Part shown: piece by piece, positions 1 to 64,000 of the stretch
Position numbering within the stretch: the first letter of the stretch is position 1
How the letters are laid out: the number at the start of each line of letters is the position of its first letter
Notes under the pieces: generated by a model
What the model was told of the DNA's origin: nothing
Database searches by the model: none
Seen by the model: the letters and a program-made list of their open reading frames with translations, nothing else
From: a virus
Reading direction: 5' to 3' (one strand)
Virus record (IMG/VR): IMGVR_UViG_3300027806_000039
Span: 9,310 to 73,309 of that record
Length of the DNA: 64,000 bases
Made by a program: the position numbers and the translations under genes

Positions 1-831
1 CCGTCGAATGAGCGTGCTGCCGCTCACCGCGTCTTCGTATTTGATCCAGATGTATTCCCAGCCTTCCTTTGGGATGGTGTAGCCAATGCCAGGCGTATAC
101 CACTCTGCGTTTGGTGCCATCTGGTTTGGTCGGCACTCAAACTCAAACGTCACCGGGGCATACGGCTGGTCTCCCTGCCATTGGCAGCGGCCTCCCATGA
201 ATAGTGATTCCCCGGGCTCAAACACTCGAAACTTCGCGTTGTTCACGGTGCCAGTGAGCTTGTGAACGGCTCCCACGAATGCGTCAGACAGTGCAATAGA
301 CGCCGGCAAAATCCACGTTTCCGAATACCGCATGCTGGGGCGCACGACGTCGATGCCTTCGACGGCGTTACCAGACACGTTGATAGCGCCCTCCATGGTT
401 GGTGTTTCCGGATCCTCCGGATACTTCGTCTCCTCGAGGGCCTGATAGATCCGTTCCGTATGGCCTGTCGTGTCCCACGCGATTCCACCTGGCTGCGGTT
501 TTTCAATTCCTCCGCCGCCGCCGCCGCCACCACCGCCGCTGTCGTTGTTGTCAAACTTCGGAACCAGCGTCTGGTAGGTCGCCGTGCAGTCGAAGTAGCG
601 GTTTCCGACGCCGGCCACGTCGAGCCGCTTCCGCACCCAGAAAATTCCGGCTCCGTCGCTCAGCACGTATGGCGGTGCGTAGAGGCTGATTTGAGTGACG
701 CAGTCGTTGAAGCCAAAGCATCGCCCGATGAGGTATCGCCGCTTCACCTCGAGGGTTTCGCCAGACTCCATCTCGTTGGTGACGGAGCCGGACATTGAAT
801 CCTGAAGCTCGTAGCAAACTTCCACGCTCAT
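1..831 (-). CDS. Tail protein downstream of tape measure (3'-truncated by window edge)
   Basis: Read by hand: MSVEVCYELQDS...poly-G...LTGTVNNAKFRVFEPGESLFMG...KEGWEYIWIKY, open to base 1; ATG overlaps TMP stop (ATGA). Confidence 0.75.
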   Translation of the reverse strand, partial: MSVEVCYELQDSMSGSVTNEMESGETLEVKRRYLIGRCFGFNDCVTQISLYAPPYVLSDGAGIFWVRKRLDVAGVGNRYFDCTATYQTLVPKFDNNDSGGGGGGGGGGIEKPQPGGIAWDTTGHTERIYQALEETKYPEDPETPTMEGAINVSGNAVEGIDVVRPSMRYSETWILPASIALSDAFVGAVHKLTGTVNNAKFRVFEPGESLFMGGRCQWQGDQPYAPVTFEFECRPNQMAPNAEWYTPGIGYTIPKEGWEYIWIKYEDAVSGSTLIRR

Positions 832-3437
832 GCAAACGTTTCCCCGGTGCGAGCCGTGTTGTTGGCGATGACCTTCAGGATTTGTCCGTTGGCGACGGTC
901 GCGGCCGTTCCTTGCGCGACTGCCTGCACAACTGCATTGAGTCCGTCGCTCGTGACTTGGCTGAGCCTTCGCAGTTCCTCAAACACCTGCATGCCTGCCT
1001 GCACGCCGCCGGCCTGTCGTTCGATTGCTGGTGCCGATGCGCCTGCCGCAACAGAGCCGCCAGTTGCCGGTCCTACGGCAGGCAGGGCGGTCCTCACGGC
1101 CCCCATGGCAGTTGCCGCCGGCGAGCCTGCCACCGCCCCCATGGCAAGTTGCTGCTGTAAGGCGGCTATCTGGGCCTCGATCTCCGCCGTGTCTGGCATC
1201 ACGCCGGGAGCCGTCCGGCGGGCGGGGTCGAGGGCGTCTGGGTTTGGCATCGCGTCCAGGGCCCCGCCGGCGGCCTTGGCCCGCAAGGCGGCGATCTGGG
1301 CCTCGATCTCGTCGCGGTTGGCCAACTGCTGCACCATCTGGGCGGTGTTCTCGGCCGTGGCCTTAGACGAGTCTTCGAGCGTGTTCAGTTCCGGCCCGAT
1401 GCCGAGGCCCTCGCCGGAGCCGAACGTGCCGACCGATCGACTTCCGCCAGCCGCCCCAGCCTTGTCATCAGCGGTGGCACCCACTGGCATCACGCCACGA
1501 TCCACCGCAGCCGCTGCGGCGGCACCACCGGCAGCTGTGGCCTCAATGCTTCCCCGCACCACACCGTTGGCCCGGTCGCGAGCGCGGTCCGCGTCTTTCT
1601 GCATTTCTGCGATCGTGTCGAGCCAACCTTGTGCGTTCTTATCGTCGGCAGCCTGCCGCTTCCCGGCAGCCGCCCCACGAGCCGCGTCTCGGTCTGCCGC
1701 GCGGGCGTCTGCCGTCGGGGCCCGCTCGCGGGCACGGGCCACCTCGGCATCGACCTCCTTCAATGCCCGGCGCAGCCCGTTGATGGCGAAGTTCCAATCG
1801 AAAGCCGCCTGGAAGTAGAGCCCGAGCTTTTGGAAGCCGCTCTGGAGCGTGAGAATGTCGGCCCCAAAAAGGCCCATGAACCGGTCGAGTCCATCGGCCA
1901 GCTTGTCGCCGATGAATGCCGCGGCATTCGTGACGAGCGTGCGGATGTCTCGGAATGCCATGTCCCATCCGGCGACGATCCTCGTCAGCACGATGTTCAT
2001 GTTGGCCTGGAGCAGACCAAACGCGGCCCCAAAGTCGAGCCTCGACAGGGCCGCTCCGATCGCGTCGGTCTCGCGGCGAAACGTCGGGCTCAACTGACGG
2101 CCAATCACGATCGCCGCCGTGACGCCCGAGGCAAACACCGCGGCGGCGAGTCCAGCGGGTGTGAACAGGGCCGGGAGCAGCCGCACGCCGGCGGCGATCA
2201 GGCTGGCTCCCTTGCTCATCACTTGCAGGCCAATGCCTCCGACGATGGCCGCGGCCCCGAGCCCCAGCATGCCGCCGGCGACCGCGGCAACCGTGGCGAC
2301 GAGCTGCGGGTTCCGCTCGATGAACATCGTGACAACTTGCAGCATCCGGCCGAGGCCGTTGACAGTGGCCGTTGCCGTCTCGCCCATGCTCGTGATCGTT
2401 GCGATCTTCAGGTCGGCAAACAGGGCTCCCAGCCGCCGGACGGCACCGCCAAACGAGTCGAGCACCTGGGCCGCCTTGCCGCTGGCCGCTCCTGCGGAAT
2501 TTTGGATCTCGCCCATGATCCGGGCGAACTCGCCGCCCAGATTCGAAAGCGTGATCGCGGCCCTCGCCCCGCGGATGTCGAAGATGTCCATGAAGGCCGC
2601 CAGCCGGTCGGCGTTGTTCATGCCGGCCGTCGCGCCACCGAGGTCGCGGATCACGTCCATGAAGGGCCGGAGGTTGCCGGTGGCGTCCCGCACGCTCACG
2701 CCCAGGGCGTTGAACTTGGCCTCCTCGGAGGTCATCGCCTCGAGCACGCGGGCGAGCTGCGTGCCGGCCATGCTGCCGCGGATGCCGCCCTGTGCGAGGG
2801 CACCCATGGCCGCGAGCACGTCGTCGAGCGATTGGCCTGCGGCCTGAGCCTGCGGGCCCACGTAGCTGAGCGACTCGCCGATCAGGTCCACGCTCGTCAC
2901 CGACGCATTGGCCGCCGCCTGGAGCCGGTCGGCGATGCTGCCGAAGTCGCCGGTCGAAAGCCCAAACTGGCTCATCGTGCCGATCACGACCTCGACGGCA
3001 CGGGCGAGCTCCATGTTGTCGGCCGCGGCCAGGGCGAGCACCGGCCCGATACCGGCGATGACGCCGTCCGCGTTCACGCCGGCCTTCGCCAGTTCGTTCA
3101 TGGCGTTGGCCACTTCCGTCGGGCTCTGGCCCATCTGCACGCCCATCTGCCGGGCGGCGGCGTTGAGCTTGGCGAACTGGTCCTCGGTGGCCTTCGTGTT
3201 GGCCCGAACCTGCGCCATCGACAGCGTGAAGTTCGCCGCCTCGCGGGCCGCGATCACGAACGGAGCCCCGAGCGCAGCCCCGCCCAGCGACAGATTCGTC
3301 CCCATCTGCCGCATGGCCGTCCCCACGGCCTTCAGCTTGTTTTGCACGCGGGTCATCGCCTGCTGAAACGCGCCGTCCTTGGCGAAGATTTCAACGTAGG
3401 CTCCACCCGCACGAACGGCACCGGCACCGGCTGCCAT
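828..3437 (-). CDS. Tail tape measure protein (phage A, TP901/PhageMin_Tail type)
   Basis: 869 aa Ala/Gly-rich helical protein with SPTEVANAMNELAKAG, IGESLSYVGP, GIRGSMAGT motifs; follows the chaperone genes. Confidence 0.92.
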   Translation of the reverse strand: MAAGAGAVRAGGAYVEIFAKDGAFQQAMTRVQNKLKAVGTAMRQMGTNLSLGGAALGAPFVIAAREAANFTLSMAQVRANTKATEDQFAKLNAAARQMGVQMGQSPTEVANAMNELAKAGVNADGVIAGIGPVLALAAADNMELARAVEVVIGTMSQFGLSTGDFGSIADRLQAAANASVTSVDLIGESLSYVGPQAQAAGQSLDDVLAAMGALAQGGIRGSMAGTQLARVLEAMTSEEAKFNALGVSVRDATGNLRPFMDVIRDLGGATAGMNNADRLAAFMDIFDIRGARAAITLSNLGGEFARIMGEIQNSAGAASGKAAQVLDSFGGAVRRLGALFADLKIATITSMGETATATVNGLGRMLQVVTMFIERNPQLVATVAAVAGGMLGLGAAAIVGGIGLQVMSKGASLIAAGVRLLPALFTPAGLAAAVFASGVTAAIVIGRQLSPTFRRETDAIGAALSRLDFGAAFGLLQANMNIVLTRIVAGWDMAFRDIRTLVTNAAAFIGDKLADGLDRFMGLFGADILTLQSGFQKLGLYFQAAFDWNFAINGLRRALKEVDAEVARARERAPTADARAADRDAARGAAAGKRQAADDKNAQGWLDTIAEMQKDADRARDRANGVVRGSIEATAAGGAAAAAAVDRGVMPVGATADDKAGAAGGSRSVGTFGSGEGLGIGPELNTLEDSSKATAENTAQMVQQLANRDEIEAQIAALRAKAAGGALDAMPNPDALDPARRTAPGVMPDTAEIEAQIAALQQQLAMGAVAGSPAATAMGAVRTALPAVGPATGGSVAAGASAPAIERQAGGVQAGMQVFEELRRLSQVTSDGLNAVVQAVAQGTAATVANGQILKVIANNTARTGETFA

Positions 3438-3655
3438 TACTTCGCCTCCTTCGGCACGAACTTGCCCAGGCCGAGAGCCCGCAGCATGGCGGGCGTGGCT
3501 TCAGGGAGTTCAGGGGAGGGGAGGTACGGGTGGAAATCGGCCGGCTGCGGCGGCGTGCCCTTGTCCGGATCGGTGTGCATCGCGGCGAAGAGGGCCATGA
3601 GGCTGCTCGTGTGATTCCACGTTTCGTTACTGCGGCCCCAGGCCATCCACTCCAA
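3437..3655 (-). CDS. Tail assembly chaperone extension (gpT-like), probably reached by frameshift
   Basis: Frame opens upstream as DPYELCFELAGQCGVDPWPYTLRQLEWM; C-terminal PADFHPY; lies immediately before the TMP. Confidence 0.65.
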   Translation of the reverse strand: MEWMAWGRSNETWNHTSSLMALFAAMHTDPDKGTPPQPADFHPYLPSPELPEATPAMLRALGLGKFVPKEAK

Positions 3656-3681
3656 CTGCCGCAGTGTGTACGGCCACGGGT

Positions 3682-4155
3682 CTACGCCGCATTGTCCTGC
3701 GAGCTCGAAGCAGAGCTCGTATGGGTCTGGCGGATCAACGTCTCGAAGTCGATCGTCTCCAGCTTCGTCTCCACCTTTGCGAGGTCTTCGGCGCGAACCT
3801 TTGCGTGGGCGGCCTGATACTTCGCCAGCATCCTCTTCAGCAGCCCCTTCCGGGGCTCCTGGAAAAAATCGGCAACTTCGCCGATCAGCGCCTCCACTGC
3901 CTGCTCGATGCAGGTGCCGTCGATGACCGACAGGAAGTCTTCAGTCGTCTTGCCGGCGGCCTCGAGCTGCGGGCGGATCACCGCAGCCAGCACAAGGCAG
4001 AATTGCACGTCGTCGGAGAAGAAACCCTGAACCTGTCGATCTGTCGCAAACAGGTCGGTGAGTTTCAGGCCCGTTTCGTCGAGACACCGCTTGACGGTGC
4101 CGACGGTCACGTCGACCGTCCACTCGGCTCCATCCTTCGTCTTGAACGTTCTCAT
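3682..4155 (-). CDS. Tail assembly chaperone (gpG-like)
   Basis: MRTFKTKDGAEWTVDVTVG...EALIGEVADFFQ; lies between tube genes and TMP. Confidence 0.7.
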   Translation of the reverse strand: MRTFKTKDGAEWTVDVTVGTVKRCLDETGLKLTDLFATDRQVQGFFSDDVQFCLVLAAVIRPQLEAAGKTTEDFLSVIDGTCIEQAVEALIGEVADFFQEPRKGLLKRMLAKYQAAHAKVRAEDLAKVETKLETIDFETLIRQTHTSSASSSQDNAA

Positions 4156-4520
4156 GTGCCGTACACCATGCTCTTGAGCGTGACTTCCCAGGCGACGTTA
4201 CCGTTGATCGGCGACTTCACCTGCACGTTGCTGACCGAAAATTGGGCACTGAACAGCCCAGCGACCGCCAAGGTGAGGAGCTGGCCTGTGGCTGGGTGTT
4301 TGTTGAACTTGCTTGCGAAGGTCGCGTAGTTCTCTTCCCAGTAGATGAGTAGTTTCACCGTGGCGCTCGCGCAGATGACGATGCTGCTCGTCCATGCGTG
4401 CTGCCAGTTGGTGATGTCGAACTCCTTGCCGGACAGGTCGAGGTCAAAGTCCCGCATTCCCTGGATGGCCGCTCCATTGAGCGTCATCACTTGGTTGTGG
4501 CCGAGGACGATGCGGGCCAT
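4152..4520 (-). CDS. Tail tube-like protein 3
   Basis: 122 aa beta-rich, KEFDITN...VAWEVTLK; position in tail operon. Confidence 0.55.
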   Translation of the reverse strand: MARIVLGHNQVMTLNGAAIQGMRDFDLDLSGKEFDITNWQHAWTSSIVICASATVKLLIYWEENYATFASKFNKHPATGQLLTLAVAGLFSAQFSVSNVQVKSPINGNVAWEVTLKSMVYGT

Positions 4521-4523
4521 GCG

Positions 4524-4880
4524 TCAAGCCTCTGGGGCTGCCTTCATGCCGTAGGAGACCGTGTATTCCCGCATGCCCTTCGGCGTTACGCCCATCTTCA
4601 CCTCGGTGACGATGGCATCGAGCTGCATCGTGCTTCCGTCCAGGCCGCCGATGACGAATGCGCCGCTGTCGCCTCGCTGTGCGTCCGTGTCCGTGCAAAC
4701 GATCTCGAACGTGATGTCGACGAGGCCGATCATCGTTTCGATCTGGGTGAGCGGCGTGGCCTTGAACACCGTCACGTCCTGCTCGCTGCCTGAAACCTTG
4801 AGCGACGCCGACTTGATGTCGTCGTTATCGACGCCAGGGGCCGTGGTGATCTGCTTGCGGCCGATCTTGTACGTAGGCAT
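4524..4880 (-). CDS. Tail tube-like protein 2
   Basis: 118 aa beta-rich, SEQDVT...MREYTVSY; similar layout to neighbours. Confidence 0.5.
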   Translation of the reverse strand: MPTYKIGRKQITTAPGVDNDDIKSASLKVSGSEQDVTVFKATPLTQIETMIGLVDITFEIVCTDTDAQRGDSGAFVIGGLDGSTMQLDAIVTEVKMGVTPKGMREYTVSYGMKAAPEA

Positions 4881-4899
4881 GTGCGGAGTTGTCCTTTCG

Positions 4900-5259
4900 T
4901 CAGATGAAGTCGATCTGATCGGCCGTGTCGAGCGGCGTGCCCGGGGTGAGCGTGAGCTTCACGCTCACGACGCCGTCGTCCGGCTCGTCGTACTGGGCGT
5001 CGAGCACGATCACCGTTCCGCTGTACGCAGATGAGGTGACCGCAACGCTCTGCCCGAGCTTGTAGCTCGTGGTGTCGTCCACGAGGATCGTGGCCTCAAG
5101 CGTGATCTTGGTCAGGCCCGCCTCGACGTGCTTTACGGGCTTTGAGCCGGAGCGGGTCGTGGCGTCGATCGTGTCGCCGCCGTGGGTGAGCGTGAGATCG
5201 CTCACGTTCGACAAAGCGCCCGAAATCGTGAAATCCTTGCCGAGGCTGATCGTGGCCAC
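4900..5259 (-). CDS. Tail tube-like protein 1
   Basis: 119 aa, DTIDATTR...DGVVSVKLTL, typical of minimal siphovirus tube proteins. Confidence 0.6.
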   Translation of the reverse strand: MATISLGKDFTISGALSNVSDLTLTHGGDTIDATTRSGSKPVKHVEAGLTKITLEATILVDDTTSYKLGQSVAVTSSAYSGTVIVLDAQYDEPDDGVVSVKLTLTPGTPLDTADQIDFI

Positions 5260-5327
5260 TGTGCCCTCGCCGGTTGACGGTATGGCGGCTCGCTGGCCAC
5301 CTATACGTCAGTATACCGGTGAGTGTG

Positions 5328-6074
5328 TCACAACCCGCCGACCTTGAAGCGGTTGGCGAACTCTTTGGCGATGCGTCCCGTCGAGATGGCCTTCGCGAAA
5401 GCGGGCCGCATGTAGGGCCGCTCCGGATAGGGCACGTTCTCGCGGAAGCTCGTCTGCTCCCAGCGGTTGAGCCGCTTCGGGCTGCGGCCCACGCGCCAGT
5501 AGCCGATGATGCCGGCCCGGTAGCTTCGCGGCCACCGCGGGATCCACGCCCACCCGATCATTTGCTCGGTGCCGCCGAACTCGTGCAGGGCGGCCAGCCA
5601 CGCGATGCTCGGCGAGCCTTGCCCAACGACCACCGATTCCGAGGTCGGATCGTAGGCGTAGACGATGCCGGGCCGGTCGCGGAGGTTTCCGCGGTGGGTG
5701 TGCGGCGGTGTGCCCGGAGCCGACGGGGCCTTGGCCTGGATCTCGAGCAGCCTACGCCGCAGCTGGTTCGCCTGCCGGCGGTTTCCGCTGGCCTCGCTCA
5801 TGCCGATCAGGTCGCGGATCGTCTGGTCCGGGTTCTCGTTCATCACCTGTAGCTTCGGCCGGGCCATGCCCTGCCGCTTGATCGACCGGCGGGCGATCTG
5901 CATCACCACCGACCCGCCCTTGTAGAGGGCCGCCCGCTTTGCCTTCGACATCGCGTTGATGACCCGCGACCGGTCGAAGAAATACTCGTAGTTGATCCCG
6001 GCCGGAATCCTCGCGCCGGCGTTGAGGCTCAGCCCGGCCCCTAGGTTGGGCATCGAAGGCAGCAGGGCCCCCAT
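5328..6074 (-). CDS. Neck/tail completion protein (HK97 gp10 / lambda gpZ-like)
   Basis: SAPGTPPHTHRG, ALHEFGG and YPERPYMRPAF motifs. Confidence 0.75.
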   Translation of the reverse strand: MGALLPSMPNLGAGLSLNAGARIPAGINYEYFFDRSRVINAMSKAKRAALYKGGSVVMQIARRSIKRQGMARPKLQVMNENPDQTIRDLIGMSEASGNRRQANQLRRRLLEIQAKAPSAPGTPPHTHRGNLRDRPGIVYAYDPTSESVVVGQGSPSIAWLAALHEFGGTEQMIGWAWIPRWPRSYRAGIIGYWRVGRSPKRLNRWEQTSFRENVPYPERPYMRPAFAKAISTGRIAKEFANRFKVGGL

Positions 6075-6577
6075 CAGCCACCCCCAAGCACGGCCGGCGG
6101 TGCGGCGACCTTATCCTTCGGGACGAGGTAGGTCACCTCGATCTGCGACATGAACACGTTGCGGTCTTGCAGGGCGTCCCTGTCATAGGGCATCGGCAGG
6201 GCCAGCTCGCTCCAATCGGTCCCCTCCGGGGCGTCCTCCGGCTCGACGATGTGCGACCGGATCGCGTCGAGAATCGCCTGGTTGAGATCCTCGAGGTCGG
6301 CGATGTCGTCCTCGCTGCCGACGTGTTTGGCGATCACGACGCCCAGCGTGATTTCGAAGAAGTCGCACCCGCGCGGAGCCCGTTCGTTGGCCTGGTTGAC
6401 GGCCACCGGACCCGGCACCACCGAAACCTTGAGCGTGCCGAGATCCTCGAGCTTGTAGTCCGGCGTCCGGCGGTAGACCGCCGTGATGGCCGGCAGGGAG
6501 TCGGTCCAGGTGTGGTCCGACATGGCGGCAGCGAGGCCGGTGCCGATCTGACGGGAGAGGTGCGGGTCGGTTGGCAT
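6074..6577 (-). CDS. Putative tail terminator/completion protein (phage A)
   Basis: LKVSVVP...LQDRNVFMSQIEVTY; start reassigned to MPTDPH at 6577 because the ORF-track start lies in the repeat. Confidence 0.55.
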   Translation of the reverse strand: MPTDPHLSRQIGTGLAAAMSDHTWTDSLPAITAVYRRTPDYKLEDLGTLKVSVVPGPVAVNQANERAPRGCDFFEITLGVVIAKHVGSEDDIADLEDLNQAILDAIRSHIVEPEDAPEGTDWSELALPMPYDRDALQDRNVFMSQIEVTYLVPKDKVAAPPAVLGGG

Positions 6578-6627
6578 ACCCTTATTAGACCACGCGAGCG
6601 GCAACACTTTCGCTCGGTAACGCCTCT

Positions 6628-7236
6628 TCACACCGCCGACAGTAGCGGAGTCTCAATGTACGCGCCCCACTGGTCGGCCATCGCCGCTGCGATCCCTTCG
6701 TAGGTCTTGCTTCTGATCTTCCAGCGGTCGGGCGACGGGGCCAGTTTGTTCTGCCCGCTCGCGGTCTGGTTCTCCCAGCGATCCCGGTGCTCCAGCACGT
6801 TCGTCGCCCGCAGATGAGGCAAGCCCTTTAGCCAGAGACAGGTAGCCTTCGACTCTGGGTGGCCGAACTGCCAAGGCTGGATGGTCTGGTCGGGCTTCCG
6901 CCAGAGCGATGACATGATGCAGACCGGGTTTTCTATGGCAATGTGCGGTATATCGGCCTTTGCTAGCCGCATGAAAAACGACACGCTCGCCTGCTGCCTG
7001 CCGTCCATTCGCTTCGCTTGGAAGTGCCTCGCCCCGCTTACGGACAGGTCGGTGCATGGCGGGTGGGCGATCATCAAGTCCCACGGGTAGTCCAGAACAT
7101 CGCGGACATCGCCTTGGTAGTGCGGGCCGGGCGTCTCGGTCGGCAGAAGGTCGCATGACATCGCCTCATGCCCGAGAGCCAAGAAGGCGTCCCGCACGGC
7201 ACCACTGTACTCACAAGCGATCAGCACCCTTGCCAT
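6628..7236 (-). CDS. Phage C5-cytosine DNA methyltransferase-like protein (copy 1)
   Basis: VLIACEYSG (motif I-like), AHPPC (catalytic PC), IENP. Confidence 0.8.
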   Translation of the reverse strand: MARVLIACEYSGAVRDAFLALGHEAMSCDLLPTETPGPHYQGDVRDVLDYPWDLMIAHPPCTDLSVSGARHFQAKRMDGRQQASVSFFMRLAKADIPHIAIENPVCIMSSLWRKPDQTIQPWQFGHPESKATCLWLKGLPHLRATNVLEHRDRWENQTASGQNKLAPSPDRWKIRSKTYEGIAAAMADQWGAYIETPLLSAV

Positions 7237-7242
7237 GACCGC

Positions 7243-7270
7243 AGATTACCGAGCGTGGCAACTGGGTCAA
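7243..7270 (-). promoter_or_regulatory. Putative promoter for a leaderless MTase transcript
   Basis: Minus strand TTGACC-cag-TTGCCA-N7-TAATCT-GCGGTC-ATG. Confidence 0.55.
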
Positions 7271-7302
7271 CGCTCGTTCAGAAGCGCGACCGCACCTGAT
7301 TT

Positions 7303-7533
7303 CTATCGTTTGGTCCGCTCCAGAAGCGCCCGCAGCGCTGACGAAATACGCAGGCACTCGTCCTTGTCTGGTGGACGATGATGGCCGATTGCACTCAGTT
7401 CTGAGTCGGCAGCGACAATCGCTTCCAGTTCCGCGTCGGTGAGCGTGAGCCGATGGCTCCAAGAATCAACGGTTTGTAACGACCCGTCCTCGTTCACTCC
7501 GATGATCGGCCGTGCTGGCGTCCACTTGTCCAT
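7303..7533 (-). CDS. Hypothetical phage protein (LTDAELEAI...LRALLER type), copy 1
   Basis: ORF with purine-rich RBS (GAGAGGG) before MDKWTP. Confidence 0.55.
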   Translation of the reverse strand: MDKWTPARPIIGVNEDGSLQTVDSWSHRLTLTDAELEAIVAADSELSAIGHHRPPDKDECLRISSALRALLERTKR

Positions 7534-7565
7534 CGCGTCCCTCTCTGATTTCAGTAGCGCAATTG

Positions 7566-7901
7566 CTAAAAGTCGCCGCCGCATGACCCAGAATCAAAAC
7601 TGCTTCCTGAGTCATACGAGCCACTGTCGTAACTGCTGCCTCCAGAATCGTATGAACTAGAGTCATACGACCCAGCCCCAGAATCTACCTCCGGCGTCTG
7701 GTGGCAGTGGTGGTCTTCCGATGTGTTCATCATGTCGCCAAGCATCCCTCCAGCGAGGTTGCCGCCAAGCAATCCGCCTACAAGTCCGTCGTTCGTGGCG
7801 TAGCCGAGGGCAACAGACTGCACAAAACCATCGTCAGACGATGCAGGCACGGCAGTGACGATTGCGTGCTTCGGCTTCTTTTTTCTGAGCCAGCCAAACA
7901 T
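7566..7901 (-). CDS. Hypothetical protein with Gly-rich segment and YDSG/YDSS repeats, copy 1
   Basis: AAGGAG RBS; GLVGGLLGG; SYDSSSYDSGGSSYDSGSYDSG tail. Confidence 0.65.
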   Translation of the reverse strand: MFGWLRKKKPKHAIVTAVPASSDDGFVQSVALGYATNDGLVGGLLGGNLAGGMLGDMMNTSEDHHCHQTPEVDSGAGSYDSSSYDSGGSSYDSGSYDSGSSFDSGSCGGDF

Positions 7902-8282
7902 GGAAACTCCTTTGGTTTCGTAGATAAGAAACGTCTTTACCTGCGGCGTGTAGTGTCAGGTTCCTTCGCAAAAAAACTGCCGGATCATACGTGCAATCCG
8001 ACGAGATTCGTTGCATTTTGCATATGTTGCGGGCGTAACATATCGAATCAGATATGTTTCACAAACGAGATTCTGTAAGCATTAGCGGTGCATTTCTCTT
8101 ACAGAACAGAGCCTGTCACTTTTCGACAGTTTGTGTAGTGCCGGTGCCTGCGGGTCGCGGTGCCGGTTTATCTTTCCGGTCGCTGCCGCAAGCTGTCGCC
8201 GCCGGCGCGGCGTTGCTGTCCCGCTCGGGATCGTCGGCATCGAAATCGCACGTTTTCGACTCGGTCTGTCCCGCTCGGGAAA

Positions 8283-8498
8283 TCATACGAGAAGCTCCAC
8301 AAGCTCATGCGGGATCAACTCGCGAACGGCTTCCAGTTCGCGTGTCGCCTCGTCACCGATCTCGGCGTATTTGAGCCGGCCCCGAATCGCCTGCTGGATC
8401 GCCTCCAGGGCGATCAAGGCGTCCCGGCCCGCGAGGCAGTACCGATGCTCGCGGGCGTCGTCGGGGTCGCTGCAATCGAACCGGAGGATGGCTTGCAT
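8283..8498 (-). CDS. Hypothetical protein
   Basis: MQAILRFDCSDPDDAREH...RGRLKY; ATG 6 nt after a -10-like hexamer. Confidence 0.65.
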   Translation of the reverse strand: MQAILRFDCSDPDDAREHRYCLAGRDALIALEAIQQAIRGRLKYAEIGDEATRELEAVRELIPHELVELLV

Positions 8499-8504
8499 GA
8501 CCGC

Positions 8505-8532
8505 AGCCTATGCGATGCGTCAATCGGGTCAA
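8505..8532 (-). promoter_or_regulatory. Putative promoter, leaderless
   Basis: TTGACC-cga-TTGACG-N7-TAGGCT-GCGGTC-ATG, same geometry as 7243-7270. Confidence 0.55.
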
Positions 8533-8566
8533 CGCTCGTTTTATCGCGATTTGCGATTAGCGAAAT

Positions 8567-8696
8567 GCCACTGGGGCGGCCCACTCGTCGCCAAGCCGTT
8601 GTCGGGCTGCGTTACGTCTCGCCCCTGCCCGCCGCCAGCCTGCGCGAGGCGTTAGCTCCAGTGTGGCACTGGGCGACTGGCGGAAGGCTTAGTGTT
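8567..8696 (-). ncRNA. Candidate structured ncRNA, copy 1 (family unidentified)
   Basis: Intergenic; homologous to 56017-56143 with conserved cores and structure-preserving stem changes. Confidence 0.55.
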
Positions 8697-8722
8697 TTGG
8701 TCTGTACTCTGTGGGTGTACGG

Positions 8723-9040
8723 TCACTCGCGCGGCGGATCGGGCGGGAGCAACGCGACCGCTTCGGCCCAAGGCAGCACCTCCACCGCAGCGCTCAGCAC
8801 CGTCTTGTCCGCAGCCTCCCACATTGCGTGCAGAAGCCCGCCGGGTTCGATCTCTGTGAGAACATCGGCACACAGCATCAACCGCCCATCGGTCAGCGTG
8901 CGAGGCACAGGGACGCAGTTAGGCGAGCCATAAACCGCGTGCAAATCCGCGAGCCGAAAGGCAAGCTGCGAATTGAAAACCAACGCGAGGCTCTTAGCTT
9001 CGGCGTCAGAGATTGGAAGTGTCAGTTCGCTTAGTTTCAT
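8723..9040 (-). CDS. Hypothetical protein, paralogue of 56745-57065 (possible fibre chaperone)
   Basis: Shared LTLPIS...DGRLML...EPGG.LH.MW...AVEVLPWA.AVALLPPDPP. Confidence 0.75.
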   Translation of the reverse strand: MKLSELTLPISDAEAKSLALVFNSQLAFRLADLHAVYGSPNCVPVPRTLTDGRLMLCADVLTEIEPGGLLHAMWEAADKTVLSAAVEVLPWAEAVALLPPDPPRE

Positions 9041-9921
9041 GTTCGATTTAGTGCAGAGCGGAAAGCTGACATTGCGGTTGTGTAAGCAGACACTTGCGAT
9101 GCAGTCATAGTTTGTCCGATTGAATACGCACTTATCCGTGCGTTGACCCTCTCGCCCACAGTTTGAGCCGCGCCATGCGCCCCGCCAAAAACGGCGAAGC
9201 CGTGCGCGTCTGGGTAGGTGATGGATGTTGTTGCGTCAGTGCCTTCGGGTGCGCCATTGCGATAAAACGTAGGCCAAGCGCCGACAAGGTGGCCGGCACC
9301 AATGTCGGATGCGTTTATCAAAGTCCCAAAATCACCAGAGTACGGGCCGTAGACGCCAAACGTGCAGCATCTATTTGTGCTGCCCGTTCTGGCGTCCAAG
9401 TTTGCAAGCCAACCGCCAAAAGACCCCGTCTCACCGGCCTGCCTGGCTCTATAGACGCTGATTATTGAACGAAAGCTGGTTTGCGTGTTTGCAGAGCGAA
9501 TGTCTGCCGATAGGTGTAGATTTGCCGCTGCGGTGACGTTGCCAGGAACCCCAGTCAGCAGTGACTTGGTGCTTCCATTGCCTTGCAATCCAGCCGACGA
9601 TCCTGTGTTATTGAAATCAGTGCCGACGAAATTGTTATTGGTATCGGTGACAAGTCCACGCGCCGACGCCGTCAGGCTCTCAGCCCTATAAAGCGGCACC
9701 AGAGCCGCCGCAAGCTGGTCGCCGCAGAACAGGTTCAGCCGGTAGAAGCGGTCGCGGATGCCAGCGGCGTTGATGCTGGCACAGAACGTCGAAACCGCCG
9801 CCAGCGTGTTGCTGCTGACGGTGCCGCCGTTGGTCGTGACGCGGGTCACCCAGTCCAGGGCGTCCGGGTGGACGGCGGTGCCGCTGGCTCGCGGGCGCAG
9901 GAGTCGTGGGCTAAGTGGCAT
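9037..9921 (-). CDS. Putative virion adhesion/lectin-fold (LamG/ConA-like) protein, paralogue of 57062-57937
   Basis: MPLSPRLLRPRASG N-terminus; GLQGNGSTKSL; YSIGQTMT...FRSALNR C-terminus. Confidence 0.6.
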   Translation of the reverse strand: MPLSPRLLRPRASGTAVHPDALDWVTRVTTNGGTVSSNTLAAVSTFCASINAAGIRDRFYRLNLFCGDQLAAALVPLYRAESLTASARGLVTDTNNNFVGTDFNNTGSSAGLQGNGSTKSLLTGVPGNVTAAANLHLSADIRSANTQTSFRSIISVYRARQAGETGSFGGWLANLDARTGSTNRCCTFGVYGPYSGDFGTLINASDIGAGHLVGAWPTFYRNGAPEGTDATTSITYPDAHGFAVFGGAHGAAQTVGERVNARISAYSIGQTMTASQVSAYTTAMSAFRSALNRT

Positions 9922-9952
9922 GGCGCGGCGTTACTGTAGGGATGTAAGGTCG

Positions 9953-10213
9953 TCAGTTCTGGTCGCGCCCAGCGTCGGTGCCGGTCGCGGTCATCTTCGG
10001 CTGTAGGGCGTACAGGAGCTTCGTCTGCTCCGTGATCGCCTTGGCAATCTCTCGCTGCGTCTCCCGCAGTTCCTTCACCGTTGTACGGTGTTCGTCAAGC
10101 AACGGGATCAACAGGTCGGTGCGGATGAACCACGCCAGAAACACGGCGACCAGTGACGGGAAGCCGTACTTCGAGAGCAGCTCGAACATGGTGTCTTTGG
10201 CGGCGTCGGTCAT
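9953..10213 (-). CDS. Holin-like single-TM membrane protein
   Basis: KYGFPSLVAVFLAWFI TM segment followed by coiled coil; last gene of the peptidase cluster. Confidence 0.5.
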   Translation of the reverse strand: MTDAAKDTMFELLSKYGFPSLVAVFLAWFIRTDLLIPLLDEHRTTVKELRETQREIAKAITEQTKLLYALQPKMTATGTDAGRDQN

Positions 10214-10572
10214 TTCGTTAGCTCATGTTGCATCACTGTCAGTAGCGCCCGATGTGACAGTCGCTCCAACCACCACTTCACGAGCCACTGTACTACTGCG
10301 ACCGCAACGGCTTGCAGCAGGAACACCCAGATGAACCCGTACTCGCCAGGCTCCTGTCCGCTCATGGCCTGATGCTCACGCTTCACCGCAGTAAGCAGGG
10401 CATGCACGTAAACGTCACGCTGCTGGTTGTCGCGGCAGGCCGTGAGGTAGTCGCCAGACCAGTTGGCGACCGACAACTGCACGAGGTCGTTCACGGCGGC
10501 TCGGCCCACGAGCCTCTTGCGGATCGGCGGCAGGGCGGCCCAGCATGCTGACTGGAGGTCGGCGAGCGTCAT
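10210..10572 (-). CDS. Membrane protein
   Basis: C-terminal TM YGFIWVFLLQAVAVAVVQWLVKWW; ATGA-coupled. Confidence 0.6.
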   Translation of the reverse strand: MTLADLQSACWAALPPIRKRLVGRAAVNDLVQLSVANWSGDYLTACRDNQQRDVYVHALLTAVKREHQAMSGQEPGEYGFIWVFLLQAVAVAVVQWLVKWWLERLSHRALLTVMQHELTK

Positions 10573-10871
10573 GGCCGGCACTTTCCATCTGGGCAGGGCT
10601 GAGCCGCCTTCGGCTTTTTGCAGACGCAGGTCGGCGGGCATGGGCACGGCGTGCGGTGGCCGTCGCCATGCGTGATGTATCCCGTGCCTTTGCATTGCGT
10701 GCAGCACTCGCCCGGCTTCGGTGCAGGCTCGGGGGCGGGCGGCAACTGCCGCATCCGCACAACCTCCCGAGCCACCTCACACGCTAGGTCGGCGGTCAAC
10801 GAATCATCGGCGGGCAGGCTGGCGACGCAGCCCACGAACGCCACCGTCAGAACGATCAGCCACCGAGTCAC
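10569..10871 (-). CDS. Putative lipoprotein with Cys-rich zinc-finger-like C-terminus
   Basis: Signal LIVLTVAFVG-C; CTQCKGTG...CPCPPTCVC. Confidence 0.6.
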   Translation of the reverse strand: MTRWLIVLTVAFVGCVASLPADDSLTADLACEVAREVVRMRQLPPAPEPAPKPGECCTQCKGTGYITHGDGHRTPCPCPPTCVCKKPKAAQPCPDGKCRP

Positions 10872-11866
10872 AGGATGCCTCCAGTCCAATCGGGCAACTG
10901 CTTGGCAGGCCATCCGTTGACGCCAGAGAACGCGATGGCGTATCGGCCTTTGCAGTCCGACCATCTCGACCAGAACGCCCCATGCGGGATCTCAAGCTGC
11001 GTGCCAAGGACCGACCGGCCACCGCTGTTCCACTTTCCCCAACTGTTTTGGATCAGCACCAGCGGTTCGCCGTAGGCCCGCTTGATTTCGTCGCGGTCAT
11101 CGACGCCAAGGTAGGCGAGAGCGTGAGCCCAGCCCTGCGAAGTGCGGCGGCTGACGCCGTTGGAATCCCTTGTCTCTGACCACGATTCGCCACCACACGA
11201 AGAGATGCAGTAGCCGTTCGCCAAAAGGTCTCGCACTTCCTCGAACGTCCTGGCCCTGGTCGCCGTTCGCACGAGATGCTCAGCCCCGATCTTGCGAATC
11301 TCGGCCCCCGGCTTGGACGCTCCCCACTTACCAGCCAGCTTGCCGTCGTACCGCGTGAGGTCGATGCCGAGTTGTTCGTACCGCTTGCGGAGCCACAGGC
11401 CTGACTCTTTCAACACCACTTCGGCGGCGTGGTCGCAGCTCCACCCGTCCCCACCGTGCGAGCGAAACCAGTAGATCGCTTCACACGAGAGCACGCCGTC
11501 TCGGCGGGCCTCGTCGCTGATGTCTGGGGCACCCTCACGCAGGCCCGTCACCTCGTCAGGCTGGCCAGCGGCGATCTCGCAGGCGAGCGTGCCTAGGCAG
11601 GCGTTCCGCGTCGAGTGAGCCACACAGTCGCCACGGGTCTGAGCCGACGCGGGCAGCGAGCCGGGGAAGACTTGCTCGATCACGGCCCACGGAGCCGACA
11701 GCTTGCCAGCCCCGGAGCCGACGAGCCCGTAGCGGCGACAGGTCGTGCCGCCGTCCGGTGCCTGTCCTTGCTGGAGAAGGTACTGCGTCAGCCTCTCAGA
11801 CGCGGCAGGATCGGCGTATACGCCGACCAGCCCACGCAGATACTCCTCCTGAGGGTTCCACGGCAT
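10868..11866 (-). CDS. Papain-like (C1) cysteine peptidase
   Basis: QTRGDCVAH (oxyanion Q and catalytic C), WAHAL (H), IQNSWG (N). Confidence 0.85.
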   Translation of the reverse strand: MPWNPQEEYLRGLVGVYADPAASERLTQYLLQQGQAPDGGTTCRRYGLVGSGAGKLSAPWAVIEQVFPGSLPASAQTRGDCVAHSTRNACLGTLACEIAAGQPDEVTGLREGAPDISDEARRDGVLSCEAIYWFRSHGGDGWSCDHAAEVVLKESGLWLRKRYEQLGIDLTRYDGKLAGKWGASKPGAEIRKIGAEHLVRTATRARTFEEVRDLLANGYCISSCGGESWSETRDSNGVSRRTSQGWAHALAYLGVDDRDEIKRAYGEPLVLIQNSWGKWNSGGRSVLGTQLEIPHGAFWSRWSDCKGRYAIAFSGVNGWPAKQLPDWTGGIL

Positions 11867-11870
11867 GGGG

Positions 11871-12482
11871 TCACCCTCGCGGCGGCAGGGCCGCCCAGGC
11901 GATGGCGCGGCACAGTTCGGCAAATTCCTTCCGCAGTTCCGGCGTCACCGTCACCACGTCCTTGCCGATCACGTTGGCAAACGCGGCCTCGGTCGCCTCC
12001 CGCAGCCCGGCGTACTTGCCCGGCTGGTTGCCACCGATCCGACGCCAGCCAATGTCGAGAGCCAGAACGACGAACGCCCGCAGCGAGCGAGTGTCGGTGA
12101 AGACCACCTCGCCCACGATGGCATCGCCGCCGACCACGACCGCCGCCTTCGTCCACAACTGCGCCCAAAGCATGCGGTCTGACATAGGGGCAGAGGCGAA
12201 CGCATCTGCCACCGGCTTCACTTTCAACTGCATCGCATCACTCGGCGTCTCGACCTTCACCGACTGCACCACGCCCGGCAACGCCAGCGACGGCATCGGC
12301 ACCTTGCCCCACGCCGCCGCGACAATCAGAGCGGCTGCTGCAATCCGTGCGAGGAGTCCGGCTTTTTCTTTGCCGGCTTCCAACGCACGGTGCGCGAGGG
12401 CTTGGATTTGTGCCCGGTAGGGAGCAAGCAATAGAGCCGCCGCAGCAAGTACGGCAGCGGCACGAAGCGAAGAGTCATTCAC
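11871..12482 (-). CDS. Membrane-anchored hypothetical protein
   Basis: Two N-terminal hydrophobic helices; GTG start overlaps upstream stop. Confidence 0.6.
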   Translation of the reverse strand: MNDSSLRAAAVLAAAALLLAPYRAQIQALAHRALEAGKEKAGLLARIAAAALIVAAAWGKVPMPSLALPGVVQSVKVETPSDAMQLKVKPVADAFASAPMSDRMLWAQLWTKAAVVVGGDAIVGEVVFTDTRSLRAFVVLALDIGWRRIGGNQPGKYAGLREATEAAFANVIGKDVVTVTPELRKEFAELCRAIAWAALPPRG

Positions 12483-12784
12483 CGACGCATCCCTTCGATC
12501 TTGTCCACGGCCCACCTGACCAGCTGCTCGCCCTCTTTGGTTTTGAGCAGGGCCGCGACGTGCTTTACCAACTCGTCGTCCAGGCCGCTGTCGGTCTTGC
12601 TTGCCAGCCATTCGCACGCTTCTCCAACCACAACCGCCTTGGCATACGGATCAAACGCCGAGAGGTAGCGCTGCCCGAACGTCAGGAGCGGGGCGAAAGA
12701 ATTCAGCAGCGCGAGCTTCTCCCAAATGGTGAGGTTCGCACCGTACTGCCCGACTTCCTCGGGCGTCATTTCAAAAGCGGGCAT
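12479..12784 (-). CDS. Hypothetical protein
   Basis: GGAGG RBS; LASKTDSGLDDELV motif. Confidence 0.65.
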   Translation of the reverse strand: MPAFEMTPEEVGQYGANLTIWEKLALLNSFAPLLTFGQRYLSAFDPYAKAVVVGEACEWLASKTDSGLDDELVKHVAALLKTKEGEQLVRWAVDKIEGMRR

Positions 12785-12789
12785 GGGCG

Positions 12790-13056
12790 TCAGTCCTCCT
12801 TCTCAGAGTCTGCCGGTTCATCGCCCGCCTCTGGCAGAGGGAAAACGACCGTGTCGTTTATCCAGTCCCAGAGGTAATCCCACGTGGCTTTTGCGTCCTC
12901 GCGCACTTCGGCAAGCGAAAGCGTGTACGGCTGCCGCCAGATTTCCTCGGCCTCCCCGACGACCTTACCGCCCTCGGTCTCCATCCTGGCGTAGATGTAA
13001 CGACGCCCAAACTCGAGCGTGATCCGCCGGTCGATGTAGTCCTTGTCGGCGGGCAT
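12790..13056 (-). CDS. Hypothetical protein
   Basis: Coupled ORF in minus-strand operon. Confidence 0.6.
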   Translation of the reverse strand: MPADKDYIDRRITLEFGRRYIYARMETEGGKVVGEAEEIWRQPYTLSLAEVREDAKATWDYLWDWINDTVVFPLPEAGDEPADSEKED

Positions 13057-13448
13057 CAGTCATCCCACGACTCCATCGCGTCGCGGGCCTCGTCGGTGAG
13101 TTCAATTCTGGTGAGCGAAAACATCGTCGGCTTCGTCACCTGCCGCTCATGTCGCGTCGCTTCCGTCCACGATATTTGCACGCAGGTCACTCTTGCAGCG
13201 ATCATCGGCGCGAGACTCAGGCTCGACTCCGATGCCGCAATCTCCTCTGGCGTCGGTGCCGCAAGCCGCTCAGGCTTCTTCCGCAGCTTGCGGTCGTGAC
13301 GCTTCGGCAGATGCCAGTAGTCACGAAGACGCACGACTTGGTCGCGGCTCACCGAGTAGCGGTCGCACAGATCACGCATCGTCACATGCGCCATCCAGTC
13401 GGCGTGAAACGCGGTGACGACGATGGTGGCGGTGTTACCGCGTGGCAT
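13056..13448 (-). CDS. Hypothetical protein with HTH-like N-terminus
   Basis: MRDLCDRYSVSRDQVVRLRDYWHLPKR. Confidence 0.6.
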   Translation of the reverse strand: MPRGNTATIVVTAFHADWMAHVTMRDLCDRYSVSRDQVVRLRDYWHLPKRHDRKLRKKPERLAAPTPEEIAASESSLSLAPMIAARVTCVQISWTEATRHERQVTKPTMFSLTRIELTDEARDAMESWDD

Positions 13449-13457
13449 CCTTGCTGC

Positions 13458-14174
13458 TCATTTTTTCTTTCGAGTCTTTGCAGGAGCCGTGATCCTAGCC
13501 GCGTATGCAAATCCAAACATTCGCTGCGGCTCTGGAGGCTTTGCGCCCTTTTTGACGTTGTCCATGGCCCACATTGGCCTGAGATTCTTGTAGTTGAACG
13601 CAGCTAATTGCTGCTTTTCATCGCGCAAATCAAAAAGAGCAAGCGGGATGATGTGATCTATGTGCCACTTCCCTCTGTTATCCCAGCTCATTCCGTCCGT
13701 AAACTGCGACTCAATATGAGCAACCAAAGTATCGATGTCGCATCCGACATATGCGATTGTTCTGCCGCTTTTGGGCTTTTCTCTGTTGTTGAGTACTCCG
13801 CACAAGCGAACGCGAACTCTTTGCCGAAGCCAGAACGCATAATCAGTTGAAAGTTTTTTCTTTACATACCGAAGGTTGTATTCCCTTACGCGATCTTTAT
13901 TCCTTTTCCGCCATGCCGTTTCTCGGACGCGGTCGGCTTTTGCCCTCCGTTTAGCAGCTGCCTTTCCTTGCTCTCGCAGCCTGTCCCTATTGGCCTTGTA
14001 ATATGCTTTTCTGCTCTCACGAATCCTGTCTGCATTTTTTTCTGCATACTCCCTCGATCTCTGCAAAATCCGATCTTTGTTCGCTTGGTAATAGGCTTTT
14101 TCGTATGCGGATCTGGCCCGCTTTCTTGCCAGAAGTTCTTCTTCTTTTGGCTGTGTAGAATCAGCCATAGCCAT
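13458..14174 (-). CDS. HNH endonuclease (putative homing endonuclease)
   Basis: Basic YYxxN repeats then MSWDNRGKWHIDHIIP...NLRPMWAMDN; visibly AT-richer than its flanks. Confidence 0.85.
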   Translation of the reverse strand: MAMADSTQPKEEELLARKRARSAYEKAYYQANKDRILQRSREYAEKNADRIRESRKAYYKANRDRLREQGKAAAKRRAKADRVRETAWRKRNKDRVREYNLRYVKKKLSTDYAFWLRQRVRVRLCGVLNNREKPKSGRTIAYVGCDIDTLVAHIESQFTDGMSWDNRGKWHIDHIIPLALFDLRDEKQQLAAFNYKNLRPMWAMDNVKKGAKPPEPQRMFGFAYAARITAPAKTRKKK

Positions 14175-14244
14175 CTCTCCTATGTCAGTAGGGGTGCTGG
14201 TTAGAGACGGCGGCGGGCTGCAATCCCGTCGCCGTTTCGTCTTT

Positions 14245-15195
14245 TTATACCCCCTCACTAGGCGGATCACAACTGTGCATCCATCGCATAAACGTCCTTT
14301 GCGATGGGTTCACGAACATTCGCTTCCCTGTCTTTTTGGCGATAGCGCGATGCGCCGAAGTGTGTTCGCAGTCCGATGAGCCGTCGTACTCCGCGTGCAG
14401 GTAATCCTCTGTCCTGTAGATGCAGAGTCCGCCGAACGCGCTGGCGACCACGACTGGAGATGATCCGACAGGCGGAAGCCAGTTGTGTTTCCAGCCTCCT
14501 TCTCCTCGCGTGTAGTCGTCAAAATAAACATCTGGCTGACCAATCCCCCTGGCTGCCCAGCAGTCGTAGTGAAGCCAGGAGCGGCTCACCACGGGATGGC
14601 CGCGATCGTCTTGCTTTAGCGATGGATGCTCGAGCAGCGACACGCTGGCCATTCCGAACGCACCCTGTAAATCAACCATCCAGCCGATGCCGTTTAGCAC
14701 GCCGTCATGCCACCAACCGCCCCAGGCGTCGAAGTCCACCGCCATCACGTAGTCGCAGTCGGCGGCGTTTTCCCGCACCCATCGCTGGCACGCCGTGCGG
14801 TACTCCGCAAGCTGCACCGTTCGACGCCCGCCGAACTCGCCGCTGTAGCTCTCTCGCCCGAGACGCTGTGAAGCGAACGTCGCCTGCCGATACTCTGAGG
14901 CGAAGTCGGCGAGCACCTGCACTGTGTCGTCGGCCGAGTCGTTTTCCTCAATGTGCAGCCGCCACGACTCACACTCGCCGGCTATCCGCAGCACGCGAGA
15001 CAGGTTGCCGGCGAGGGCCGATGCACAGTCGCGGGCCAGCCCGACGAAGCACACCTTGGCATGCCGCAGCCGGTAGCGGCCAAGCTGCACCTGGGCTGCG
15101 TAGTCTGCCGCGAACTCCGGCAGCGGCAGCACCAGATGCTCATGCACCTGCGGCGCGGGAGGCAAGATCGCGGATCGTTCCAAGCCTGTCGGCAT
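14245..15195 (-). CDS. Glycosyltransferase (GT-A; CAP59 mannosyltransferase-like)
   Basis: GLARDC, ENDSADDT, VDFD (DxD), SAFGGLCIY, DCEH motifs. Confidence 0.75.
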   Translation of the reverse strand: MPTGLERSAILPPAPQVHEHLVLPLPEFAADYAAQVQLGRYRLRHAKVCFVGLARDCASALAGNLSRVLRIAGECESWRLHIEENDSADDTVQVLADFASEYRQATFASQRLGRESYSGEFGGRRTVQLAEYRTACQRWVRENAADCDYVMAVDFDAWGGWWHDGVLNGIGWMVDLQGAFGMASVSLLEHPSLKQDDRGHPVVSRSWLHYDCWAARGIGQPDVYFDDYTRGEGGWKHNWLPPVGSSPVVVASAFGGLCIYRTEDYLHAEYDGSSDCEHTSAHRAIAKKTGKRMFVNPSQRTFMRWMHSCDPPSEGV

Positions 15196-15775
15196 ATTGG
15201 GTCACGTGCATGAAGTAAGGACTGTCGCACTTGCGTCGGTCTGCTGGGTGATGGTTCCACTCAGGCCCGAGAAACGTTGTGCGGTGATAGAGCGTGGTCG
15301 GTGTGTCAAGCCGGCCGACCGGCCCCGGCTCTACCGCGTAGCCCATCAGCCGCATGATGGCGGCCTGCTCCCACCACGGGTGATGCGGGAACTCTGCCCC
15401 AATGTTCCACGCCTTGAGCAGCACGTCTTGCATAGCCTGCGTCACGGCCCACACGCCGCAGTTCGGGACGCGCCCGCACTCGGTGTGATGTTCAACAAGA
15501 GCGTGATCCGTATCGGGCCTCAACTCTACGAACACATCATGCCACGGCTGGATGATCACAACATCGGCATCGAGCCAGAGTACGCGGTCAAAATAGCCGA
15601 GCATGCCATGAACAACAGGTAACTTGCTCCACGACGCAGGCCGTTGGCTCTGCAACTCAAACGACCGAAACTCACAGCCGTGTCGCTCCGCATACTTCGC
15701 CATGAGCGGAGCCGTGATCTCGCTCATCTGCCGATGCTCGTCGCCGCTCCATCCTGTGACGATGCACGCTTTCAC
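15140..15775 (-). CDS. Glycosyltransferase (GT34/MNN10-like)
   Basis: YAERHG, SWSKL, WLDAD, NCGV, WWEQAA motifs. Confidence 0.8.
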   Translation of the reverse strand: MKACIVTGWSGDEHRQMSEITAPLMAKYAERHGCEFRSFELQSQRPASWSKLPVVHGMLGYFDRVLWLDADVVIIQPWHDVFVELRPDTDHALVEHHTECGRVPNCGVWAVTQAMQDVLLKAWNIGAEFPHHPWWEQAAIMRLMGYAVEPGPVGRLDTPTTLYHRTTFLGPEWNHHPADRRKCDSPYFMHVTQYADRLGTIRDLASRAAGA

Positions 15776-16299
15776 TTGACCCCCACGAACATCTGCCGGC
15801 CGCGAGCGTCAGGCTCAAGAACCATCGTGCGGCCGAAGCGCTTGGCTATTGCGGACTGCGAGGTCGGCGACAGCTGCTCCCAATCGTGAATCGCGAGCGT
15901 GTCGCACAGCCCGGCCGCAGTGAGGTACTCAGGCAAAACGGCATCGCCATGGCATGCGTCGTGAAAGATCATGTCCCACGGCTCCAGCCCAAGCTGGCAA
16001 TCACGCAGGAACCGCCCGGCATCGGCCTGCACCGGCTGGATGTTCTCCAGTTCGAGCAGCGCCCAGTACGCCACGCGATCCGCCTCACAAACCGTGTCGC
16101 ACAGATCCACGCTGACGACCATCGACTCTGGAGCCGCGATGGCGAGCGCCGCCGTACTGATGCCGGCGTGGCTCCCAAGCTCAAGAATCCGCCAGCCATC
16201 CTGGCCGGCGACGATCTCGCACAGAAACGCAATGTGCTCTCGCGCAGTCGTCATCTGGTGCGAGTCATCGACGCCGGCCAGGTATTCCTCATAGGTCAT
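15772..16299 (-). CDS. Class I SAM-dependent methyltransferase (Methyltransf_24-like)
   Basis: ILELGSHAGIST, DMIFHDACH, AIHD. Confidence 0.8.
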   Translation of the reverse strand: MTYEEYLAGVDDSHQMTTAREHIAFLCEIVAGQDGWRILELGSHAGISTAALAIAAPESMVVSVDLCDTVCEADRVAYWALLELENIQPVQADAGRFLRDCQLGLEPWDMIFHDACHGDAVLPEYLTAAGLCDTLAIHDWEQLSPTSQSAIAKRFGRTMVLEPDARGRQMFVGVK

Positions 16300-16303
16300 G
16301 GCG

Positions 16304-16615
16304 TCACTCGTAGCGGATCACGGCGAACCAGCCGCGGCGAACTGGCGACCACGCCACCGCTTTCTCAACGATGCGATACCGCCCGTAGTAGCAGCACGAC
16401 CGCAGGGCCGCATCGGGGCCAGCCGTCGAGAATCCGATCCCTTCACGCCGCCCGCCGTTGCGGCCACAGTGCCGCAGGATGCCCGTGCGTGCCATCTCGT
16501 CGGCATCGATCTGGGCCGACGAGATATTCACGCGGCGAGCGTAGATGTTCGTGTCGGCGGAAGCCGAGCACGCGAGCATGGCCAGGGCAAGAGTCAGGAT
16601 GAAACGCATGGTCAC
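16304..16615 (-). CDS. Small secreted protein (CAP/SCP-like fragment)
   Basis: Signal peptide; MARTGILRH...EGIG...GWFAVIRY. Confidence 0.55.
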   Translation of the reverse strand: MTMRFILTLALAMLACSASADTNIYARRVNISSAQIDADEMARTGILRHCGRNGGRREGIGFSTAGPDAALRSCCYYGRYRIVEKAVAWSPVRRGWFAVIRYE

Positions 16616-16672
16616 TCTCCGTGGTGAAATTCGCCCGTCCGTGGGCGACGTGCGGAGAGTCTGCCGAGAGTG

Positions 16673-17080
16673 TCAAGCGATCCGAACCGTCGTGCGGCCT
16701 TGGTTGCCGTAGCTCTTCTCGACCACCACTCGCCCGACCTGCGTATCGTCCACCCACGCCACGCCATTCAAGGCGTCCTCTATCCCCTTGAGGCAGTTCG
16801 AGCAGTCCGCCCGCGGCAGCTTCGGAGCCGTTGCCTTCAGCCCGCTCTTCAGGAAGTGGCTCTTCGGGCGGGCGAACACGAGATCGACAATCAGCGTGAT
16901 TGGGGCCGCGTCAGTCGGCGTCGCACCGGCCTGCCGGGCGGCGGCAGCAATCGCCGCCCGGTAGGAGTGAATCGGATGGCTTGCAGGCGTATACGCATGC
17001 CCGTGCCGGCCGCGAGTGGAGATGCGTGGCCGCGGCTGCGGCACTGGATCGCCCGGCACCTCGAATGAAATCGCTTTCAT
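16673..17080 (-). CDS. rusA: RusA-family Holliday junction resolvase
   Basis: PVPQPRPR, DCSNCLKGIEDALNGVAWVDDTQV. Confidence 0.9.
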   Translation of the reverse strand: MKAISFEVPGDPVPQPRPRISTRGRHGHAYTPASHPIHSYRAAIAAAARQAGATPTDAAPITLIVDLVFARPKSHFLKSGLKATAPKLPRADCSNCLKGIEDALNGVAWVDDTQVGRVVVEKSYGNQGRTTVRIA

Positions 17081-17101
17081 TCCGGCATCGTGGCGATGCC
17101 G

Positions 17102-17437
17102 TCAAGCAACCCACTCGCCAGCGATCTTCAACTCACGAATTCGCGACAGCACCCACGGCGATAGCTCGAGCGTCTCCATCGGCTCGGGCTCGCCCCAATC
17201 GTCTGGACAGCCGCCAATCTCATGGCGAACCACGGCAGCACGCTTCGGCAACGCATGCTTCTTCGCCAGGAGGTACAGCTGCTTGTCGGTGATCCCGAGC
17301 TTGCGGGCCACCTCAATCGTCGTCAGCCGCTGGTCGGCCCACGCGGCGAAGAGATTCTTCACTGGTACCGCGCTGGCCCGTTTCATCATGCGGGCGTTTG
17401 ACTTTCGTACGGGCACTGCATCAAACAATCCGGCCAT
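17102..17437 (-). CDS. Hypothetical HTH-like protein
   Basis: TTIEVARKLGITDKQLYLLAKKHALPKR. Confidence 0.6.
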   Translation of the reverse strand: MAGLFDAVPVRKSNARMMKRASAVPVKNLFAAWADQRLTTIEVARKLGITDKQLYLLAKKHALPKRAAVVRHEIGGCPDDWGEPEPMETLELSPWVLSRIRELKIAGEWVA

Positions 17438-17508
17438 CGTCGCTTCCTACTTGGTGTGTTGGATGATGCCGCCGCGCCGACCCGATGCCGACGCGGCGGC
17501 ACTGTCAG

Positions 17509-18654
17509 TCAATCCTTCGCCAGCGGCATCACGATGCAGCGGCAGTCCTGTGCTCGCAGCACGACCGCCGACTGCTCGTTCTCGGCCTCGATCTCAATCG
17601 TCTCCTCGTCATCGAACGACCCGCAGCCGAGCCACTCCGTGACGAACCGCGGGTCGAGGCTCACGCTGCACGTGTCGCCCGACTCGACCAGATCACACGT
17701 GCATGACGCCTCGCCGGCCTCGGCAGAACAGCTCGTCAGATGCAGCCCCTCGCCCGTGAAGGCAAACGTCACGCCCTTCGACTGCTCCGAGGTGCAGATC
17801 GCGGCCTGCCGGCACGCCGCACGCAGCGCCCCGACCACAGCCGACGACGGCTTCACCGTCCGCGTCGGCTCTACGTCACGCCAGTTCGGGAACCGGCCAT
17901 CGACTAGCACCGCCCGGATCGTCGTGCCGCCGATCTCGGCCACGATCATCCGGTCACTTGCGTCGATCTGGATGCGGTCATCCGATCCCGCCAGCCGGCA
18001 CAGCACATCGACCACCCGTCGCGGCACAATCGGGGCTCGCCGCTGCCCGTTCTTCGGCTCACGCACGAAGTCATCGGTGGACACGTCCACCTCGCACTCA
18101 GCCACGCACATCCGCCGGCCATCGGTGCCGATAAGCGACAGCATGCCCTTGTAGAACTCGATCAGCACACCACCGAGGGCGTAGCGGCTGCTCTCGTTAT
18201 CCGTGGCGAAACGGACGGAATTCATCAGCGTGACGAACTGGTCACCCGGCAGATGTACCATCGGCTTCGCGTCCACCTCGCCGGCTGCCGGGAACTCCCG
18301 AGCGTCTTCGACAGGCAGTCGCCACTGGCCACGGCCCGAGCGGACGATGCACGACGTGCCGTCCGCCAGTAGTTCCACGGTGTCGCCCTGGTCGAGCGAC
18401 CCGACGATCTTGGTCAGCCGCTCATGCGGCAGTAGCAGATCCGGCCCGTCATAGCAGTCGAGAGGCGTCGTGATCCGCAGTTCGAGGTCCGTGCCCGTCA
18501 GCGTCTCGCCGGAGAGCAAAACGTTCGACAGGATCGGCTTCGGGCTGCGGGCCTGAACAGCCGGGGCCACGGCGTGCAGCGCACGCTTGAGGTCTGCCAC
18601 CGACACGCTCGTGCCGGTCACACGCTTCTTTCGTTCCTTCGTTGCTGTCGTCAT
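17509..18654 (-). CDS. dnaN: DNA polymerase III beta sliding clamp
   Basis: PILSNVL, GTDLE, SRYALGGV, GTDGRRM, GRFPNW, IVMP; 381 aa. Confidence 0.92.
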   Translation of the reverse strand: MTTATKERKKRVTGTSVSVADLKRALHAVAPAVQARSPKPILSNVLLSGETLTGTDLELRITTPLDCYDGPDLLLPHERLTKIVGSLDQGDTVELLADGTSCIVRSGRGQWRLPVEDAREFPAAGEVDAKPMVHLPGDQFVTLMNSVRFATDNESSRYALGGVLIEFYKGMLSLIGTDGRRMCVAECEVDVSTDDFVREPKNGQRRAPIVPRRVVDVLCRLAGSDDRIQIDASDRMIVAEIGGTTIRAVLVDGRFPNWRDVEPTRTVKPSSAVVGALRAACRQAAICTSEQSKGVTFAFTGEGLHLTSCSAEAGEASCTCDLVESGDTCSVSLDPRFVTEWLGCGSFDDEETIEIEAENEQSAVVLRAQDCRCIVMPLAKD

Positions 18655-18762
18655 TGCGAGATTCCTTTCTCAACTGGAGTGAAACACCTACCGCCACCCC
18701 GAGTGCGAACGTGCACGCGAGGAGAAGTTCGCCAATCGCCACCATCACGAAGTCACTGATGG

Positions 18763-18996
18763 TCATGCCGCACCGCCTTTCTGTTCGCCGTAGCAGACCC
18801 GACGAAGCAAGTCGCGCTCCGCTTCCGCCACCTCCACCGCCGACGCCAGCGTCACGCAGCGGTCGGCGGTCTTGTCGATGGCCTTCGCCGCCAGGAGCAA
18901 GACGATGGCGGTCATGTTCACCGTGTGCTCGTCGCGGGCAGCCGCCCGGCACTGCTCCGCGATGTCGCGGAGGCTGAGGGGTTCAAGGCCGCTCAT
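18763..18996 (-). CDS. Hypothetical protein
   Basis: ATGA-coupled ORF. Confidence 0.55.
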   Translation of the reverse strand: MSGLEPLSLRDIAEQCRAAARDEHTVNMTAIVLLLAAKAIDKTADRCVTLASAVEVAEAERDLLRRVCYGEQKGGAA

Positions 18997-19259
18997 GCGC
19001 CACCTCCGACAAGCTCGAGGCCGGCTGGCGTGAGGCGGATCGTGCGGCCGGAGCGGTCGCAGTAGGTCAGCATCCCGCGTTCGCGGAGTAGCCGTACGTG
19101 CGTCTGGCTTGCGTTGGGACTCGCGAAGCCGAAGGCACGGCAGATTTCCCGCCGCGTCGGGCCGTAGCCCTTCTCCGCGATGTAGGAGGCCACCCAGCGG
19201 AGGATCTCCACTTGGCGGGTGGTTGGGGGTGGGGATTCGATTGTCGTGGTCATGGTCAT
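18993..19259 (-). CDS. LexA-type N-terminal DNA-binding domain protein (no protease domain)
   Basis: RQVEIL...GYGPTRREICRAFGFASPNA...H...L...RTIRL. Confidence 0.85.
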   Translation of the reverse strand: MTMTTTIESPPPTTRQVEILRWVASYIAEKGYGPTRREICRAFGFASPNASQTHVRLLRERGMLTYCDRSGRTIRLTPAGLELVGGGA

Positions 19260-19765
19260 GCTCCGATGGCTATTGGCTGGATGTCACCGCTCGGCGTCAC
19301 GCGGCCGAACTGCGGAATCTCCCCGAGCAGCCGACGCCGTGCGTAATTCAGCAGGCGAACGGCAGATCGCGAGTGCATCTGCGGCAGCTTGTCCAAAACT
19401 CGCTGCTCGATGTCGTCAAAGTCAGCAGCCGACGACATGTCGATCAGCACAACGAAGTCTTGCGAAAGCCGCTTGTCTTCGTCGTCGTTGATGTTCAGTT
19501 CCAGCTTCGGCTCGGGCTTCGTCGTCTGACGCATCGCTTTCCTCTGCGACAGCCCTAGCTCGCGGTATTCGTCCAGAATCCACTTGAGTTGCGGGTACAG
19601 CGTGTCGCGGGTTCGCTTCACGTTCTTCAACGCCGCGTAGAGCAAGTCCTGATCGACTCGCTCGTGGCTCAAGTCGTCCTTCCACAGACGGCGTTCCTCG
19701 TCTGACCACTGGCACTGCGGCCAGAGCTGGTTGATCGACGTTCGGTTTTCGTCCCACGTTCTCAC
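19256..19765 (-). CDS. Hypothetical replication-region protein
   Basis: Coupled downstream of the initiator. Confidence 0.6.
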   Translation of the reverse strand: MRTWDENRTSINQLWPQCQWSDEERRLWKDDLSHERVDQDLLYAALKNVKRTRDTLYPQLKWILDEYRELGLSQRKAMRQTTKPEPKLELNINDDEDKRLSQDFVVLIDMSSAADFDDIEQRVLDKLPQMHSRSAVRLLNYARRRLLGEIPQFGRVTPSGDIQPIAIGA

Positions 19766-20565
19766 AGGTTCCCTCCTGCTGGCTGACGTTCTCGGTGCTT
19801 CCGTGCATCATGCTTGGGGTGGTCAAACTCCCCAGCCAAGATCTTGTCTACGAACTCAAAGAACTTCGTGACCGCCAACGGCTTCTCGAAGAACTGGCAC
19901 CGTGGCAATCGCTCCATTGCCAGCCGTGCGCGATCCAGCCAACCTGGCGTAGCGGCGTAGTCCACCCACGCCGAAGGGGCGATGAGAGGCTCCCAGCGGG
20001 CCGCCCGATCCGTGACGTTCCAGAGGGGCACAAACTCAGCCCATGCCTCTGCTGCCCAGCCAGGACGGCGAAACTCGTTTCCGCTGTGTGTGTGTGTGTT
20101 TTCTAAGGGAGAAGGGTTAAGGGAATGGGGAGAGGGGAGAAGGGAGAAGGCCCGGCTAGTTCCGGAATTTCCGTGACCGGCCGCGGAAGTTCCGTGACTA
20201 GTCATGGAATTTCCGTGACTTTGCGTTTCGCCCGTGTTTTGTGGGGGTTCTGGCAGTCCCTCAGACGTTTCCTTTGGGTGCGGGTTCTGGTGCTTGGCGA
20301 ACCCGTTCACTTGAACGAACGTCCTGCCGTCAACGGTGTACAGCTGGACAAAGCCGCGGGCCGCAAGCTGCTCCATTAGGCCAGCCACATCGCAGTTGTC
20401 GTATGGCAACAGCTGCGCCTTGATCTTGGCGTGGCGGCACTCCATGCGGCCGTCGCGGTCAACGAGCGTCCAGAGGCCAGCGAACAGCAGGCGGGCCAGC
20501 GGGTCGCACTCGGCCAGCATGTCATTAGAGAAAAAGCCGGGCTTAAGAAGGCGTGTCCGTGCCAT
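19762..20565 (-). CDS. Phage replication initiator (lambda O-like arrangement)
   Basis: MARTRLLKPGFF...ARLLFAGLWTLVDRDGR...FAKHQNPH; internal repeats. Confidence 0.8.
   Translation of the reverse strand: MARTRLLKPGFFSNDMLAECDPLARLLFAGLWTLVDRDGRMECRHAKIKAQLLPYDNCDVAGLMEQLAARGFVQLYTVDGRTFVQVNGFAKHQNPHPKETSEGLPEPPQNTGETQSHGNSMTSHGTSAAGHGNSGTSRAFSLLPSPHSLNPSPLENTHTHSGNEFRRPGWAAEAWAEFVPLWNVTDRAARWEPLIAPSAWVDYAATPGWLDRARLAMERLPRCQFFEKPLAVTKFFEFVDKILAGEFDHPKHDARKHRERQPAGGNL
20164..20219. repeat. Three 14-bp iteron-like repeats GGAA(T/G)TTCCGTGAC with 21-bp period; candidate origin
   Basis: Copies at 20164, 20185 and 20206 inside the initiator gene, next to a purine tract and (GT)n at about 20086-20150. 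Confidence 0.7.
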
Positions 20566-21367
20566 CCGTGGCTCCTTCAGTTTGCGGTGGTCCGGAGTTG
20601 ATCTCGTCGAGCACCTGGCTTTGAAACTGCGTCCATGACGTGACTCGCTTAGCGAGCCACTCCAGCCACTCAATGCTGACGCCGACGGCCTTGGCGTCCT
20701 CTAGCAATTGCATGCATCGCCAATCGTTCAGGTAGCGGCATCGGTTCCGAAGGATGCCGCGGATGTAAAAGAGCTTTGCAGCGCCAGGGTTCTTTTCATC
20801 AGCCTTTCGGACGGCCACTACGCGGCCGATCTTCCAGAACCACTCATTCGTGACGCCATCGCGATCATCCTCGACGCGTGATGACTGCATCGCCCTGTCG
20901 GCTGCTTCGTGTATCGCGCTACAGATAGCGTCAAACCCGTGGCGTTTGATTAGCTTTCTGATTTCGTCACGCGCGGATGGAGTCCATGTGCAGCCCGCTT
21001 GGCCGATTGACTCAAACCAAAGCGACTGGGCCAGATCGACGGCCTGGTCATTGAGGTCAACGAGCGACATATGCCACTGATGCAGCATTTCCAGTTGCTG
21101 CCGTCGCTCTTCAAGGTCTTCTAGTTGCGACCGCCGCTTTTCAATCGCGGACGAATCCGAGAGTCGCTTATCCGACTTGCCAGCGTTGCACGCGCGGCAG
21201 GCTGTCGCGAGGTTCAGCAAGTCATTGGTGCCACCTGCCGCGACGGGCGTGATGTGGTCAATCTCTAGCACCACGTCAGGGGCCTTGCCGCCACAGTATT
21301 GGCACGTGAATGAGTCTCGCTTAAAGACCTCGAACCTCACCGACTTCCGAATTGCTTCTCTTTCCAT
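20543..21367 (-). CDS. HNH endonuclease domain protein
   Basis: RFEVFKRDSFTCQYCG...IDHITP...NLATACRACN. Confidence 0.9.
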   Translation of the reverse strand: MEREAIRKSVRFEVFKRDSFTCQYCGGKAPDVVLEIDHITPVAAGGTNDLLNLATACRACNAGKSDKRLSDSSAIEKRRSQLEDLEERRQQLEMLHQWHMSLVDLNDQAVDLAQSLWFESIGQAGCTWTPSARDEIRKLIKRHGFDAICSAIHEAADRAMQSSRVEDDRDGVTNEWFWKIGRVVAVRKADEKNPGAAKLFYIRGILRNRCRYLNDWRCMQLLEDAKAVGVSIEWLEWLAKRVTSWTQFQSQVLDEINSGPPQTEGATDGTDTPS

Positions 21368-21385
21368 CTCTTCTTTCCTTTGTGT

Positions 21386-21856
21386 TCAGCGGCGAGGGTC
21401 TTTCAGCATTTGCCGCAAGTTGGCAAACGCCATCTCCATGTCGCGGAAGACTGAGTGGCCCCAAGGCTTGCTATAGAGGTGCATCATCAACAAATCGTCA
21501 AACAGCCTCTTGCCCTCAATAAACCCGTAGAGTTGCTTTTCCACCCCTACAGCGTCATCGCAAAAAACGATTGACCACTCTCCGAACGTCTTGTGCACGT
21601 ACCACCCTTCTTCGTCATCCATGCGCTCAATAAGATCGTGCGGGAAGACAATCGTGTTTGACTTCCTTCCATTGCACGTCTTGCAAGCAGTCACTTTATT
21701 GATGTCGTGGTCGCTTCCGCCTCGTGATCTCGGTATCAGGTGATCAACTTCAAGCGCATCTGAACCAGGCATTGCGCCGCAATAGCGGCACGCAAACCTG
21801 TCTCTGTGCAAGATCTTGAACCTCGCCGTCCTGTCTTGACGCCATGCAGTCTTCAT
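21386..21856 (-). CDS. HNH endonuclease domain protein
   Basis: RDRFACRYCG...VDHLIP...ACKTCN. Confidence 0.88.
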   Translation of the reverse strand: MKTAWRQDRTARFKILHRDRFACRYCGAMPGSDALEVDHLIPRSRGGSDHDINKVTACKTCNGRKSNTIVFPHDLIERMDDEEGWYVHKTFGEWSIVFCDDAVGVEKQLYGFIEGKRLFDDLLMMHLYSKPWGHSVFRDMEMAFANLRQMLKDPRR

Positions 21857-22086
21857 TCGATTACTCCTTCCTCAACGATCACCACTTCCGCCTTCATCTT
21901 CCCCCTCGTCTGCAACCATTCCCTCCGATACGCCTCAAACGAACGCGGCCCAAAGTCCTTGACCCAGTTCACGTACGCGATCACGCACTGCTCGATCTCG
22001 GGATCGCGGTTCTGCTCATCTCGCTGCTTGCGTGCGGCGAGTTCATCTCGCTGCTTCTCCTCTTTCCATGACAGTTCTTTGGCCAT
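21853..22086 (-). CDS. Hypothetical protein
   Basis: AAGGAG RBS before MAKELSW. Confidence 0.55.
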   Translation of the reverse strand: MAKELSWKEEKQRDELAARKQRDEQNRDPEIEQCVIAYVNWVKDFGPRSFEAYRREWLQTRGKMKAEVVIVEEGVIE

Positions 22087-22158
22087 CCGTAGCTCCTTTT
22101 CCATTCCGCCCCGCCGCGTCGAAGCGGCTTTCGCGCCTATCGCGAGGGCGGCCTGCAC

Positions 22159-22986
22159 CTACAGCCACGGGCAGTCAGGAATCGGGAATCGTGCATCAGC
22201 CCTGCAATACAACTTGCTGAGGCTGCGTCCTTCGAGAAACGCGCGAAGCGCCGTGCATGAACGCATAAACAACTCCTGCCTCGCTTCACTTCCGCCTGCA
22301 TTCAGCGGAGTTGTCAGCAGGAACTCACGCAGCTTGATGGCCGCACTCTCGTCCGGTGCAGCACCGACTCCCGAGTGAAGCAAAGACTTGAACCGTTCCA
22401 AGTCAACGTGACTCTGAGTGAACCAAGCGGAAGCAATCGCCGCAGACACTGCGGAATTTGAAAGACCCCTGCACGCCTTCGGCGGAACCGCAAACGCCAT
22501 GGCATCGGCGACGTGCTCGCAAAAAATGGCGAACTTTCCAGTGTCAAAACACTGGTTGTTCCATACCGTCTCGTTCCTTGCCGCGTGGTAGTCCTGCCAC
22601 AACGCCCGACAAATTGCCACCTCCGTCTGCGACAACTTCATTCCCATGAAGTTGAGGACGTTGGTGATGGAACGCGGCCTGCCACTGTCGATGGCATGAA
22701 TCAGTTCTTGCGAAAGCCCCCACGTGACCATCATTTCAACAGGCGTATCGCCGCTGGCGATTGCGGCCAAGCGATGCTGACCATCGGCCAAGCTGCCGTC
22801 AGCGTAAAAGGCGATGCCTTGGTGCGTTATCTTCCACTTGCCTTCAGCAATTTGCTGACGCATCAGAGAAACGCGATGCTGATTGATCGGCCTGTTGTTC
22901 TCGTTCTTAAGCAACCACTCGGATGCCATCTCTGGTGTCACAAGCACGCGCCGCGTCGAAAACCCATCGCACACTGCGGTAGCCAT
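22159..22986 (-). CDS. ParB/Srx-like N-terminal domain protein
   Basis: VTPEMASEWL..N..NR, GKW, LADGQHRLAAI, IDSGRPRS. Confidence 0.75.
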   Translation of the reverse strand: MATAVCDGFSTRRVLVTPEMASEWLLKNENNRPINQHRVSLMRQQIAEGKWKITHQGIAFYADGSLADGQHRLAAIASGDTPVEMMVTWGLSQELIHAIDSGRPRSITNVLNFMGMKLSQTEVAICRALWQDYHAARNETVWNNQCFDTGKFAIFCEHVADAMAFAVPPKACRGLSNSAVSAAIASAWFTQSHVDLERFKSLLHSGVGAAPDESAAIKLREFLLTTPLNAGGSEARQELFMRSCTALRAFLEGRSLSKLYCRADARFPIPDCPWL

Positions 22987-23035
22987 ATCTCGTCTCCTTT
23001 GCTCTCGCGATTCCTTTCACCAACCCGGCCGCACG

Positions 23036-23338
23036 TCAACGCGACGCCGCCGCAACTTTCCATTCCCGCTCGTGCCGCCCACTCGCGCTCCTCACCAGCC
23101 GGCCCGTCTCAGCGATCAACCCGGCCTTGGCGAGTTCATGCAGCCGCCTCCCGATCTGATGCGGGACTAGGCCGCAACGCGCCGCGATTGCTGACGCACC
23201 GCCTGGAGCCGCGGCCAGCGCCTCGAGGATCTGCCGGTGGTGCTCGCCGCGGAACCGCTTGGCATCCGCAGCAGCGATCCGGCTCGTCACCGGGTCGGTG
23301 CGGCGAAAGAGCGGGAGGTCTTCTAGGTCTGTTGTCAT
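23036..23338 (-). CDS. Winged-helix DNA-binding protein
   Basis: RRTDPVTS..AA, RRLHEL.KAGLI.ETG. Confidence 0.7.
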   Translation of the reverse strand: MTTDLEDLPLFRRTDPVTSRIAAADAKRFRGEHHRQILEALAAAPGGASAIAARCGLVPHQIGRRLHELAKAGLIAETGRLVRSASGRHEREWKVAAASR

Positions 23339-23367
23339 GTGTCGGCACTCCTTTGCCTTTGTCCGTT

Positions 23368-24189
23368 TCACATCAACTGAGGAGGCTTCGGAGTCTTGCT
23401 CCGCAGCTGGGACCAATCGCAATATGCCTGCTCGAAAAGTGCAGGCGACCGATGCCCGAGGTGAAGCCGGCCTGAGCCAGCCTGGGCCATCTCGCAATGA
23501 GTCGCTGAAGAACGCCTCAGGAACTTCGACGTGCCAGCGACTCCGCAGCCGTCGAGGTGCGACCGCATGATCCGCATGCATTGGCGAGGCTTGGCCACCC
23601 ACCCCAGAATCCGCCCGTCGGGCGAGCGGGCCAGCATAGCGTGCACGGCTTCAAGGCACGCAGGGGAAAGGGTTCGCGTCAACGGATCGCCCGTCTTGCT
23701 CTGCGTCCACGAAAGCGAATCGCCGTCGAGCTGGTCGCCGCGGAACGACATGACATCTCCGAACCTCGCGCCGGTTTCGTAGCCAAGAAGCAGCCACGCT
23801 CGCAAAAACGTGCCGTGATCGGCACCGCTGCGCAGTCGCTTGCCATCATGCTTGCTCGCGTTGGCGACGACGGCCTGGAGTTGCGATACCGTCCACGCCT
23901 TCGTGGGCTTGCGGCGAGCCTTCATCCGCATCACGCCGCGAGGCGCGACATCCATCAAGCCGGTTTCGTAAGCCCAGCGCCAGAGCGAAAGCAGGATCGT
24001 CCGCTCACTGCGGACGGTGATGCCGCTGACCTTCTCAACGCGGGCCAGCAAGTAGCGGTTGATCCGCTCGGCCGCGACGACGCCCGCGCGTCCAGCAATC
24101 CGCCTCACATTGTGCGAGTAGAGATTGGAGACATGTCGCTCAGCGAGATAGAGCGGTGCGATCTCTGAGAATGTCGTGGGCGTGCTCAT
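23368..24189 (-). CDS. Tyrosine recombinase 2
   Basis: ETGARFGD (R), QSKTG (K), KFLRR (HxxR variant), LGH, AY. Confidence 0.8.
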   Translation of the reverse strand: MSTPTTFSEIAPLYLAERHVSNLYSHNVRRIAGRAGVVAAERINRYLLARVEKVSGITVRSERTILLSLWRWAYETGLMDVAPRGVMRMKARRKPTKAWTVSQLQAVVANASKHDGKRLRSGADHGTFLRAWLLLGYETGARFGDVMSFRGDQLDGDSLSWTQSKTGDPLTRTLSPACLEAVHAMLARSPDGRILGWVAKPRQCMRIMRSHLDGCGVAGTSKFLRRSSATHCEMAQAGSGRLHLGHRSPALFEQAYCDWSQLRSKTPKPPQLM

Positions 24190-24357
24190 TGCAGGTATTC
24201 CATTCCTTCCGTGTATTGGCCGCGTGACGTGCGGCATCCGGTCGAGTTACTCTTGGGAGGCGCGAGCCTCGACTGCGGTGGTCTGTGCGATACTCCCGCG
24301 GAACGACCCATGCGGCTCCGATGACAGCCGCTCGGCAAGGGTGTGCCGGTCGCAAAG

Positions 24358-24603
24358 TCAGTAGCCAAGACGATCCGCCAACGCTTCCTCTTGCTCCGTG
24401 CGTGGTCCGTTCGTGCCACCTCGCAGCCGCACCGGCGGCAGGTTTCGCCACCGCTCGCGAGCCGCCGCCTCTCGCCTCCGCTCCTCGATGGCTTCTGCTC
24501 GCGACTCCTCTTCGATGTCGCGATCAATGGAATCGAGGTAGGCGTTCCATCGCCGGTTCGACTGCATCCGATCCTCGTCAGGTTCGCGGTCGTCAGCGTC
24601 CAT
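24358..24603 (-). CDS. Hypothetical protein
   Basis: Charged 81-aa ORF in operon. Confidence 0.5.
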   Translation of the reverse strand: MDADDREPDEDRMQSNRRWNAYLDSIDRDIEEESRAEAIEERRREAAARERWRNLPPVRLRGGTNGPRTEQEEALADRLGY

Positions 24604-24619
24604 GCGTCTCGTCTTTCGA

Positions 24620-25096
24620 TCAGAAGGGGATGTGGTCAGCATCAACCGCAACCTTCGCGGCTGCCGTTCGCGGTGCCGCCTTCGGCTTGCTCGCCGCCGC
24701 CGGCTGGGCAGGCAGGTACTTCTTGACGACGGCCGAGACCTTGCCAGCCTTCGACGTGTAGTGACTCACCTCGACCGTGATGACACGCCCGACCAGATCG
24801 TTCGGATTCAGGCTGAGCACGCCGCCGGCCACGTCGTTGCCGCACGCCGCGGCCAGCTGCTTCGCACGCCAGCCGAGATGCTGCGGGATGTCGTCAAAGA
24901 CAAACCGGAACCGGCCGTTCACGGCCGACAGACGCAGCGACAAGCAGTCGCCGTTCGGGTTCTCGTCGCACTGCTTGTAGGGGTTCGCCTTCTCTTCCGC
25001 CGACTTGATCTCCATCAGATGCGTGCCCGCCGGCACGATGTCGAACTCGGCAGGCGTGGTGGTCATGGGGTCGTCTTGCTGAATGGTGAAGTCCAT
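24620..25096 (-). CDS. DUF669-like ssDNA-binding protein
   Basis: IVPAGTH..EIKSAE...DLVGR; acidic ..IPF C-terminus; follows Sak4-like ATPase. Confidence 0.7.
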   Translation of the reverse strand: MDFTIQQDDPMTTTPAEFDIVPAGTHLMEIKSAEEKANPYKQCDENPNGDCLSLRLSAVNGRFRFVFDDIPQHLGWRAKQLAAACGNDVAGGVLSLNPNDLVGRVITVEVSHYTSKAGKVSAVVKKYLPAQPAAASKPKAAPRTAAAKVAVDADHIPF

Positions 25097-25116
25097 TTCT
25101 CTCGGTCCTTTCTGTT

Positions 25117-26067
25117 TCAGGCCACATGGGCCGGGGTGTTGCTGTTCTCGAACGCCAGAGCGACGCGCCTCTGCGAGGCGATCCGCCCAATCTCTTCCGC
25201 CGTAGCCTGCGTCATGCGTCCACTCACGACTCGGTCGGCCAAGGCCATGACAAGCTGGTCGATCCGCTCCACCGTGGTGGCGTCGGCAATCGCCTTGCTG
25301 GCTGACGCCACGACGTTCATGTCGATGTCCACCGGGAACGGTGCCGGCGAAGCCACCGGCTCGCTGTCTGACAGCCACGCAGCAAGCTTGCGGCCCGTCT
25401 CGACCGTGATGGGCTTCGGATCGCCGGAGAAAAGTCCAGTGCGGTCCTTGCTCACCGTGGCGTAGTGCCCGTTGTGAATCAGATCCAGGCAGACCGTGAA
25501 CTCGTACTCCAGGCCGTCGCGGGCCTCGAGCTTCATGCCGAGCTTCTCGACTCGCTTCTTTCCGTTCGGGCCTTCCGACTGAGCAGTCTCGGTCTTTGCC
25601 CGCCCGGTGCAGATCATGTGCTTGGGCGAGTGGATGATCCGATCTACGAACCGCCGCCACCGCGGAGTGATGACGCTCCAGGCGCTCCACGTATTTCCCT
25701 TGAACGATGCCTTGGCAACGTCGTCAAGGATTTCAAGGCATCCGCCGGGGCCGCTCCAGCACTGCGTCACCGAGTCGATGACGATCACGTCGTAGCCAGC
25801 CTTTTCGGCTGCGTCGATGGCTTCGATGTAGGCTTCCGGCGTGAACGGTGGCCTCAAGTCAATGACATCGAATTCATAATCCGAGAAGTTCGGATGCCTC
25901 TGGTCGTAGGCGTCGCTTGAGCCTTCTTCCGTGTCGATGACGACACATCGACCACCGAGCCCGCGGGCAAGTTCCAGCCCGCCCCATGTCTTTCCGCTGC
26001 CGCTCGGTCCTGAGAGCAGTAGCCGCAGTTTGGTGGCACTGCGGCGGGCCTTTCTGATCTGAACCAT
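25117..26067 (-). CDS. AAA_24 / Sak4-like recombination ATPase
   Basis: GPSGSGKT, IDTE, VIDS, EYEF, KDRT. Confidence 0.88.
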   Translation of the reverse strand: MVQIRKARRSATKLRLLLSGPSGSGKTWGGLELARGLGGRCVVIDTEEGSSDAYDQRHPNFSDYEFDVIDLRPPFTPEAYIEAIDAAEKAGYDVIVIDSVTQCWSGPGGCLEILDDVAKASFKGNTWSAWSVITPRWRRFVDRIIHSPKHMICTGRAKTETAQSEGPNGKKRVEKLGMKLEARDGLEYEFTVCLDLIHNGHYATVSKDRTGLFSGDPKPITVETGRKLAAWLSDSEPVASPAPFPVDIDMNVVASASKAIADATTVERIDQLVMALADRVVSGRMTQATAEEIGRIASQRRVALAFENSNTPAHVA

Positions 26068-26210
26068 GTCGAGTTCCCTTCGTTTTCGTTCCGTTGTGAA
26101 ATCCCGCTCTGCGTCATGCTCGGCGGGCTGATCCATCCCTTCCGTGGTCTGCCGGTTCCACCGGCTCCTTTCCGCCCGCTGGCCTCCTGCCGGCTGGCGT
26201 TCCTTGTTCG

Positions 26211-26483
26211 CTAGAACGGCACCGCCTGGGCGTCGGTGACCGCGTAGTGCAGGCTGCCGCGATCCGGCACATGACGCCGAACGTGGTAGGTGTCGTCGGT
26301 GAGCACCTCGACCACGACGCCAGCGAGCAACTCGCCGGCTTCGTGCCACTTGATCCGGTCGCCAACGGCGTAGGTCGTCGTGAGCTTGCCGTCGCGGATG
26401 ACGCCGCGACCGCCGTAGGTCTCGTTCATCGCGGCCACAGCACCGTGGTATTCCGCATCACCGGGCATCATTTCGCTGTTCAT
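26211..26483 (-). CDS. Hypothetical SH3/Tudor-like protein
   Basis: YAVGDRIKW...GVVVEV..YHV. Confidence 0.6.
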   Translation of the reverse strand: MNSEMMPGDAEYHGAVAAMNETYGGRGVIRDGKLTTTYAVGDRIKWHEAGELLAGVVVEVLTDDTYHVRRHVPDRGSLHYAVTDAQAVPF

Positions 26484-26510
26484 GCGTCAAACTCCTCTGG
26501 TTGGGGGGCG

Positions 26511-26538
26511 TAATGTACCCGCGTACATATATGGGTCA
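26511..26538 (-). promoter_or_regulatory. Sigma70-like promoter
   Basis: TTGACC-N16-TACATT upstream of 26483. Confidence 0.55.
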
Positions 26539-26614
26539 AGGGTCTACTAAACGATTTTTTGTGCCATGTTTTCCCGTGCGAAACGCACATTGGCGGTACT
26601 CGATTGCAGTAGCG

Positions 26615-27193
26615 TCATTGAGCCCCCACCAACGGTGCCGCAATGCCTAGGTCGGCGAGCGTCAGCACGGCGGGATCGCACTGCTGCGGGGAAACCAGCC
26701 ACGAATAGGACCGACCGCTCGGGTGAATCGAAGGCGGCAGCACGCTCTGCGCTGGCCTTCCGCCCATGCGTATCTCCAAGCCACCACGCTTTACCCAGCC
26801 GCGAGCCGGCAGCGGGTCCGCAAGGCGAAACAGGTGGTGCATGCCACGCTGGCTCGACCAGCACGGCGTCTCGATCTCGCAGAGCGGCGTGCCGTCTGCC
26901 GTCTCAAGCTGGCGGAACATCTCGCAGCCCGCGATGTCGTCGTATTCGATGTCGATCAGCCCGCCCGATCCGCAGAGCAGCCCGACGTTGTCGCCGGCCG
27001 CGAGCCACGCGGCGATCTCGGAGGGGTCGGAACTGGCGAGCGTGTTCCACGCCATGCCGAGCGGCGTCTTGCCGCGACGGGCAACGCGGACGCAGGAGGC
27101 ACCGCAATCGAGCAGGGCGAGCATGTCAGGGTCGAGGGGCATCGGAGGGGCTCCAGGGTCATGGGCAAGCTTGGTTTCGTACGATTCGTGCAT
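26615..27193 (-). CDS. Bifunctional primase/polymerase (Prim-Pol) N-terminal domain, stand-alone
   Basis: GKTP, NVGLLCG..GLIDIEYD, RGMHHLF, QSVLPPSIHPSGRSYSW. Confidence 0.85.
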   Translation of the reverse strand: MHESYETKLAHDPGAPPMPLDPDMLALLDCGASCVRVARRGKTPLGMAWNTLASSDPSEIAAWLAAGDNVGLLCGSGGLIDIEYDDIAGCEMFRQLETADGTPLCEIETPCWSSQRGMHHLFRLADPLPARGWVKRGGLEIRMGGRPAQSVLPPSIHPSGRSYSWLVSPQQCDPAVLTLADLGIAAPLVGAQ

Positions 27194-27219
27194 ATGTATA
27201 CGCAGGTCTTTGCATATCG

Positions 27220-27465
27220 TCAACGGACAATTCCTAGGGCAGCGTCGGCAAGGTCGAGAGTCGCCCTGCCAAGCTGCCGCAGACGCCCAGGCTCGGGATG
27301 CGGCTGGGGCATCGGCTGATAGGCAGGCTGGGCGTAGGGTTGCTGGCTGGCGATCCGCGTGGCGATCTCCAGCATGGCGAGCCGCTGGCGGGTCTCGACC
27401 AGCATGGAGCAGCCGGCGGCGAGCACGGCGATGATGAGCAGGGCTCGAAGCGTATCGTGGATCAT
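27220..27465 (-). CDS. Small membrane/lipoprotein
   Basis: LLIIAVLAAG-C lipobox-like segment. Confidence 0.6.
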   Translation of the reverse strand: MIHDTLRALLIIAVLAAGCSMLVETRQRLAMLEIATRIASQQPYAQPAYQPMPQPHPEPGRLRQLGRATLDLADAALGIVR

Positions 27466-27546
27466 GGCAGTCCTTTGTGTGTTCGGTTGCCACCCGTTTC
27501 GCGGCTGTCGGCTGGCCGGGTGGCCCCACCTAAATAGTCGTTTCGC

Positions 27547-27744
27547 CTAGCTGGCACGCGATGGCAGTCTGCCGGCATTCCCCTCCAGCACAGCCCGTTC
27601 GTATTCGGCAATACGCAAATTGCGGCGAGCAGCTTCAGCGAGGGCCGCCTCCTTGTGGCTCATCCGGCAAGAAGGCTTGCCCTGCACGACTGCCAAGTAC
27701 CACCCGCGACTATCTCGAAACACCTTCCAGTTGACGCTCTTCAT
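27547..27744 (-). CDS. Hypothetical protein
   Basis: GAGGA RBS after a GC hairpin. Confidence 0.55.
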   Translation of the reverse strand: MKSVNWKVFRDSRGWYLAVVQGKPSCRMSHKEAALAEAARRNLRIAEYERAVLEGNAGRLPSRAS

Positions 27745-27812
27745 TGACGTGTCCTCGTGTTCGTGGTGATGTTGCCCGCCGGCCCTGTTTTGCCGGCGGG
27801 CGAGCTGATTGG

Positions 27813-28055
27813 TCAGGCAAAGCAACTGAGTGGCAGGCGAATGGTCGCCTTGTCGATGCCGCGTCCGATTGAGCGAAAATCCGGGCTGACAGTCAGAACG
27901 TATTCACCGATGAGATGAGCCCACTCGACCTGCCGAACGACGTAGTGCCCGCCACCATTCTTGGTGCAAATCTCGTCGCCAGCCTTGACCGTGCATCCAC
28001 CAGCGACCATCTCGTCAGCCATCATCCGAATCCCCTTGATCGTTGCGGCGTTCAT
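27813..28055 (-). CDS. Hypothetical protein
   Basis: GGGAG RBS before MNAATIK. Confidence 0.55.
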   Translation of the reverse strand: MNAATIKGIRMMADEMVAGGCTVKAGDEICTKNGGGHYVVRQVEWAHLIGEYVLTVSPDFRSIGRGIDKATIRLPLSCFA

Positions 28056-28097
28056 CGTTTCGTCTCCCGGTTGGCGTCTGCGAGTCTCATTCGCTCG

Positions 28098-28134
28098 CAT
28101 GCCCCAATCATATCGGCAGATCATTGCATATTCA
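28098..28134 (-). promoter_or_regulatory. Promoter/operator copy 1
   Basis: TTGAAT-N17-TATGAT-TGGGGC-ATG; 28/31 identical to 28524-28554. Confidence 0.7.
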
Positions 28135-28175
28135 ATAGGGGTAAATGCCGGGGAAACTCACTTTCCGAAAATTTT

Positions 28176-28526
28176 TCAGCCGCCCTTGGCTTTGCGGGCG
28201 GGTCGGGCTGACTTTGCAGCCCGCTTGGCTGGCCTCTTGGGATCGGCCGTGGCGTCGTCGTCCTGCCCGCTGCGGTCCCGGCCACGCGGGAATCCCACGC
28301 CGGCAGGCCGCGCCGCCTCCTCTTCGAGGAACTTTGCCACGCTCTTCCTCTGGATCATCCAGCCGTGGCCCGGAATGAGCGTGCCAGCCAGCCGCTTGCC
28401 CTGCGGACGGGGCTTTTCTTCGTCATAAGCCAACCGCGTGACGGTACTCGGGGCGCGAGCCCCGATTTCCTCCATCACCTGCCGAACGGTCATGTAGCCC
28501 GCGAACGGGTTCGCCATTGCAATCAT
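28176..28526 (-). CDS. HTH DNA-binding protein (repressor/excisionase-like) with basic tail
   Basis: YMTVRQVMEEIG...STVTRL...WMI.RKSV; GFPRG. Confidence 0.7.
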   Translation of the reverse strand: MIAMANPFAGYMTVRQVMEEIGARAPSTVTRLAYDEEKPRPQGKRLAGTLIPGHGWMIQRKSVAKFLEEEAARPAGVGFPRGRDRSGQDDDATADPKRPAKRAAKSARPARKAKGG

Positions 28527-28560
28527 GCCCCAATCATATCGTCGGATCAGTGCAGATCAA
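28524..28560 (-). promoter_or_regulatory. Promoter/operator copy 2 (leaderless)
   Basis: TTGATC-N16-TATGAT-TGGGGC-ATG. Confidence 0.7.
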
Positions 28561-28754
28561 ACCGCCGTGGTGAGTCATGGTCGGCTTGGTCGGCAGCCGA
28601 CCACGACAGACCACACCCGCGACTTTCAATCCTCCCCTTTGCCTCCGGCGAGCCGATCCGCGTAGGATCGACTGCCGGGGCAAAGTTTCAACGGAGAGGG
28701 CTCCGATGAAGTTTTGTACACCTCGGTAGACTAGGGGCCAAAAGGAGGTGTGCG

Positions 28755-29666
28755 ATGACGATGCGAGAGTTGCTTGAGCGGTACGCATTGCTGATGAACC
28801 TGTCGGATCGGTCGGTGACGCTGTACGGTCACACCATCGACAAGATGCAGGAGTTCCTCGGGCGTGAGCCACTGGTCGCGGATCTCGAAGACGTGACCGT
28901 GTCCAAGTTCCTGAAGTGGCGGGGCACGAACGTGGCTCGCGGGCGGCTCGTGAGCCCGCACACAGTCGCCAAAGACCGCAGCCAGTTGCTCGCGATCTGG
29001 AACTGGGCCTGCAAAAAGAAGCTGCACCCAGGCGAGTGGCCCGGGCTGCCGCGACAGAAGAAAGTCAAAAGGACTCCGACCGCCTACACCTTGGACGAAA
29101 TGAGCCGTCTAGTGCGTGCCGCCAAGGCCCGACGCGGCAGAATGTCTGGCCTGCCGGCGGCGTGGTGGTGGGGGACGATTCTCCAAGCCGCATGGCAGAC
29201 CGGCGAGCGGATCGGTGCCCTGCTCGATCTGCGGTGGCGGGAGGTCGATACGGCACGGTGCAGGCTCGTGTTCCTCGCCGAAACCCGGAAAGGGCGCGAG
29301 CGGGATCTGGTCTCGCCCATCACGCCCGAGCTTGCCGCCGAACTGGAGTCACGTAGGGGCTCACCTGAAGCCCTGGTGTGGCCCAGGACGGGCCATCCGC
29401 TCTCGCACTACGCAAGCATGCGGCTGCTCTGCAAAACCGCAGGCGTGCCCTCCAGGGCGTTCCACGCGATCCGCAAGGCGTCAGCCTCCTACGTGGCGGC
29501 TGCCGGCGGTGATGCCACTGCTCACCTGGGGCACGCCGACCCGGCGATGACGAGGGGGCACTATCTCGATCCCCGGATCACCGAGACAAAGCGGGGGCTG
29601 GATTTCCTGCCGCCGCTGAATCTCTCCGACCCGCCAGCCGAAGGCGGCGACCGACCGGCGGCATAA
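28755..29666 (+). CDS. int: Tyrosine recombinase / integrase
   Basis: AAGGAGGT RBS; TGERIGAL (R), ETRK (K), FHAIRK (HxxR), LGH, HY; the only clear plus-strand gene. Confidence 0.9.
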   Translation: MTMRELLERYALLMNLSDRSVTLYGHTIDKMQEFLGREPLVADLEDVTVSKFLKWRGTNVARGRLVSPHTVAKDRSQLLAIWNWACKKKLHPGEWPGLPRQKKVKRTPTAYTLDEMSRLVRAAKARRGRMSGLPAAWWWGTILQAAWQTGERIGALLDLRWREVDTARCRLVFLAETRKGRERDLVSPITPELAAELESRRGSPEALVWPRTGHPLSHYASMRLLCKTAGVPSRAFHAIRKASASYVAAAGGDATAHLGHADPAMTRGHYLDPRITETKRGLDFLPPLNLSDPPAEGGDRPAA

Positions 29667-29734
29667 GCCGGGCACGGCCGGGAGATGTTGAGGAAAGGGA
29701 GGGAAACTCAACACCATCGACCGACCGGCCCGGC
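29667..29734. terminator. Long hairpin between convergent genes
   Basis: TGTTGAG/CTCAACA inner stem and GCCGGGC/GCCCGGC outer stem; no U-tract. Confidence 0.4.
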
Positions 29735-29962
29735 TCAGTCTCCGCGAATCAGCGACAGGTCGGGCCGCTCATCCCGCTGTGCAATCGTCACCGCCAACTT
29801 GCCCTTCACCCGCGACAACTCGAACAGCAGCCGCATGACGTGGGCCGCGAGTACGCCGCTCGTGCCCTGGTCCCAGCAGCCGCTGAACTTGCGGGCGTCG
29901 AACTCGCACTGCTGGAGATAGGCGTCGCTCAGCGGCTCGCGTGGCGTGTCGGGGTGGCTCAC
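29735..29962 (-). CDS. Hypothetical protein
   Basis: ARKFSGCWDQGTSGVLAAHVMRLL; GTGA-coupled. Confidence 0.6.
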   Translation of the reverse strand: MSHPDTPREPLSDAYLQQCEFDARKFSGCWDQGTSGVLAAHVMRLLFELSRVKGKLAVTIAQRDERPDLSLIRGD

Positions 29963-30078
29963 TTCGTCGCCTCCATGTATGCCGCCCATGCAGCTAGTTC
30001 GGCTGGCGTCAGACTGTCACGCAACGCGGCTGGCGTTGTGCCAAGCAAGGTGGCGAGGCGGAAGACGAAGCGGCTCAT
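29959..30078 (-). CDS. 39-aa mini-protein resembling the tail chaperone gpT extension
   Basis: MSRFVFRLATLLGTTPAALRDSLTPAELAAWAAYMEATK; overlapping start/stop at both ends. Confidence 0.6.
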   Translation of the reverse strand: MSRFVFRLATLLGTTPAALRDSLTPAELAAWAAYMEATK

Positions 30079-30581
30079 TCGCCACGCTCCTCGCGGTGCA
30101 GTAGCAGAGCGAGCAGCGAGTAGCTGGCGAGGTCGAACAGGTTGTCCTCCAGGCTCTCGTTCTCCAGCCGCCCGGTCGCGTTGTACGCGGCAAGCCTCGT
30201 CACCTTGTCGCTCAGCCGCACCATCGCCCCCTTCCACGATGGGATGCCCACGAACCGCGCCCCGTTGCGGATGTTTGCCAGCGGGTCTTCGCCGCTCGGG
30301 CAGCCATAGTCTCGACTCTTTTTTCGGTGCATTTCCTTCAAGGCATCGCACAGATCAAAGAACGCCTGGCTCGTCGGGTGAACTTCGCTCTTCAACAGCG
30401 AGTCGCCACGCTGCTGCTGGTCGTACGTCCTCGTCCACCCAGGCACCTCGGTCGGCTCTGGGTCGCCCTGGTCGATCTTGTAGCCCACGAGCTTCGGGTC
30501 GTTCGGATCGGTCGCTGCCATGCGGGCAGCGACGGCGTCGCGTAGCGTTGAGTTGGCAGCGTCGAGGAGTGCAGCAGTCAC
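30075..30581 (-). CDS. DUF1599 / nucleotide-modification-associated domain protein
   Basis: KKSRDYG..DPLAN...VRLSDKVTRL...ESLEDNLFDLASY. Confidence 0.8.
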   Translation of the reverse strand: MTAALLDAANSTLRDAVAARMAATDPNDPKLVGYKIDQGDPEPTEVPGWTRTYDQQQRGDSLLKSEVHPTSQAFFDLCDALKEMHRKKSRDYGCPSGEDPLANIRNGARFVGIPSWKGAMVRLSDKVTRLAAYNATGRLENESLEDNLFDLASYSLLALLLHREERGE

Positions 30582-31648
30582 TTGGATTCCTTTCGCAAAT
30601 CACGGTCGCAGAACAATGGGTACGCTTTCGTCACCTCTCGCCGCCCGTGGTCGATCACGATGGCGGCCTGGCACGGCGGCTCATAGGTGGCTTTGATTCG
30701 CACAGCGTACGCCGAGTGTCCAATCACACTGCCGTTCGATACGTAGCGGCCACCTCGCCCCCACGAGAACTGGTGCCAGTGGCCGAGGCATGTGAGGTCA
30801 GCTGGCGTGGTCGTGTTCCATGCCGCGATGGCCTTGGCGAGCGGCACATGGATGCCGCCGATGCCGCCTTGGTATCGGATCGCATGCCCGTGGCAGAAAC
30901 GAACAGTGAACCCATCAAGGTCGAGATAGTTGAGATGCCCTTCGCCAATCTGCCATCTCACGTTTGGCTTCGTCTCGGCGGCCCGCATCGTCAGATAGAG
31001 GTGATGTTCGTAGCTGGTATCGGCTTCGTTCGTCCGCAGCTTTTCAGTCGTTCGCCCGTGGTTCCCGCACGAGGTAGCCACCACCACCTCGCGGGCGTTG
31101 TCAGCCACCGCATCTAGGAAGCCACGCAGCCGTTCGCCCACCCAGCGAATCGCCGCGAGCGGGTGCAGGCTGTTCTCTTCGGCGAGTTCAGGATGGATCA
31201 TGCCGCTGATAAGGTCGCCGCCCATCCACACCACCACGCGGTCGATGTCGCACAGCGTCCGCTCGTGAGCGAGCATGGTAAAGAATCGTTCCTGTAGTTC
31301 GGTCAGCCTGGACTCGCACACATCGAGGTCGTAGGCGTTCAGCCCGTTGACCGTCTCGGGCCGCACCGTTTCCTCGCAGTGAATGTCAGATAGCAGTACG
31401 ACCATTGTGGCCGCGTGCTTCTTCGCCTTGGCAGTTTTGGTCAAGGCCCGCTTCGCCGGCTTGATCCCCTGGAGCGAGACAAGGGCATCCGCCCGCTCGC
31501 GTTCCTTGTCGATCTGGGCCAACGCCGCCTTATACCTATTTCGGTATGACGCCAACTCCGCACGCAGCCTCGCCAGTTCGGCGTCGGCAGCCAACTGCGT
31601 CGCGTCAGCCACGGCAGCGTCGATCTCTGTCAGTTGCTTGCGAGCCAT
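30578..31648 (-). CDS. Calcineurin-like metallophosphoesterase
   Basis: SDIH, GGD, GNHGR, HGH, GHWH motifs. Confidence 0.85.
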   Translation of the reverse strand: MARKQLTEIDAAVADATQLAADAELARLRAELASYRNRYKAALAQIDKERERADALVSLQGIKPAKRALTKTAKAKKHAATMVVLLSDIHCEETVRPETVNGLNAYDLDVCESRLTELQERFFTMLAHERTLCDIDRVVVWMGGDLISGMIHPELAEENSLHPLAAIRWVGERLRGFLDAVADNAREVVVATSCGNHGRTTEKLRTNEADTSYEHHLYLTMRAAETKPNVRWQIGEGHLNYLDLDGFTVRFCHGHAIRYQGGIGGIHVPLAKAIAAWNTTTPADLTCLGHWHQFSWGRGGRYVSNGSVIGHSAYAVRIKATYEPPCQAAIVIDHGRREVTKAYPLFCDRDLRKESK

Positions 31649-31887
31649 TCGGACATCCTCTTGGTGTCACAGACCTTCCACCCGTGCTTCGTCGCGTGAT
31701 CGACCAACACCCGAGCGAGTGCGTACCGCGCGATTTCGTACCCGCCCGCATGGAACTTGTCCCTCGCCGCCACCAGCAGCTGCTGTGCGTCGCTTGGCAG
31801 ACAGTCGAACCACGTCTTTCGACGCGCCGCCTCGGCGGTCACAGCCACTGCGGAGTCGATCTCGTCAAGCAGAGTTGCCTTTCCCAT
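31630..31887 (-). CDS. Hypothetical protein
   Basis: AAGGAG RBS; coupled to the phosphoesterase. Confidence 0.6.
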   Translation of the reverse strand: MGKATLLDEIDSAVAVTAEAARRKTWFDCLPSDAQQLLVAARDKFHAGGYEIARYALARVLVDHATKHGWKVCDTKRMSEWLASN

Positions 31888-31889
31888 CG

Positions 31890-32186
31890 CTACTCCTTTC
31901 GTCGCCATCCCAATCCCCATAGCAGACGAGCCAGATCCCGAGCGTGCTGGGATACCACCGACTCGTCATAGGACGGGTTCAGCGCGTGATACGCCTCGTG
32001 AATGAGCAGTTCGAGGGCGGCCCGGTTCGCTTTGCGGTACGTGCCCTCGTCAATCAGAATCCGCTCGTTGACGTTCGGATTCTTCTCGTCCGCGAGGAAC
32101 GTCCAGCCGATAGCCGAACCGCGCAGCCGCGTGAAGCGGATCAACCAGCGTTTCCCGGCGAGCGTGTAGGCGTGATCCTCTGGCAC
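31890..32186 (-). CDS. Small zincin-like metalloprotein
   Basis: LIHEAYHA (HExxH) followed by DESVV. Confidence 0.7.
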   Translation of the reverse strand: MPEDHAYTLAGKRWLIRFTRLRGSAIGWTFLADEKNPNVNERILIDEGTYRKANRAALELLIHEAYHALNPSYDESVVSQHARDLARLLWGLGWRRKE

Positions 32187-32222
32187 GGGCGTTCCCTTTC
32201 GCCCGTCACCGTACGCGGGGTG

Positions 32223-32684
32223 TCAACTCTGGGGCGTCTCTTTGCCCCACTTCCCGACCGGGCACTCGCTGTCGGCCCAAGAGAGCTTGCTGACGTACTG
32301 CTTCGCCCTGACGATGGGGCATCCGCACTTGGTGCAAGCCCCGTCCTTCATGAACTCGCAGCCCATACAGATGTCATGGCGGCGAAGAATCTCGGCGTCG
32401 CTTGCCATCGGCATCCCAGCGGCTACGTGCTGGGCAGCGGCCTTGGTGAAGTTTTTGATCTTCTGGAGAAACGAAGGGGCGTCAGTGCGGGTGAGGTCAG
32501 GGGGCGGTTCAGCGGGCTTCGGCGGCGTGAACCCCGGCTTCGGCGCACGCGGATACGCCGGGTGGTCAACGTCTACGGTGATCTGGTCGCCTTCTTCGCT
32601 GACGATGCATGGGCGCACTTCGTCTAGTGTGTAGCCGCGCTGTGAGCACCGCTGGAGAAGGTATTTTTTTGTTGTGGCGATCAT
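32223..32684 (-). CDS. Cys-rich hypothetical protein
   Basis: RHDICMGC...CTKCGC...K...CPVGKW. Confidence 0.7.
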   Translation of the reverse strand: MIATTKKYLLQRCSQRGYTLDEVRPCIVSEEGDQITVDVDHPAYPRAPKPGFTPPKPAEPPPDLTRTDAPSFLQKIKNFTKAAAQHVAAGMPMASDAEILRRHDICMGCEFMKDGACTKCGCPIVRAKQYVSKLSWADSECPVGKWGKETPQS

Positions 32685-33529
32685 GGAAGAGGATTGTTGT
32701 AGCCGCAAGGATCATCCTCGCACGATGTCGCTCCGTAGACAAAAACAGCCCAAGGCTCAGTGCAAAGAGCAGTTAGCTCGTCAATCGGCCCACTAACACC
32801 TGTGTAACGGCTTATGTTATCCCAACATTGCTGAGGGTTCGGTGCGGGCCAGCACACAACGCCAAAAACGTCTGTTCGCCCGCAAAAGTGATGGTAAGGC
32901 GGGCCGCTATTGTTTTCGGCGTTGGCTGAGTTGCAGCAAGGGATTCCGTCTGGGCACTGAAACGACACGACCTCTTGCCCATTGCCATATCTGCATGGCT
33001 CCTGCACATCGCACGTACCGATTGGATATGTAACCCATTGCCCGCAATTTCCGGTGCTAGTGCATCCCTCGGAATAGCAATATCCGTTGCACTGGCCGCA
33101 AGATGATGGGTATGTAGTACGGTAACAGCCACCCCAGCCATCAGACTGCCATCCTTCTGGACATGACTGCCCTTCTTCTACGTACATGTACTCATCGCAC
33201 TGAGTGTATTCACATTCCGTAACGCACTCTTCGCACTCCGCTTCGGTTGTGATCGTATGATCGACGGCACCACTCCTTACACACTCGCCGCCGTATGACG
33301 TTGGCGACGACGTATTGCAACCGCACCCAAGCACGCATTTGTTGTACTTGTCGCAAGGGCCGGAACATGGAGGCGAGACGCACTGCCCATTCACGCACAC
33401 GCACGGCGGCTGGCACTCCGTTCCGGTCGGGCAAGTCGCTGGATTGCACTGCCCGCAGCAACACCCCGACCCGCTGGCGAGTGCGCCGTTTTGCAGCAAC
33501 AACTTCCCGCCCTGGTTGATAAGACCCAT
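32681..33529 (-). CDS. Very Cys-rich putative tail-tip/fibre protein
   Basis: GKLLLQNGALASGSGCCC N-terminus, dozens of Cys; last large gene of the tail operon. Confidence 0.6.
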   Translation of the reverse strand: MGLINQGGKLLLQNGALASGSGCCCGQCNPATCPTGTECQPPCVCVNGQCVSPPCSGPCDKYNKCVLGCGCNTSSPTSYGGECVRSGAVDHTITTEAECEECVTECEYTQCDEYMYVEEGQSCPEGWQSDGWGGCYRTTYPSSCGQCNGYCYSEGCTSTGNCGQWVTYPIGTCDVQEPCRYGNGQEVVSFQCPDGIPCCNSANAENNSGPPYHHFCGRTDVFGVVCWPAPNPQQCWDNISRYTGVSGPIDELTALCTEPWAVFVYGATSCEDDPCGYNNPLP

Positions 33530-33978
33530 TACGAAGCCGCCGTTGAGCAAGTCGTAACCGAGATAGCCACAGTGGACGCCGTGCCCAGCGACGGCACGTT
33601 GATGCGGGCGAACTCAAGCGACGCAGTACCAAGAGTAGCGCCGCTGAGAGCCGTGGACGCATCCCACTGCCACTGGATCAAGTGCCATGCGGTGCCGTCC
33701 TTTGCGATGGCACAGTTACGCTGCCCGTTATCTGGCAGGCTCAGGAAGAGGTTTACTGCCAGCAGTGTCGCTGTTGATCCGCGCAGCGTTACCGTGTTCG
33801 TTTGATCCGCAGGCCAACTGCCCGTGTAGGTGCCAAGGCGGATCGCTTTCCTTCCGACATCATTTAGCACTGCCCCAAACGTTAGCGGCCTTGCCCGCCT
33901 CGGCTCCTGCTCCACCGCACGCACGACGCGGGCTATCCGCACCGCACTCGGAAAGTCAAACTGCGTGAGGTCAGCCAT
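33529..33978 (-). CDS. Putative tail protein
   Basis: RIARVVRAVE N-terminus; tail operon position. Confidence 0.6.
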   Translation of the reverse strand: MADLTQFDFPSAVRIARVVRAVEQEPRRARPLTFGAVLNDVGRKAIRLGTYTGSWPADQTNTVTLRGSTATLLAVNLFLSLPDNGQRNCAIAKDGTAWHLIQWQWDASTALSGATLGTASLEFARINVPSLGTASTVAISVTTCSTAAS

Positions 33979-33982
33979 GAGA

Positions 33983-34864
33983 CTAGATCGCTGGCGGTGT
34001 CACGGGCGGCGTGCCGAACAGTGAGGCAAAGTTCGCCTCGGGGTTCACGCGGCGGTTCAGGATCGCAGGAACGCCAAGCGTGAGCCCGCCGCTGCCATCG
34101 AGCCCCACCGGATTCGGGCTGGCGATCCACTCTGAGTTCTCGAAGTCGAACACCATCGCTCGCCGCTTCTGCCCGCCGCCGATGAAGTTCCAGCCGATGT
34201 CGGGCAACTGAAGATTGTGTCCGCTCTGCCGGTAGTGCAGTTCCGCCGTCGCCTGCCAGTAGCTCACAAGATTTGCGCCGAACTGCTCCCGCGTGGTCGC
34301 CACTTTCACCTTCTGAACCTTGATCGCGTGAGCCGGGCAGCCGAGGTACGTGGCGTTATTCACGCAGTTTTGCGCGGCGTACCACGACGACGGGAACTGA
34401 GCGAAGTTCTTTGACACCGTTGCGACCACCGTCGATTCTTGCGTCACGAGCCCAGGAAAGTAGTCGTACGCGCTATTGGTCAGCGGTCGCAGCGTCGTGC
34501 CATCATAGTAGGTGAGCGCCGGGACTTCGCCGGGCTGCGAGTCAAAGTCCCACACAGGCGAGCGATTCACTGGCGTCACGAGTTCGTCGGCCGTCACCAC
34601 GCCGTACTCGAACAGCACATGCGTGTGATACGGCGAGCCGTCAAAGCCCTCCGTGAGCTTCATGCTTCGCACGCGATGGTCGGTGTACGTCGGGTGCGAT
34701 GATCCCAGGTCGATGCCCAGGTGCGTAAAAATCTCGTTCTCGGCGGTCGGTGCAGTGATCGTGTCGTCAGACAAGATGCACACGAACTCCCGCGTGAGCT
34801 TGCGGGGCTGGCCGATTGCGTACTCGGCCTTGCGCGGCAGTTCTTTGGATGACACGACGCCCAT
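33983..34864 (-). CDS. Putative distal tail protein
   Basis: Follows TMP; PLTNSAYD, CVNNATYLG, PVGLDGSG. Confidence 0.65.
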   Translation of the reverse strand: MGVVSSKELPRKAEYAIGQPRKLTREFVCILSDDTITAPTAENEIFTHLGIDLGSSHPTYTDHRVRSMKLTEGFDGSPYHTHVLFEYGVVTADELVTPVNRSPVWDFDSQPGEVPALTYYDGTTLRPLTNSAYDYFPGLVTQESTVVATVSKNFAQFPSSWYAAQNCVNNATYLGCPAHAIKVQKVKVATTREQFGANLVSYWQATAELHYRQSGHNLQLPDIGWNFIGGGQKRRAMVFDFENSEWIASPNPVGLDGSGGLTLGVPAILNRRVNPEANFASLFGTPPVTPPAI

Positions 34865-34873
34865 GATTCAGCC

Positions 34874-37800
34874 CTAGAGAATGGTGACCGGCTGGCCCAG
34901 CCGCGTGAGGTCGCGGTCGATGCCTGCCGCGATCCGCTGAAGAAGCTTGTTCGTGAGCCGGGCTTGGATTAGCTGCGGATCCTGGGCATCAGCCGCCAGA
35001 CCAAGCACGATGGCGGCCCCTTCCTGCGTGCGAACGTCGGCGGTCTGCACGGTGCGAGAGCCGAGCGTGTTCAAGGCGGTAATCCGCTCGACTTGGCGGT
35101 TGTATTCAGCCTCGGCGGCCTTCTGCTGCTCCTCAAAAATTTTCTTCTGCTGTTCTTCGGCAGCCTGCCGTTGCTTTTGCTGCGCGTCCTGAATGGCCTT
35201 TTGCTGCTCTAAAAACTTTTCCCGCTGGCCAGCCGCACCACTGGCGATGTCTCGCTCTTTCGCCGCGACCTTGTCAATCTGGGCGATCCGCTGATTCGCC
35301 GCCTTGATGGCTTCCTTGTCGCCAGCATCTTGCGCGGCTTGAAGTTGCTTCTGAACGTTCGCCTTTTCTTCCTCGAGCTTGGCAAGATTCTCTGCTGCCT
35401 TGATCTGCGCTTGCTGCTGCTTGTCCAGCGAGTCGAAGATCATCTGATCGACTTCCTTCTGGACTTCTTCGCGGCGCTTCGCAGCGTCTTCGATGTTCTT
35501 GATTTCCTGCTCAAAAGCCTTCTGCTGCGCGGCAACCTGCTGATCTAGCCCTTCTTTGTTGAGGATGCCGTCCTTTGCTTGCTCCTGGGCCTGAGCAACG
35601 CCTTCTTGCAGGCGAGCAAACGCCTCTGCGCCGGCGTTGCCGAACTCAGCAGCCTGTGCCGCAGCGTCGTTCAGGCCGGAGTTGATTGCCTCAAAGGCGG
35701 GGCCAAAGCCGGCTTCTCCAAAGCCTTGCTCGGCAGCCTGAAGGTTCTCTTCCAGTTGTGCCTGCACTTGGTCAAGTTGCGTGACGCGGGCCGCAGCCGC
35801 ATTTGCGGCATCGGCGTTGCCAGCATCACGAGCGGCAGCCTGTGCCTCTTCGGCACGCTGGATTTCACGAGTGACCGCGTCAAGGTCTTCCTGAATCTTG
35901 CCGGCTGCGTCATTGGTCTGGAGAAGACCTTCAATTCGTTTCTGGTCGGCTTCTGCTTGCTTCGCAGCGGCGTCAGCCGCTTCCTGACGCTTGGCAATCT
36001 CTTCGTCAAGCTTCTGGTTCAGTTGATCCATGAAGCCGTTCATGATCTGTATCTGCACCGGCAGCAGCTCGCCTTGCTTGACTTGTTCCTTGAAGATGTC
36101 GAGCGTCTCCATCGACTTCTTGAGCGTCTCGTCAGCACCGTCGCCGGCCGACTTGAAATACGCTTCAAGGCGTTGCTGTGACTCGTCCAGGTTTGTGGCT
36201 ACCTTTACTTCTGGCAGCCGAGATCGCTCAATTTCTTCCTTGAGTCCACGCAGGTAATTTTGCGCTGCGCCTTGCCCCCGCTGCTCGGCGTTTGCAGTCC
36301 CACCGCCGAACGCAGCATTAAACGCATCGGCGGCATTTTTAGCCGCGCTTTGGGCTTCGATTTCGTTTTGGCGAATGGACTCCCTTGCCGACGCGGCAAT
36401 GGTCATCCCTGCCTGCTCCAGATCGTCGCTGACCCACGAACCAATTCCTTCAAGAAATTTTCCGAGTCCGAGCATCAGCGCATTTCCGATGCTCTCAAAA
36501 ACATTGAATACAACGCGCAAAGTCTCCGCAACGCCAGCAATTAGGTTGCCAACAACTGAAAACACTTCGCCGGTGTACTCAAGAGAAACGTTGAACCCGT
36601 CAAAGGATGCAACGAACTTATCAAAGATGCCGGCAAAGTAATCGGCACCACGCAGCAGAGTGTCGGTTATCGCGTTGGCGATTCCACTGCCGCCCGTGCC
36701 TTGCGCGCCAGTTCCCTCAAACGTTTTTACAAACTCAAGAAACTGCTTCGTCACATCTGTGACCGCTGGGGCCAAGTTCCCAAGAACTTGCCCGACAATG
36801 CCCTGCACGGTTGCGAGAACCTTGTCAAAGCCGTCGTTCATCTTGGCTACGTTGTCGATCTGCGTTTGGCTGACAATGATGCCGAGCCGCTGGGCCTCTT
36901 GCTTCAACTCTTCAATGCTCGCTGAACCATCGCGAAACAGCGGAGCGAGTGCCGCGCCCTGCTTACCAAAAATCTCAACTGCGGCAGCGGCTCGGTCGGC
37001 GGCTGTCGGGAGTTGCGAGATGGCATCGCCAATCTCTGAGAACTGTTGCTCTGGCGACAACGCACGCAATTCGGCAACCGAAAGATTGATCTGACGCAGC
37101 GATTTGTCGAGATTGTCTCCGGGTGTCGCCTTGCCAATGTTTACGGCAAGCTTCTGCACAGCCGTTCCGAAAGCTTCGGTGTCAACGCCAGCGAGTTTGG
37201 CTGCGAGCGAGTAGCCTTGGAGGGCTTCGACGCCAATGCCAGTGCGGGCAGAGAAGTCGTTCAGCGTGTCGAGAGAGGAATTGACACTGGTGACGAGCGA
37301 AGCAATGTCGCCGCCGACGCGAGACACCGCATTGCTGATGAGTTGGATTCCATCGACAATCACGCGGCCAATCTCAATGGCGGCAATTACCTTTAGGCTG
37401 CGGCCCAGCTGAGAGATTCCAGCGTCTGCCTTGCCGGCTTCATTTCCGACTGCGTTTAAGTCTGACCGTGCCTTGTCGGCAGCACGGTTGAACTGCTCCT
37501 GTGAGAGCCGGCCGGCATTGAGATGCTGGGCCAACTCTTGCATCTGCTGGTCGTACTTCTCCTGCGGCGTCAGGTTCGCCTGAATGATGCGGGATGCAGC
37601 GGCGGCAGCGTCGGCACGCTCACGCTCGGCACGGGCTGCTTCGGCGTTAGCGCCGCTCGCCTCTGCCGCAGCCCGGTTGTAGGTCTGCTGGTCGATGGCC
37701 CCGAGGTCAAGAAGCCGCGATAGCTTCTCCAGTTCAGCCGCCCTCCGCTCCTCTGCCGTGCGGTTCTGCTCCGTGATCCGCAGCCCGTCCTCGAACGCTG

Positions 37801-38092
37801 CGGCCGTGTCTTTGACTCCCTGCTCCAGGGCGGCGAACTGGCGAGCGTAGTCCTCAGCGTTCAGCCCATTAGCAAGCGCCTGCGCCAGCTTCTCAAAGTC
37901 GCCAGCCGCCTTGGCCTGCGCCGCAGCCGCCGCAGCCGACCCGCTCGCCAGCTTGTCGAGAACGCTGGTTGCCTTGTCGGCTTCCTTGCCGAGATTCGCC
38001 AGTGCACGCTCTACAGGCGTGAGTTGCTTGGGGACGGACGAACCATCCGCCGTCACCTTCATCGCCAGCGACAAGACCTTGGCGTTTGCCAT
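34874..38092 (-). CDS. Tail tape measure protein (phage B)
   Basis: 1072 aa coiled-coil, Ala/Gln/Glu-rich; TPQEKY, IFGKQG motifs; follows the chaperones. Confidence 0.9.
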   Translation of the reverse strand: MANAKVLSLAMKVTADGSSVPKQLTPVERALANLGKEADKATSVLDKLASGSAAAAAAQAKAAGDFEKLAQALANGLNAEDYARQFAALEQGVKDTAAAFEDGLRITEQNRTAEERRAAELEKLSRLLDLGAIDQQTYNRAAAEASGANAEAARAERERADAAAAASRIIQANLTPQEKYDQQMQELAQHLNAGRLSQEQFNRAADKARSDLNAVGNEAGKADAGISQLGRSLKVIAAIEIGRVIVDGIQLISNAVSRVGGDIASLVTSVNSSLDTLNDFSARTGIGVEALQGYSLAAKLAGVDTEAFGTAVQKLAVNIGKATPGDNLDKSLRQINLSVAELRALSPEQQFSEIGDAISQLPTAADRAAAAVEIFGKQGAALAPLFRDGSASIEELKQEAQRLGIIVSQTQIDNVAKMNDGFDKVLATVQGIVGQVLGNLAPAVTDVTKQFLEFVKTFEGTGAQGTGGSGIANAITDTLLRGADYFAGIFDKFVASFDGFNVSLEYTGEVFSVVGNLIAGVAETLRVVFNVFESIGNALMLGLGKFLEGIGSWVSDDLEQAGMTIAASARESIRQNEIEAQSAAKNAADAFNAAFGGGTANAEQRGQGAAQNYLRGLKEEIERSRLPEVKVATNLDESQQRLEAYFKSAGDGADETLKKSMETLDIFKEQVKQGELLPVQIQIMNGFMDQLNQKLDEEIAKRQEAADAAAKQAEADQKRIEGLLQTNDAAGKIQEDLDAVTREIQRAEEAQAAARDAGNADAANAAAARVTQLDQVQAQLEENLQAAEQGFGEAGFGPAFEAINSGLNDAAAQAAEFGNAGAEAFARLQEGVAQAQEQAKDGILNKEGLDQQVAAQQKAFEQEIKNIEDAAKRREEVQKEVDQMIFDSLDKQQQAQIKAAENLAKLEEEKANVQKQLQAAQDAGDKEAIKAANQRIAQIDKVAAKERDIASGAAGQREKFLEQQKAIQDAQQKQRQAAEEQQKKIFEEQQKAAEAEYNRQVERITALNTLGSRTVQTADVRTQEGAAIVLGLAADAQDPQLIQARLTNKLLQRIAAGIDRDLTRLGQPVTIL

Positions 38093-38406
38093 TACCCACC
38101 CAGTTCACGCGATAGCTGCTCGATCACGTCGATCATCTGCTGCCGATGCTGCGGCGGCTTTTCGACAGGAACGAAATCAGAAGCCTTCGGTGCCTTTCCT
38201 TTTGGTGAGTAAGGGGCGAGGATCGCGGACGCAATCAGCCCCGTCTGTTGCCAGTGATTCGGTATCGCCTCGTAGTACCTCGTGAAAGCCATCCACTCGG
38301 CAAGCTCTCGCATCGACATGCGACGCTCGATCTCGCCAACCGTCATCCCGAGGTGGCCCGCCAGACGAAACAGAAATTGCCTCGTCGGGCGGAGGTTCAG
38401 TTTTTT
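38092..38406 (-). CDS. Tail assembly chaperone -1 frameshift extension (gpGT-like)
   Basis: -1 frame from A AAA AAC: KLNLRPTRQFLFRLAGHLGMTVGE...ELAEWMAF. Confidence 0.8.
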   Translation of the reverse strand, partial: KKLNLRPTRQFLFRLAGHLGMTVGEIERRMSMRELAEWMAFTRYYEAIPNHWQQTGLIASAILAPYSPKGKAPKASDFVPVEKPPQHRQQMIDVIEQLSRELGG

Positions 38407-38744
38407 GCCAAGTCCTCCACGTCCTTCTCGGTCACGGCGTTGTGCTTCATGGCCAGGTCGAACAGCTTCGCCATCGCCTTGACGCTCTTGCTGCTCAACT
38501 GGTCGATCTGCTCCGGCGTGAACAACTGCTTGCCGTTCTTGTCGCAGAGGCAGCGCACAAGCAGCTTCGCCCGCCAGTCCTCCATCTTTTCGCGCTTCTC
38601 GGAGAACTCCCGCTGGTATCGCTCCATCTCCCCCACGCTCATCACGCGGATGTAGACGGTGCCGCCGCCCCACTCCTTCACTTCGACGGGAACGAGCGAG
38701 AGGTCATCGGCTGCGAGAATGTCGGCTGCGGTCAGGTCGGCCAT
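38397..38744 (-). CDS. Tail assembly chaperone (gpG-like)
   Basis: VEVKEWGG.VYIRVMS...LVRCLCDKNG..LF...LAKN*. Confidence 0.85.
   Translation of the reverse strand: MADLTAADILAADDLSLVPVEVKEWGGGTVYIRVMSVGEMERYQREFSEKREKMEDWRAKLLVRCLCDKNGKQLFTPEQIDQLSSKSVKAMAKLFDLAMKHNAVTEKDVEDLAKN
38400..38406 (-). other. Programmed -1 frameshift slippery site A AAA AAC
   Basis: Minus strand GCA AAA AAC TGA, X XXY YYZ immediately before the stop. Confidence 0.8.
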
Positions 38745-38746
38745 GC

Positions 38747-39124
38747 TTACTCCTTCACAATCTTGAACGTGCCTTGGTAACGCCACACGTCCTGAACCTT
38801 GCCGAGATTCTGAAGCGATTGGCAGATGGCCTTGGTGCTGAATCCGACCGTGACCACTTGGGAGGTCGCCGTCTGGTTCACTGCCGTGCCGCCAAACGCG
38901 AGCACTCCCTTGCGACCCCACTCGCTAATAGAGAGCCCGGCATTGCTCAGGGCACTCACATCTATAGTGCCAAGGTCAAGCGACCACGGCTCTGATGTAG
39001 TGCCCGTCGGAGTGGGTCCACGTGAGGTGGGAAGCCCGCCGCCGTAGGCCACCTTTAGCTCGGTGATCTCACCAAGCGTAGTGCCCCGCCACGAAGCCGT
39101 AACGCCCGCTGCATAGTGCGCCAT
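38747..39124 (-). CDS. Tail tube-like protein 2 (phage B)
   Basis: Beta-rich, ends GKVQDVWRYQGTFKI. Confidence 0.5.
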   Translation of the reverse strand: MAHYAAGVTASWRGTTLGEITELKVAYGGGLPTSRGPTPTGTTSEPWSLDLGTIDVSALSNAGLSISEWGRKGVLAFGGTAVNQTATSQVVTVGFSTKAICQSLQNLGKVQDVWRYQGTFKIVKE

Positions 39125-39143
39125 GACGGGCCTCCGTCACGGA

Positions 39144-39569
39144 CTAGCGGACAATACGGATCGTCGCCTGCCCGCGAACGGCATCCTGGGTGGCAAGCGT
39201 CAGCGTCGAAGACTGCACCGTGCCGCCCTTGCCGACAAGCGTTGAGCGCGAGGCAGTCGGGCCGTAGCTGATCGTGATCGTCCCGGTCTGCTTGTCCTCA
39301 ATCAGTGACATGCCGACGTAATCAAACTGAACAGTGCGGCCAGTATCGCCAGAGGCGGCGCCGGCCAGCGGCAAGTCAAGCGTCTTGGCTAGTTCGCCCA
39401 CAGTCTGACCGAGGTGCGCCACATTGATCTTCTCGTCCTCAGCAGTCGGATCGGTATACGAAATGACGATGTTCGTGACCGTATAGACGTGTGCCGTCGT
39501 GGCCGATCCGGTGGTCGGATTCCATGTGAGCAGGATGCCGCCGCTGTCATGGGGAGTCTCGAAAGCCAT
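39144..39569 (-). CDS. Tail tube protein (phage B)
   Basis: EKINVAHLG...DTGRTVQFDY...DAVRGQATIRI. Confidence 0.6.
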   Translation of the reverse strand: MAFETPHDSGGILLTWNPTTGSATTAHVYTVTNIVISYTDPTAEDEKINVAHLGQTVGELAKTLDLPLAGAASGDTGRTVQFDYVGMSLIEDKQTGTITISYGPTASRSTLVGKGGTVQSSTLTLATQDAVRGQATIRIVR

Positions 39570-39572
39570 TCG

Positions 39573-39989
39573 TCAAATCTCCTGCCAGAGGATCGAGAAA
39601 GTCAGTTGCACGGTGTAGACCGGCGGGAGGTCTCCGCCGGCCAGCGTCACGAACCCGTCCGCCTCGTTCGTGAGACTGACGTTCGCCACTCTTACATCGT
39701 TCACAGTGCCGCCCCACCCATCCAGAGCCTTCCGGCAAGCATCCGAAAGCTCCCTTACTGCCTCATATGTCTCTGCAAATACGTCGAGCGAGAGCAGCAC
39801 CGTCGGCATCCCAATCGGGCCGGAAAGCCCCTGCTGACGCTGAACGCTGATTCGCCGCCACGTGGCAAACGGCAGATCCGCAGACGCCGGCGCGAGCACA
39901 GGGAAAATCTTGTTTCCGAGAATCGCGGCCACGCCGGCATCGGAGACGAGCTGCTGGCGGATGGCGACTTCGGGGCTTTTGAACGGCAT
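39573..39989 (-). CDS. Tail terminator (DUF3168 / gp17-like)
   Basis: KIFPVLAP...LPFATWRRIS...ALDGW. Confidence 0.8.
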   Translation of the reverse strand: MPFKSPEVAIRQQLVSDAGVAAILGNKIFPVLAPASADLPFATWRRISVQRQQGLSGPIGMPTVLLSLDVFAETYEAVRELSDACRKALDGWGGTVNDVRVANVSLTNEADGFVTLAGGDLPPVYTVQLTFSILWQEI

Positions 39990-39991
39990 GG

Positions 39992-40774
39992 CTACGCTCC
40001 GGTGACTGAGCCGCTGTCGCGGAGGATCAGTGCGTTCCACGCCCGCGACAGCGAGATGGCAAGCTCTTCTTGCAGGATCGCCGCCATCTGGCCGGAGGTG
40101 TCCTCAAACGCAGTCTGTACGGGCGGCTGACCAGCCACGCCACCGGCCGGCGTCGGCGGAATCTGGAACGGCACACTGGACGCCTTGAAGAACGCCTTCG
40201 GATAGCCGGGCTCAGTCTCCACACGGCGGTTTTCGTCGTCGCGTGGCGTCTCTAACGTCCGAAACGGTCCAAGCCGATTGAACGACGAAGCGATGTACTG
40301 ATTCTGCCCTGCCTTGACGACGTGCGGTCGAACCTCGACCGCCGGGCGTCCTGGCAGCCGCCGAGTGTGCCCACGCCTGCCGTATGGCGTCGTGCTCTTG
40401 CGGTTGATCTGGCGCGGCTTGGTGCCGAACTCTAACCACCATTGGTGGAACGCCCGGTCTTTTCCGGCTCGCACCGTGCCGCCTTGGGCGCTCTGGGAAC
40501 TACCCACGCCTGACCGCTCGTAGCCAACCAGGGCCACCGCACCACCATCATTCGGATACGTCTTGATCTTCGTCGTGGCGGCCCGCAGCAGATTGCCCGT
40601 CGGCCCCTGCGGCGTCACCTGCTGGAGCCGCTGGTACGCCGGCACGATTGCCTTCTTCAGGGCGGCACCGAGCAGCGTCGATGTCGCACGCGGTCTGCCA
40701 AGCGCCAAGAGGTCACGCCGGATTCGCTCCAGTTCCGTGAACTCGACCGAGATGCCGATGCCGGCGACAGCCAT
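39992..40774 (-). CDS. HK97 gp10-like neck/tail protein
   Basis: TPQGPTGNL, HQWWLEFGT, QPPVQTAF. Confidence 0.8.
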   Translation of the reverse strand: MAVAGIGISVEFTELERIRRDLLALGRPRATSTLLGAALKKAIVPAYQRLQQVTPQGPTGNLLRAATTKIKTYPNDGGAVALVGYERSGVGSSQSAQGGTVRAGKDRAFHQWWLEFGTKPRQINRKSTTPYGRRGHTRRLPGRPAVEVRPHVVKAGQNQYIASSFNRLGPFRTLETPRDDENRRVETEPGYPKAFFKASSVPFQIPPTPAGGVAGQPPVQTAFEDTSGQMAAILQEELAISLSRAWNALILRDSGSVTGA

Positions 40775-41092
40775 CTAGACCTGCTCCTGGCACAGAGCCT
40801 CATGCTCGCTGCGGTTGTTGTGCTCGAGCAGCGACACGATCTCCAGTTTGCGGCCACGCCACGCGAATCGCATGTTCTGCGTCAGCCCATCGACGTACCG
40901 CAGCCGCACGCGATGGCTCATGTCGATCTGCTGCTGGCCAGCTTGCAGGAACTCTCGCGACGACACACCTTCGACGCTGGCCCACCGCTCCGCGAACGTC
41001 TCCCACTTCAGCACAGTTTCGCCGAGAGCGTTGCGGCTTTCGGTCGCCCGCTCAATCGTGACTCGCTCACGGAGCTTGCCGGGGTCGATCAC
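40775..41092 (-). CDS. Head closure protein (SPP1 gp16-like)
   Basis: MIDPGKLRERVTI...WASVE...RY...MR. Confidence 0.88.
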   Translation of the reverse strand: MIDPGKLRERVTIERATESRNALGETVLKWETFAERWASVEGVSSREFLQAGQQQIDMSHRVRLRYVDGLTQNMRFAWRGRKLEIVSLLEHNNRSEHEALCQEQV

Positions 41093-41544
41093 GTAACGGT
41101 TCCCTCACCGATGACGATGATGTCATACGTGACGCCCGCACCGCCCGATACGGTCAGCGTGTTGCCAGTGACGCCGTCGGCACTGGGATCGACAATCACG
41201 ACCATGCCATTTGGCTTGAGCGGCCACGCCGTGAAGGCACCGGAGAACGTGACCGAGAGTGTCGGGTGCGTGTTCTTCACGACCACCGCCTTGACCGCAG
41301 AGAAGGCGACCGTAACGGCCGCACCATCCCGCGTGTCTGAAATGCCGGTAAGCGTCAGCGACTCGGAGCCACTGGCAAGCGTGCGGGAGTCACTCCACGA
41401 AATCTGAGCCTCGCTCGCCCCCGTGCCGTCAGTGAGTGACACCCAATAGCGGAAGGGCGTCGTGCGAATTTCACTCGACACGTCGTTCGACCGCGTCTCG
41501 CGCACGTAGGCATCAACGAGAATCTGTGCCGCTTCCAGGCTCAT
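41089..41544 (-). CDS. Hypothetical virion protein
   Basis: Beta-rich, coupled between connector and closure genes. Confidence 0.6.
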   Translation of the reverse strand: MSLEAAQILVDAYVRETRSNDVSSEIRTTPFRYWVSLTDGTGASEAQISWSDSRTLASGSESLTLTGISDTRDGAAVTVAFSAVKAVVVKNTHPTLSVTFSGAFTAWPLKPNGMVVIVDPSADGVTGNTLTVSGGAGVTYDIIVIGEGTVT

Positions 41545-42140
41545 CGGTAGCTCCCCCACTTGGCCGCATCAAGCAACGCTTTGACGCCGAACGGGATCTC
41601 GCTCAGGTTCGCCGCGTCAGCCGCCATGCGGCGTTCGTACCACATGCCCACAAGCCACAGGATCGCGTTCCGCACGCCTTGTGGCACATCGCTGCCGCTC
41701 GCCCCACGACCCGCCCACCACGTCACCGTGACGGCGTTGTAGTCCTCGAGGTAGGCAGGCCACGCCCCGCCATAGAGATGGCGGATGACGCCGGGCCGCG
41801 CGTCGCGGTCAACCCGGTACTGGGCAGTCGAGAGCGTGGCGGTGGTGCCGTTTTCGTTCTGCGTGTACGTGATCGTGGTGGCCGTGTGCGTACCAGCCGT
41901 GGCCATCGGCGGCTTCGGCAGTTCGATCTCGGGCGGAAACCCGTCCATCTTCATGACGAGCTGCTGATGAATCAGAGCCTCGTCCAAGTAGGCTTCGACC
42001 CACTGGCGAGCCGCCGTGATGAGGGAGGACACGTAGGCATCATCTGCCGTCGTGTCGATCCGGCAGTGAGCCTTCGCCTCTGCCAGCGTGACCGGCTCCA
42101 CGGCGGGCTGGCTGGCGACACGCAGGGAGCGGTAGTGCAT
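41541..42140 (-). CDS. Head-tail connector (gp6-like)
   Basis: EPVTLAEAKAHCRID...AAR...AIL.LVG.WYE.R. Confidence 0.9.
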   Translation of the reverse strand: MHYRSLRVASQPAVEPVTLAEAKAHCRIDTTADDAYVSSLITAARQWVEAYLDEALIHQQLVMKMDGFPPEIELPKPPMATAGTHTATTITYTQNENGTTATLSTAQYRVDRDARPGVIRHLYGGAWPAYLEDYNAVTVTWWAGRGASGSDVPQGVRNAILWLVGMWYERRMAADAANLSEIPFGVKALLDAAKWGSYR

Positions 42141-42143
42141 TGG

Positions 42144-42350
42144 TCACGCCTTGGGAGGTCTGCCGCGGCGTCGGGGGGTCGCGTCGGCTGATTCGCCGCC
42201 GGGCTCCACCGCCGCCGTCTCGATCAAATCCATCTGCTGCTCACGGACGGCGAGCCCATCATTGATGAGCCGCACCGCCGTCACGTCCTCGCACTCGACC
42301 ACGTCGCCCACGCGATAGGTCGAGTAGTTCTTGGTCAACTTGATTTTCAT
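42144..42350 (-). CDS. Small head-associated protein
   Basis: YRVGDVVE...LINDGLA...RRGRPPK. Confidence 0.65.
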   Translation of the reverse strand: MKIKLTKNYSTYRVGDVVECEDVTAVRLINDGLAVREQQMDLIETAAVEPGGESADATPRRRGRPPKA

Positions 42351-43084
42351 GCTTCGGGCACCCTCCATGCAGTTTCCGGGCGTTTGTTCGTGCTGGTGAA
42401 CTCGGTGGCGTACTGGTAGACGGGCTTGCTGAAGTCACGCCCCGGCCATGTCACGACGTATTCCCCGTGGCCGATGCAGACGCGGGGCGTGACGAACACG
42501 CGATTGCCGCTGGCTCGCCAGTTCGCCCAGTAAAAAATGTCAGGGTCTAATCTGCCGTCTCCCCAGCTTCCGCTCGGGTCGGGCTTGCTCCAGAACCACG
42601 GCTTCTTCGCCCGCTTCAGAGCGGCCGTCGAGATAATCGTGCACCCAAAATGCGCCGTGTCGACAGGCTGCACGGGCTCCGCGAACCACTCTCGCGGCAG
42701 CGTGGTCGCTCCGCTTTCAGGCGGATTGTCGAGCGTGCCGAGCAACGTCAACATCGGCCTGCCGTCCTCGCGCTTCGTCTGGATCGGGGCGAGGGCATCG
42801 CACTGGAACGTGAGAGCCAATGCAAAGAGATGTTCGACATCTTCCTTTGTGTAGAAGGAATCGTAGTCGGTCAGGAGCAGATACTCCGCCTTGTCGATCA
42901 TCTGCTCCATGCAGCGGGTATTCACCTGATCCCAAAAGCAGCCGGTGCCGATGGTCGGCCGGATGCCGAGCGGCGTCAGCGCCTGAGCCCAGCCGAACGT
43001 GTTGCTGGTAAACGTCAGGCGAGGCATCGACATGATTGCCTCGACGCGAACGTCCACCTGGGTATCGCCAACTCGCACGAGCAT
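42347..43084 (-). CDS. GT-A glycosyltransferase-like protein within the head module
   Basis: LLLTDYD (DxD), HFGCTII, KPWF, DIFYW, CIGH. Confidence 0.7.
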   Translation of the reverse strand: MLVRVGDTQVDVRVEAIMSMPRLTFTSNTFGWAQALTPLGIRPTIGTGCFWDQVNTRCMEQMIDKAEYLLLTDYDSFYTKEDVEHLFALALTFQCDALAPIQTKREDGRPMLTLLGTLDNPPESGATTLPREWFAEPVQPVDTAHFGCTIISTAALKRAKKPWFWSKPDPSGSWGDGRLDPDIFYWANWRASGNRVFVTPRVCIGHGEYVVTWPGRDFSKPVYQYATEFTSTNKRPETAWRVPEA

Positions 43085-43096
43085 CTATGCGGCTCC

Positions 43097-43137
43097 AAAA
43101 AAGAAACGGCTGGCAGAGGCAATCCCCTGCCAGCCGT
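43097..43137 (-). terminator. Rho-independent terminator after the capsid genes
   Basis: ACGGCTGGCAG/CTGCCAGCCGT stem followed by TTCTTTTTT on the minus strand. Confidence 0.8.
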
Positions 43138-43161
43138 CCAAGATGCTCTTGCTGTCAAGCG

Positions 43162-43611
43162 TCAGGAGTTGACGACCACCTGCACGCCAGACGAAGCAGC
43201 GTCCGACGCACCGATCTCGCCGCGGCCGAGCCGCACGACGCTGGCCACCACGCTCGCAGCGGTCGGCGTGGCATTGACCCGCAGGTACCGCTTGCGGCCC
43301 CGGAGGTCGATGTTCAGCCGCACGACGTTGCTGCCAGCCGTCCGCGATCCGCTGGAGGGGATCGTGAAGCCGCCGGTGCCGCCGCCCACGAGGGCCGCGA
43401 TGTCAGAGTAGCCGGTCGCCGAAGCGTCCGACTCCTCGACCTTGAGCGCCCGGCAGATGGCGTCGGTCGTGGCCGCGTTCGGCTCGAGCACCACATCGAT
43501 GGACGCATAGGCAAAGCCGAGCGTGTCGATGGTGTGCTGAGCAGTCTGCGAGGTCGTGGTGTCCGCAGTGCCGATGATGGCATCCGTCTTGGAACGAGCC
43601 AGATGAAGCAT
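43162..43611 (-). CDS. Capsid decoration/cement protein (Bbp16-like)
   Basis: IDTLGF...KVEESD...RKRYLRV; directly after MCP. Confidence 0.7.
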   Translation of the reverse strand: MLHLARSKTDAIIGTADTTTSQTAQHTIDTLGFAYASIDVVLEPNAATTDAICRALKVEESDASATGYSDIAALVGGGTGGFTIPSSGSRTAGSNVVRLNIDLRGRKRYLRVNATPTAASVVASVVRLGRGEIGASDAASSGVQVVVNS

Positions 43612-43642
43612 GGGTCAGATTCTCCTTAGAAGGATGCTAGGG

Positions 43643-45007
43643 TCAGGCGGCGAACCGCAGGGCGACGATGGGACCGGCCTTGCTGTTGTTGCCCAGGTCG
43701 TGGGCCACGATGGCAACACGGCTGGTCGCGAACGTCAGGGTCTGGTCGAACTCCACGAACCGGCTGGTGTCGGTCTTGATCGTGATCGCCCGCCGCTCAC
43801 CGAAGGTAGCAGCCTGCGACAGATCACCGAAGAGGCAGGCCACGCCGTTCGCGGTGCCCGACAGCCGGCTCTCAAGCGGATGGCAGAGGACGACTGGAAA
43901 TCCAAGGAACTGGAGGCCAGCCCCGCCGGCCACATCGGCCACGCTGTTGCCCGACGCAGCGACCATGAGCCGCAGCATCGAGGAGCCGTAGCCAGCCGGG
44001 GAGATGTACCACTTGGCGTTCCGGCGGGCGTAGAGCGGGAGCCGCGCCACGACAGCCGTGTAGTCGGTCAGCGTCAGATCCGCGAACACGTCGTTGTTGG
44101 TGGCGGCATTTACGACCGACGCGGTGTGCGTGCCGTCGATGATCGCCGTCGCCACGCCGACCGTGCCGTGGTAGGTCGAAGAACCGTCGCCGATGAGCCC
44201 GGCATTGTCGAAGGCTTCCGCGAACGACTGAGCCACCTCAACCGCCATTGCATCCGCAAGGTCGATGACGGAGTCTTCCATCAGCGAGTTCGGGATGCGG
44301 TTATCGATGCCCCAGAGCTTCGCAATCAGGTTGACGTTGTCGAACGTCACGTCGCTGGTCGCGGGAGCAGCGTTCTCGCCAATCGGGCGAGCCGACAGGC
44401 CACCAGTCCGACGAGCGAACAGCATCGAATCGCTGTTCATCGCGACCCGGCGAGCGTTGGCGGGGAACGCACCGAACTCCTCAACCAGACGCACGATCTC
44501 AGCGCTCATCTCGTCCGAGACAAGAACGCCACCGAGCGAGTTGATGCCGCCGGCCTGAGCCCGCGACTCAACGCCGTGATCGCGGCACCACCGACGGGCT
44601 TCCTCGTCACCGAGCACGTAGCCCTTCAGGTGCATGCCGGCACGATAGGCCCGCTCCTCCGCGTTCGGACCACCGAACGCCTTGAGCCGGCCAGTAGCAC
44701 GGGGGATCGCAAAATGACGCTTCTCCACAGTCGGCTCCTTCACCTCGGGGGCTTCGGTCTTCTCGATGGCCTTCGCGGGAGCGGCACGCTCCAGAACGCT
44801 GCGGAGTTCAAGCTCCTTGGCCTGGACGCGCTGCACGAACTCAATCTGCGAGCGAAGCTTGTCGGCCTTCTGCTCCAGGCTGCGGAGGGACGCCTCCTGC
44901 TCCTCGGTCATCGCGGGGGCATCGCCCTCAGCGGGGGCTTGCGAGGTCGCCTCCATCTCGGCGACCACGGCGGCGAGTTCGTCCAGCAGCTTCTTGAGCT
45001 TGTCCAC
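43643..45007 (-). CDS. Major capsid protein, HK97 family (phage B)
   Basis: Coiled-coil delta domain; GGVLV.DE, IGENAA, FGDLS, FEFDQ-like motifs. Confidence 0.93.
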   Translation of the reverse strand: MDKLKKLLDELAAVVAEMEATSQAPAEGDAPAMTEEQEASLRSLEQKADKLRSQIEFVQRVQAKELELRSVLERAAPAKAIEKTEAPEVKEPTVEKRHFAIPRATGRLKAFGGPNAEERAYRAGMHLKGYVLGDEEARRWCRDHGVESRAQAGGINSLGGVLVSDEMSAEIVRLVEEFGAFPANARRVAMNSDSMLFARRTGGLSARPIGENAAPATSDVTFDNVNLIAKLWGIDNRIPNSLMEDSVIDLADAMAVEVAQSFAEAFDNAGLIGDGSSTYHGTVGVATAIIDGTHTASVVNAATNNDVFADLTLTDYTAVVARLPLYARRNAKWYISPAGYGSSMLRLMVAASGNSVADVAGGAGLQFLGFPVVLCHPLESRLSGTANGVACLFGDLSQAATFGERRAITIKTDTSRFVEFDQTLTFATSRVAIVAHDLGNNSKAGPIVALRFAA

Positions 45008-45114
45008 GTGCGATGCTCCTTGTTCGGGTTCAGACGGCCGCTGCCGTCCACAACGTCGAAACTAGGAGGACGCCCCCGCACCCATGCAGATATGCGGTCG
45101 TGACAGTAAAGAAC

Positions 45115-45285
45115 TCAGCCGACCTTCAGCCGCCGAACTTCGCCCGGTGGCACGATCTGCTTGTCGGTGCAGCCGCACCGGGCACAGCGGAGGTACCGCA
45201 CTTGGTACTCTCCGCTCCGCTGCGACGATGCCACGGCGAGCTTGCCGTCTCGGCATCGCGGGCACGTTTCGCCACTAGCGGCCAT
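45115..45285 (-). CDS. Ogr/Delta-like zinc-ribbon protein (56 aa, below ORF-track cutoff)
   Basis: MAASGETCPRCRDGKLAVASS...VRYLRCARCG. Confidence 0.65.
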   Translation of the reverse strand: MAASGETCPRCRDGKLAVASSQRSGEYQVRYLRCARCGCTDKQIVPPGEVRRLKVG

Positions 45286-46291
45286 GCTGCCTCAGGAAAT
45301 CGCGGAGAGACGCCGCCTTGCCGCGAGCCCGCAGCACGCGGTCGATCTCGGCTTTTCGCACTTCGGCTTCGGCGGAACGCCACGCATCAAAGGACCGCTT
45401 CGCCACGCTCACGTCAGCATCTGGATAGGCCGGGAACGTCACCGGCCCAACGTCGATTAGCGTGTCAATCTTCGTGACGGTGCGGATGCTGCGTCCGTCT
45501 TCCACGCTCCACGCTTCACCGCCTGGAGCAATCTGGAAACTGAAGCTGCTGCCGCGCACGATATTCGCTTCGATGTTGCTGGCAAGATCGCGCCCGTAGG
45601 TTGTGTCGGGCACGGGGAACTCATACCGCAGCCCGATCTCGTCCACGTTCATCCGCAGCGTGCCAGGGAACCTGGCCAGCGGATAGTTCGGATCGTGGTT
45701 CCAGAGCGCCCGAGTCTCCAATGACTTCTTGCGGCCGCGTCGCTCCGCGACGATCCCGAACGCCTTGGGGTCGATCCGCTCGATAAATTGGCCGTCGAGT
45801 TCCAGCGAGTTCACGCCGAACTTTGCCGCGTAGCCGACGATCCACCGGCTTTCGCCCGCGCCGTCCTCAGACCGCGACTCCACGCGGAGCAGCGGCAGGG
45901 TGCCGGATTCTTCTTCGTACAGGCTGCGTCGTTCGATCATGCTTCGGTTCTCCTCGTCTGCCGCGTTGAGTTGCCGTACCAGTTTGTTTGCCCACGCCTG
46001 CCCGGCGTCACCGCCCCATAGCGCCCAAGCTATACGCCCTGCGCTGGGAAACCCTTGCTCTGATGGGCTGAATCCTTGGCCTTGCTTGTCGATCTCGTGC
46101 CGGTCGAAATACGCCTTCATCCTGCGAGCCGTGTCGGGCGAGATGCTGACGCCGTTGCTCAGGTCACGGGCTCGAGCAACGCCTACCTCCGTGCCACCAC
46201 GGTTGAACTCTCTTCGCCACTCTAGCCCGCGCGCCGCCTCCTCTCGCACACCCGAAGGTGGCGTGAAGTCGACATGGTCATACGTAGCCAT
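45275..46291 (-). CDS. HK97 prohead protease with extra N-terminal domain
   Basis: VGYAAKF, ALWNHD, GSSFSF, DVGPVTFPAY; N-terminal ...IAWALWGG domain. Confidence 0.9.
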   Translation of the reverse strand: MATYDHVDFTPPSGVREEAARGLEWRREFNRGGTEVGVARARDLSNGVSISPDTARRMKAYFDRHEIDKQGQGFSPSEQGFPSAGRIAWALWGGDAGQAWANKLVRQLNAADEENRSMIERRSLYEEESGTLPLLRVESRSEDGAGESRWIVGYAAKFGVNSLELDGQFIERIDPKAFGIVAERRGRKKSLETRALWNHDPNYPLARFPGTLRMNVDEIGLRYEFPVPDTTYGRDLASNIEANIVRGSSFSFQIAPGGEAWSVEDGRSIRTVTKIDTLIDVGPVTFPAYPDADVSVAKRSFDAWRSAEAEVRKAEIDRVLRARGKAASLRDFLRQHGR

Positions 46292-48389
46292 TGGGGGCTT
46301 CCGTCTTCGTGATATCAGTCACTTTCGCTCCAGCCTGCCCGTCGAACTCACCGCCATCCCACACGCTGACGAGCGCCGCCGGATCATCTGGCGTCGCCGG
46401 CAGTTCGAGGTCGCCAAGGTTCAGGACGCCTTCGGTCATCACATGATCGACGCGACCGATGCGACCGTCCGCGAGCGTCACCCAATCGCCTTCCGCAATG
46501 GTGCCGGGGGCGGCCCGCTTTGACGTTCGCTTGCGGCTCCGCTTCGCCTTCTTCTCCATCGGCGGCTTCACGGTTTGCGGCGAGTCGTCCACCCACACGT
46601 CCACGGCGATGCCGGCTGCCTTGGCGGCGTCGTCCTTCAGCGTCTCACCGCCGATGAGCAGCACCTGCGAGAAATACGACTTCCACTCGCCCAGCGTGTC
46701 GGCAACCAGCTGCTGGTTCTCTGGCGTGTCCTCGCGCCGCGAAATCATCACGACCGTGTTGCCGCCCTCGACCGCGTCTTCCGCGAATTCGCCCCACAGC
46801 TTCGGGTCCGCAGCGAACGTGCGGTCGAAGTCGATGCTGAGCGTCAGCGAGCGAGACTCAGGCAGCGAGCGAGCCAGCGGAGCGGCAGGACCTGCGGCCG
46901 GTTCTGTGGCCGGGGCCGGCACGGGCGTGTCTGGCACACCCGCCAGAATCGCGTCGATCTGCTGCTGCGGAATAGACGGGAAGGCTGCCGCGACCATTGC
47001 AGAGGCACCGGCCTTGGTAACGAGCCCCGTGCTCACCTGCTGAATGATCGCGATCAGCCCCGTGATTTGTGCACCGTTCAGCGAGACTTCCGCCACCTGC
47101 GGAGCGGCATCCGCGGCCGGCTGCGTGGCCGCATCGACGCCGCCTTCGACCGCCTGGCCGTCGATGCCACTGCCCGGCATCTGCTGCGCCATCACATCGG
47201 TCGCGGTGGGGCTTTCCCCAAGCGTGCCCATGTTCAACGGCCGATGCCGCACGTCGCCGCCTTCGACCGGGTTCATGTCCTCCAAGGCGAGGATGTCGTT
47301 CGTGCTGAGCACGCCAATGTCCCACATCGAGCGGTAGTAGCTTGATCGGCTCGCCGCGTCACCGCGGAGCAGCCCGCGAACGTCAAACGAAATCTGGTAC
47401 CGCTCACGGCTCGCGTCATCCGGCATCAAGTCGCGGGTGAACGCCGACTCCAAGCGACGCAGCCACGGCAAAATCGTGTGCTGCACGAAGTCGAGGCCAG
47501 CATGCTCAATCGAGCCGTAGGAGCCGCCGCCTACCTGAAGCAGGTGCATCGGGATGCGGAACAGCCTGGCGATTTCCTCGAGCTGGTACCGCCGCAATTC
47601 CAAGAACTGCGAATCGCTATTGCTGGCATACGGGATCCCATAGGGCTTGAGGCCGCCCGTGAGCACCGCCGTTTCGAAAGCGTTGTGCGGGCCGCGATGC
47701 TTGCGGTTCCACCCTTCGGCCAGTTCCCGGCGAGCCTCCGCGTTGAGCGGATTGTCGGTGCTGAGAATGAAGCCGGGCCGGGCACCGCCGCCAAAGAATC
47801 TCGCCCCGTGAATCTCGCACGCCCGTGCCAGCGCAATCGCATCGCGGCACGACTCTGCGATGCTCTCGCCATGCACGCCGTCATCGCTCGGGCCGCGGAC
47901 GTGCAGGATTTGCTCCTGCGAATAGACCGTCTGACGCCCCTTCGCCTCGCGATAGCTGTACCTCAGCCGGTCGTTCTCAATTGTCTCGACCTTCATCCGG
48001 CTCGGGTGCAGCGGCAGCACTTGGTCAGCCGCCCCCGACGCCCCCGGCTTGATCTCGCTGTAGGCGTCGCCCCACAACGCGACATGCCGCACCAGCTGCT
48101 CCCGCCACTCAAACGAGGTCTGCCATGCGTTCGGCTGAGAGTGCAGCCGGCGATAGAGAGGCAGTTCCTTAGCCTGACGCTTGCCGCCGTTGCTCAGCCG
48201 CTCGAGCACATGGAGCGGCAGGCTCGCCACCGTCTCGCTCAGGATCCGCACGCACGCGAATACCGCCGCCACCATCGTGGCGTTGTCGGCACTGATCCGC
48301 ACACCCGCCGGGCTGCGGCTGCCGCCGTCTTCATCCCACGAACGCTCGTCGCCGGGTAGCCAGAGGATGCGATTTTCGTGGGCGATCAT
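46278..48389 (-). CDS. HK97-family portal protein with long C-terminal fusion (HAD-like domain)
   Basis: AVFACVRILSETVASLP, QPNAWQT.FEW, EIARLFRIP; C-terminal IDFDRTF...VWVDD; start ATGA-coupled to terL. Confidence 0.92.
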   Translation of the reverse strand: MIAHENRILWLPGDERSWDEDGGSRSPAGVRISADNATMVAAVFACVRILSETVASLPLHVLERLSNGGKRQAKELPLYRRLHSQPNAWQTSFEWREQLVRHVALWGDAYSEIKPGASGAADQVLPLHPSRMKVETIENDRLRYSYREAKGRQTVYSQEQILHVRGPSDDGVHGESIAESCRDAIALARACEIHGARFFGGGARPGFILSTDNPLNAEARRELAEGWNRKHRGPHNAFETAVLTGGLKPYGIPYASNSDSQFLELRRYQLEEIARLFRIPMHLLQVGGGSYGSIEHAGLDFVQHTILPWLRRLESAFTRDLMPDDASRERYQISFDVRGLLRGDAASRSSYYRSMWDIGVLSTNDILALEDMNPVEGGDVRHRPLNMGTLGESPTATDVMAQQMPGSGIDGQAVEGGVDAATQPAADAAPQVAEVSLNGAQITGLIAIIQQVSTGLVTKAGASAMVAAAFPSIPQQQIDAILAGVPDTPVPAPATEPAAGPAAPLARSLPESRSLTLSIDFDRTFAADPKLWGEFAEDAVEGGNTVVMISRREDTPENQQLVADTLGEWKSYFSQVLLIGGETLKDDAAKAAGIAVDVWVDDSPQTVKPPMEKKAKRSRKRTSKRAAPGTIAEGDWVTLADGRIGRVDHVMTEGVLNLGDLELPATPDDPAALVSVWDGGEFDGQAGAKVTDITKTEAPNGYV

Positions 48390-50005
48390 ATGAAGAAGAT
48401 TTCGGGTGTGGATGCCGAGTTGGTGACGCTGTTTGCTTCCCACCCGCCGAGCGCGAATATGCACGCCACGATGCCGTCAATGCGTCCAGTGCTCTTCTTC
48501 TTCACTGGCCGAATGTCCTCGAACGCATTGCTCTCCGTGCACACACACCCAGCCATCCACGACAGCACAGGATTTCCTCCGTGCCGAATCCGCTGCTGAA
48601 GCACAAGCGACTCAAGCAACTTCGTCGGGCTGCTCATGGAGCGGAAGCCTTGCCCGAATGATTCCACGGAGAGCCCTTCCCCTTGCAGTTCCACCCCCAG
48701 CTGCACAGCACCCGTCATGTCCATCAAGACGCGCTCCACCTTGTGCTTTTTCGCGTATTGCAGCACGTACTCGCGAATAACAGCGTGGTCGATCACGTTG
48801 CCGTCGGTGGCCGTGATGTAGCCAGAGTTCACCCAGTGCTGGAACGGCTGGCGATCAGTCCGCTCGCGTTCCATAATCAGGTCGCGAGGCGCCCAAAACA
48901 TCGCATCGATGTCGAAGGTTCCATCGTCAGACGGGAACAGAGCGACGCATGCCGAAAGGTCAGTGGACTTCGACAAGTCCATGCCGATGATGCACTTCCT
49001 GCCGGCGAGTGGCTCTCGCGGCATTTCAGAGCAGGCCGCCCACTTCTCCGGGTCAAGCCACCTGTTCGTGCTCTCTACCCAGACCCCAAGCGAATATCTC
49101 AGCCAGCCATTGAGCTTCGACGGCTTATTCCTCGCCTCTTGAGCATCGGCCGCGAAGCTATCGACCGTCATGGTGATCCCCATGCCAGGATTGCACCGCT
49201 TCCATACAGCCGGGTCGAAGTAGTCATCGGTCCCGTCGGCCTTGGCCGCGAAAATCTTCCCGTAGAACCTTGGGTCGTACTTCGGATCTGCCATCACCTG
49301 CTCGGCGTATTCGTGCTGCTCCCAGCAAATCGTGTCTCGTCGGTCGCCGGCCGTCGTGATCGTCGCGAGGAGCGGCTCTCGCCTTGAGCGTCCCGAGTAG
49401 CGAAGCGCCTCGAAAAGGCGTCGGTCGGGCCATGCATGCAGTTCGTCGCAGAACACGAACGAATAGGACGGCCCTTCAGCCGCACCGGCGTCGCGTGAAA
49501 TCACCCGCATACTGCTGCCGGTCTGCTGGCAGACAATCGTCTTTCGCGAGTCGATCACTTCAAGCGACGCGGCCAACTCTGGCGAACGCTTCACCATCGC
49601 GGCTGTCTCGTCAAAGATGATCGCCGCCTGGTTTCGGTCTTTGGCAGCAATGCAACCCAACTCGCCGTCGCCCTCCATCAGCAAGTGCCAAATGGAAAGA
49701 CACGAAAGAAGCGTTGATTTAGCGTTTTTCTTCGGCACCTCAAGGTAGGCGAGCCGATACCGCCTGAGCCCGTCGTTCGTCTTCCACCCGTAGAGCGGCT
49801 CGATCACGTCGTGCTTGTGCCAGTCGAGCAGACGCATCGGCTCGCCGGCCTTCGCCGTTGGCGAGTCTTTCGTGTGGCAGCACACGGCCTCGAGGAATTT
49901 GATCACGAGGTCGGCGGCGTCACCGTTGTAGGTGTAGCCCTCGACCCACTCATGCCTTCTTCTTGAGGGCAAGGAACTTGGCGAGCGTGCTTTCTTGCTT
50001 GGCAT
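48386..50005 (-). CDS. terL: Terminase large subunit
   Basis: EVPKKNAKST (Walker A), FCDELH (Walker B), ITTAG, GMDLS, RIDGIVA. Confidence 0.95.
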   Translation of the reverse strand: MPSKKARSPSSLPSRRRHEWVEGYTYNGDAADLVIKFLEAVCCHTKDSPTAKAGEPMRLLDWHKHDVIEPLYGWKTNDGLRRYRLAYLEVPKKNAKSTLLSCLSIWHLLMEGDGELGCIAAKDRNQAAIIFDETAAMVKRSPELAASLEVIDSRKTIVCQQTGSSMRVISRDAGAAEGPSYSFVFCDELHAWPDRRLFEALRYSGRSRREPLLATITTAGDRRDTICWEQHEYAEQVMADPKYDPRFYGKIFAAKADGTDDYFDPAVWKRCNPGMGITMTVDSFAADAQEARNKPSKLNGWLRYSLGVWVESTNRWLDPEKWAACSEMPREPLAGRKCIIGMDLSKSTDLSACVALFPSDDGTFDIDAMFWAPRDLIMERERTDRQPFQHWVNSGYITATDGNVIDHAVIREYVLQYAKKHKVERVLMDMTGAVQLGVELQGEGLSVESFGQGFRSMSSPTKLLESLVLQQRIRHGGNPVLSWMAGCVCTESNAFEDIRPVKKKSTGRIDGIVACIFALGGWEANSVTNSASTPEIFFI

Positions 50006-50441
50006 CAGGCTCCACCTTGAGCGACGAACGTGCCGCAGGCGACAGGCCGAAGTCGGCTTCCAACTGCCGCAGCTGCTGGGCCAGTTTGTGAGCGATGCTC
50101 ACCTCTGGCCGTTGTGCGATGTACTTGATTTCGCCGCCATCGTTCAGGATCGGGTACGTGTCACCTTCTGCCTTCAATTTCGCACGAACGGCAAGCCACC
50201 ATTCGTACGTGTCGCAGTACCGGGCGAGCGCCTCAACGTCGGCCCGCGTCATCACCTTGACCGCCTGGAGCATGGGGAGCAGTTCTTGCCATCGCTTTGC
50301 CGCGATCTCTCCAAGGTGCAGCGGCATGGCGATGCCATCAGCTGGCGGCTCCGGCTCAGCACTATTCAGCCGTTGCTTGCCAGGATTGCCACGAAGAATC
50401 TTGAATTTCGTCGGTGTAGGACGTGGTCCGCGTCGCCCCAT
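49950..50441 (-). CDS. terS: Terminase small subunit, P27 family
   Basis: GRRGPRPTPT..K.LRGNPGK...FGLSPAAR. Confidence 0.92.
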   Translation of the reverse strand: MGRRGPRPTPTKFKILRGNPGKQRLNSAEPEPPADGIAMPLHLGEIAAKRWQELLPMLQAVKVMTRADVEALARYCDTYEWWLAVRAKLKAEGDTYPILNDGGEIKYIAQRPEVSIAHKLAQQLRQLEADFGLSPAARSSLKVEPDAKQESTLAKFLALKKKA

Positions 50442-50443
50442 CG

Positions 50444-51433
50444 TCAGCACTCCACAAAAACTAGCCGCAATTGCCCGCCAGCCTTGTTGCTCTTCCTGCC
50501 GTTACATCTCCGGCAGAGGCACTGTGAATTGTCGAACGTGTTGCCTTTGCCTGGCACGCCCCATGACAGTGGCACGATGTGATCGTGCTCAGCGTTGCGT
50601 AGGCTGGCCTTGCGGGTTCGCTTATTGATCCGCCACGGTCCTTTATGGCACTTTGTGCCGCAGTTCTGGCAGACCCAACCGTCACGCTCGCACACGGCCT
50701 CCCTAGTGCACACCGGGTCGAACGGGACGTTGTAGTGACGGCATTTCCGCCGAAGCGTGGTCGTTCGGGTTATCTTCGCCCAGCTCTCCCTGGCCTGGCC
50801 GGATCGCTCGGCACGCGGGCGATTCTTTCCCCATCGATGGTCCATTGAGCACTCGCGAGAGCAGAACTTGTTTTTGCCTTGCCACTCGTTCTTCAAGCTC
50901 CTCTTTGGAAATGGCTTGCCGCACTGAAGGCATTGAATCGAAGGACGGTGTCGCGTGTTGTGGAAACACGCCCGAGAGCAGAACTTGCCATCGCCGGCTC
51001 GGCCCGCGCGCCGCTCAAACTGTTTCCCGCAGGCTGTGCAGTTGATTACGACCCGGCTGCGGCTGGCTGTGTGGCCGCACTGCGCGGAGCAGAATTTCTG
51101 CCGTGGCCGAGATGACAGAAATGCGTTCCCGCAATGCAGGCAGCAAAGCGAGTAGATTTTGTCTCTCCCTGCCCTGTGTCTTTCGCGACTGCGCGCGACC
51201 TCTTTTGCTGCCATGCATTTTGGGCACAACTTTGGGAACGGCCCTCTTCTTGGAAGCTGTGAAAGCGATGTTCCACAGCCGACGCACGCTGCGGAACTCC
51301 ACTTTGTTGTCGCCCTTGATCTCAGCCTGGCGGAAGTGTTTTTCGACTTGCAAGACGGGCAGCGAATTGGCCAACGGCGTGCTGGCAACTGGCGTTGAAG
51401 TTGCGATCCGCAGTCGATGCATGCGCGAGACAT
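50444..51433 (-). CDS. HNH endonuclease with multiple zinc-finger repeats
   Basis: Repeated CxxCG...FCS..C units; ERDGWVCQNCG, EHDHIVP...N.QCLCRRCN. Confidence 0.88.
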   Translation of the reverse strand: MSRACIDCGSQLQRQLPARRWPIRCPSCKSKNTSARLRSRATTKWSSAACVGCGTSLSQLPRRGPFPKLCPKCMAAKEVARSRERHRAGRDKIYSLCCLHCGNAFLSSRPRQKFCSAQCGHTASRSRVVINCTACGKQFERRAGRAGDGKFCSRACFHNTRHRPSIQCLQCGKPFPKRSLKNEWQGKNKFCSRECSMDHRWGKNRPRAERSGQARESWAKITRTTTLRRKCRHYNVPFDPVCTREAVCERDGWVCQNCGTKCHKGPWRINKRTRKASLRNAEHDHIVPLSWGVPGKGNTFDNSQCLCRRCNGRKSNKAGGQLRLVFVEC

Positions 51434-51468
51434 GCCAACAACATGCGGTGCCTGTCAAACGAGCAGCA

Positions 51469-51554
51469 CCTACCCCCTGAGCGTTACCCTCGCTCACCCC
51501 TGTCGATTAGAACTTCTGGTTTCGCTCAGCAGCCCTCCAGAAAGCCTACCCCCT
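51469..51554. repeat. Two CCTACCCCCT direct repeats; candidate cos/packaging region
   Basis: Copies at 51469-51478 and 51545-51554 in the gap downstream of the gp74-like HNH. Confidence 0.4.
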
Positions 51555-51590
51555 ATGCGGTCATGCCTAGATTCTGCGCACGCGACGGCG

Positions 51591-51917
51591 TTATGCCCGG
51601 CTCTCTGCGTTCGTCTTCTTCTGGTGGCAATGCGCGCACAAACACTGGCCGCCGGCTACGTCATATCGCGACACCCCATTAACGCAGCGGTCGCTGCCGG
51701 CGACCACTGGCGAGATGTGATCGGCGTGCGCCTCTCCCTTCTTGGTGCAGAGCATGGAGCACCGGCGGCATCGCCATCCATCGCGGGTCAGCACAGCAAG
51801 ACGCCACGCGAAGTGACGCTTGTCACAGTACCCACGGGAGGCAGCGTTCGGCCTAGACTCCGGCAGACTTGCTGGCCGGAGCCGAGCCTGCCGGAATCGG
51901 GGCACCCGCGTCGGCAT
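51591..51917 (-). CDS. Terminase-associated HNH endonuclease (HK97 gp74-like)
   Basis: AASRGY...WR..VL.RD...C..C...HADHI...LC..CH.KKT. Confidence 0.85.
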   Translation of the reverse strand: MPTRVPRFRQARLRPASLPESRPNAASRGYCDKRHFAWRLAVLTRDGWRCRRCSMLCTKKGEAHADHISPVVAGSDRCVNGVSRYDVAGGQCLCAHCHQKKTNAESRA

Positions 51918-51920
51918 GCG

Positions 51921-52277
51921 TCAACTCTTCAGCGTCACGATCCCAGTGGTGCCGGTCGAGTTCGTGGTGCCACTCGCGATCCGCAGGAACGGCACGGCAA
52001 ACGTCTCGTCAGGCAGCGGGTAGGCCCGGCCCTCAGTCGTGCTGGGACTCAGCGTGATCTCGCAGGCCGACCCGTCCACCTTCCGCAGACGACGGTACGG
52101 CCCGGCCTCAGCCGACGCTGACCACATCTGGAGCGTGGTCGCGTTGGTGCTCATGGTGCCCAGATCGACCACGCCGCCGGCAAAGTCCTCGAGCCGCAGC
52201 GTGGTGCAGAGCGAGGTGGCGGTGTGCAGGGTGATCGAGACTTGGCGGGCACGCCGCCGCAGCTTCACTTCCGACAT
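51921..52277 (-). CDS. Hypothetical protein
   Basis: AGGAG RBS; beta-rich 118 aa. Confidence 0.65.
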   Translation of the reverse strand: MSEVKLRRRARQVSITLHTATSLCTTLRLEDFAGGVVDLGTMSTNATTLQMWSASAEAGPYRRLRKVDGSACEITLSPSTTEGRAYPLPDETFAVPFLRIASGTTNSTGTTGIVTLKS

Positions 52278-52325
52278 GGCATATCTCCTGGGTAGGCACG
52301 GGGGATGGCCCGCGACGCGGCCTCA

Positions 52326-52520
52326 TCAGCCATCCAGCGTAGGCGTCAGATCCCGTAACCTTGCAGCCTCAGCCTCTAGTTCCTCCAGGCGGTCGGCAGC
52401 TTCGAGCAGGGCGGCACGCTGAAGCCGCACCACCTCGTCAACGTGCTGGAGGTGCACGGAGAGGTAGATATTCCCGTGGTATGACGCGAGCGTGCGGAGC
52501 TTGTCGGGAAGCGAGTGCAT
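52326..52520 (-). CDS. Hypothetical protein
   Basis: ALLEAADRLEELE; ATG 6 nt after TTGACG-N7-TATCCT. Confidence 0.6.
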   Translation of the reverse strand: MHSLPDKLRTLASYHGNIYLSVHLQHVDEVVRLQRAALLEAADRLEELEAEAARLRDLTPTLDG

Positions 52521-52541
52521 GACGGAAGGATATGGCGGTCG

Positions 52542-52739
52542 TCAATCGTCAGGCGGCTCCGGCAACGGCATCCAGTGGCTCACGTCTTGCAGTGCCGGGC
52601 GTGCCATCGCCCCAACCTCGCACTCGTAGGTGATGACCTTCACATCAACGTAGGCGTGCGGCCCGTGATGGTGGACAACGAGGTAGCGTCCCTCAGGGGG
52701 CTTGCGTTCGGCGACGGGAATCCATGCCGGCTGGCTCAT
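52542..52739 (-). CDS. DUF551-family protein 1
   Basis: WIPVAERKP...VSHWMPLPEPP. Confidence 0.85.
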   Translation of the reverse strand: MSQPAWIPVAERKPPEGRYLVVHHHGPHAYVDVKVITYECEVGAMARPALQDVSHWMPLPEPPDD

Positions 52740-52766
52740 GCGCTTCTTCGCCGCAGTAGCGTCACT

Positions 52767-53075
52767 TCAGCCAGGCCACGCAGGGGGCTGCGGGAGCGGC
52801 ATCCAGTGGGTCGCCCTGCCCATAACAATGCTCACGTCCTCAAGGAACTCCTCGCCAAAATAGGGGCATCTCCAATGCCCCTGAAACATATGGGCAACCG
52901 TAACCGAGCGATCTGCCGGGTTATCTCCCTGGACGAAAACGGCAACGGCAATGCGCTCCTCTGGCAGCCGCTCCGTCACCGGAATCCAACCGTCAAGGAT
53001 CGCTTGACGGTTCGCCGCAGAACCAGCGGATGCAAGAGACGGCTCAGCCGCGCCGTGCGTGTTGTCATCGCTCAT
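52767..53075 (-). CDS. DUF551-family protein 2 (start codon inside an attC-like hairpin)
   Basis: WIPVTERLP...THWMPLPQPP. Confidence 0.85.
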   Translation of the reverse strand: MSDDNTHGAAEPSLASAGSAANRQAILDGWIPVTERLPEERIAVAVFVQGDNPADRSVTVAHMFQGHWRCPYFGEEFLEDVSIVMGRATHWMPLPQPPAWPG

Positions 53076-53106
53076 CGTTCGCCGCTCCTGATCCTTGGCG
53101 TTCTAC
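53017..53106 (+). other. attC-like recombination site 2
   Basis: GCAGAAC-cagc-GGAT[G]CAAGAG[A]CGGC...GCCG-CTCCTG-ATCC-ttggc-GTTCTAC: AAC/GTT ends, unpaired spacer, two extrahelical bases. Confidence 0.7.
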
Positions 53107-53108
53107 GG

Positions 53109-53351
53109 CTATCCGTTGCCGCACTCTTTGCACGCCGGTTTCTGGCCATCGCTGGCAATCTCCTGCGGAAACCTGTACTTGCCGCACCGCGCGCATCGTC
53201 GCTGCCTAAGTCCAGCCTTGTACTGAATGGCGGCCCACTCATCCCAATCGCAATACCCGGAAGGCGGTTGATCTCCCGGCTTATATGGCCCACCCGAGAG
53301 CGTGATGAATCCAACTCTCCGACCGCGTGAATCCGTGATTGAAGCATCCAT
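53109..53351 (-). CDS. Small zinc-binding hypothetical protein
   Basis: PPSGYCDWDEWA...GLRQRRCARCGKYRFPQE...CKEC. Confidence 0.65.
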   Translation of the reverse strand: MDASITDSRGRRVGFITLSGGPYKPGDQPPSGYCDWDEWAAIQYKAGLRQRRCARCGKYRFPQEIASDGQKPACKECGNG

Positions 53352-53374
53352 TGGAAATCCACAACGCTGGCGAC

Positions 53375-53899
53375 CTATGGCTCCAGAATGAAGGCTGCGA
53401 TGTGCCGCCCCGTCCCCTTGCCCTTGGATCCGTCCTCGGTTGCGTGCCACCTAACGTCGCCAAGGTTTCGCACCTTCGCTGCCCCGCAGGCGGCAAGCAT
53501 CATCAGAACCCACTTGTCCACCGGGTACACCACCACCGACAACTTGCCCTTCCGCTGCTCCTCAATCGCCTTTCGCATCCATGCCGTTGGCCCCTTCTTG
53601 CGGCCGTTGTGGATGATGGATCCGAATGGCGGGTTGACGTAGTTGCTGCTCCCCCACTCGCAAGTAAGTCCGTCGAATCCAGGTGGCACAGGGTACGGGC
53701 ATGGGTCAAAGTCGAAATGAAACTCGGCGTCCAGTTCGGCGTATAGCTCTGGTGGCGTCAGCCAGTAGTGTTTGCCGTCGTCTCCGTTGCCGACGTGGAA
53801 CTTGTTGAGGTGAGGCGGGAGCGTGCTCTGGTGCGCCGCCGTAGAACCAAGCGATGGAGCAGACGGCGGGAATGGAGTCCAAAGTGATAGCTGCGTCAT
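53375..53899 (-). CDS. Phage N6-adenine DNA methyltransferase (Dam-phage type); start inside an attC-like hairpin
   Basis: YWLTPP, FDFDPC, YVNPPF. Confidence 0.82.
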   Translation of the reverse strand: MTQLSLWTPFPPSAPSLGSTAAHQSTLPPHLNKFHVGNGDDGKHYWLTPPELYAELDAEFHFDFDPCPYPVPPGFDGLTCEWGSSNYVNPPFGSIIHNGRKKGPTAWMRKAIEEQRKGKLSVVVYPVDKWVLMMLAACGAAKVRNLGDVRWHATEDGSKGKGTGRHIAAFILEP

Positions 53900-53931
53900 G
53901 TGTCCGCCGCTGCTCATCGCCAGCGTTCTGT
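53841..53931 (+). other. attC-like recombination site 1
   Basis: GTAGAAC-caa-GCGATG[G]AGCAG[A]CGGCGG...CCGCCG-CTGCT-CATCGC-cagc-GTTCTGT. Confidence 0.75.
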
Positions 53932-53933
53932 GG

Positions 53934-54152
53934 CTACTTGCCGTCCGTTGGCGGGGCCGGGAGCGGCATCCAGTGGGTCGGCGGGTCTATCGGTTCTGGG
54001 TAGCAGAACCAACCCGCTTCACGATCAATGCCGCCTCCGCTGCTGGCGTCGTGCCATTGGCACTCGAAGACCGGGTCGCCCGGACGCCACCCGAGGACCG
54101 ACGTGCCATCTTGCGGCAGTCGTTCGCCCACCGAAATCCATTTGCTTTCCAT
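53934..54152 (-). CDS. DUF551-family protein 3
   Basis: WISVGERLP...PTHWMPLPAPP. Confidence 0.85.
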   Translation of the reverse strand: MESKWISVGERLPQDGTSVLGWRPGDPVFECQWHDASSGGGIDREAGWFCYPEPIDPPTHWMPLPAPPTDGK

Positions 54153-54180
54153 GCCCGCACTTTCGCTCGGTAACGCCTCT

Positions 54181-54789
54181 TCACACCGCCGACAGTAGCG
54201 GAGTCTCAATGTACGCGCCCCACTGGTCGGCCATCGCCGCTGCGATCCCTTCGTAGGTCTTGCTTCTGATCTTCCAGCGGTCGGGCGACGGGGCCAGTTT
54301 GTTCTGCCCGCTCGCGGTCTGGTTCTCCCAGCGATCCCGGTGCTCCAGCACGTTCGTCGCCCGCAGATGAGGCAAGCCCTTTAGCCAGAGACAGGTAGCC
54401 TTCGACTCTGGGTGGCCGAACTGCCAAGGCTGGATGGTCTGGTCGGGCTTCCGCCAGAGCGATGACATGATGCAGACCGGGTTTTCTATGGCAATGTGCG
54501 GTATATCGGCCTTTGCTAGCCGCATGAAAAACGACACGCTCGCCTGCTGCCTGCCGTCCATTCGCTTCGCTTGGAAGTGCCTCGCCCCGCTTACGGACAG
54601 GTCGGTGCATGGCGGGTGGGCGATCATCAAGTCCCACGGGTAGTCCAGAACATCGCGGACATCGCCTTGGTAGTGCGGGCCGGGCGTCTCGGTCGGCAGA
54701 AGGTCGCATGACATCGCCTCATGCCCGAGAGCCAAGAAGGCGTCCCGCACGGCACCACTGTACTCACAAGCGATCAGCACCCTTGCCAT
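54181..54789 (-). CDS. Phage C5-cytosine DNA methyltransferase-like protein (copy 2)
   Basis: Translation identical to 6628-7236. Confidence 0.8.
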   Translation of the reverse strand: MARVLIACEYSGAVRDAFLALGHEAMSCDLLPTETPGPHYQGDVRDVLDYPWDLMIAHPPCTDLSVSGARHFQAKRMDGRQQASVSFFMRLAKADIPHIAIENPVCIMSSLWRKPDQTIQPWQFGHPESKATCLWLKGLPHLRATNVLEHRDRWENQTASGQNKLAPSPDRWKIRSKTYEGIAAAMADQWGAYIETPLLSAV

Positions 54790-54855
54790 GACCGCAGATT
54801 ACCGAGCGTGGCAACTGGGTCAACGCTCGTTCAGAAGCGCGACCGCACCTGATTT

Positions 54856-55086
54856 CTATCGTTTGGTCCGCTCCAGAAGCGCCCGCAGCGCTGACGAAAT
54901 ACGCAGGCACTCGTCCTTGTCTGGTGGACGATGATGGCCGATTGCACTCAGTTCTGAGTCGGCAGCGACAATCGCTTCCAGTTCCGCGTCGGTGAGCGTG
55001 AGCCGATGGCTCCAAGAATCAACGGTTTGTAACGACCCGTCCTCGTTCACTCCGATGATCGGCCGTGCTGGCGTCCACTTGTCCAT
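54856..55086 (-). CDS. Hypothetical phage protein, copy 2
   Basis: Identical to 7303-7533. Confidence 0.55.
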   Translation of the reverse strand: MDKWTPARPIIGVNEDGSLQTVDSWSHRLTLTDAELEAIVAADSELSAIGHHRPPDKDECLRISSALRALLERTKR

Positions 55087-55118
55087 CGCGTCCCTCTCTG
55101 ATTTCAGTAGCGCAATTG

Positions 55119-55454
55119 CTAAAAGTCGCCGCCGCATGACCCAGAATCAAAACTGCTTCCTGAGTCATACGAGCCACTGTCGTAACTGCTGCCTCCAGAA
55201 TCGTATGAACTAGAGTCATACGACCCAGCCCCAGAATCTACCTCCGGCGTCTGGTGGCAGTGGTGGTCTTCCGATGTGTTCATCATGTCGCCAAGCATCC
55301 CTCCAGCGAGGTTGCCGCCAAGCAATCCGCCTACAAGTCCGTCGTTCGTGGCGTAGCCGAGGGCAACAGACTGCACAAAACCATCGTCAGACGATGCAGG
55401 CACGGCAGTGACGATTGCGTGCTTCGGCTTCTTTTTTCTGAGCCAGCCAAACAT
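55119..55454 (-). CDS. YDSG-repeat hypothetical protein, copy 2
   Basis: Identical to 7566-7901. Confidence 0.65.
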   Translation of the reverse strand: MFGWLRKKKPKHAIVTAVPASSDDGFVQSVALGYATNDGLVGGLLGGNLAGGMLGDMMNTSEDHHCHQTPEVDSGAGSYDSSSYDSGGSSYDSGSYDSGSSFDSGSCGGDF

Positions 55455-55748
55455 GGAAACTCCTTTGGTTTCGTAGATAAGAAACGTCTTTACCTGCGGC
55501 GTGTAATGTCAAAGTTCTTCGCAAAAAAACTGCCGGATCATATTGGCAATCCGACGCGATTCGTCTGTTCTCAAATACGATTCGGGCGTGTATCGCCGGT
55601 GCCTGCGGGTCGCGGTGCCGGATTATCGGGCCGGTCGCTGTCGCAAGCTGTCGCCGCCGGCGCGGCGTTGTTGTCCCGCTCGGGCAGATTCTCGCCCTGG
55701 CGGTCGCTTTGTCCCGCTCGGTGCAGCGTAGCGGACCCGTCAATCGGG

Positions 55749-55970
55749 TCAACGCTCGTCCGCTTCCGCGATCCGCTTGGCGGCCTCGGCGTCGAACGAG
55801 TCGGCCCGGCCCAGGTCGAACCAAAGCGGATAGTGCCGCAGCAGCCGCCTAGCCTCCTCGCGGACGGGCTTCGGCACGCCCTTGATCCCGCCGTTGTAGG
55901 GCGAGGTCAGCCGCAGGAGGAAATCCTGCGTGCCCAAGACGGCTCGCGTTCGCTCGTGAGGGAGTGTCAT
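55749..55970 (-). CDS. BPSL0761-family-like protein
   Basis: MTLPHERTRAV...FL..L...VP..VR.EARRLLRHYP. Confidence 0.75.
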   Translation of the reverse strand: MTLPHERTRAVLGTQDFLLRLTSPYNGGIKGVPKPVREEARRLLRHYPLWFDLGRADSFDAEAAKRIAEADER

Positions 55971-56016
55971 GTTCCAGATTCCAGAATTGCGAAAGCCCGG
56001 TCGCAGGCGTTGCAAA

Positions 56017-56143
56017 GCCACTGGGGCGGCCCACTCGTCACCGATCCGGTTTGTATCCCGGCGTGCTACGTCTCGCCCCTGCCCGCCGCCAGCCACCATA
56101 GACGCCGTGTGGCGCGGCGTCGGCTGACGGATGGCTTAGTGTT
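56017..56143 (-). ncRNA. Candidate structured ncRNA, copy 2
   Basis: Homologous to 8567-8696. Confidence 0.55.
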
Positions 56144-56216
56144 CGGTATTACCTAATTTACTACCTAGTTCTTGCGATCTTACCTAATTCGACCGCCGCA
56201 CCTACGGTGTGTAGCG

Positions 56217-56720
56217 TCACTTGAACAACAGATCGGCGGTGTTTTCCAGAATCGCCACCAGTTGCGGCGACAGGCCAAAGCGGTTCGCGTTGATCTCAAT
56301 CGACCTACGGATGTTACCGTCGTTGTGCCGCTCGCTCGCCGCTTTCCAGTCGCAGAGCATCTCCACAATGTCAAGCAGATTCATGTCATCCACCCCGTTC
56401 TTGTGGTGTTCCGGGTGGTGGCGGTTGTGGGCGTAGTGATGATCCAACGCGAACTTGATTGCCGCCAAGTAGCCGCGATATTCGTCGCTGCCGTATGTGC
56501 AGCCAGCTAACTTCGGCGTGTATTCCGTGAACGCCTCCACCTCTGGCGATTCTAGTTTTGTCTGGTCATGCTGCTCGCCCCTTCTGAGCAAGTCGATAGC
56601 ACATGCGTTCAGCAGATTGCGAACTCGCTCAATGTGGCGAAACGTGTCGTTGTTCGTCGCTTTTTGCTCAGTAGTCAGCACAAAATTCTTCCCTGGTCTG
56701 TATAGCGACGCTACTGCCAA
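56217..56720 (-). CDS. DUF5662-like HD-type protein
   Basis: H...HDQTK...HHYAHNRHHPEH...EMLCDW.AA; true start uncertain. Confidence 0.78.
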   Translation of the reverse strand: MAVASLYRPGKNFVLTTEQKATNNDTFRHIERVRNLLNACAIDLLRRGEQHDQTKLESPEVEAFTEYTPKLAGCTYGSDEYRGYLAAIKFALDHHYAHNRHHPEHHKNGVDDMNLLDIVEMLCDWKAASERHNDGNIRRSIEINANRFGLSPQLVAILENTADLLFK

Positions 56721-56744
56721 TCGCTTTTCTCTGTGGGTGTACGG

Positions 56745-57065
56745 TCACGCCGGCATCGGCGGATCGGGCGGCAGTAGGGCCACCGCGTCGGCCCAAGGCA
56801 GAACCTCCACCGCAGCGTTCAGCACCGCTTTGTCGGCGTGTTCCCACATCTCATGCAGCCAGCCGCCGGGTTCGATGGCGGTAAGTAGTGCGGCGGGAAG
56901 CATGAGCCTGCCGTCCACCATCGCACGCGGTGCGGCCACGCAATCGGGCCGACCGTATTCGGCGTGTAGTTCCGCGAGGCGGGCCGCAAGCTGCGGCGTG
57001 AACACCAGAGCGTATTGGCTGGCGTCAGCGTAGGAAATCGGAAGCGTGAGGTCGCCTAGTGTCAT
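56745..57065 (-). CDS. Hypothetical protein, paralogue of 8723-9040
   Basis: See 8723-9040. Confidence 0.75.
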   Translation of the reverse strand: MTLGDLTLPISYADASQYALVFTPQLAARLAELHAEYGRPDCVAAPRAMVDGRLMLPAALLTAIEPGGWLHEMWEHADKAVLNAAVEVLPWADAVALLPPDPPMPA

Positions 57066-57937
57066 GCTCGCCCCAGTGCAGTGTTGAAGGCGATGACCGC
57101 GTTAGAGAACGCGAGAGCTTGGGCCGCCGTCAGACCGTTGCCGATGGAGTACATGCGGAGGCGGCCGGCAGTAAACGCAGAAACGGTGCCGTTGTTATTG
57201 CCAGCGAAAACAGCAAATGGCCTCGCAAACGTTGTAGGCCCGGCAGTGGTTGTCGATTCTGCCGCCTGCGATCCGCTTCGGTAGACTCTGTTGAGAGTGA
57301 CGGACGTTCGCGTTCCGATCATGTGCGGTTCGGCCGTAATGCCAGAGTTGTTGAACTGCGCCTGCCCAACGGTTGAAGACCTGTATCCTCTGAGTGAAGT
57401 GCCTGTTTGGATGTCCAGAATACAAAGCCTGTTCAGGTCGCCAGGAAATTCAAAGCTTCCTAGAGCCATGCGGTCGCCGCTGGTGGTTTCCAGCGATGTA
57501 CCGCTGAACGACAGGTGCGTGCTGTTGGCGCTAGGAATACTGCTGTAGTTGAACCCGGTGTTGAGGTATTTGCTGGTGCCGTCGCCCTTCAGGCCGCCAC
57601 CGCTGCCCGTCTCTGCGTAGTCGCCTGCGACGAAGTTGAAATTAGTGTCGGTGGTGTTACCAATCGTTGCGCCGCCAAGCGATCCAGACAGGTACAGAGG
57701 CGTCCGCACAGCGTTTAGCGATGCGTCGGAGTTGCCTGCGAACAGGTTCAGCCGCAGGATCGCGGACCGCAGGCCGGATTCCAGAGCGATGCTGGCACAG
57801 AACGTCGAAACCGCCGCCAGCGTGTTGCTGCTGACGGTGCCGCCGTTCGCCGTGACGCGGGTCGCCCAATCGACGGCTTCCGGGTGGACGGCGGTGCCGC
57901 TGGCACGCGGTCGCAGGAGGCGGGGCGACATTGGCAT
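57062..57937 (-). CDS. Putative virion adhesion/lectin-fold protein, paralogue of 9037-9921
   Basis: MPMSPRLLRPRASG; GLKGDGTSKYLNTG; YSIGNGLT...FNTALGR. Confidence 0.6.
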   Translation of the reverse strand: MPMSPRLLRPRASGTAVHPEAVDWATRVTANGGTVSSNTLAAVSTFCASIALESGLRSAILRLNLFAGNSDASLNAVRTPLYLSGSLGGATIGNTTDTNFNFVAGDYAETGSGGGLKGDGTSKYLNTGFNYSSIPSANSTHLSFSGTSLETTSGDRMALGSFEFPGDLNRLCILDIQTGTSLRGYRSSTVGQAQFNNSGITAEPHMIGTRTSVTLNRVYRSGSQAAESTTTAGPTTFARPFAVFAGNNNGTVSAFTAGRLRMYSIGNGLTAAQALAFSNAVIAFNTALGRA

Positions 57938-57970
57938 GGGAAGTGCGCTACCGTTAGGGATGTGGGGCCG

Positions 57971-58942
57971 TCAGACGACCCGCCACCGGCTATCGGTCGC
58001 GTCGTAGACCAGGAGCGCCGCGCCGCCGCTTGCGGACATGACGTAATCCCCTGCCCACGGCACAACGAGCCGGTTGGCGGCGGCCGAGCTGGTCGATTGG
58101 TGTTTCAGCGTGATCGCAAACGTGCCGACGTTCACCAGGAGCACGGCCTGCCCCGACGTGCCGGCCACGACCCCGGTGATGTTGCGGGCCGCGCTTGCCG
58201 ACACTCGGAAAATGTCTCCGGTTCCGATGGCGTAGTCGTTCTGGTCGGCTGTGAGCTGGGCCGGGCTCGTCACGACGTTCGCAATCGTGTCGGCCCCGCC
58301 CGTCTGGTGGCTCGACGCATGAGCCTCCGGAGCGAACGTCGCCGGCTTGTCGGTGATGCCAGCCCACGTCGTCGTTCCGGCCGGCCCGGTCGCGCCAGCG
58401 GGGCCTGTGGCACCCGCTACGCCCTGGATGCCCTGCGGGCCGGGATCGCCCTGCGGACCCTGTGGGCCTGTCGCTCCGGTGGCACCGGCGGCTCCGGTCG
58501 CGCCCGCAACGCCCTGTGGCCCCTGCGGACCAGTTGGGCCGGCTGGCCCGGTATCGCCCTGGTCGCCCTTGGCTCCGGTCGCCCCGGTAGGACCGGCCGG
58601 CCCCTGTGGCCCAGTGGCACCGGTCGCTCCGGCAGGCCCGGTAGCCCCGGTCGGTCCAGTGGCCCCAGTGGGGCCTGCCGGGCCGGTCGGGCCGGGCGTC
58701 AGTTCGATGTTGTCGAGCGCGGCCTGGAGGCCCGTCACGTCCTCGATCTCGACAGCACCGCCGCCGGAGTAGGGCAGGGCAGACCAGGCCGTCGTGCCGT
58801 TGCCCACCTTGATCTTGCCGCTATCGGTCTCAAGGCCGATGACGCCGTACCCGAGCACGGGATTCGCGGTCGTGAAGCCGGCGGCCGTGTTGCGGACGTG
58901 GTCGAAGGTGACGCGGGTCGTGAACGTGGCGGGCGTGGTCAT
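57971..58942 (-). CDS. Collagen-like fibre protein with hyaluronidase/Mtd-type N-terminal anchor
   Basis: [25 protein letters not shown], then long Gly-X-Y repeats. Confidence 0.88.
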
Positions 58943-59265
58943 TCTTGCACCTGCTGGGTGATCGTGAGGATGAGCGGCGACACAGAGCCGCCGGCAAAGG
59001 CCAGCTCGACGCCACCGCCGCCATCAGCGACGTAGGCTTCCCACGTGGCCAGGTCGGACGCCAGCCGCCACGTCGTTTCGTCAGCCGTCACAAAAACCAG
59101 CATCCCCGCCTCGCGGCGAGGGGCCGGGATCGCGTCCCGCTCGACCAGCGTGGCCACCGTGCGGTAGCCGCCCTTGCCGTAGCGGGCGTCATGCGACGGA
59201 TGAACGTCGGCCGTGTCGAACGGCACGACGGGGGCGATGACGTTGGTGCCTGGAATCTTTGCCAT
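58939..59265 (-). CDS. Putative fibre/head-decoration protein
   Basis: [25 protein letters not shown]. Confidence 0.65.
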
Positions 59266-59960
59266 CACGCCACCTCGAGCTTGAGCGTGCCGGTGACGGC
59301 GTAGGTCGACCGATAGACGTTGTAGGGCCGAGCGGCCTGCCCGGAGAACGCGATCGAGCGGGTGGTGATTTCCCAGGCACTCGCGGGGATGCCGTTCACT
59401 GAGATCATCGGCTCGCCCATGCTTACAGGTAGCACGACGTAGACGTAGGCCGACGCCGGCGACAGCGTCTTCGACACTGCCCGGTTGGTGCCGAGGTCGA
59501 GCGACAGCTGCTCCGCGATCTGCTGGTCGGTGATGGCCGCGGCCGTCGAAACGCCGATCGCACGCACGAGCAGCGTTTCGTTGGGCACGGCAGCGGAACC
59601 AGCAACGGCCATCGTATGAATCCTGCGAATCGTTTCCGAGCGGTCGGACCAGCGCCATGCGTTCTGCGATCCATCCGGGATCGCCACTTCGTAGAGCTTC
59701 TCGGCTCCGTTTTCTGTCACCGCCACCCGATCCCCGCGGGCCGGATCCTGCCGCAAATCGTCGCGGTGGATCAGGAAGTCGCGAGTCTCGATCCGGACGA
59801 GGTTGCCGGCCTTGTCGACCGCCTCCCATCGCCCCACAACCAGCGTTGCCCGGCAGGCTCTCGGAAGGCCGACCTTCGGGCGGTATTCGACGTTGACAGA
59901 CAAGTGCTCTCGCCGCTGTCCTTCGAACCACGCCTCGGCCTTTTTGAGCATGTCCTGCAC
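59265..59960 (-). CDS. Head-tail joining protein (lambda gpFII-like) with extra C-terminal domain
   Basis: RDFLI...P.RGDR...YEV...WRWSD...RRIHT; GTG start after GGAG. Confidence 0.65.
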   Translation of the reverse strand: MQDMLKKAEAWFEGQRREHLSVNVEYRPKVGLPRACRATLVVGRWEAVDKAGNLVRIETRDFLIHRDDLRQDPARGDRVAVTENGAEKLYEVAIPDGSQNAWRWSDRSETIRRIHTMAVAGSAAVPNETLLVRAIGVSTAAAITDQQIAEQLSLDLGTNRAVSKTLSPASAYVYVVLPVSMGEPMISVNGIPASAWEITTRSIAFSGQAARPYNVYRSTYAVTGTLKLEVA

Positions 59961-60042
59961 GGAAATCTCCAGGCCCACCCGGGGCCGGGGGCGGGCTGCG
60001 GATTACGCTGCCCGTCCCCCTGGCCCCTTGCGCGCGACACAA

Positions 60043-60372
60043 TCACACCTTCATCAACTTCACTCGCACGACGGGATCGCTCGCACCGGCCGCGGCGACC
60101 GCGTAGCCGACGAGGACGTTCGTGCCGACCGTCGTGGTCAACAGGTTGTTGGCCGAGTCGAAATACACCTTCTGCCCCAGCGTCACGGCCTGGGCCGCCG
60201 TCTTCGGGTGCTCGATCACGCCATCGACGATCAACGAACCAAGCGTGTTGGCAGCAATCGCCGTCTGGGCGATGCCGACACCCACGGAGCCAAGTGCGAC
60301 GATCGCACCGGCCGCGAGAGCCGAAACGGGGGTGTGGTCGATCGACTCCCCCTTCTGAACGAAACGAGCCAT
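60043..60372 (-). CDS. DUF2190 capsid cement protein
   Basis: FVQKGESIDHT...G.KVYFD...VG.AV.AA...VRVKL. Confidence 0.88.
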   Translation of the reverse strand: MARFVQKGESIDHTPVSALAAGAIVALGSVGVGIAQTAIAANTLGSLIVDGVIEHPKTAAQAVTLGQKVYFDSANNLLTTTVGTNVLVGYAVAAAGASDPVVRVKLMKV

Positions 60373-60417
60373 TTGGATCACCTCTTTCTGGAATGCTTGG
60401 AACCGGAAAATCGGAAC

Positions 60418-60449
60418 CCCGGCGGCGGGCTTGGGCTCCCGCCGCCGGG
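60418..60449 (-). terminator. Hairpin after phage A MCP (probable attenuating terminator)
   Basis: CCCGGCGGCGGG/CCCGCCGCCGGG stem followed by TTCCGATTTT on the minus strand. Confidence 0.6.
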
Positions 60450-60467
60450 AACGTCAGGACATCACGC

Positions 60468-62348
60468 TCAGGCGGTCGCCATGCGGTAGCAACCCTGCGG
60501 CTCGGCCTTGGCCACGCCGAAGGAGAAGTGACCCCGCACCTGGATGCCCAGAGTGTCGAAGTCGGCCTCCGCCTGCTGCACCACCGGCTGCCGCTGCCCG
60601 TTGAGGAAGCACACCTCCATCGCTGGAAGCTCGCCGGGGTTGGCAACCAGCCACCACGTCGAAGCGTTCGACAGGTAGGCACTGGAAACCACGCGGTAAC
60701 GGCCAGCCAGCACGTTCACGTTCGTGCGGGTGGCATTTTCGCCCGTGATGAGCAGCGAACCGCTCATCAGCTCGGCCGCCGAAATCTCGAGCTCCGGCGG
60801 AACGAGCAGCATTGCGGGCGTGACCGCCAGCGGGTTGCCGTCCGGATCGTTCAGCTTGCGGTAGGCCGAGGTGGCCGTCCGCAGGCTGGAGATTTGCAGC
60901 GCGTTACCGGCCGCGGCCGAAGCCCCGGCGTAGTAGCTCGCGTTGCTTGCCTCGAACTCCGACCAGAAGCTCTTATTGAGCCTGGTCGCCGCACCGCGGC
61001 CGAGCCGCTGCGGAACCACGGTCAGAGCGCCGAGGTCGTCGTTCACGATGTCCATCATGGTGATGGACGAGATCCGGCCGAACAGGCGAGCCGCGATCGA
61101 GCGGGTCTGGTCGCCGGCCTCTGCCGACTTCAGTTCGCCTCCGTTGCCCACCTGCTCGAACTCGAAGCCGCCGTTCACCCGGATACCAGTGACGGTCTTG
61201 TAGTCCGACACCGACCTGACGCTGGCGATCATCGGCCAGACCTGCTCCACGGCGGTGAAGCCGTCAAGGAGGAACTTGCCGTAGGTGGCCGACAGCACAT
61301 TCGAGATCGAATGCGTGGCGAATGCCGCCTTGATGACGCCACGGCAGTTGCCGTCGGTCACCTTGTAGGTGTCCGCGTCGTAGCCGTTGGCCTTGGCCGC
61401 CCGCAGGAGCACCTCCTGAAGGCCGATGTTCCGCCGCTTCTCAGCGGCCTCGATCGTCCGCTCGCCGAACCGCTTCTCGACGCCCGCCAGGCCGCCGGCG
61501 AGGCAGAGGGCGGCCTGAACGACCTCCTCAGAATCCTCCACCTTGGCGACCACGTGGACGGCGGGGGCCGTCGGACGGTCGGCACGGATCGCGGCGAGGT
61601 TCTCAGCCTTGATCCGCTCGAGCACCTTCGCGGCGATCGAGTCGGCATCAACGAGCTGGGCACCGTCGCCGCCGGTTCCGGCGGTCACGCCGGGCAGCTT
61701 CACGGGAGCGGTGGACTCGGTCCCCGCGGCGACCTTCGCCGCGTCTTCCGCCTGGGCCTTGATCGGCTCAGCGGGCGTCTGGTTGGCGTCGTGCGCCATA
61801 GGGAACTCTCCTGAACTCGCTTCCGCAGCGATCGCGGCAGACGTAGCGGCGTCTGCTCCGAAAAGAACGATCGACACCTCGCGGAGCGTGCTCGCACGCA
61901 CCACGCTGATCGGGCCCGAGAACTGACGGCCGTTCACCTCGACGGCCTCGCCGGCGGCGATGTTTTCGATCCGGCCGACATCGGCCCCGATCGACGCCTG
62001 GAACTTCCAGCCCTTGCGGGCGAGTGTCACGGCCTTCTCCACCTCGGGGCTCTCACCGATCACTTCGGTCGCCACCGTGAGGTCGGTGCCGCTGTTCACG
62101 ACATCGCTCGCCTGGCCGACGGCGTGGTCGATGTCGTAGGTGTGGCCAAGCATGACCGCGATCGGTTGGCTGGTCGTGTCCATGCCGGCTAGGTCCACGA
62201 CGAGCGGATTGCGACTCCACGCCTGCCTGATGGCCCGGCCGGTGTAGCCAACGAGCGAAAACTTCGGGTTGCCGCCGCTCTTGCCGTCCGCGAGGACAGG
62301 AGCCTCGATGAGCGTGGCTTCGCCGCCGATCTTGATTCGTTGGCTCAT
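60468..62348 (-). CDS. Prohead protease-major capsid fusion (Mu gpT-like capsid domain), phage A
   Basis: N-terminal YTG...VVDLAG..H...QASIG...LREVS.V..GAD.T; C-terminal LLVPPELE, FLNGQRQP, DFDTLGIQ.RG. Confidence 0.88.
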   Translation of the reverse strand: MSQRIKIGGEATLIEAPVLADGKSGGNPKFSLVGYTGRAIRQAWSRNPLVVDLAGMDTTSQPIAVMLGHTYDIDHAVGQASDVVNSGTDLTVATEVIGESPEVEKAVTLARKGWKFQASIGADVGRIENIAAGEAVEVNGRQFSGPISVVRASTLREVSIVLFGADAATSAAIAAEASSGEFPMAHDANQTPAEPIKAQAEDAAKVAAGTESTAPVKLPGVTAGTGGDGAQLVDADSIAAKVLERIKAENLAAIRADRPTAPAVHVVAKVEDSEEVVQAALCLAGGLAGVEKRFGERTIEAAEKRRNIGLQEVLLRAAKANGYDADTYKVTDGNCRGVIKAAFATHSISNVLSATYGKFLLDGFTAVEQVWPMIASVRSVSDYKTVTGIRVNGGFEFEQVGNGGELKSAEAGDQTRSIAARLFGRISSITMMDIVNDDLGALTVVPQRLGRGAATRLNKSFWSEFEASNASYYAGASAAAGNALQISSLRTATSAYRKLNDPDGNPLAVTPAMLLVPPELEISAAELMSGSLLITGENATRTNVNVLAGRYRVVSSAYLSNASTWWLVANPGELPAMEVCFLNGQRQPVVQQAEADFDTLGIQVRGHFSFGVAKAEPQGCYRMATA

Positions 62349-63811
62349 GCGTTTTGCTCCTGCTGTTGTGCGTCACCTGCCGGCGAGTTGGCCGCCTGCT
62401 CCGACAGGTCGATGCCGAGTTCGGCCGCGTAGGCCCGCTCCGCGGCGATCTGGCGGAACACTTGCCGCCAATCCTTCCCGCGACGGGCACATGCCTCCGC
62501 GCGGCTGACGGTCTTGGCCGCAAGTCCGACGCTCTCGGCCTGCGCCTCCTTCATGGGGTCGATGTGCTCGAACCCGTCCCACCGCCACCGCCACGTCCAC
62601 TGATCGCGGGGCGGCAGGCCGTCGGGGATCATGCCCTCCAGGAACGTCGCTTCCTCGATCCATCGCTCGAGCAGCGGATCAAGCACGACGCGCTCGACCT
62701 CCGCCCGCTCCGCGGCCAAATGCTTGCGATAAACGAGGTAGTCGCCACGCATCGTCGAGTAGTTGGCCCCCGTCGCGTCCATCACGGCGACGATGTAGGG
62801 CATGTTGAGCGACCTCGCGATCTGCATGAGAATCCGACGCTCGAAGGCGTCGAACGTGCTCGTCGGCTGTTCGGCCTTCAGCTGGTAGGGCTCCCAGCCT
62901 TCCGGCGGAGCCATCGCCATCCCGCGGACGATCGGCATCGTGTCCCAGGCCGGGATGCCGGTGGCCGAACCGGCGGCCGGCATGGTTGTCTTCAGGATCA
63001 CGGCGAGGTCGGCGGCAGTCTCGGCCGCGGTCACGACCGCGTACTGATACCGCCGCAGCATCGCGAACAGTTCGAGGGCCGGCACTACCTCACCCATGCC
63101 GCGATGCTGGCCGGCCCGCGTCGCGTGGTAGTAGTGCAGGACGTTGCCGGCGTTCACCCAGCGGCCTTCGAGCGTGACGCCGTAGTGCGTGCTGCCTGGG
63201 TGGTGCTTCAAGACGTAGTAAGACGACGGGTTGCCGTCGGCGTCGAATCGAATTCCATCGACCGAGCCCTCTACCTCCCAGCGTGCGGCCGGATCGGCCA
63301 CCATCTCGGCCTCGACATGCCGGATGTCGAGCTGCACGCCACGGAGCTTGCGGTTGGTCGTCGCGAGAGCAAACACGTCGCCGTCTATCGCCTTGCCGAT
63401 CCGCATGATGCGGAGCTTGCGGGCGAGGTCGATCCGTTGGTGCCACTCGTATACGTTGTCCTCGATGCGGGCGACGGCCTCTTGGCTGGCGTCCGGGCCG
63501 CAGTCGAGCAAGAGCGTGGGGCCGGTGCCGATGGCGTCGGTGGCCAGCGTGTTCACCATCCCCGCGAGGTAGCCGTTGTTGGCGGCCTCGTACCGGGCTC
63601 GATTGCGAAGCGTGCGACGCTTCCACGGAGACAGGGCGGCGTCGGCCGACAGAGCGTCGGCCATCGCCCAGTGGCCCTTGTTTTGCGGCGTCGTCTCGGC
63701 GGCGTCAAACCGGGCTCGCACGAGCTTGCTGATTGCGGCCCGCTGCTCCGCGACCGTCTGCGCGAGCGAAGCCCGCGACGGCCCGCCAAACAGACCAGCA
63801 AGCACCCCCAT
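62345..63811 (-). CDS. Portal protein, lambda family
   Basis: LRNRARYE..NN, RAGQHRG, NYS..RG, IDP.KEA. Confidence 0.93.
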   Translation of the reverse strand: MGVLAGLFGGPSRASLAQTVAEQRAAISKLVRARFDAAETTPQNKGHWAMADALSADAALSPWKRRTLRNRARYEAANNGYLAGMVNTLATDAIGTGPTLLLDCGPDASQEAVARIEDNVYEWHQRIDLARKLRIMRIGKAIDGDVFALATTNRKLRGVQLDIRHVEAEMVADPAARWEVEGSVDGIRFDADGNPSSYYVLKHHPGSTHYGVTLEGRWVNAGNVLHYYHATRAGQHRGMGEVVPALELFAMLRRYQYAVVTAAETAADLAVILKTTMPAAGSATGIPAWDTMPIVRGMAMAPPEGWEPYQLKAEQPTSTFDAFERRILMQIARSLNMPYIVAVMDATGANYSTMRGDYLVYRKHLAAERAEVERVVLDPLLERWIEEATFLEGMIPDGLPPRDQWTWRWRWDGFEHIDPMKEAQAESVGLAAKTVSRAEACARRGKDWRQVFRQIAAERAYAAELGIDLSEQAANSPAGDAQQQEQNA

Positions 63812-63814
63812 GCT

Positions 63815-64000
63815 TCAGCCTCCGGCCCCGGGGTACTCGATCTGCGCCATCCGCAGCGCCGCGAATGGGTTGGCGGCGGCTCGGGCGTTGGCCACGAACT
63901 TGGCGGCCTCCACCTGGCGGTCGAGCTCGTGCTGCTCCACCTCGCCGGCGTCGGTGCGGGCACGCCGCGGCTGCGCGAGATTCGCGGCCACTGCGTCGAT
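63815..64000 (-). CDS. Head completion protein (gpW position), 5'-truncated
   Basis: ...QPRRARTDAGEVEQHELDRQVEAAKF...; directly upstream of the lambda portal. Confidence 0.65.
   Translation of the reverse strand: MDAVAANLAQPRRARTDAGEVEQHELDRQVEAAKFVANARAAANPFAALRMAQIEYPGAGG

Follow-up and report, generated by a model that had tools for sequence, protein, structure and literature searches.

Gene content of the window and its repeat

The window analysed here, a stretch of 64,000 bp, corresponds to bases 9310-73309 of a linear virus record of 73,309 bp that carries its own rating of "100% complete". All called genes except one are located on the minus strand. The window contains an exact direct repeat, R, whose two copies are identical at 1,348 of 1,348 bp, are spaced by 47,553 bp and include three whole ORFs. 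The block between the copies (46.2 kb, or 47,553 bp with one R added) belongs to a phage hereafter called B and the flanks belong to another one, A. Left of R, the two copies have no similar surroundings (16-37% per 100-nt block compared in register). Right of R, the similarity reaches 99.4% over 1,407 nt and continues as blocks of 92, 75, 70 and 87% that end at about 9956 and 57974, respectively.

6605-7952, unstranded: R copy 1, separating the early-side flank of B from the tail module of A
54158-55505, unstranded: R copy 2, separating the head-side island of A from the terminase-side flank of B

Phage A was delimited by family-profile matches for the head-side module and by family matches and composition for the tail module.

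57971-64000, minus: head-side module of A
62345-63811, minus: lambda-family portal (PF05136, 177 bits)
60468-62348, minus: protease/capsid fusion (PF25209, 123 bits, and a partial Mu gpT match)
60043-60372, minus: cement/decoration protein (PF09956, 87 bits)
57971-58942, minus: collagen-repeat fibre, within the head-side module
1-6604, minus: tail module of A
6074-6631, minus: ORF of the tail module whose start codon falls within R
5328-6074, minus: tail completion protein, tail module
828-3437, minus: tape measure, tail module

The portion of the record assigned to A amounts to about 25.8 kb only, within which the searches revealed no terminase. Its tail module extends to the left beyond the window, where a 1,112-aa protein, an exonuclease and a dNMP kinase are encoded. 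A carries the portal, the protease/scaffold-capsid unit and the cement/decoration protein of a lambda-type head module. Concerning the initial annotation of A as a lambda/Mu-type phage, the portal agrees with the lambda part, and the backing of the Mu part consists of the partial gpT match. The A capsid scores 224 bits with the fusion model NF045541, under the cut-off of 525 of this model, and its best match among proteins of cultured phages is remote (29% identity over 45% of its length).

Phage B was recognized by family-profile matches.

7953-54157, minus: unique part of B
50444-51433, minus: HNH protein
49950-50450, minus: TerS
48386-50005, minus: TerL
46278-48389, minus: portal (PF04860, 318 bits)
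45275-46291, minus: S78 protease (124 bits)
43643-45007, minus: capsid (PF05065, 108 bits)
41541-42140, minus: adaptor
39992-40774, minus: tail completion protein
38397-38744, minus: chaperone
34874-38092, minus: tape measure
30578-31648, minus: exonuclease
28755-29666, plus: tyrosine integrase (PF00589)
25117-26067, minus: Sak4-like protein
23368-24189, minus: second recombinase-like gene
20543-21367, minus: second HNH protein
19762-20565, minus: replication initiator
17509-18654, minus: clamp

B also encodes a primase-like protein. Its head module is of the HK97 type, the matches to PF04860, S78 and PF05065 following the terminase in this order and all being above cut-off. The initial annotation had described an HK97-type phage placed between 1,348-bp direct repeats with A flanking it, and this is indeed the arrangement of the record. 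It had also counted two portals, two capsids and two tape measures; the portals match PF05136 and PF04860, and the capsids are the PF25209 fusion and a PF05065 protein. Moreover, B deserves the description "complete-looking" that it had been given, since the inner block and one R together carry terminase, head, tail, integrase and replication genes.

The best match of the B TerL among proteins of cultured phages is remote (38.5%), and a near-identity search of positions 1-20000 against cultured phages returned no match. The sole close genome match, TerL at 83% on a 1.3-kb contig from a Microbacteriaceae bin, is too weak for a host assignment. The tetranucleotide correlation is 0.977 between the left and right parts of A and 0.970-0.977 within B, versus 0.900-0.948 between A and B; in composition, the left part of A thus agrees with its right part and not with B. 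A has a GC content of 65.1% and B one of 61.9%.

The shared cassette and its methyltransferase-like protein

R and the islands to its right include the following features.

6628-7236, minus: C5-cytosine-methyltransferase-like gene, 202 aa (second copy 54181-54789)
7264-7277, minus: 14-nt motif GGGTCAACGCTCGT, family D4 (also 8526-8539, 54817-54830 and 55746-55759)
7296-7544, minus: 249-bp indel in R, holding a 76-aa ORF (7303-7533) and flanked by an 8-nt direct repeat, CTGATTTC
7566-7901, minus: 111-aa ORF in R without family match (second copy 55119-55454)
7953-9956, minus: diverged island of B, with ORFs 8283-8498, 8723-9040 and 9037-9921; phrog_17104
55506-57974, minus: diverged island of A, with ORFs 55749-56099, 56217-56681, 56745-57065 and 57062-57931

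The 202-aa protein matches phrog_757, "DNA methyltransferase" (E 2.4e-71), and has no match in Pfam, NCBIfam or PDB sequences. Its structural model has a pLDDT of 74.7, with three segments under 50, and its best Foldseek matches are C5 DNA methyltransferases (E 6.6e-6 to 5e-4, TM to query 0.40-0.52). Furthermore, PPC (59-61) and ENPV (102-105), which we take to be motifs IV and VI, are invariant across 22 homologues. The predicted fold and these two motifs are those of C5 methyltransferases such as PDB 3g7u of prophage CP-933R, M.HaeIII (1dct), M.HhaI and DNMT3A. However, the cassette protein has just 202 aa, a size that leaves no room for the usual target-recognition domain, and none is evident. 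The initial "MTase" label has the support of the fold and motifs, and none from Pfam or NCBIfam. The product is predicted to be a compact protein that is likely C5-methyltransferase-like. It has a wide distribution, with 459 stretches of viral and at least 573 of metagenome origin, and yet no Pfam or NCBIfam model exists for it.

The motif GGGTCAACGCTCGT has 4 matches versus 0.03 expected, a number that 0/100 shuffles reach. It belongs to a 45-nt element, which extends up to the start codon in the case of the methyltransferase-like gene and likewise in that of ORF 8283-8498. This element was not flagged as a promoter by a sigma-70 scan; by eye, and according to the actinobacterial consensus, it may be a promoter of the form TTGACC / 16 nt / TANNNT whose message would be leaderless.

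The nucleotide blocks of the two diverged islands are 70-92% identical, and their proteins 71% and 42% identical. The identity of the cassette between A and B spans about 1.1-1.35 kb. The initial annotation had deduced that structurally unrelated phages exchanged the island very recently. This deduction is supported, the cassette being letter-identical in phages that have no structural gene in common (blastp E <1e-4). In lambdoid and HK97-like phages, Hendrix and colleagues reportedly described mosaicism, with moron-type cargo islands located where modules meet. The present case resembles them by its small cassette, its sharp ends at gene boundaries and its variable hotspots (head/tail in A, early/terminase in B), but differs from them in that the carriers share no structural gene and the cassette is identical to the letter. 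The cassette occupies a cargo hotspot in each phage, and the content of the cargo islands differs among relatives. The lateral exchange of this small cassette between A and B is real and recent, and is ordinary phage mosaicism. It documents that genes moved very recently between phages of one freshwater community, a modest biological residue of the record.

Sequencing depth, junctions and relatives

Depth was compared in 3 contig runs among the 20 holder runs, Logan depth being the mean word depth per contig and bins being sums of contigs. In run X1, error-free contigs from the left part of A have a depth of 8.5-11.5 and B contigs a depth of 32.8-40; the R bins are at about 43, roughly the depth of A plus that of B. 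In run X18, contigs from the left part of A (3352-7958) have a depth of 81.7-93.1, and 17 B bins, from 8672 to 20000, have a depth of 0-5.9, with one at 12. The A:B ratio of contig depth is therefore about 0.25 in X1 and >15 in X18, which implies that most copies of A and B are unlinked. The coverage comparison proposed with the initial annotation thus comes out, in these public runs, on the side of misassembly.

These depths bear on the possibility that a real cointegrate existed in the source sample, formed by one Campbell-type crossover of circular B with A inside the identical cassette. When homologous recombination produces Campbell-type cointegrates, or prophages that are nested or in tandem, the insert comes to lie between direct repeats of the sequence in common. 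The record has this layout, with direct repeats of exactly the shared sequence on either side of B, as a single crossover would leave them. In addition, the gene products of B include a Sak4-like annealing protein as well as an exonuclease, and A and B are found together in many runs: 11 of the 20 holder runs carry >=0.82 of the words of a stretch made up of about 43% A, 14% R and 43% B, a co-occurrence that linkage would produce as well. However, cointegrates need spanning molecules and equal stoichiometry, and an A:B depth of 1:1 was found neither in X1 nor in X18. Moreover, an A-A-type contig is present, none of the relatives is nested, and the molecule would measure 73 kb or more, against a maximum of 50.1 kb for B-type contigs. 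Such a crossover product, one DNA with both sets of virion genes that would be a prophage or an intermediate of replication or recombination, is thus very unlikely. That the source sample held a real 73-kb molecule, a stable cointegrate in which a complete HK97-type phage separates the head genes of an unrelated phage from its tail genes and which encodes two virion types, is likewise very unlikely.

The 249-bp indel distinguishes copies of the cassette. The deletion joint 7295>7545 (8 shared letters) has a depth of 93.1 in X18, on one 1,933-nt contig, and of 8.2 in X1, where the depth of the deleted form resembles that of A, unlike that of B, a further point against a cointegrate. The X18 contig (record 22) covers 5789-7295, skips the 249 bp and continues from 7545 to 7958 with one other letter. 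Its last 12 letters occur in the window at 55512 only, on the A head side and not on the B side; it extends just 18 letters beyond R, the rule for a bridge being 31 letters. Joints with sides of <31 letters were left out (e.g. 8725>18817 and 1240>19244). The initial annotation had allowed for a collapse of two similar copies by the assembler. This reservation is justified in part: a copy of A without the 249 bp exists in X18 and X1, and both copies of the record have them. One near-identical contig among the metagenome matches listed (L084) retains the 249 bp; it connects R with the A tail genes and is 100% identical between 7671 and about 3600. The deleted form is therefore not universal among copies of A. 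Since this contig ends inside R, at 7671, it says nothing of the other side of R. R exceeds short-read length, and Logan contigs end at R.

Among relatives, nesting was found in 0/10 A-type and 0/80 B-type contigs. Seven of the 10 A-type loci hold head and tail genes of A together, and none holds B structural genes. More than 3 kb lie upstream of TerL in 31 of the 80 B-type loci; early genes of B are found there in 13 of these 31, and A head genes in none. No A tail gene occurs in the 80 B-type loci, the largest of which has 50,132 bp. In B-type relatives, the cassette is located between the early genes and the terminase, without A genes. One contig (L244) matches the window at 63123-59041 (99.3%) and 6602-3686 (92.7%), with a different island of 5.4 kb between the two. 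Two others (L004 and L005) show the A-A order and another contig (L006) the B-B order, each with a methyltransferase-like gene that is 94-95% identical. The initial observation that removal of B joins the A head genes to the A tail genes is matched by the linkage seen in L244 and L004/L005, which are relatives. For B itself, the B-B junction is deduced from relatives and from the way the depths add up in X1; no independent contig near-identical to B was found. Exact scans of viral contigs, from which the own record was possibly excluded, gave 0 matches for a 50-nt stretch of R and 0 for a 41-nt stretch of the B flank beside R.

These relatives also bear on two other explanations. A host chromosome carrying two prophages, side by side or in tandem, could have been read as one viral contig, as the integrase of B and the joint presence of A and B in many runs would allow; however, the halves of A flank B here yet adjoin in relatives, no host-like gene was found among the ORFs searched at either end of the record, and the depths are uncoupled, so that this origin is very improbable. 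That B used its tyrosine recombinase (28755-29666, PF00589), or the second recombinase-like gene, to insert itself at a site of A is exceedingly improbable: the junction repeat has 1,348 bp and three whole ORFs, no short att-like core repeats were found at the junctions, the integrase gene does not adjoin these but lies at a distance of about 21 kb or more, and B-type relatives have the cassette without any A genes.

Probable origin of the record as a composite

The record is very probably a chimeric assembly path of two co-occurring freshwater phages and not one molecule, the source sample being taken to resemble the runs examined. Of the two readings offered initially, cointegrate or figure-eight misassembly, the evidence favours the second one, by the depths, the X18 contig and the gene order of relatives. 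The composite is bounded by letter-identical copies of a sequence common to both genomes, each component is found alone with alternative junctions (X18 and L244; B-B in relatives only), and the abundances of the components are not coupled across samples (X1, X18).

The true molecules would be A, with heads, island with R and tails, and B, with early genes, island with R and terminase, B having about 47.5 kb and being closed into a circle through R. The cassette would form a single node of the assembly graph that can be entered by two paths and left by two. The assembler would have come in from the A head side, gone once around the circle of B, passed the node again and left towards the A tail genes, a route that results in A heads, R, B, R and A tails with two letter-identical copies of R. 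We infer both this route and the likeness of the source sample to the runs examined.

According to passages of two reports, regions common to co-existing viruses cause chimeric contigs in viral metagenome assemblies (PMC5610896, PMC3901335). As in the chimeric contigs of these passages, distinct genomes are joined at a near-identical region into a large contig that looks complete to automated checks; here, however, the genomes would not simply be joined end to end, since an entire circular genome would form a loop between the first and second passage through the shared node.

For curation, this means that a public record rated "100% complete" probably combines a whole phage with about 25.8 kb of a second one, the rating being misleading. 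Such a composite would skew analyses of genome size, clustering and host range. Moreover, a circular genome looped between passes of a shared node mimics a nested prophage with flanking direct repeats and hence provides a useful warning pattern for automated scans.

Two phage gene sets around an exact repeat

The source record is linear (73,309 bp), the window being its positions 9310-73309, and its completeness is rated 100% by the database. The initial annotation had described the gene sets of two phages placed around an exact repeat (R). This observation is borne out in full since R is present and the outer phage (A) and the HK97-type phage lying between the R copies (B) have separate gene sets, with no structural protein in common (blastp, E < 1e-4).

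Layout and gene content of the window
6605-7952 and 54158-55505: the two R copies, an exact 1,348-bp direct repeat (both 100%)
1-6604: tail module of A (A-left)
Right of R copy 2: head-side module of A (A-right)
A, minus-strand order: lambda-family portal (PF05136), prohead protease/capsid fusion (PF25209), cement protein (PF09956), collagen-repeat fibre, small-ORF island with R at its end; beyond the inner block, ORF starting inside R, tail completion, tape measure (PF10145), 1,112-aa protein, exonuclease, dNMP kinase
B (inner block plus one R copy, 47,553 bp), head and packaging: HNH, TerS, TerL, PF04860 portal, S78 protease, PF05065 capsid
B, tail: adaptor, tail completion, chaperone, tape measure
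B, recombination and replication: exonuclease, tyrosine integrase, Sak4-like protein, primase-like protein
B, further genes: replication initiator, second HNH, clamp
28755-29666 (plus) and 23368-24189 (minus): tyrosine-recombinase-like proteins of B, 25% mutual identity
46278-48389: B portal, 703 aa
7979-8002 (minus): terminator-like hairpin and T-run

The proteins common to A and B are confined to the three ORFs of R (100%), two ORFs of the island (71% and 42%) and a small early one (53%). GC content is 65.1% in A, 61.9% in B and 58.9% in R. Tetranucleotide correlation reaches 0.977 between A-left and A-right and 0.970-0.977 among thirds of B, versus 0.900-0.948 between A and B. The contexts left of R are unrelated (16-37% identity per 100-nt block, compared in register), and homology right of R persists while decaying: an initial 1,407 nt at 99.4% identity is followed by blocks of 92, 75, 70 and 87%, up to about 9956 / 57974. 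The hairpin directly precedes the first ORF of R, in a stretch where identity between the contexts falls from 100% to about 85%.

The gene model holds 109 ORFs, and the recombinase-like gene at 28755-29666 is the sole one called on the plus strand. The A part of the record is about 25.8 kb and is therefore a fragment; a PHROGs search of 30 of its 32 ORFs found no terminase. The closest genome match of B TerL (83%) is a 1.3-kb contig of a Microbacteriaceae bin, the remaining ones being at most 47%, which weakly hints at an actinobacterial host.

Depth, junctions and gene order in relatives

In 20 public runs (15 studies, with freshwater and fungus metagenome labels), the words of 2605-11952 are present to a fraction of 0.62 or more. 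Eleven of the 20 reach at least 0.82, and A and B therefore frequently co-occur. Depth was compared over 1-20000 in three of these 20 contig runs, all of which show a loose end at 566; a raw-read run gave no match over this stretch.

Depth (per-contig mean) in two public runs
X1: A-left 8.5-11.5 (error-free contigs); B contigs 32.8-40; R bins about 43
X18: A-left contigs 81.7-93.1 (3352-7958); R bins 65-87; B 0-5.9 over 8672-20000 (17 bins; a single one at 12)

Record 22 of X18 (1,933 nt, depth 93.1) covers 5789-7295 and 7545-7958, with a gap at 7296-7544. It extends only 18 letters past R (short of the 31 required of a bridge), and its final 12 letters have their sole window match at 55512, in the head-side flank of A and not that of B. 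The gap corresponds to a 249-bp presence/absence polymorphism (7296-7544 and 54849-55097), flanked by the 8-nt direct repeat CTGATTTC, whose deleted form loses a whole 76-aa ORF. This form goes with A in X18 and X1, the deleted joint in X1 having a depth of 8.2, which is the level of A. The full form is found in the record and in L084, a relative from another assembly.

No nested arrangement was found among 10 A-type loci (around the A tail-completion gene) and 80 B-type loci (around B TerL, 77-92% identity). A head and tail genes occur together in seven of the A-type loci, and none of the 10 has B structural genes. For instance, the relative L244 matches 63123-59041 (99.3%) and 6602-3686 (92.7%), with only a different 5.4-kb island in between (L244:4084-9472), which encodes a fibre-like protein of 682 aa along with a virion-protein-like ORF and small ORFs. 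Among the B-type loci (largest contig 50,132 bp), 31 have over 3 kb of sequence upstream of TerL, with B early genes there in 13 and A head genes in none. No A tail gene occurs in any of the 80.

Loci around homologues of the methyltransferase-like gene of R include contigs of both types. Two A-type ones (L004 and L005) carry heads, an island with a 95% identical methyltransferase-like gene, A's post-R ORF, tail completion and tape measure. A B-type one (L006) carries early genes, a 94% identical methyltransferase-like gene, TerL (84%) and portal. The island is thus housed in a variable cargo spot in A as in B.

The head/tail junction of A is a cargo hotspot in L244 and also in L245-L253. Some of these relatives have just the two island ORFs there, and a search with the window's proteins detected no island genes in others. 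The C-terminal extension of the B portal (residues 515-611) matches phrog_4919 and phrog_4256, as does a free-standing 92-aa ORF of the L244 island (L244:7639-7917). The A tape measure and distal tail region (828-3600 and leftwards) also vary between strains.

Origin of the nested layout

The nested layout most likely does not reflect a real feature, and a chimeric assembly path is the simplest account of it. R would be a single graph node common to A (a linear fragment) and B (circular), and the assembler would have gone through this node twice, with B looped in between. Such a path would leave letter-identical R copies, although in two of the runs the 249 bp are missing from A's copy. In L084, A tail genes are joined to R containing the 249 bp (100% identity from 7671 to about 3600, then 52-95% per 200 nt below, inside the tape measure). 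We consider it quite improbable that the source sample contained a real cointegrate. Integrase-mediated insertion was rejected, the junction repeat having three whole ORFs and being separated from the integrase gene by at least about 21 kb. Once the nesting is removed, ordinary phage mosaicism is left, and a composite flag is warranted for the record.

The shared cassette

The three-ORF cassette of R is identical in A and B. The A copy in X18 shows no other letter over 5789-7295 and one over 7545-7958, and the B copy in X1 (contig 7545-8390, depth 38) shows none. Since the cassette is identical while the structural genes are unrelated, its exchange is a recent one.

Its 202-aa protein (6628-7236) matches phrog_757 and has no match in Pfam, NCBIfam or PDB sequences. 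The best matches of a structure model built on 22 homologues (pLDDT 74.7) are C5 DNA methyltransferases (3g7u, DNMT3A, M.HaeIII and M.HhaI; TM to query 0.40-0.52). Furthermore, PPC and ENPV are invariant in the homologues (n=22), and the target-recognition domain seems to be absent. Homologues occur in 459 viral stretches and in 573 or more from metagenomes, and 132 of 160 loci with a homologue have nothing else in common with the record, indicating that this gene travels widely. The protein is highly conserved (72-95% identity, 21 picked homologues).

An exact 14-nt motif occurs four times (7264-7277, 8526-8539, 54817-54830 and 55746-55759; 0.03 expected). It lies inside a 45-nt element that stops at the ATG of two genes, the methyltransferase-like one and ORF 8283-8498; on the minus strand this element reads by eye as TTGACC, 16 nt, TANNNT, 6 nt, ATG. 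A sigma-70 scan made no call on this element. It may be a promoter for leaderless messages, in which case the small genes could each be transcribed separately.

Follow-up and report, generated by a model that had tools for sequence, protein, structure and literature searches.

Probable integron-type attC sites bounding a methyltransferase cassette in an uncultivated tailed phage, and a large family of related phage arrays

Integrons are gene-capture platforms of bacteria. A comparable arrangement is found in T4-type phages, in which a repeated stem-loop flanks small accessory genes of a hypervariable region and marks the points of module exchange; these promoter-stem-loop (PeSL) cassettes carry a promoter and terminator-like hairpins and are exchanged by homologous recombination. 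Integron parts in phages have so far been reported only as rare, short clusters of sites. As described by Qi et al. (2023; PMC9892861), of 10,705 NCBI phage genomes screened, 21 carried components of integrons, and the finds included 17 integrase-less attC clusters (CALINs), each having at least two predicted sites; five methyltransferases were counted among the cassette genes, and 5 of 6 phage attC sites assayed were recombined by IntI1 at G|TT. In addition, IntI is reported to insert cassettes outside att sites, a possible way of entry into a genome devoid of attI such as that of a phage (bioRxiv 10.1101/2022.09.11.507474), and a taxon-specific attC model exists for Planctomycetes (Ghaly et al., 2021; PMC8352920). 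According to Nivina et al. (2016; PMC5027507), attC bottom strands, 57–141 bp in length, fold with a base helix that has 5'-AAC-3' on one arm and 5'-GTT-3' on the other, the AAC lying in R', followed by an unpaired spacer of 5–6 nt, two or three extrahelical bases on the 3' arm, of which that at position 16 is usually G and the far one, at 23 or 24, a conserved T, with a required 6-bp stem between them, and a terminal structure that varies from 3 nt up.

Here we analyse a window of 64,000 nucleotides, the whole stretch of viral DNA to which the coordinates below refer. We consider it likely that two hairpins in this window are integron-type attC sites, that positions 53101–53925 form an integron-type cassette in a tailed phage, and that the locus is a CALIN and part of a large family of arrays. 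The features are listed in reading direction.

53934–54209, minus strand: upstream DUF551 gene (PF04448, E 4.9e-13), its stop codon TAG abutting the R' box of site 2
53835–53935, minus strand: putative attC site 2, at the 5' end of the cassette as it is read (models R1 and R2, fold)
53101–53925, minus strand: 825-bp cassette between the predicted crossovers (end pairing, breakpoints)
53375–53917, minus strand: Dam-like N6-adenine DNA methyltransferase, 180 aa (PF05869)
53360–53377, minus strand: remnant of the 5' arm of a decayed attC site, right after the methyltransferase stop (alignment with loci L001, L002 and L003; inverted repeat I14)
53109–53351, minus strand: small cysteine-rich, zinc-ribbon-like open reading frame, 80 aa, second gene of the presumed fused cassette
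53011–53110, minus strand: putative attC site 1, closing the cassette at its 3' end and serving as the 5' site of the following gene (models R1 and R2)
52767–53075, minus strand: DUF551 gene starting in the loop of site 1 (PF04448, E 1.9e-14)

The two imperfect palindromes reported in a preliminary description of this DNA are both present where it had placed them, and are copies of a conserved hairpin of ~100 nt (100 nt in site 1 and 101 nt in site 2). Each is made up of a 7-bp AAC/GTT base helix, a spacer of ~5 nt, a 6-bp stem between two single-base bulges, C at position 16 and T at position 23, and a variable loop. The sites are direct repeats, with 74–77% identity on both arms and a spacing of 824–825 nt. 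Their extrahelical bases, described earlier as G then A on the left arm of the plus strand, lie at 53032 (G) and 53039 (A) in site 1 and at 53856 (G) and 53863 (A) in site 2, and read C and T on the 3' arm of the minus strand. The R' boxes are GTAGAAC in site 1 and ACAGAAC in site 2, the reverse complements of plus-strand positions 53100–53106 and 53925–53931; crossover would fall between 53100 and 53101 in site 1, and between 53925 and 53926 (G|TT) in site 2. The claimed complementarity of the outer ends is exact as well, G/TTCTACGGC (53100–53109) being the reverse complement of GCCGTAGAAC (53838–53847). R-box ends of the ten-base form GCCRYAGAAC number six in the window, where chance predicts 0.76, and four of the six belong to the four arms of the two sites; a 19-nt arm pattern occurs twice against 0.24 expected.

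As single-stranded DNA, site 2 folds well above chance (z -3.4 and -3.6). Site 1 alone folds weakly, no better than shuffled sequence (z -1.0 for the minus and +0.3 for the plus strand), and its structure is backed by covariation within the family, with compensatory changes in 12 of 21 pairs over nine copies. Model R1 scores site 2 at 102.7 bits and site 1 at 92.9 bits. Both hairpins start 0–2 nt past the TAG of the upstream gene (53934–53936 for site 2, 53109–53111 for site 1) and hold the next start codon in the loop, as had been claimed: the loop of site 2 contains the methyltransferase start, ATG 53917 or 53899, and site 1 combines AGGAG in its 5' arm with ATG 53075 in its loop at the start of the downstream DUF551 gene. 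The 3' arms encode the N-terminal segments PSAPSLGS and PSLASAGS, in a common frame, again in agreement with the earlier reading.

Measured against the definition of Nivina et al., both sites have the AAC/GTT base helix, the unpaired spacer of 5–6 nt, bulges at 16 and 23 separated by a 6-bp stem, T at 23, a variable terminal structure and a length within the range; position 16 is C and not G, and the R' boxes depart from the extended consensus 5'-RYYYAAC-3'/5'-GTTRRRY-3'. An A/C crossover, with cassette ends that jointly form one R box, is indicated from sequence comparison only. Support from an attC model, which had been asked for at the outset, was obtained with covariance model R2, built only from 30 sites adjoining IntI genes in bacterial genomes: within the window it finds exactly these two sites, on the minus strand only (site 2, 61.1 bits, E 5.1e-14; site 1, 52.1 bits, E 1.3e-11), the next-best match having an E of 0.27 and the plus strand of site 2 scoring only 11.5 bits; the training sites were selected with a phage-derived model, so that it is their position beside IntI, and nothing else, that counts as independent evidence.

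In this regard, the phage-derived model matches nine sites directly after an IntI gene (454 bits; TIGR02249 cut-off 265) in a metagenome-assembled genome (MAG) titled Planctomycetaceae, and, in the same phylum, another 15 IntI loci include 8 with matches next to IntI at E <= 1e-3; the IntI loci of two MAGs, G002 and G005, lie at contig ends and showed no array. The bacterial sites of the family have R boxes that fit RYYYAAC (GCCTAAC, GCCCAAC), and their position 16 is also C. Judged from these matches, the phage sites are shown to be homologous to attC sites that lie beside bona fide IntI genes in bacterial genomes of one phylum.

The same hairpin is widespread among viruses. A motif scan of uncultivated viral contigs found at least 259 copies in at least 100 viral loci, with same-strand arrays of up to ~20 sites among the matches listed, and in the arrays of uncultivated phages such sites border almost all small accessory genes. 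Read from the outer 3' end, members of the family show a 7-nt R box, then 5 nt of spacer, 3 bp, bulge 16, the 6-bp stem and bulge 23; on the 5' arm the spacer comprises three unpaired bases and some three positions that pair poorly, and on the 3' arm TG and some three more. Two length classes occur, of ~58–68 nt and ~96–102 nt, and 83 of the 282 copies listed are compact, with a loop of few bases and no start codon on the same arms and bulges. Among the 246 distinct copies listed, position 16 is C in 238 and position 23 is T in 236, the helix beside the bulged bases is almost all Watson-Crick, and AAC pairs with GTT in 229–233; R' ends among the matches listed are mostly GAGAAC, CAGAAC or ATAAC. 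Compared by blastn with phage isolates, a 4.9-kb array (locus L128) had no match in the isolate collection, and the window locus matched only via methyltransferase genes. CRISPR-like repeats were rejected as an identity for these elements, the spacers here being genes, and so were intrinsic terminators, there being no T-run after the hairpins.

No match to TIGR02249 was found in the 73-kb phage record. The record thus falls short of a complete integron (intI, adjacent attI and promoter), and the locus is a CALIN, that is, a cluster of attC sites lacking an integrase. IntI was likewise absent from five other array-bearing viral records, which are only 17–77% complete. Given this absence, the enzyme must come from outside the phage. 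A tyrosine recombinase encoded at 28755–29666 is distantly Xer-like (29 bits against XerC). Of 301 genomes sampled from the phylum of the Planctomycetaceae MAG, 52 encode IntI above the cut-off. IntI was also observed together with arrays on some viral contigs.

Comparison of viral contigs locates the ends of the exchanged units. Homology breaks right after AAC on the coding strand, in line with the earlier prediction that breakpoints in related genomes would fall at G/TT. With breakpoints called by a simple mismatch heuristic and contig pairs that are non-independent events, divergence begins 3–5 nt past the first A of AAC in 23 of 38 non-redundant pairs sharing the upstream flank only, and crossovers within the conserved arms (positions 15–43) account for 6 of the 38, mostly between arms of one subtype. 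By the same calls, the site stays with the downstream gene in 58 of 80 pairs versus the upstream gene in 4 of 43, and junctions at the 3' hairpin base are seen in 16 of 80 downstream-similar and 4 of 43 upstream-similar pairs; overall, 96 pairs have the junction at the 5' base versus 20 at the 3' base, ~5 to 1.

A second line of evidence comes from the pairing of cassette ends. Over 165 phage cassettes, the two ends of a cassette pair with each other at 4.58 of 6 positions versus 2.88 in the integrated site, with controls at 2.81 (wrong-way) and 2.77 (random ends); the cassette ends pair better in 125 cases, worse in 21 and equally in 19 (Wilcoxon p 7.5e-20). A positive control of 20 true-integron cassettes gave 4.8 vs 3.4 and 3.1. 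In the window itself, the ends CCGTAG and CTACGG, compared with the flank CCACAG of the site, would form a perfect outer R box if the 825-bp cassette were circularised (6/6 pairs vs 4/6 in integrated site 2); the R-box argument first made for this one cassette holds over the whole set. Taken together, these comparisons show, at the level of sequence, that the AAC of the attC bottom strand, the strand with the extrahelical bases on its 3' arm, marks the limits of the units swapped between phage genomes.

As for the locus itself, it is present in 20 of 24 listed public runs. Contigs from three public runs, which would not reveal rare variants, and one raw read over 51800–55200 contain no joint at 53100 or 53925; the joints that they do contain (52763>53959, 52764>53962 and 52808>54146, with sides of only 22–24 nt) fall in the repeated 3' ends of the DUF551 paralogues.

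The exchange could, in principle, have a different origin. The hairpins might be conserved boundary sequences at which modules are swapped by homologous or short-homology recombination, through phage or host enzymes and with no IntI, in the manner of the PeSL cassettes of T4-type phages, the likeness to attC reflecting distant common descent only. We regard this as unlikely, although it agrees with the lack of IntI in all six phage records searched and with the RusA resolvase that the phage encodes. It would also accommodate the extreme mosaicism of the loci, where both flanks are similar in only 10 of the pairs with at least one similar flank, and the junctions at both hairpin bases, the minority at the 3' base being something that a strict bottom-strand-only mechanism does not predict. 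However, the sequence shared at the main junction amounts to only 4–7 nt, (G/T)AAC plus flanks, and crossovers in the longer conserved arms are the rare ones. Moreover, symmetric homology does not predict the bias toward the 5' base, which the position of the extrahelical bases does, and the R-box signature matches that of true integrons in both direction and size; nor was any ERF or RecT annealing protein found in the phage record.

Under the integron-type reading, which we prefer, the composition of the 825-bp unit deserves attention. Its methyltransferase matches PF05869 at E 3.6e-5, below the gathering score; relatives are encoded in 186 of 187 matched stretches of viral contigs, and one phage record annotates its match as N-6-adenine-methyltransferase. 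The attC loop and 3' arm supply the codons for the first ~30 residues, and most of 80 loci match the protein only from residue 25–31 on. This cassette was found in four contexts: its homology ends at AAC in three of them, and in the window at a decayed AAC remnant, in which AAC has become GTC and ~7 nt of spacer plus L' are kept. In the related locus L003 a complete attC site stands at the position of the remnant. Because the remnant follows the methyltransferase stop, the 825-bp unit would most likely represent two cassettes that became one when the attC site separating them was lost. Of the unit described at first, therefore, the outer boundaries stand, and the simple two-gene cassette does not, given the decayed site at ~53360–53377. 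The second gene, the zinc-ribbon-like frame, has no Pfam match (longer GTG-started form) and no homologue among the collected viral loci (tblastn, E 1e-5). The body of the downstream DUF551 gene, in turn, recurs in L128 (L128:1140), where the attC site before it is of another subtype. The methyltransferase cassette of L001 and L002 has its AAC end next to sequence other than attC, an arrangement that would fit an entry point of IntI insertion outside att sites.

The orientation of the genes sets the phage loci apart. In the integron of the Planctomycetaceae MAG the cassette genes, 8 of 10 with a Pfam match, lie on the strand opposite to the model; in the phage loci around the methyltransferase, 32 of 34 model matches are on the strand of the gene and the other two are reverse shadows of strong matches. 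Coding strands assigned by open-frame length in 167 phage spacers were sense in 67, antisense in 9 and unclear in 91, so that orientation is taken from the Pfam-supported genes and the in-loop starts. These findings show that the attC bottom strand is coding in the phages and non-coding in the bacterial integron examined, which bears out the reversed gene orientation claimed before. Consequently, the phage genes are inverted relative to the site: the canonical layout of an open reading frame on the top strand followed by its own attC, present in the bacterial integron, was found neither in the window nor in the phage loci, where the bottom-type strand carries the genes and each attC precedes its gene. 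Because of the inversion, each site travels with its downstream gene and carries the ribosome-binding site, the start codon and the first 15–30 codons. In line with this notion, and with the earlier claim of start codons within the hairpins, an ATG or GTG in the loop opens a frame of at least 50 codons in 158 of the 199 long-form sites listed, in one fixed frame in 143 of the 158; within the hairpin, the ATG occupies the loop, and the Shine-Dalgarno sequence either the loop or the 5' arm.

Such a layout also raises the idea that the hairpins act mainly in mRNA, as translational coupling, processing or binding sites, and that gene shuffling is a side effect. The folded strand is indeed the sense strand, the upstream stop codon overlaps or abuts the base helix in 231 of the 282 copies listed, with Shine-Dalgarno sequence and ATG inside the hairpin, and attC hairpins in mRNA are described as affecting the translation of downstream cassettes (PMC8876359). 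We nevertheless hold this explanation to be very improbable, since an RNA role cannot yield the cassette-end signature, the same site family is antisense to the genes in bacterial integrons, and the compact copies keep arms and bulges with no start codon to serve. G-U pairs are very rare in the stems (~19 in ~2,600 pairs), which is unusual for an RNA-only structure. As a gauge of the folded strand, G-T and A-C mismatches stand at 19 vs 6 in the model alignment, counts too small for a decision, and at 90 vs 9 outside the spacer with a biased detector. A search of 52300–54500 against Rfam at a permissive threshold returned no meaningful family, the best match being a fungal snoRNA at E 0.44. A secondary RNA role beside recombination may exist. 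Finally, a spread of selfish palindromic repeats (MITE-like or REP-like) by a transposase, already disfavoured, is hardly credible even for short palindromes that occur in many copies and keep their sequence both inside one genome and from genome to genome, as the phage record has no match to PF01797, the Y1 (IS200/IS605 or REP-associated, HUH) transposase, the copies invariably share the orientation of the genes and sit precisely at stop codons, the mobile unit is a gene plus site and not the site alone, and the sites are homologous to integrase-adjacent attC sites.

Returning to integron-type recombination, the systems closest to the phage arrays include the sedentary chromosomal integrons of Planctomycetota, which share the AAC/GTT R box, C16, T23, the 6-bp stem and similar arms, as well as the same cassette-end signature. 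Their arrays lie beside IntI, carry toxin-antitoxin and DUF genes on the top strand and keep R boxes of the RYYYAAC type, whereas in the phage arrays, which have no IntI, the bottom strand is coding and the stop codon upstream shapes the R boxes (TGAGAAC, TAGAAC, TAAC). The present sites resemble PeSL in being repeated stem-loops around small accessory genes at points of module exchange, and differ in their attC architecture, their homology to attC and their polar crossover point. As in the CALINs of Qi et al. (2023; PMC9892861), attC sites occur in phage genomes with no integrase nearby and with methyltransferase cargo. In contrast to that account, at least 259 sites are found here, in at least 100 uncultivated viral loci and in arrays of up to ~20, and the genes, unlike those described there, lie on the bottom-type strand with start codon and N-terminus inside the site. 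The novelty suggested in the preliminary description is therefore to be narrowed: attC sites and integrase-less clusters in phages were already published in 2023 (PMC9892861), and what is new is the variant with inverted genes. Our literature search found no text on attC arrays in metagenomic viral contigs, and the supplements of PMC9892861 could list more; the large phage array family is previously unreported, the kind of site, phage attC clusters, being already known.

These findings allow us to outline how the arrays could work. During infection or lysogeny, a host IntI would fold the bottom strand and cut between A and C; cassettes would be excised as circles and reinserted at other attC sites, and accessory genes, for instance methyltransferases, would thereby be shuffled among related phages. 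With the start codon in the variable loop, each shuffled gene could be translated within a long polycistronic message without an integron promoter. More tentatively, we put forward as a possible model that a lineage of uncultivated tailed phages, whose host we infer to be probably a member of Planctomycetota, has its accessory early genes organised in an integron array that is inverted, so that the attC bottom strand is the message strand, the site serves as a portable translation start and shared N-terminal leader, and the host IntI is borrowed to shuffle counter-defence genes. If this inverted-array reading is true, the inversion would leave phage cassettes unexpressed when captured by the host integron, and likewise those of the host in the phage. 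The window locus itself may no longer be active, as it holds only two sites and a third that is decayed.

The locus leads to a large phage array family with hundreds of sites, and in the sequence record cassettes have been swapped at the canonical crossover point, so that phages constitute a separate, second reservoir of them. Inverted coding, together with the in-site start and the fixed-frame leader, amounts to a natural attC embedded in coding sequence, an embedding that has been engineered synthetically (PMC7439510). The family thus offers a handle on cassette expression without an integron promoter and material on whether phages use host integrases to swap anti-defence genes, and, since attC type tracks taxonomy, it bears on which hosts these phages infect.

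The genes around the two hairpins of the window all lie on the minus strand, in the following reading order.

54209..53934 (-): upstream DUF551 gene, first in reading order, before hairpin 2
53835-53935 (-): hairpin 2 (site 2)
53917..53375 (-): Dam-like N6-adenine methyltransferase, after hairpin 2
53351..53109 (-): small cysteine-rich ORF (zinc-ribbon-like), between the methyltransferase and hairpin 1
53011-53110 (-): hairpin 1 (site 1)
53075..52767 (-): second DUF551 gene, directly after hairpin 1
52739..52542 (-): third DUF551 gene, last in the reading order listed

IMG/VR lists the source record as a virus of 73 kb, and the window can be recognized as phage DNA by its portal, large terminase, tape-measure, head protease and major head proteins. 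Hairpins 1 and 2 repeat each other in direct orientation, with 74-77% identity over both arms at a spacing of 824-825 nt. The window has six occurrences of their ten-base ends, where chance would give 0.76, and the four arms account for four of these. Folded as single-stranded DNA, hairpin 2 is much more stable than its shuffled counterparts (z -3.4 and -3.6); hairpin 1, taken alone, is not (z -1.0 and +0.3). No Rfam family matches either hairpin.

Relatives of these hairpins form a large family in viral contigs. The locus closest to that of the window methyltransferase (L003, 96% protein identity) holds four copies, two of them compact, intergenic and with a loop of few bases, one 5' of the methyltransferase and one directly 3' of its stop codon, where the window instead has the zinc-ribbon-like ORF. 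Nine aligned copies yield a single consensus fold with compensatory changes in 12 of 21 pairs. A viral-contig scan with a 22-letter pattern of the hairpin 3' arm returned at least 119 stretches, and a covariance model built from the nine copies (R1) found, among the matches listed, at least 259 sites in 100 of these loci (922,519 bases). These sites form same-strand arrays at gene-length spacing (median spacer 291 nt), the largest, in the viral locus L128, with up to about 20 sites. Within the window R1 recovers only sites 1 and 2, the next-best match having an E-value of 0.037, and the isolated phages of INPHARED gave no match to an array.

The architecture of the family, tallied on the coding strand across 246 distinct copies, is that of an integron attC site in most respects. 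At the base is a helix of some 7 bp, with (G/T)AAC closing its 5' arm and GTT(C/A) in its 3' arm, and next to it a spacer (about 5-6 by 5 nt) in which pairing is poor. Further inward come three GAT/ATC pairs and then a bulged base, C in 238 of 246 copies; a stem of 6 bp separates it from a second bulge, T in 236 of 246, above which a short upper stem carries a loop of either a few or about 37 bases. Numbering from the outer 3' end places the bulges at 16 and 23. Nivina et al. 2016 (PMC5027507) describe the attC bottom strand in the same terms: AAC in R', cut between A and C; a spacer of 5-6 unpaired bases; on the opposite arm an extrahelical base at position 16, usually G, and one at 23 or 24, a conserved T, kept apart by a 6-bp stem that is required; and a variable terminal structure from 3 nt upwards, with a total length of 57-141 bp. 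Against that description the phage sites differ in two ways, namely the C at position 16 and an R box outside RYYYAAC.

A link to bacterial integrons is provided by the genomes in which such sites adjoin an integron integrase (IntI). Scanning bacterial genomes with the 3'-arm pattern gave mostly single matches, at about the number expected by chance on a rough estimate. Two or more hairpins were found by the pairing detector in 21 bacterial loci, Planctomycetota MAGs making up 8 of the 14 with known titles, and three of five such MAGs carry IntI above the curated cut-off. In a MAG titled Planctomycetaceae, IntI (454 bits; cut-off 265) is transcribed toward nine R1 matches on the same contig. 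IntI exceeds the cut-off in 52 of 301 sampled Planctomycetota genomes, and R1 sites lie beside the integrase in 8 of 15 examined loci (E <= 1e-3); six of the 15 have no R1 match at E <= 0.1, several of these ending at a contig edge. A second model (R2) was built from 30 bacterial integrase-adjacent sites alone, which had been picked via R1, so that their independent part is their position beside IntI. The attC identity proposed in the preliminary description is supported by R2, which matches exactly two sites in the window, both on the minus strand: site 2 (53835-53935; 61.1 bits, E 5.1e-14) and site 1 (53011-53110; 52.1 bits, E 1.3e-11). Elsewhere in the window no match is better than E 0.27, and site 2 read on the plus strand reaches 11.5 bits.

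Many single exact matches to the 3'-arm pattern also occur in Actinomadura and Spirillospora genomes; L202, L204, L205, L208, L209, L232, L234 and L236 are among those that pass the hairpin pairing test, and L217 fails it. These matches may reflect a conserved stretch of gene or an attC-like site of another kind.

If the sites recombine as attC, related contigs should diverge at G/TT, that is, at AAC on the coding strand. Flanks were compared between contigs for 292 hairpins (among the matches listed) located by a pairing-aware detector, which, like the models, favors well-paired copies; the contig pairs counted here are not independent events. Only 10 pairs had two similar flanks, out of those in which one flank or both reached 80% identity. 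Where the downstream flank alone was common, so was the hairpin in 58 pairs, against 6 with an intermediate and 16 with a different hairpin; where the upstream flank alone was common, the figures were 4, 1 and 38. In 23 of 38 non-redundant upstream-shared pairs divergence begins 3-5 nt past the first A of AAC, as the preliminary description had anticipated; in the other 15 the breakpoint rule, a simple heuristic of three mismatches in 8 nt, was triggered earlier within the gene, or the arms belonged to one subtype. Junctions at the 3' base of the hairpin account for 20 of 123 informative pairs, which fit equally well with homologous exchange and with occasional top-strand recombination of the kind described in PMC5027507.

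The ends of cassettes carry a corresponding signature. When the six bases before AAC at the cassette end were compared with the six after GTT at its start, pairing averaged 4.58 of 6 over 165 cassettes, against 2.88 for integrated-site flanks, 2.81 for the opposite neighbor and 2.77 for random flanks. Cassette ends paired better than the integrated site in 125 cases, worse in 21 and equally in 19 (Wilcoxon p 7.5e-20), and 20 cassettes of integrase-linked bacterial arrays point in the same direction (4.8, 3.4 and 3.1). The end match first noticed in the window cassette (6/6 versus 4/6 pairs) thus holds family-wide.

Cassette genes canonically lie on the strand opposite the attC bottom strand. 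In the Planctomycetaceae-titled integron the genes, eight of ten with Pfam matches (ParE, PemK, DUF2442, DUF4160, ParE-like, DUF4926, DUF6883 and DUF4345), are likewise opposite the model strand, whereas in the window and the other phage loci the genes are encoded on the model strand itself, so that each site precedes its gene. This reversal, already noticed for the window, extends to 32 of 34 model matches in 80 methyltransferase loci, the other two being reverse shadows of strong matches. The upstream stop codon lies within 9 nt of AAC or overlaps it in 231 of 282 distinct copies (92 copies with TGAGAAC, 48 with TAG placed nine bases ahead of AAC and 41 with TAAC). The proposal that the hairpin also holds the next start codon applies to the long-loop copies, 158 of 199 of which contain an ATG or GTG opening at least 50 codons; 143 of the 158 use a single frame, in which the 3' arm reads x-S-x-x-S-x-G-S. 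The 83 compact copies contain no start codon.

Phage-borne attC clusters are a kind already known from Qi et al. 2023 (PMC9892861), where 10,705 NCBI phage genomes yielded integron parts in 21 phages, 17 integrase-less attC clusters among them, with five methyltransferases among the cassettes and five of six phage sites recombined by IntI1. The main texts examined were not found to describe arrays on this scale in uncultivated phages, an inversion of the coding strand, or an in-site start codon with a fixed-frame leader.

With regard to the enzyme, IntI was found neither in the 73-kb phage record nor in five further array-bearing viral records (17-77% complete), so that cassette recombination would depend on an enzyme from outside, which we infer to be a host IntI. 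The phage record likewise yielded no Y1 transposase, ERF or RecT; it encodes a RusA resolvase and a tyrosine recombinase, only distantly Xer-like, with one paralogue. The site type, together with the link between attC type and taxonomy reported in PMC8352920, suggests Planctomycetota as the putative phage host. Separately, IMG/VR contigs L364, L389/L391, L378, L379, L371, L369, L381 and L403 encode a relative of IntI that shares 41-55% identity with the MAG enzyme and has sites of the phage attC family beside it. Classed as viral, these contigs have the look of complete integrons, and may come from phages or be host fragments.

Several other features of the window deserve mention. It contains two portal, two tape-measure and two head-protease/major-head genes with one large terminase only, and two paralogous recombinases between the two sets of structural genes:

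828-3437, 34874-38092, 43643-50005, 60468-63811 (strand not given): structural-gene sets
23368-24237 and 28755-29666 (strand not given): paralogous tyrosine recombinases

The record may be two neighboring prophages or a composite, despite its 100% completeness rating. Two HNH endonuclease genes, 50444-51433 (329 aa, cysteine-rich) and 51591-51917 (-), lie immediately 5' of the large terminase; an HNH gene in this place is the usual layout for HNH-assisted packaging, and the pair is probably unrelated to the cassettes. The three DUF551 paralogues have near-identical 3' ends (52559-52584, 52790-52815 and 53957-53982), and contigs from two public runs bridge these repeats by joins of 52763 to 53959 and of 52808 to 54146, each only 22-24 nt long on either side; such joins may reflect deletions between the paralogues or misassembly at the repeats. 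The public contigs and reads mapped to the locus gave no direct sign of cassette excision. A 202-aa ORF at 54181-54789 (-), with no Pfam match, is similar in DNA to genes of Burkholderia, Arthrobacter and other phages whose annotation is DNA (cytosine) methyltransferase, and would be a second methyltransferase adjoining the cassette. A small glycine- and serine-rich protein of no family, starting MFGW (55119-55454, -), recurs beside the arrays of another phage (L128:5067-5405), on the opposite array side.

The 825-bp window cassette (53101-53925) was described as a unit of two genes, and its ends indeed pair 6/6, but its interior is not that simple. The attC and methyltransferase portion (cassette positions 1 to ~555) recurs in the viral loci L001, L002 and L003 at 92-94% identity, behind a different upstream gene in each. 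Downstream, the window and L003 differ from L001 and L002, which have similar non-attC sequence, and in L001, L002 and L003 alike homology stops at the AAC following the methyltransferase stop. At that point the window has GTC for AAC and keeps about seven more site bases, a remnant attC at 53360-53377, before the zinc-ribbon-like ORF, relatives of which were not found in the loci examined. Because of this remnant, the unit is best read as two cassettes joined through decay of the intervening site. In L001 (4537-4600) and L002 (2034-2100) the methyltransferase cassette ends at AAC against the non-attC sequence, which in L001 opens with a short perfect palindrome; this junction may be an array end, or a secondary or attI-like insertion point.

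Most methyltransferase relatives (L004-L080) align only from residue 25-31 on, and hence are without the site-encoded leader. Sites of the phage attC family lie nearby in 15 of the 80 methyltransferase loci, in some at the gene start (L007, L013, L074, L077 and L079). The occurrence of the same methyltransferase gene with and without attC could bear on how cassettes are formed.
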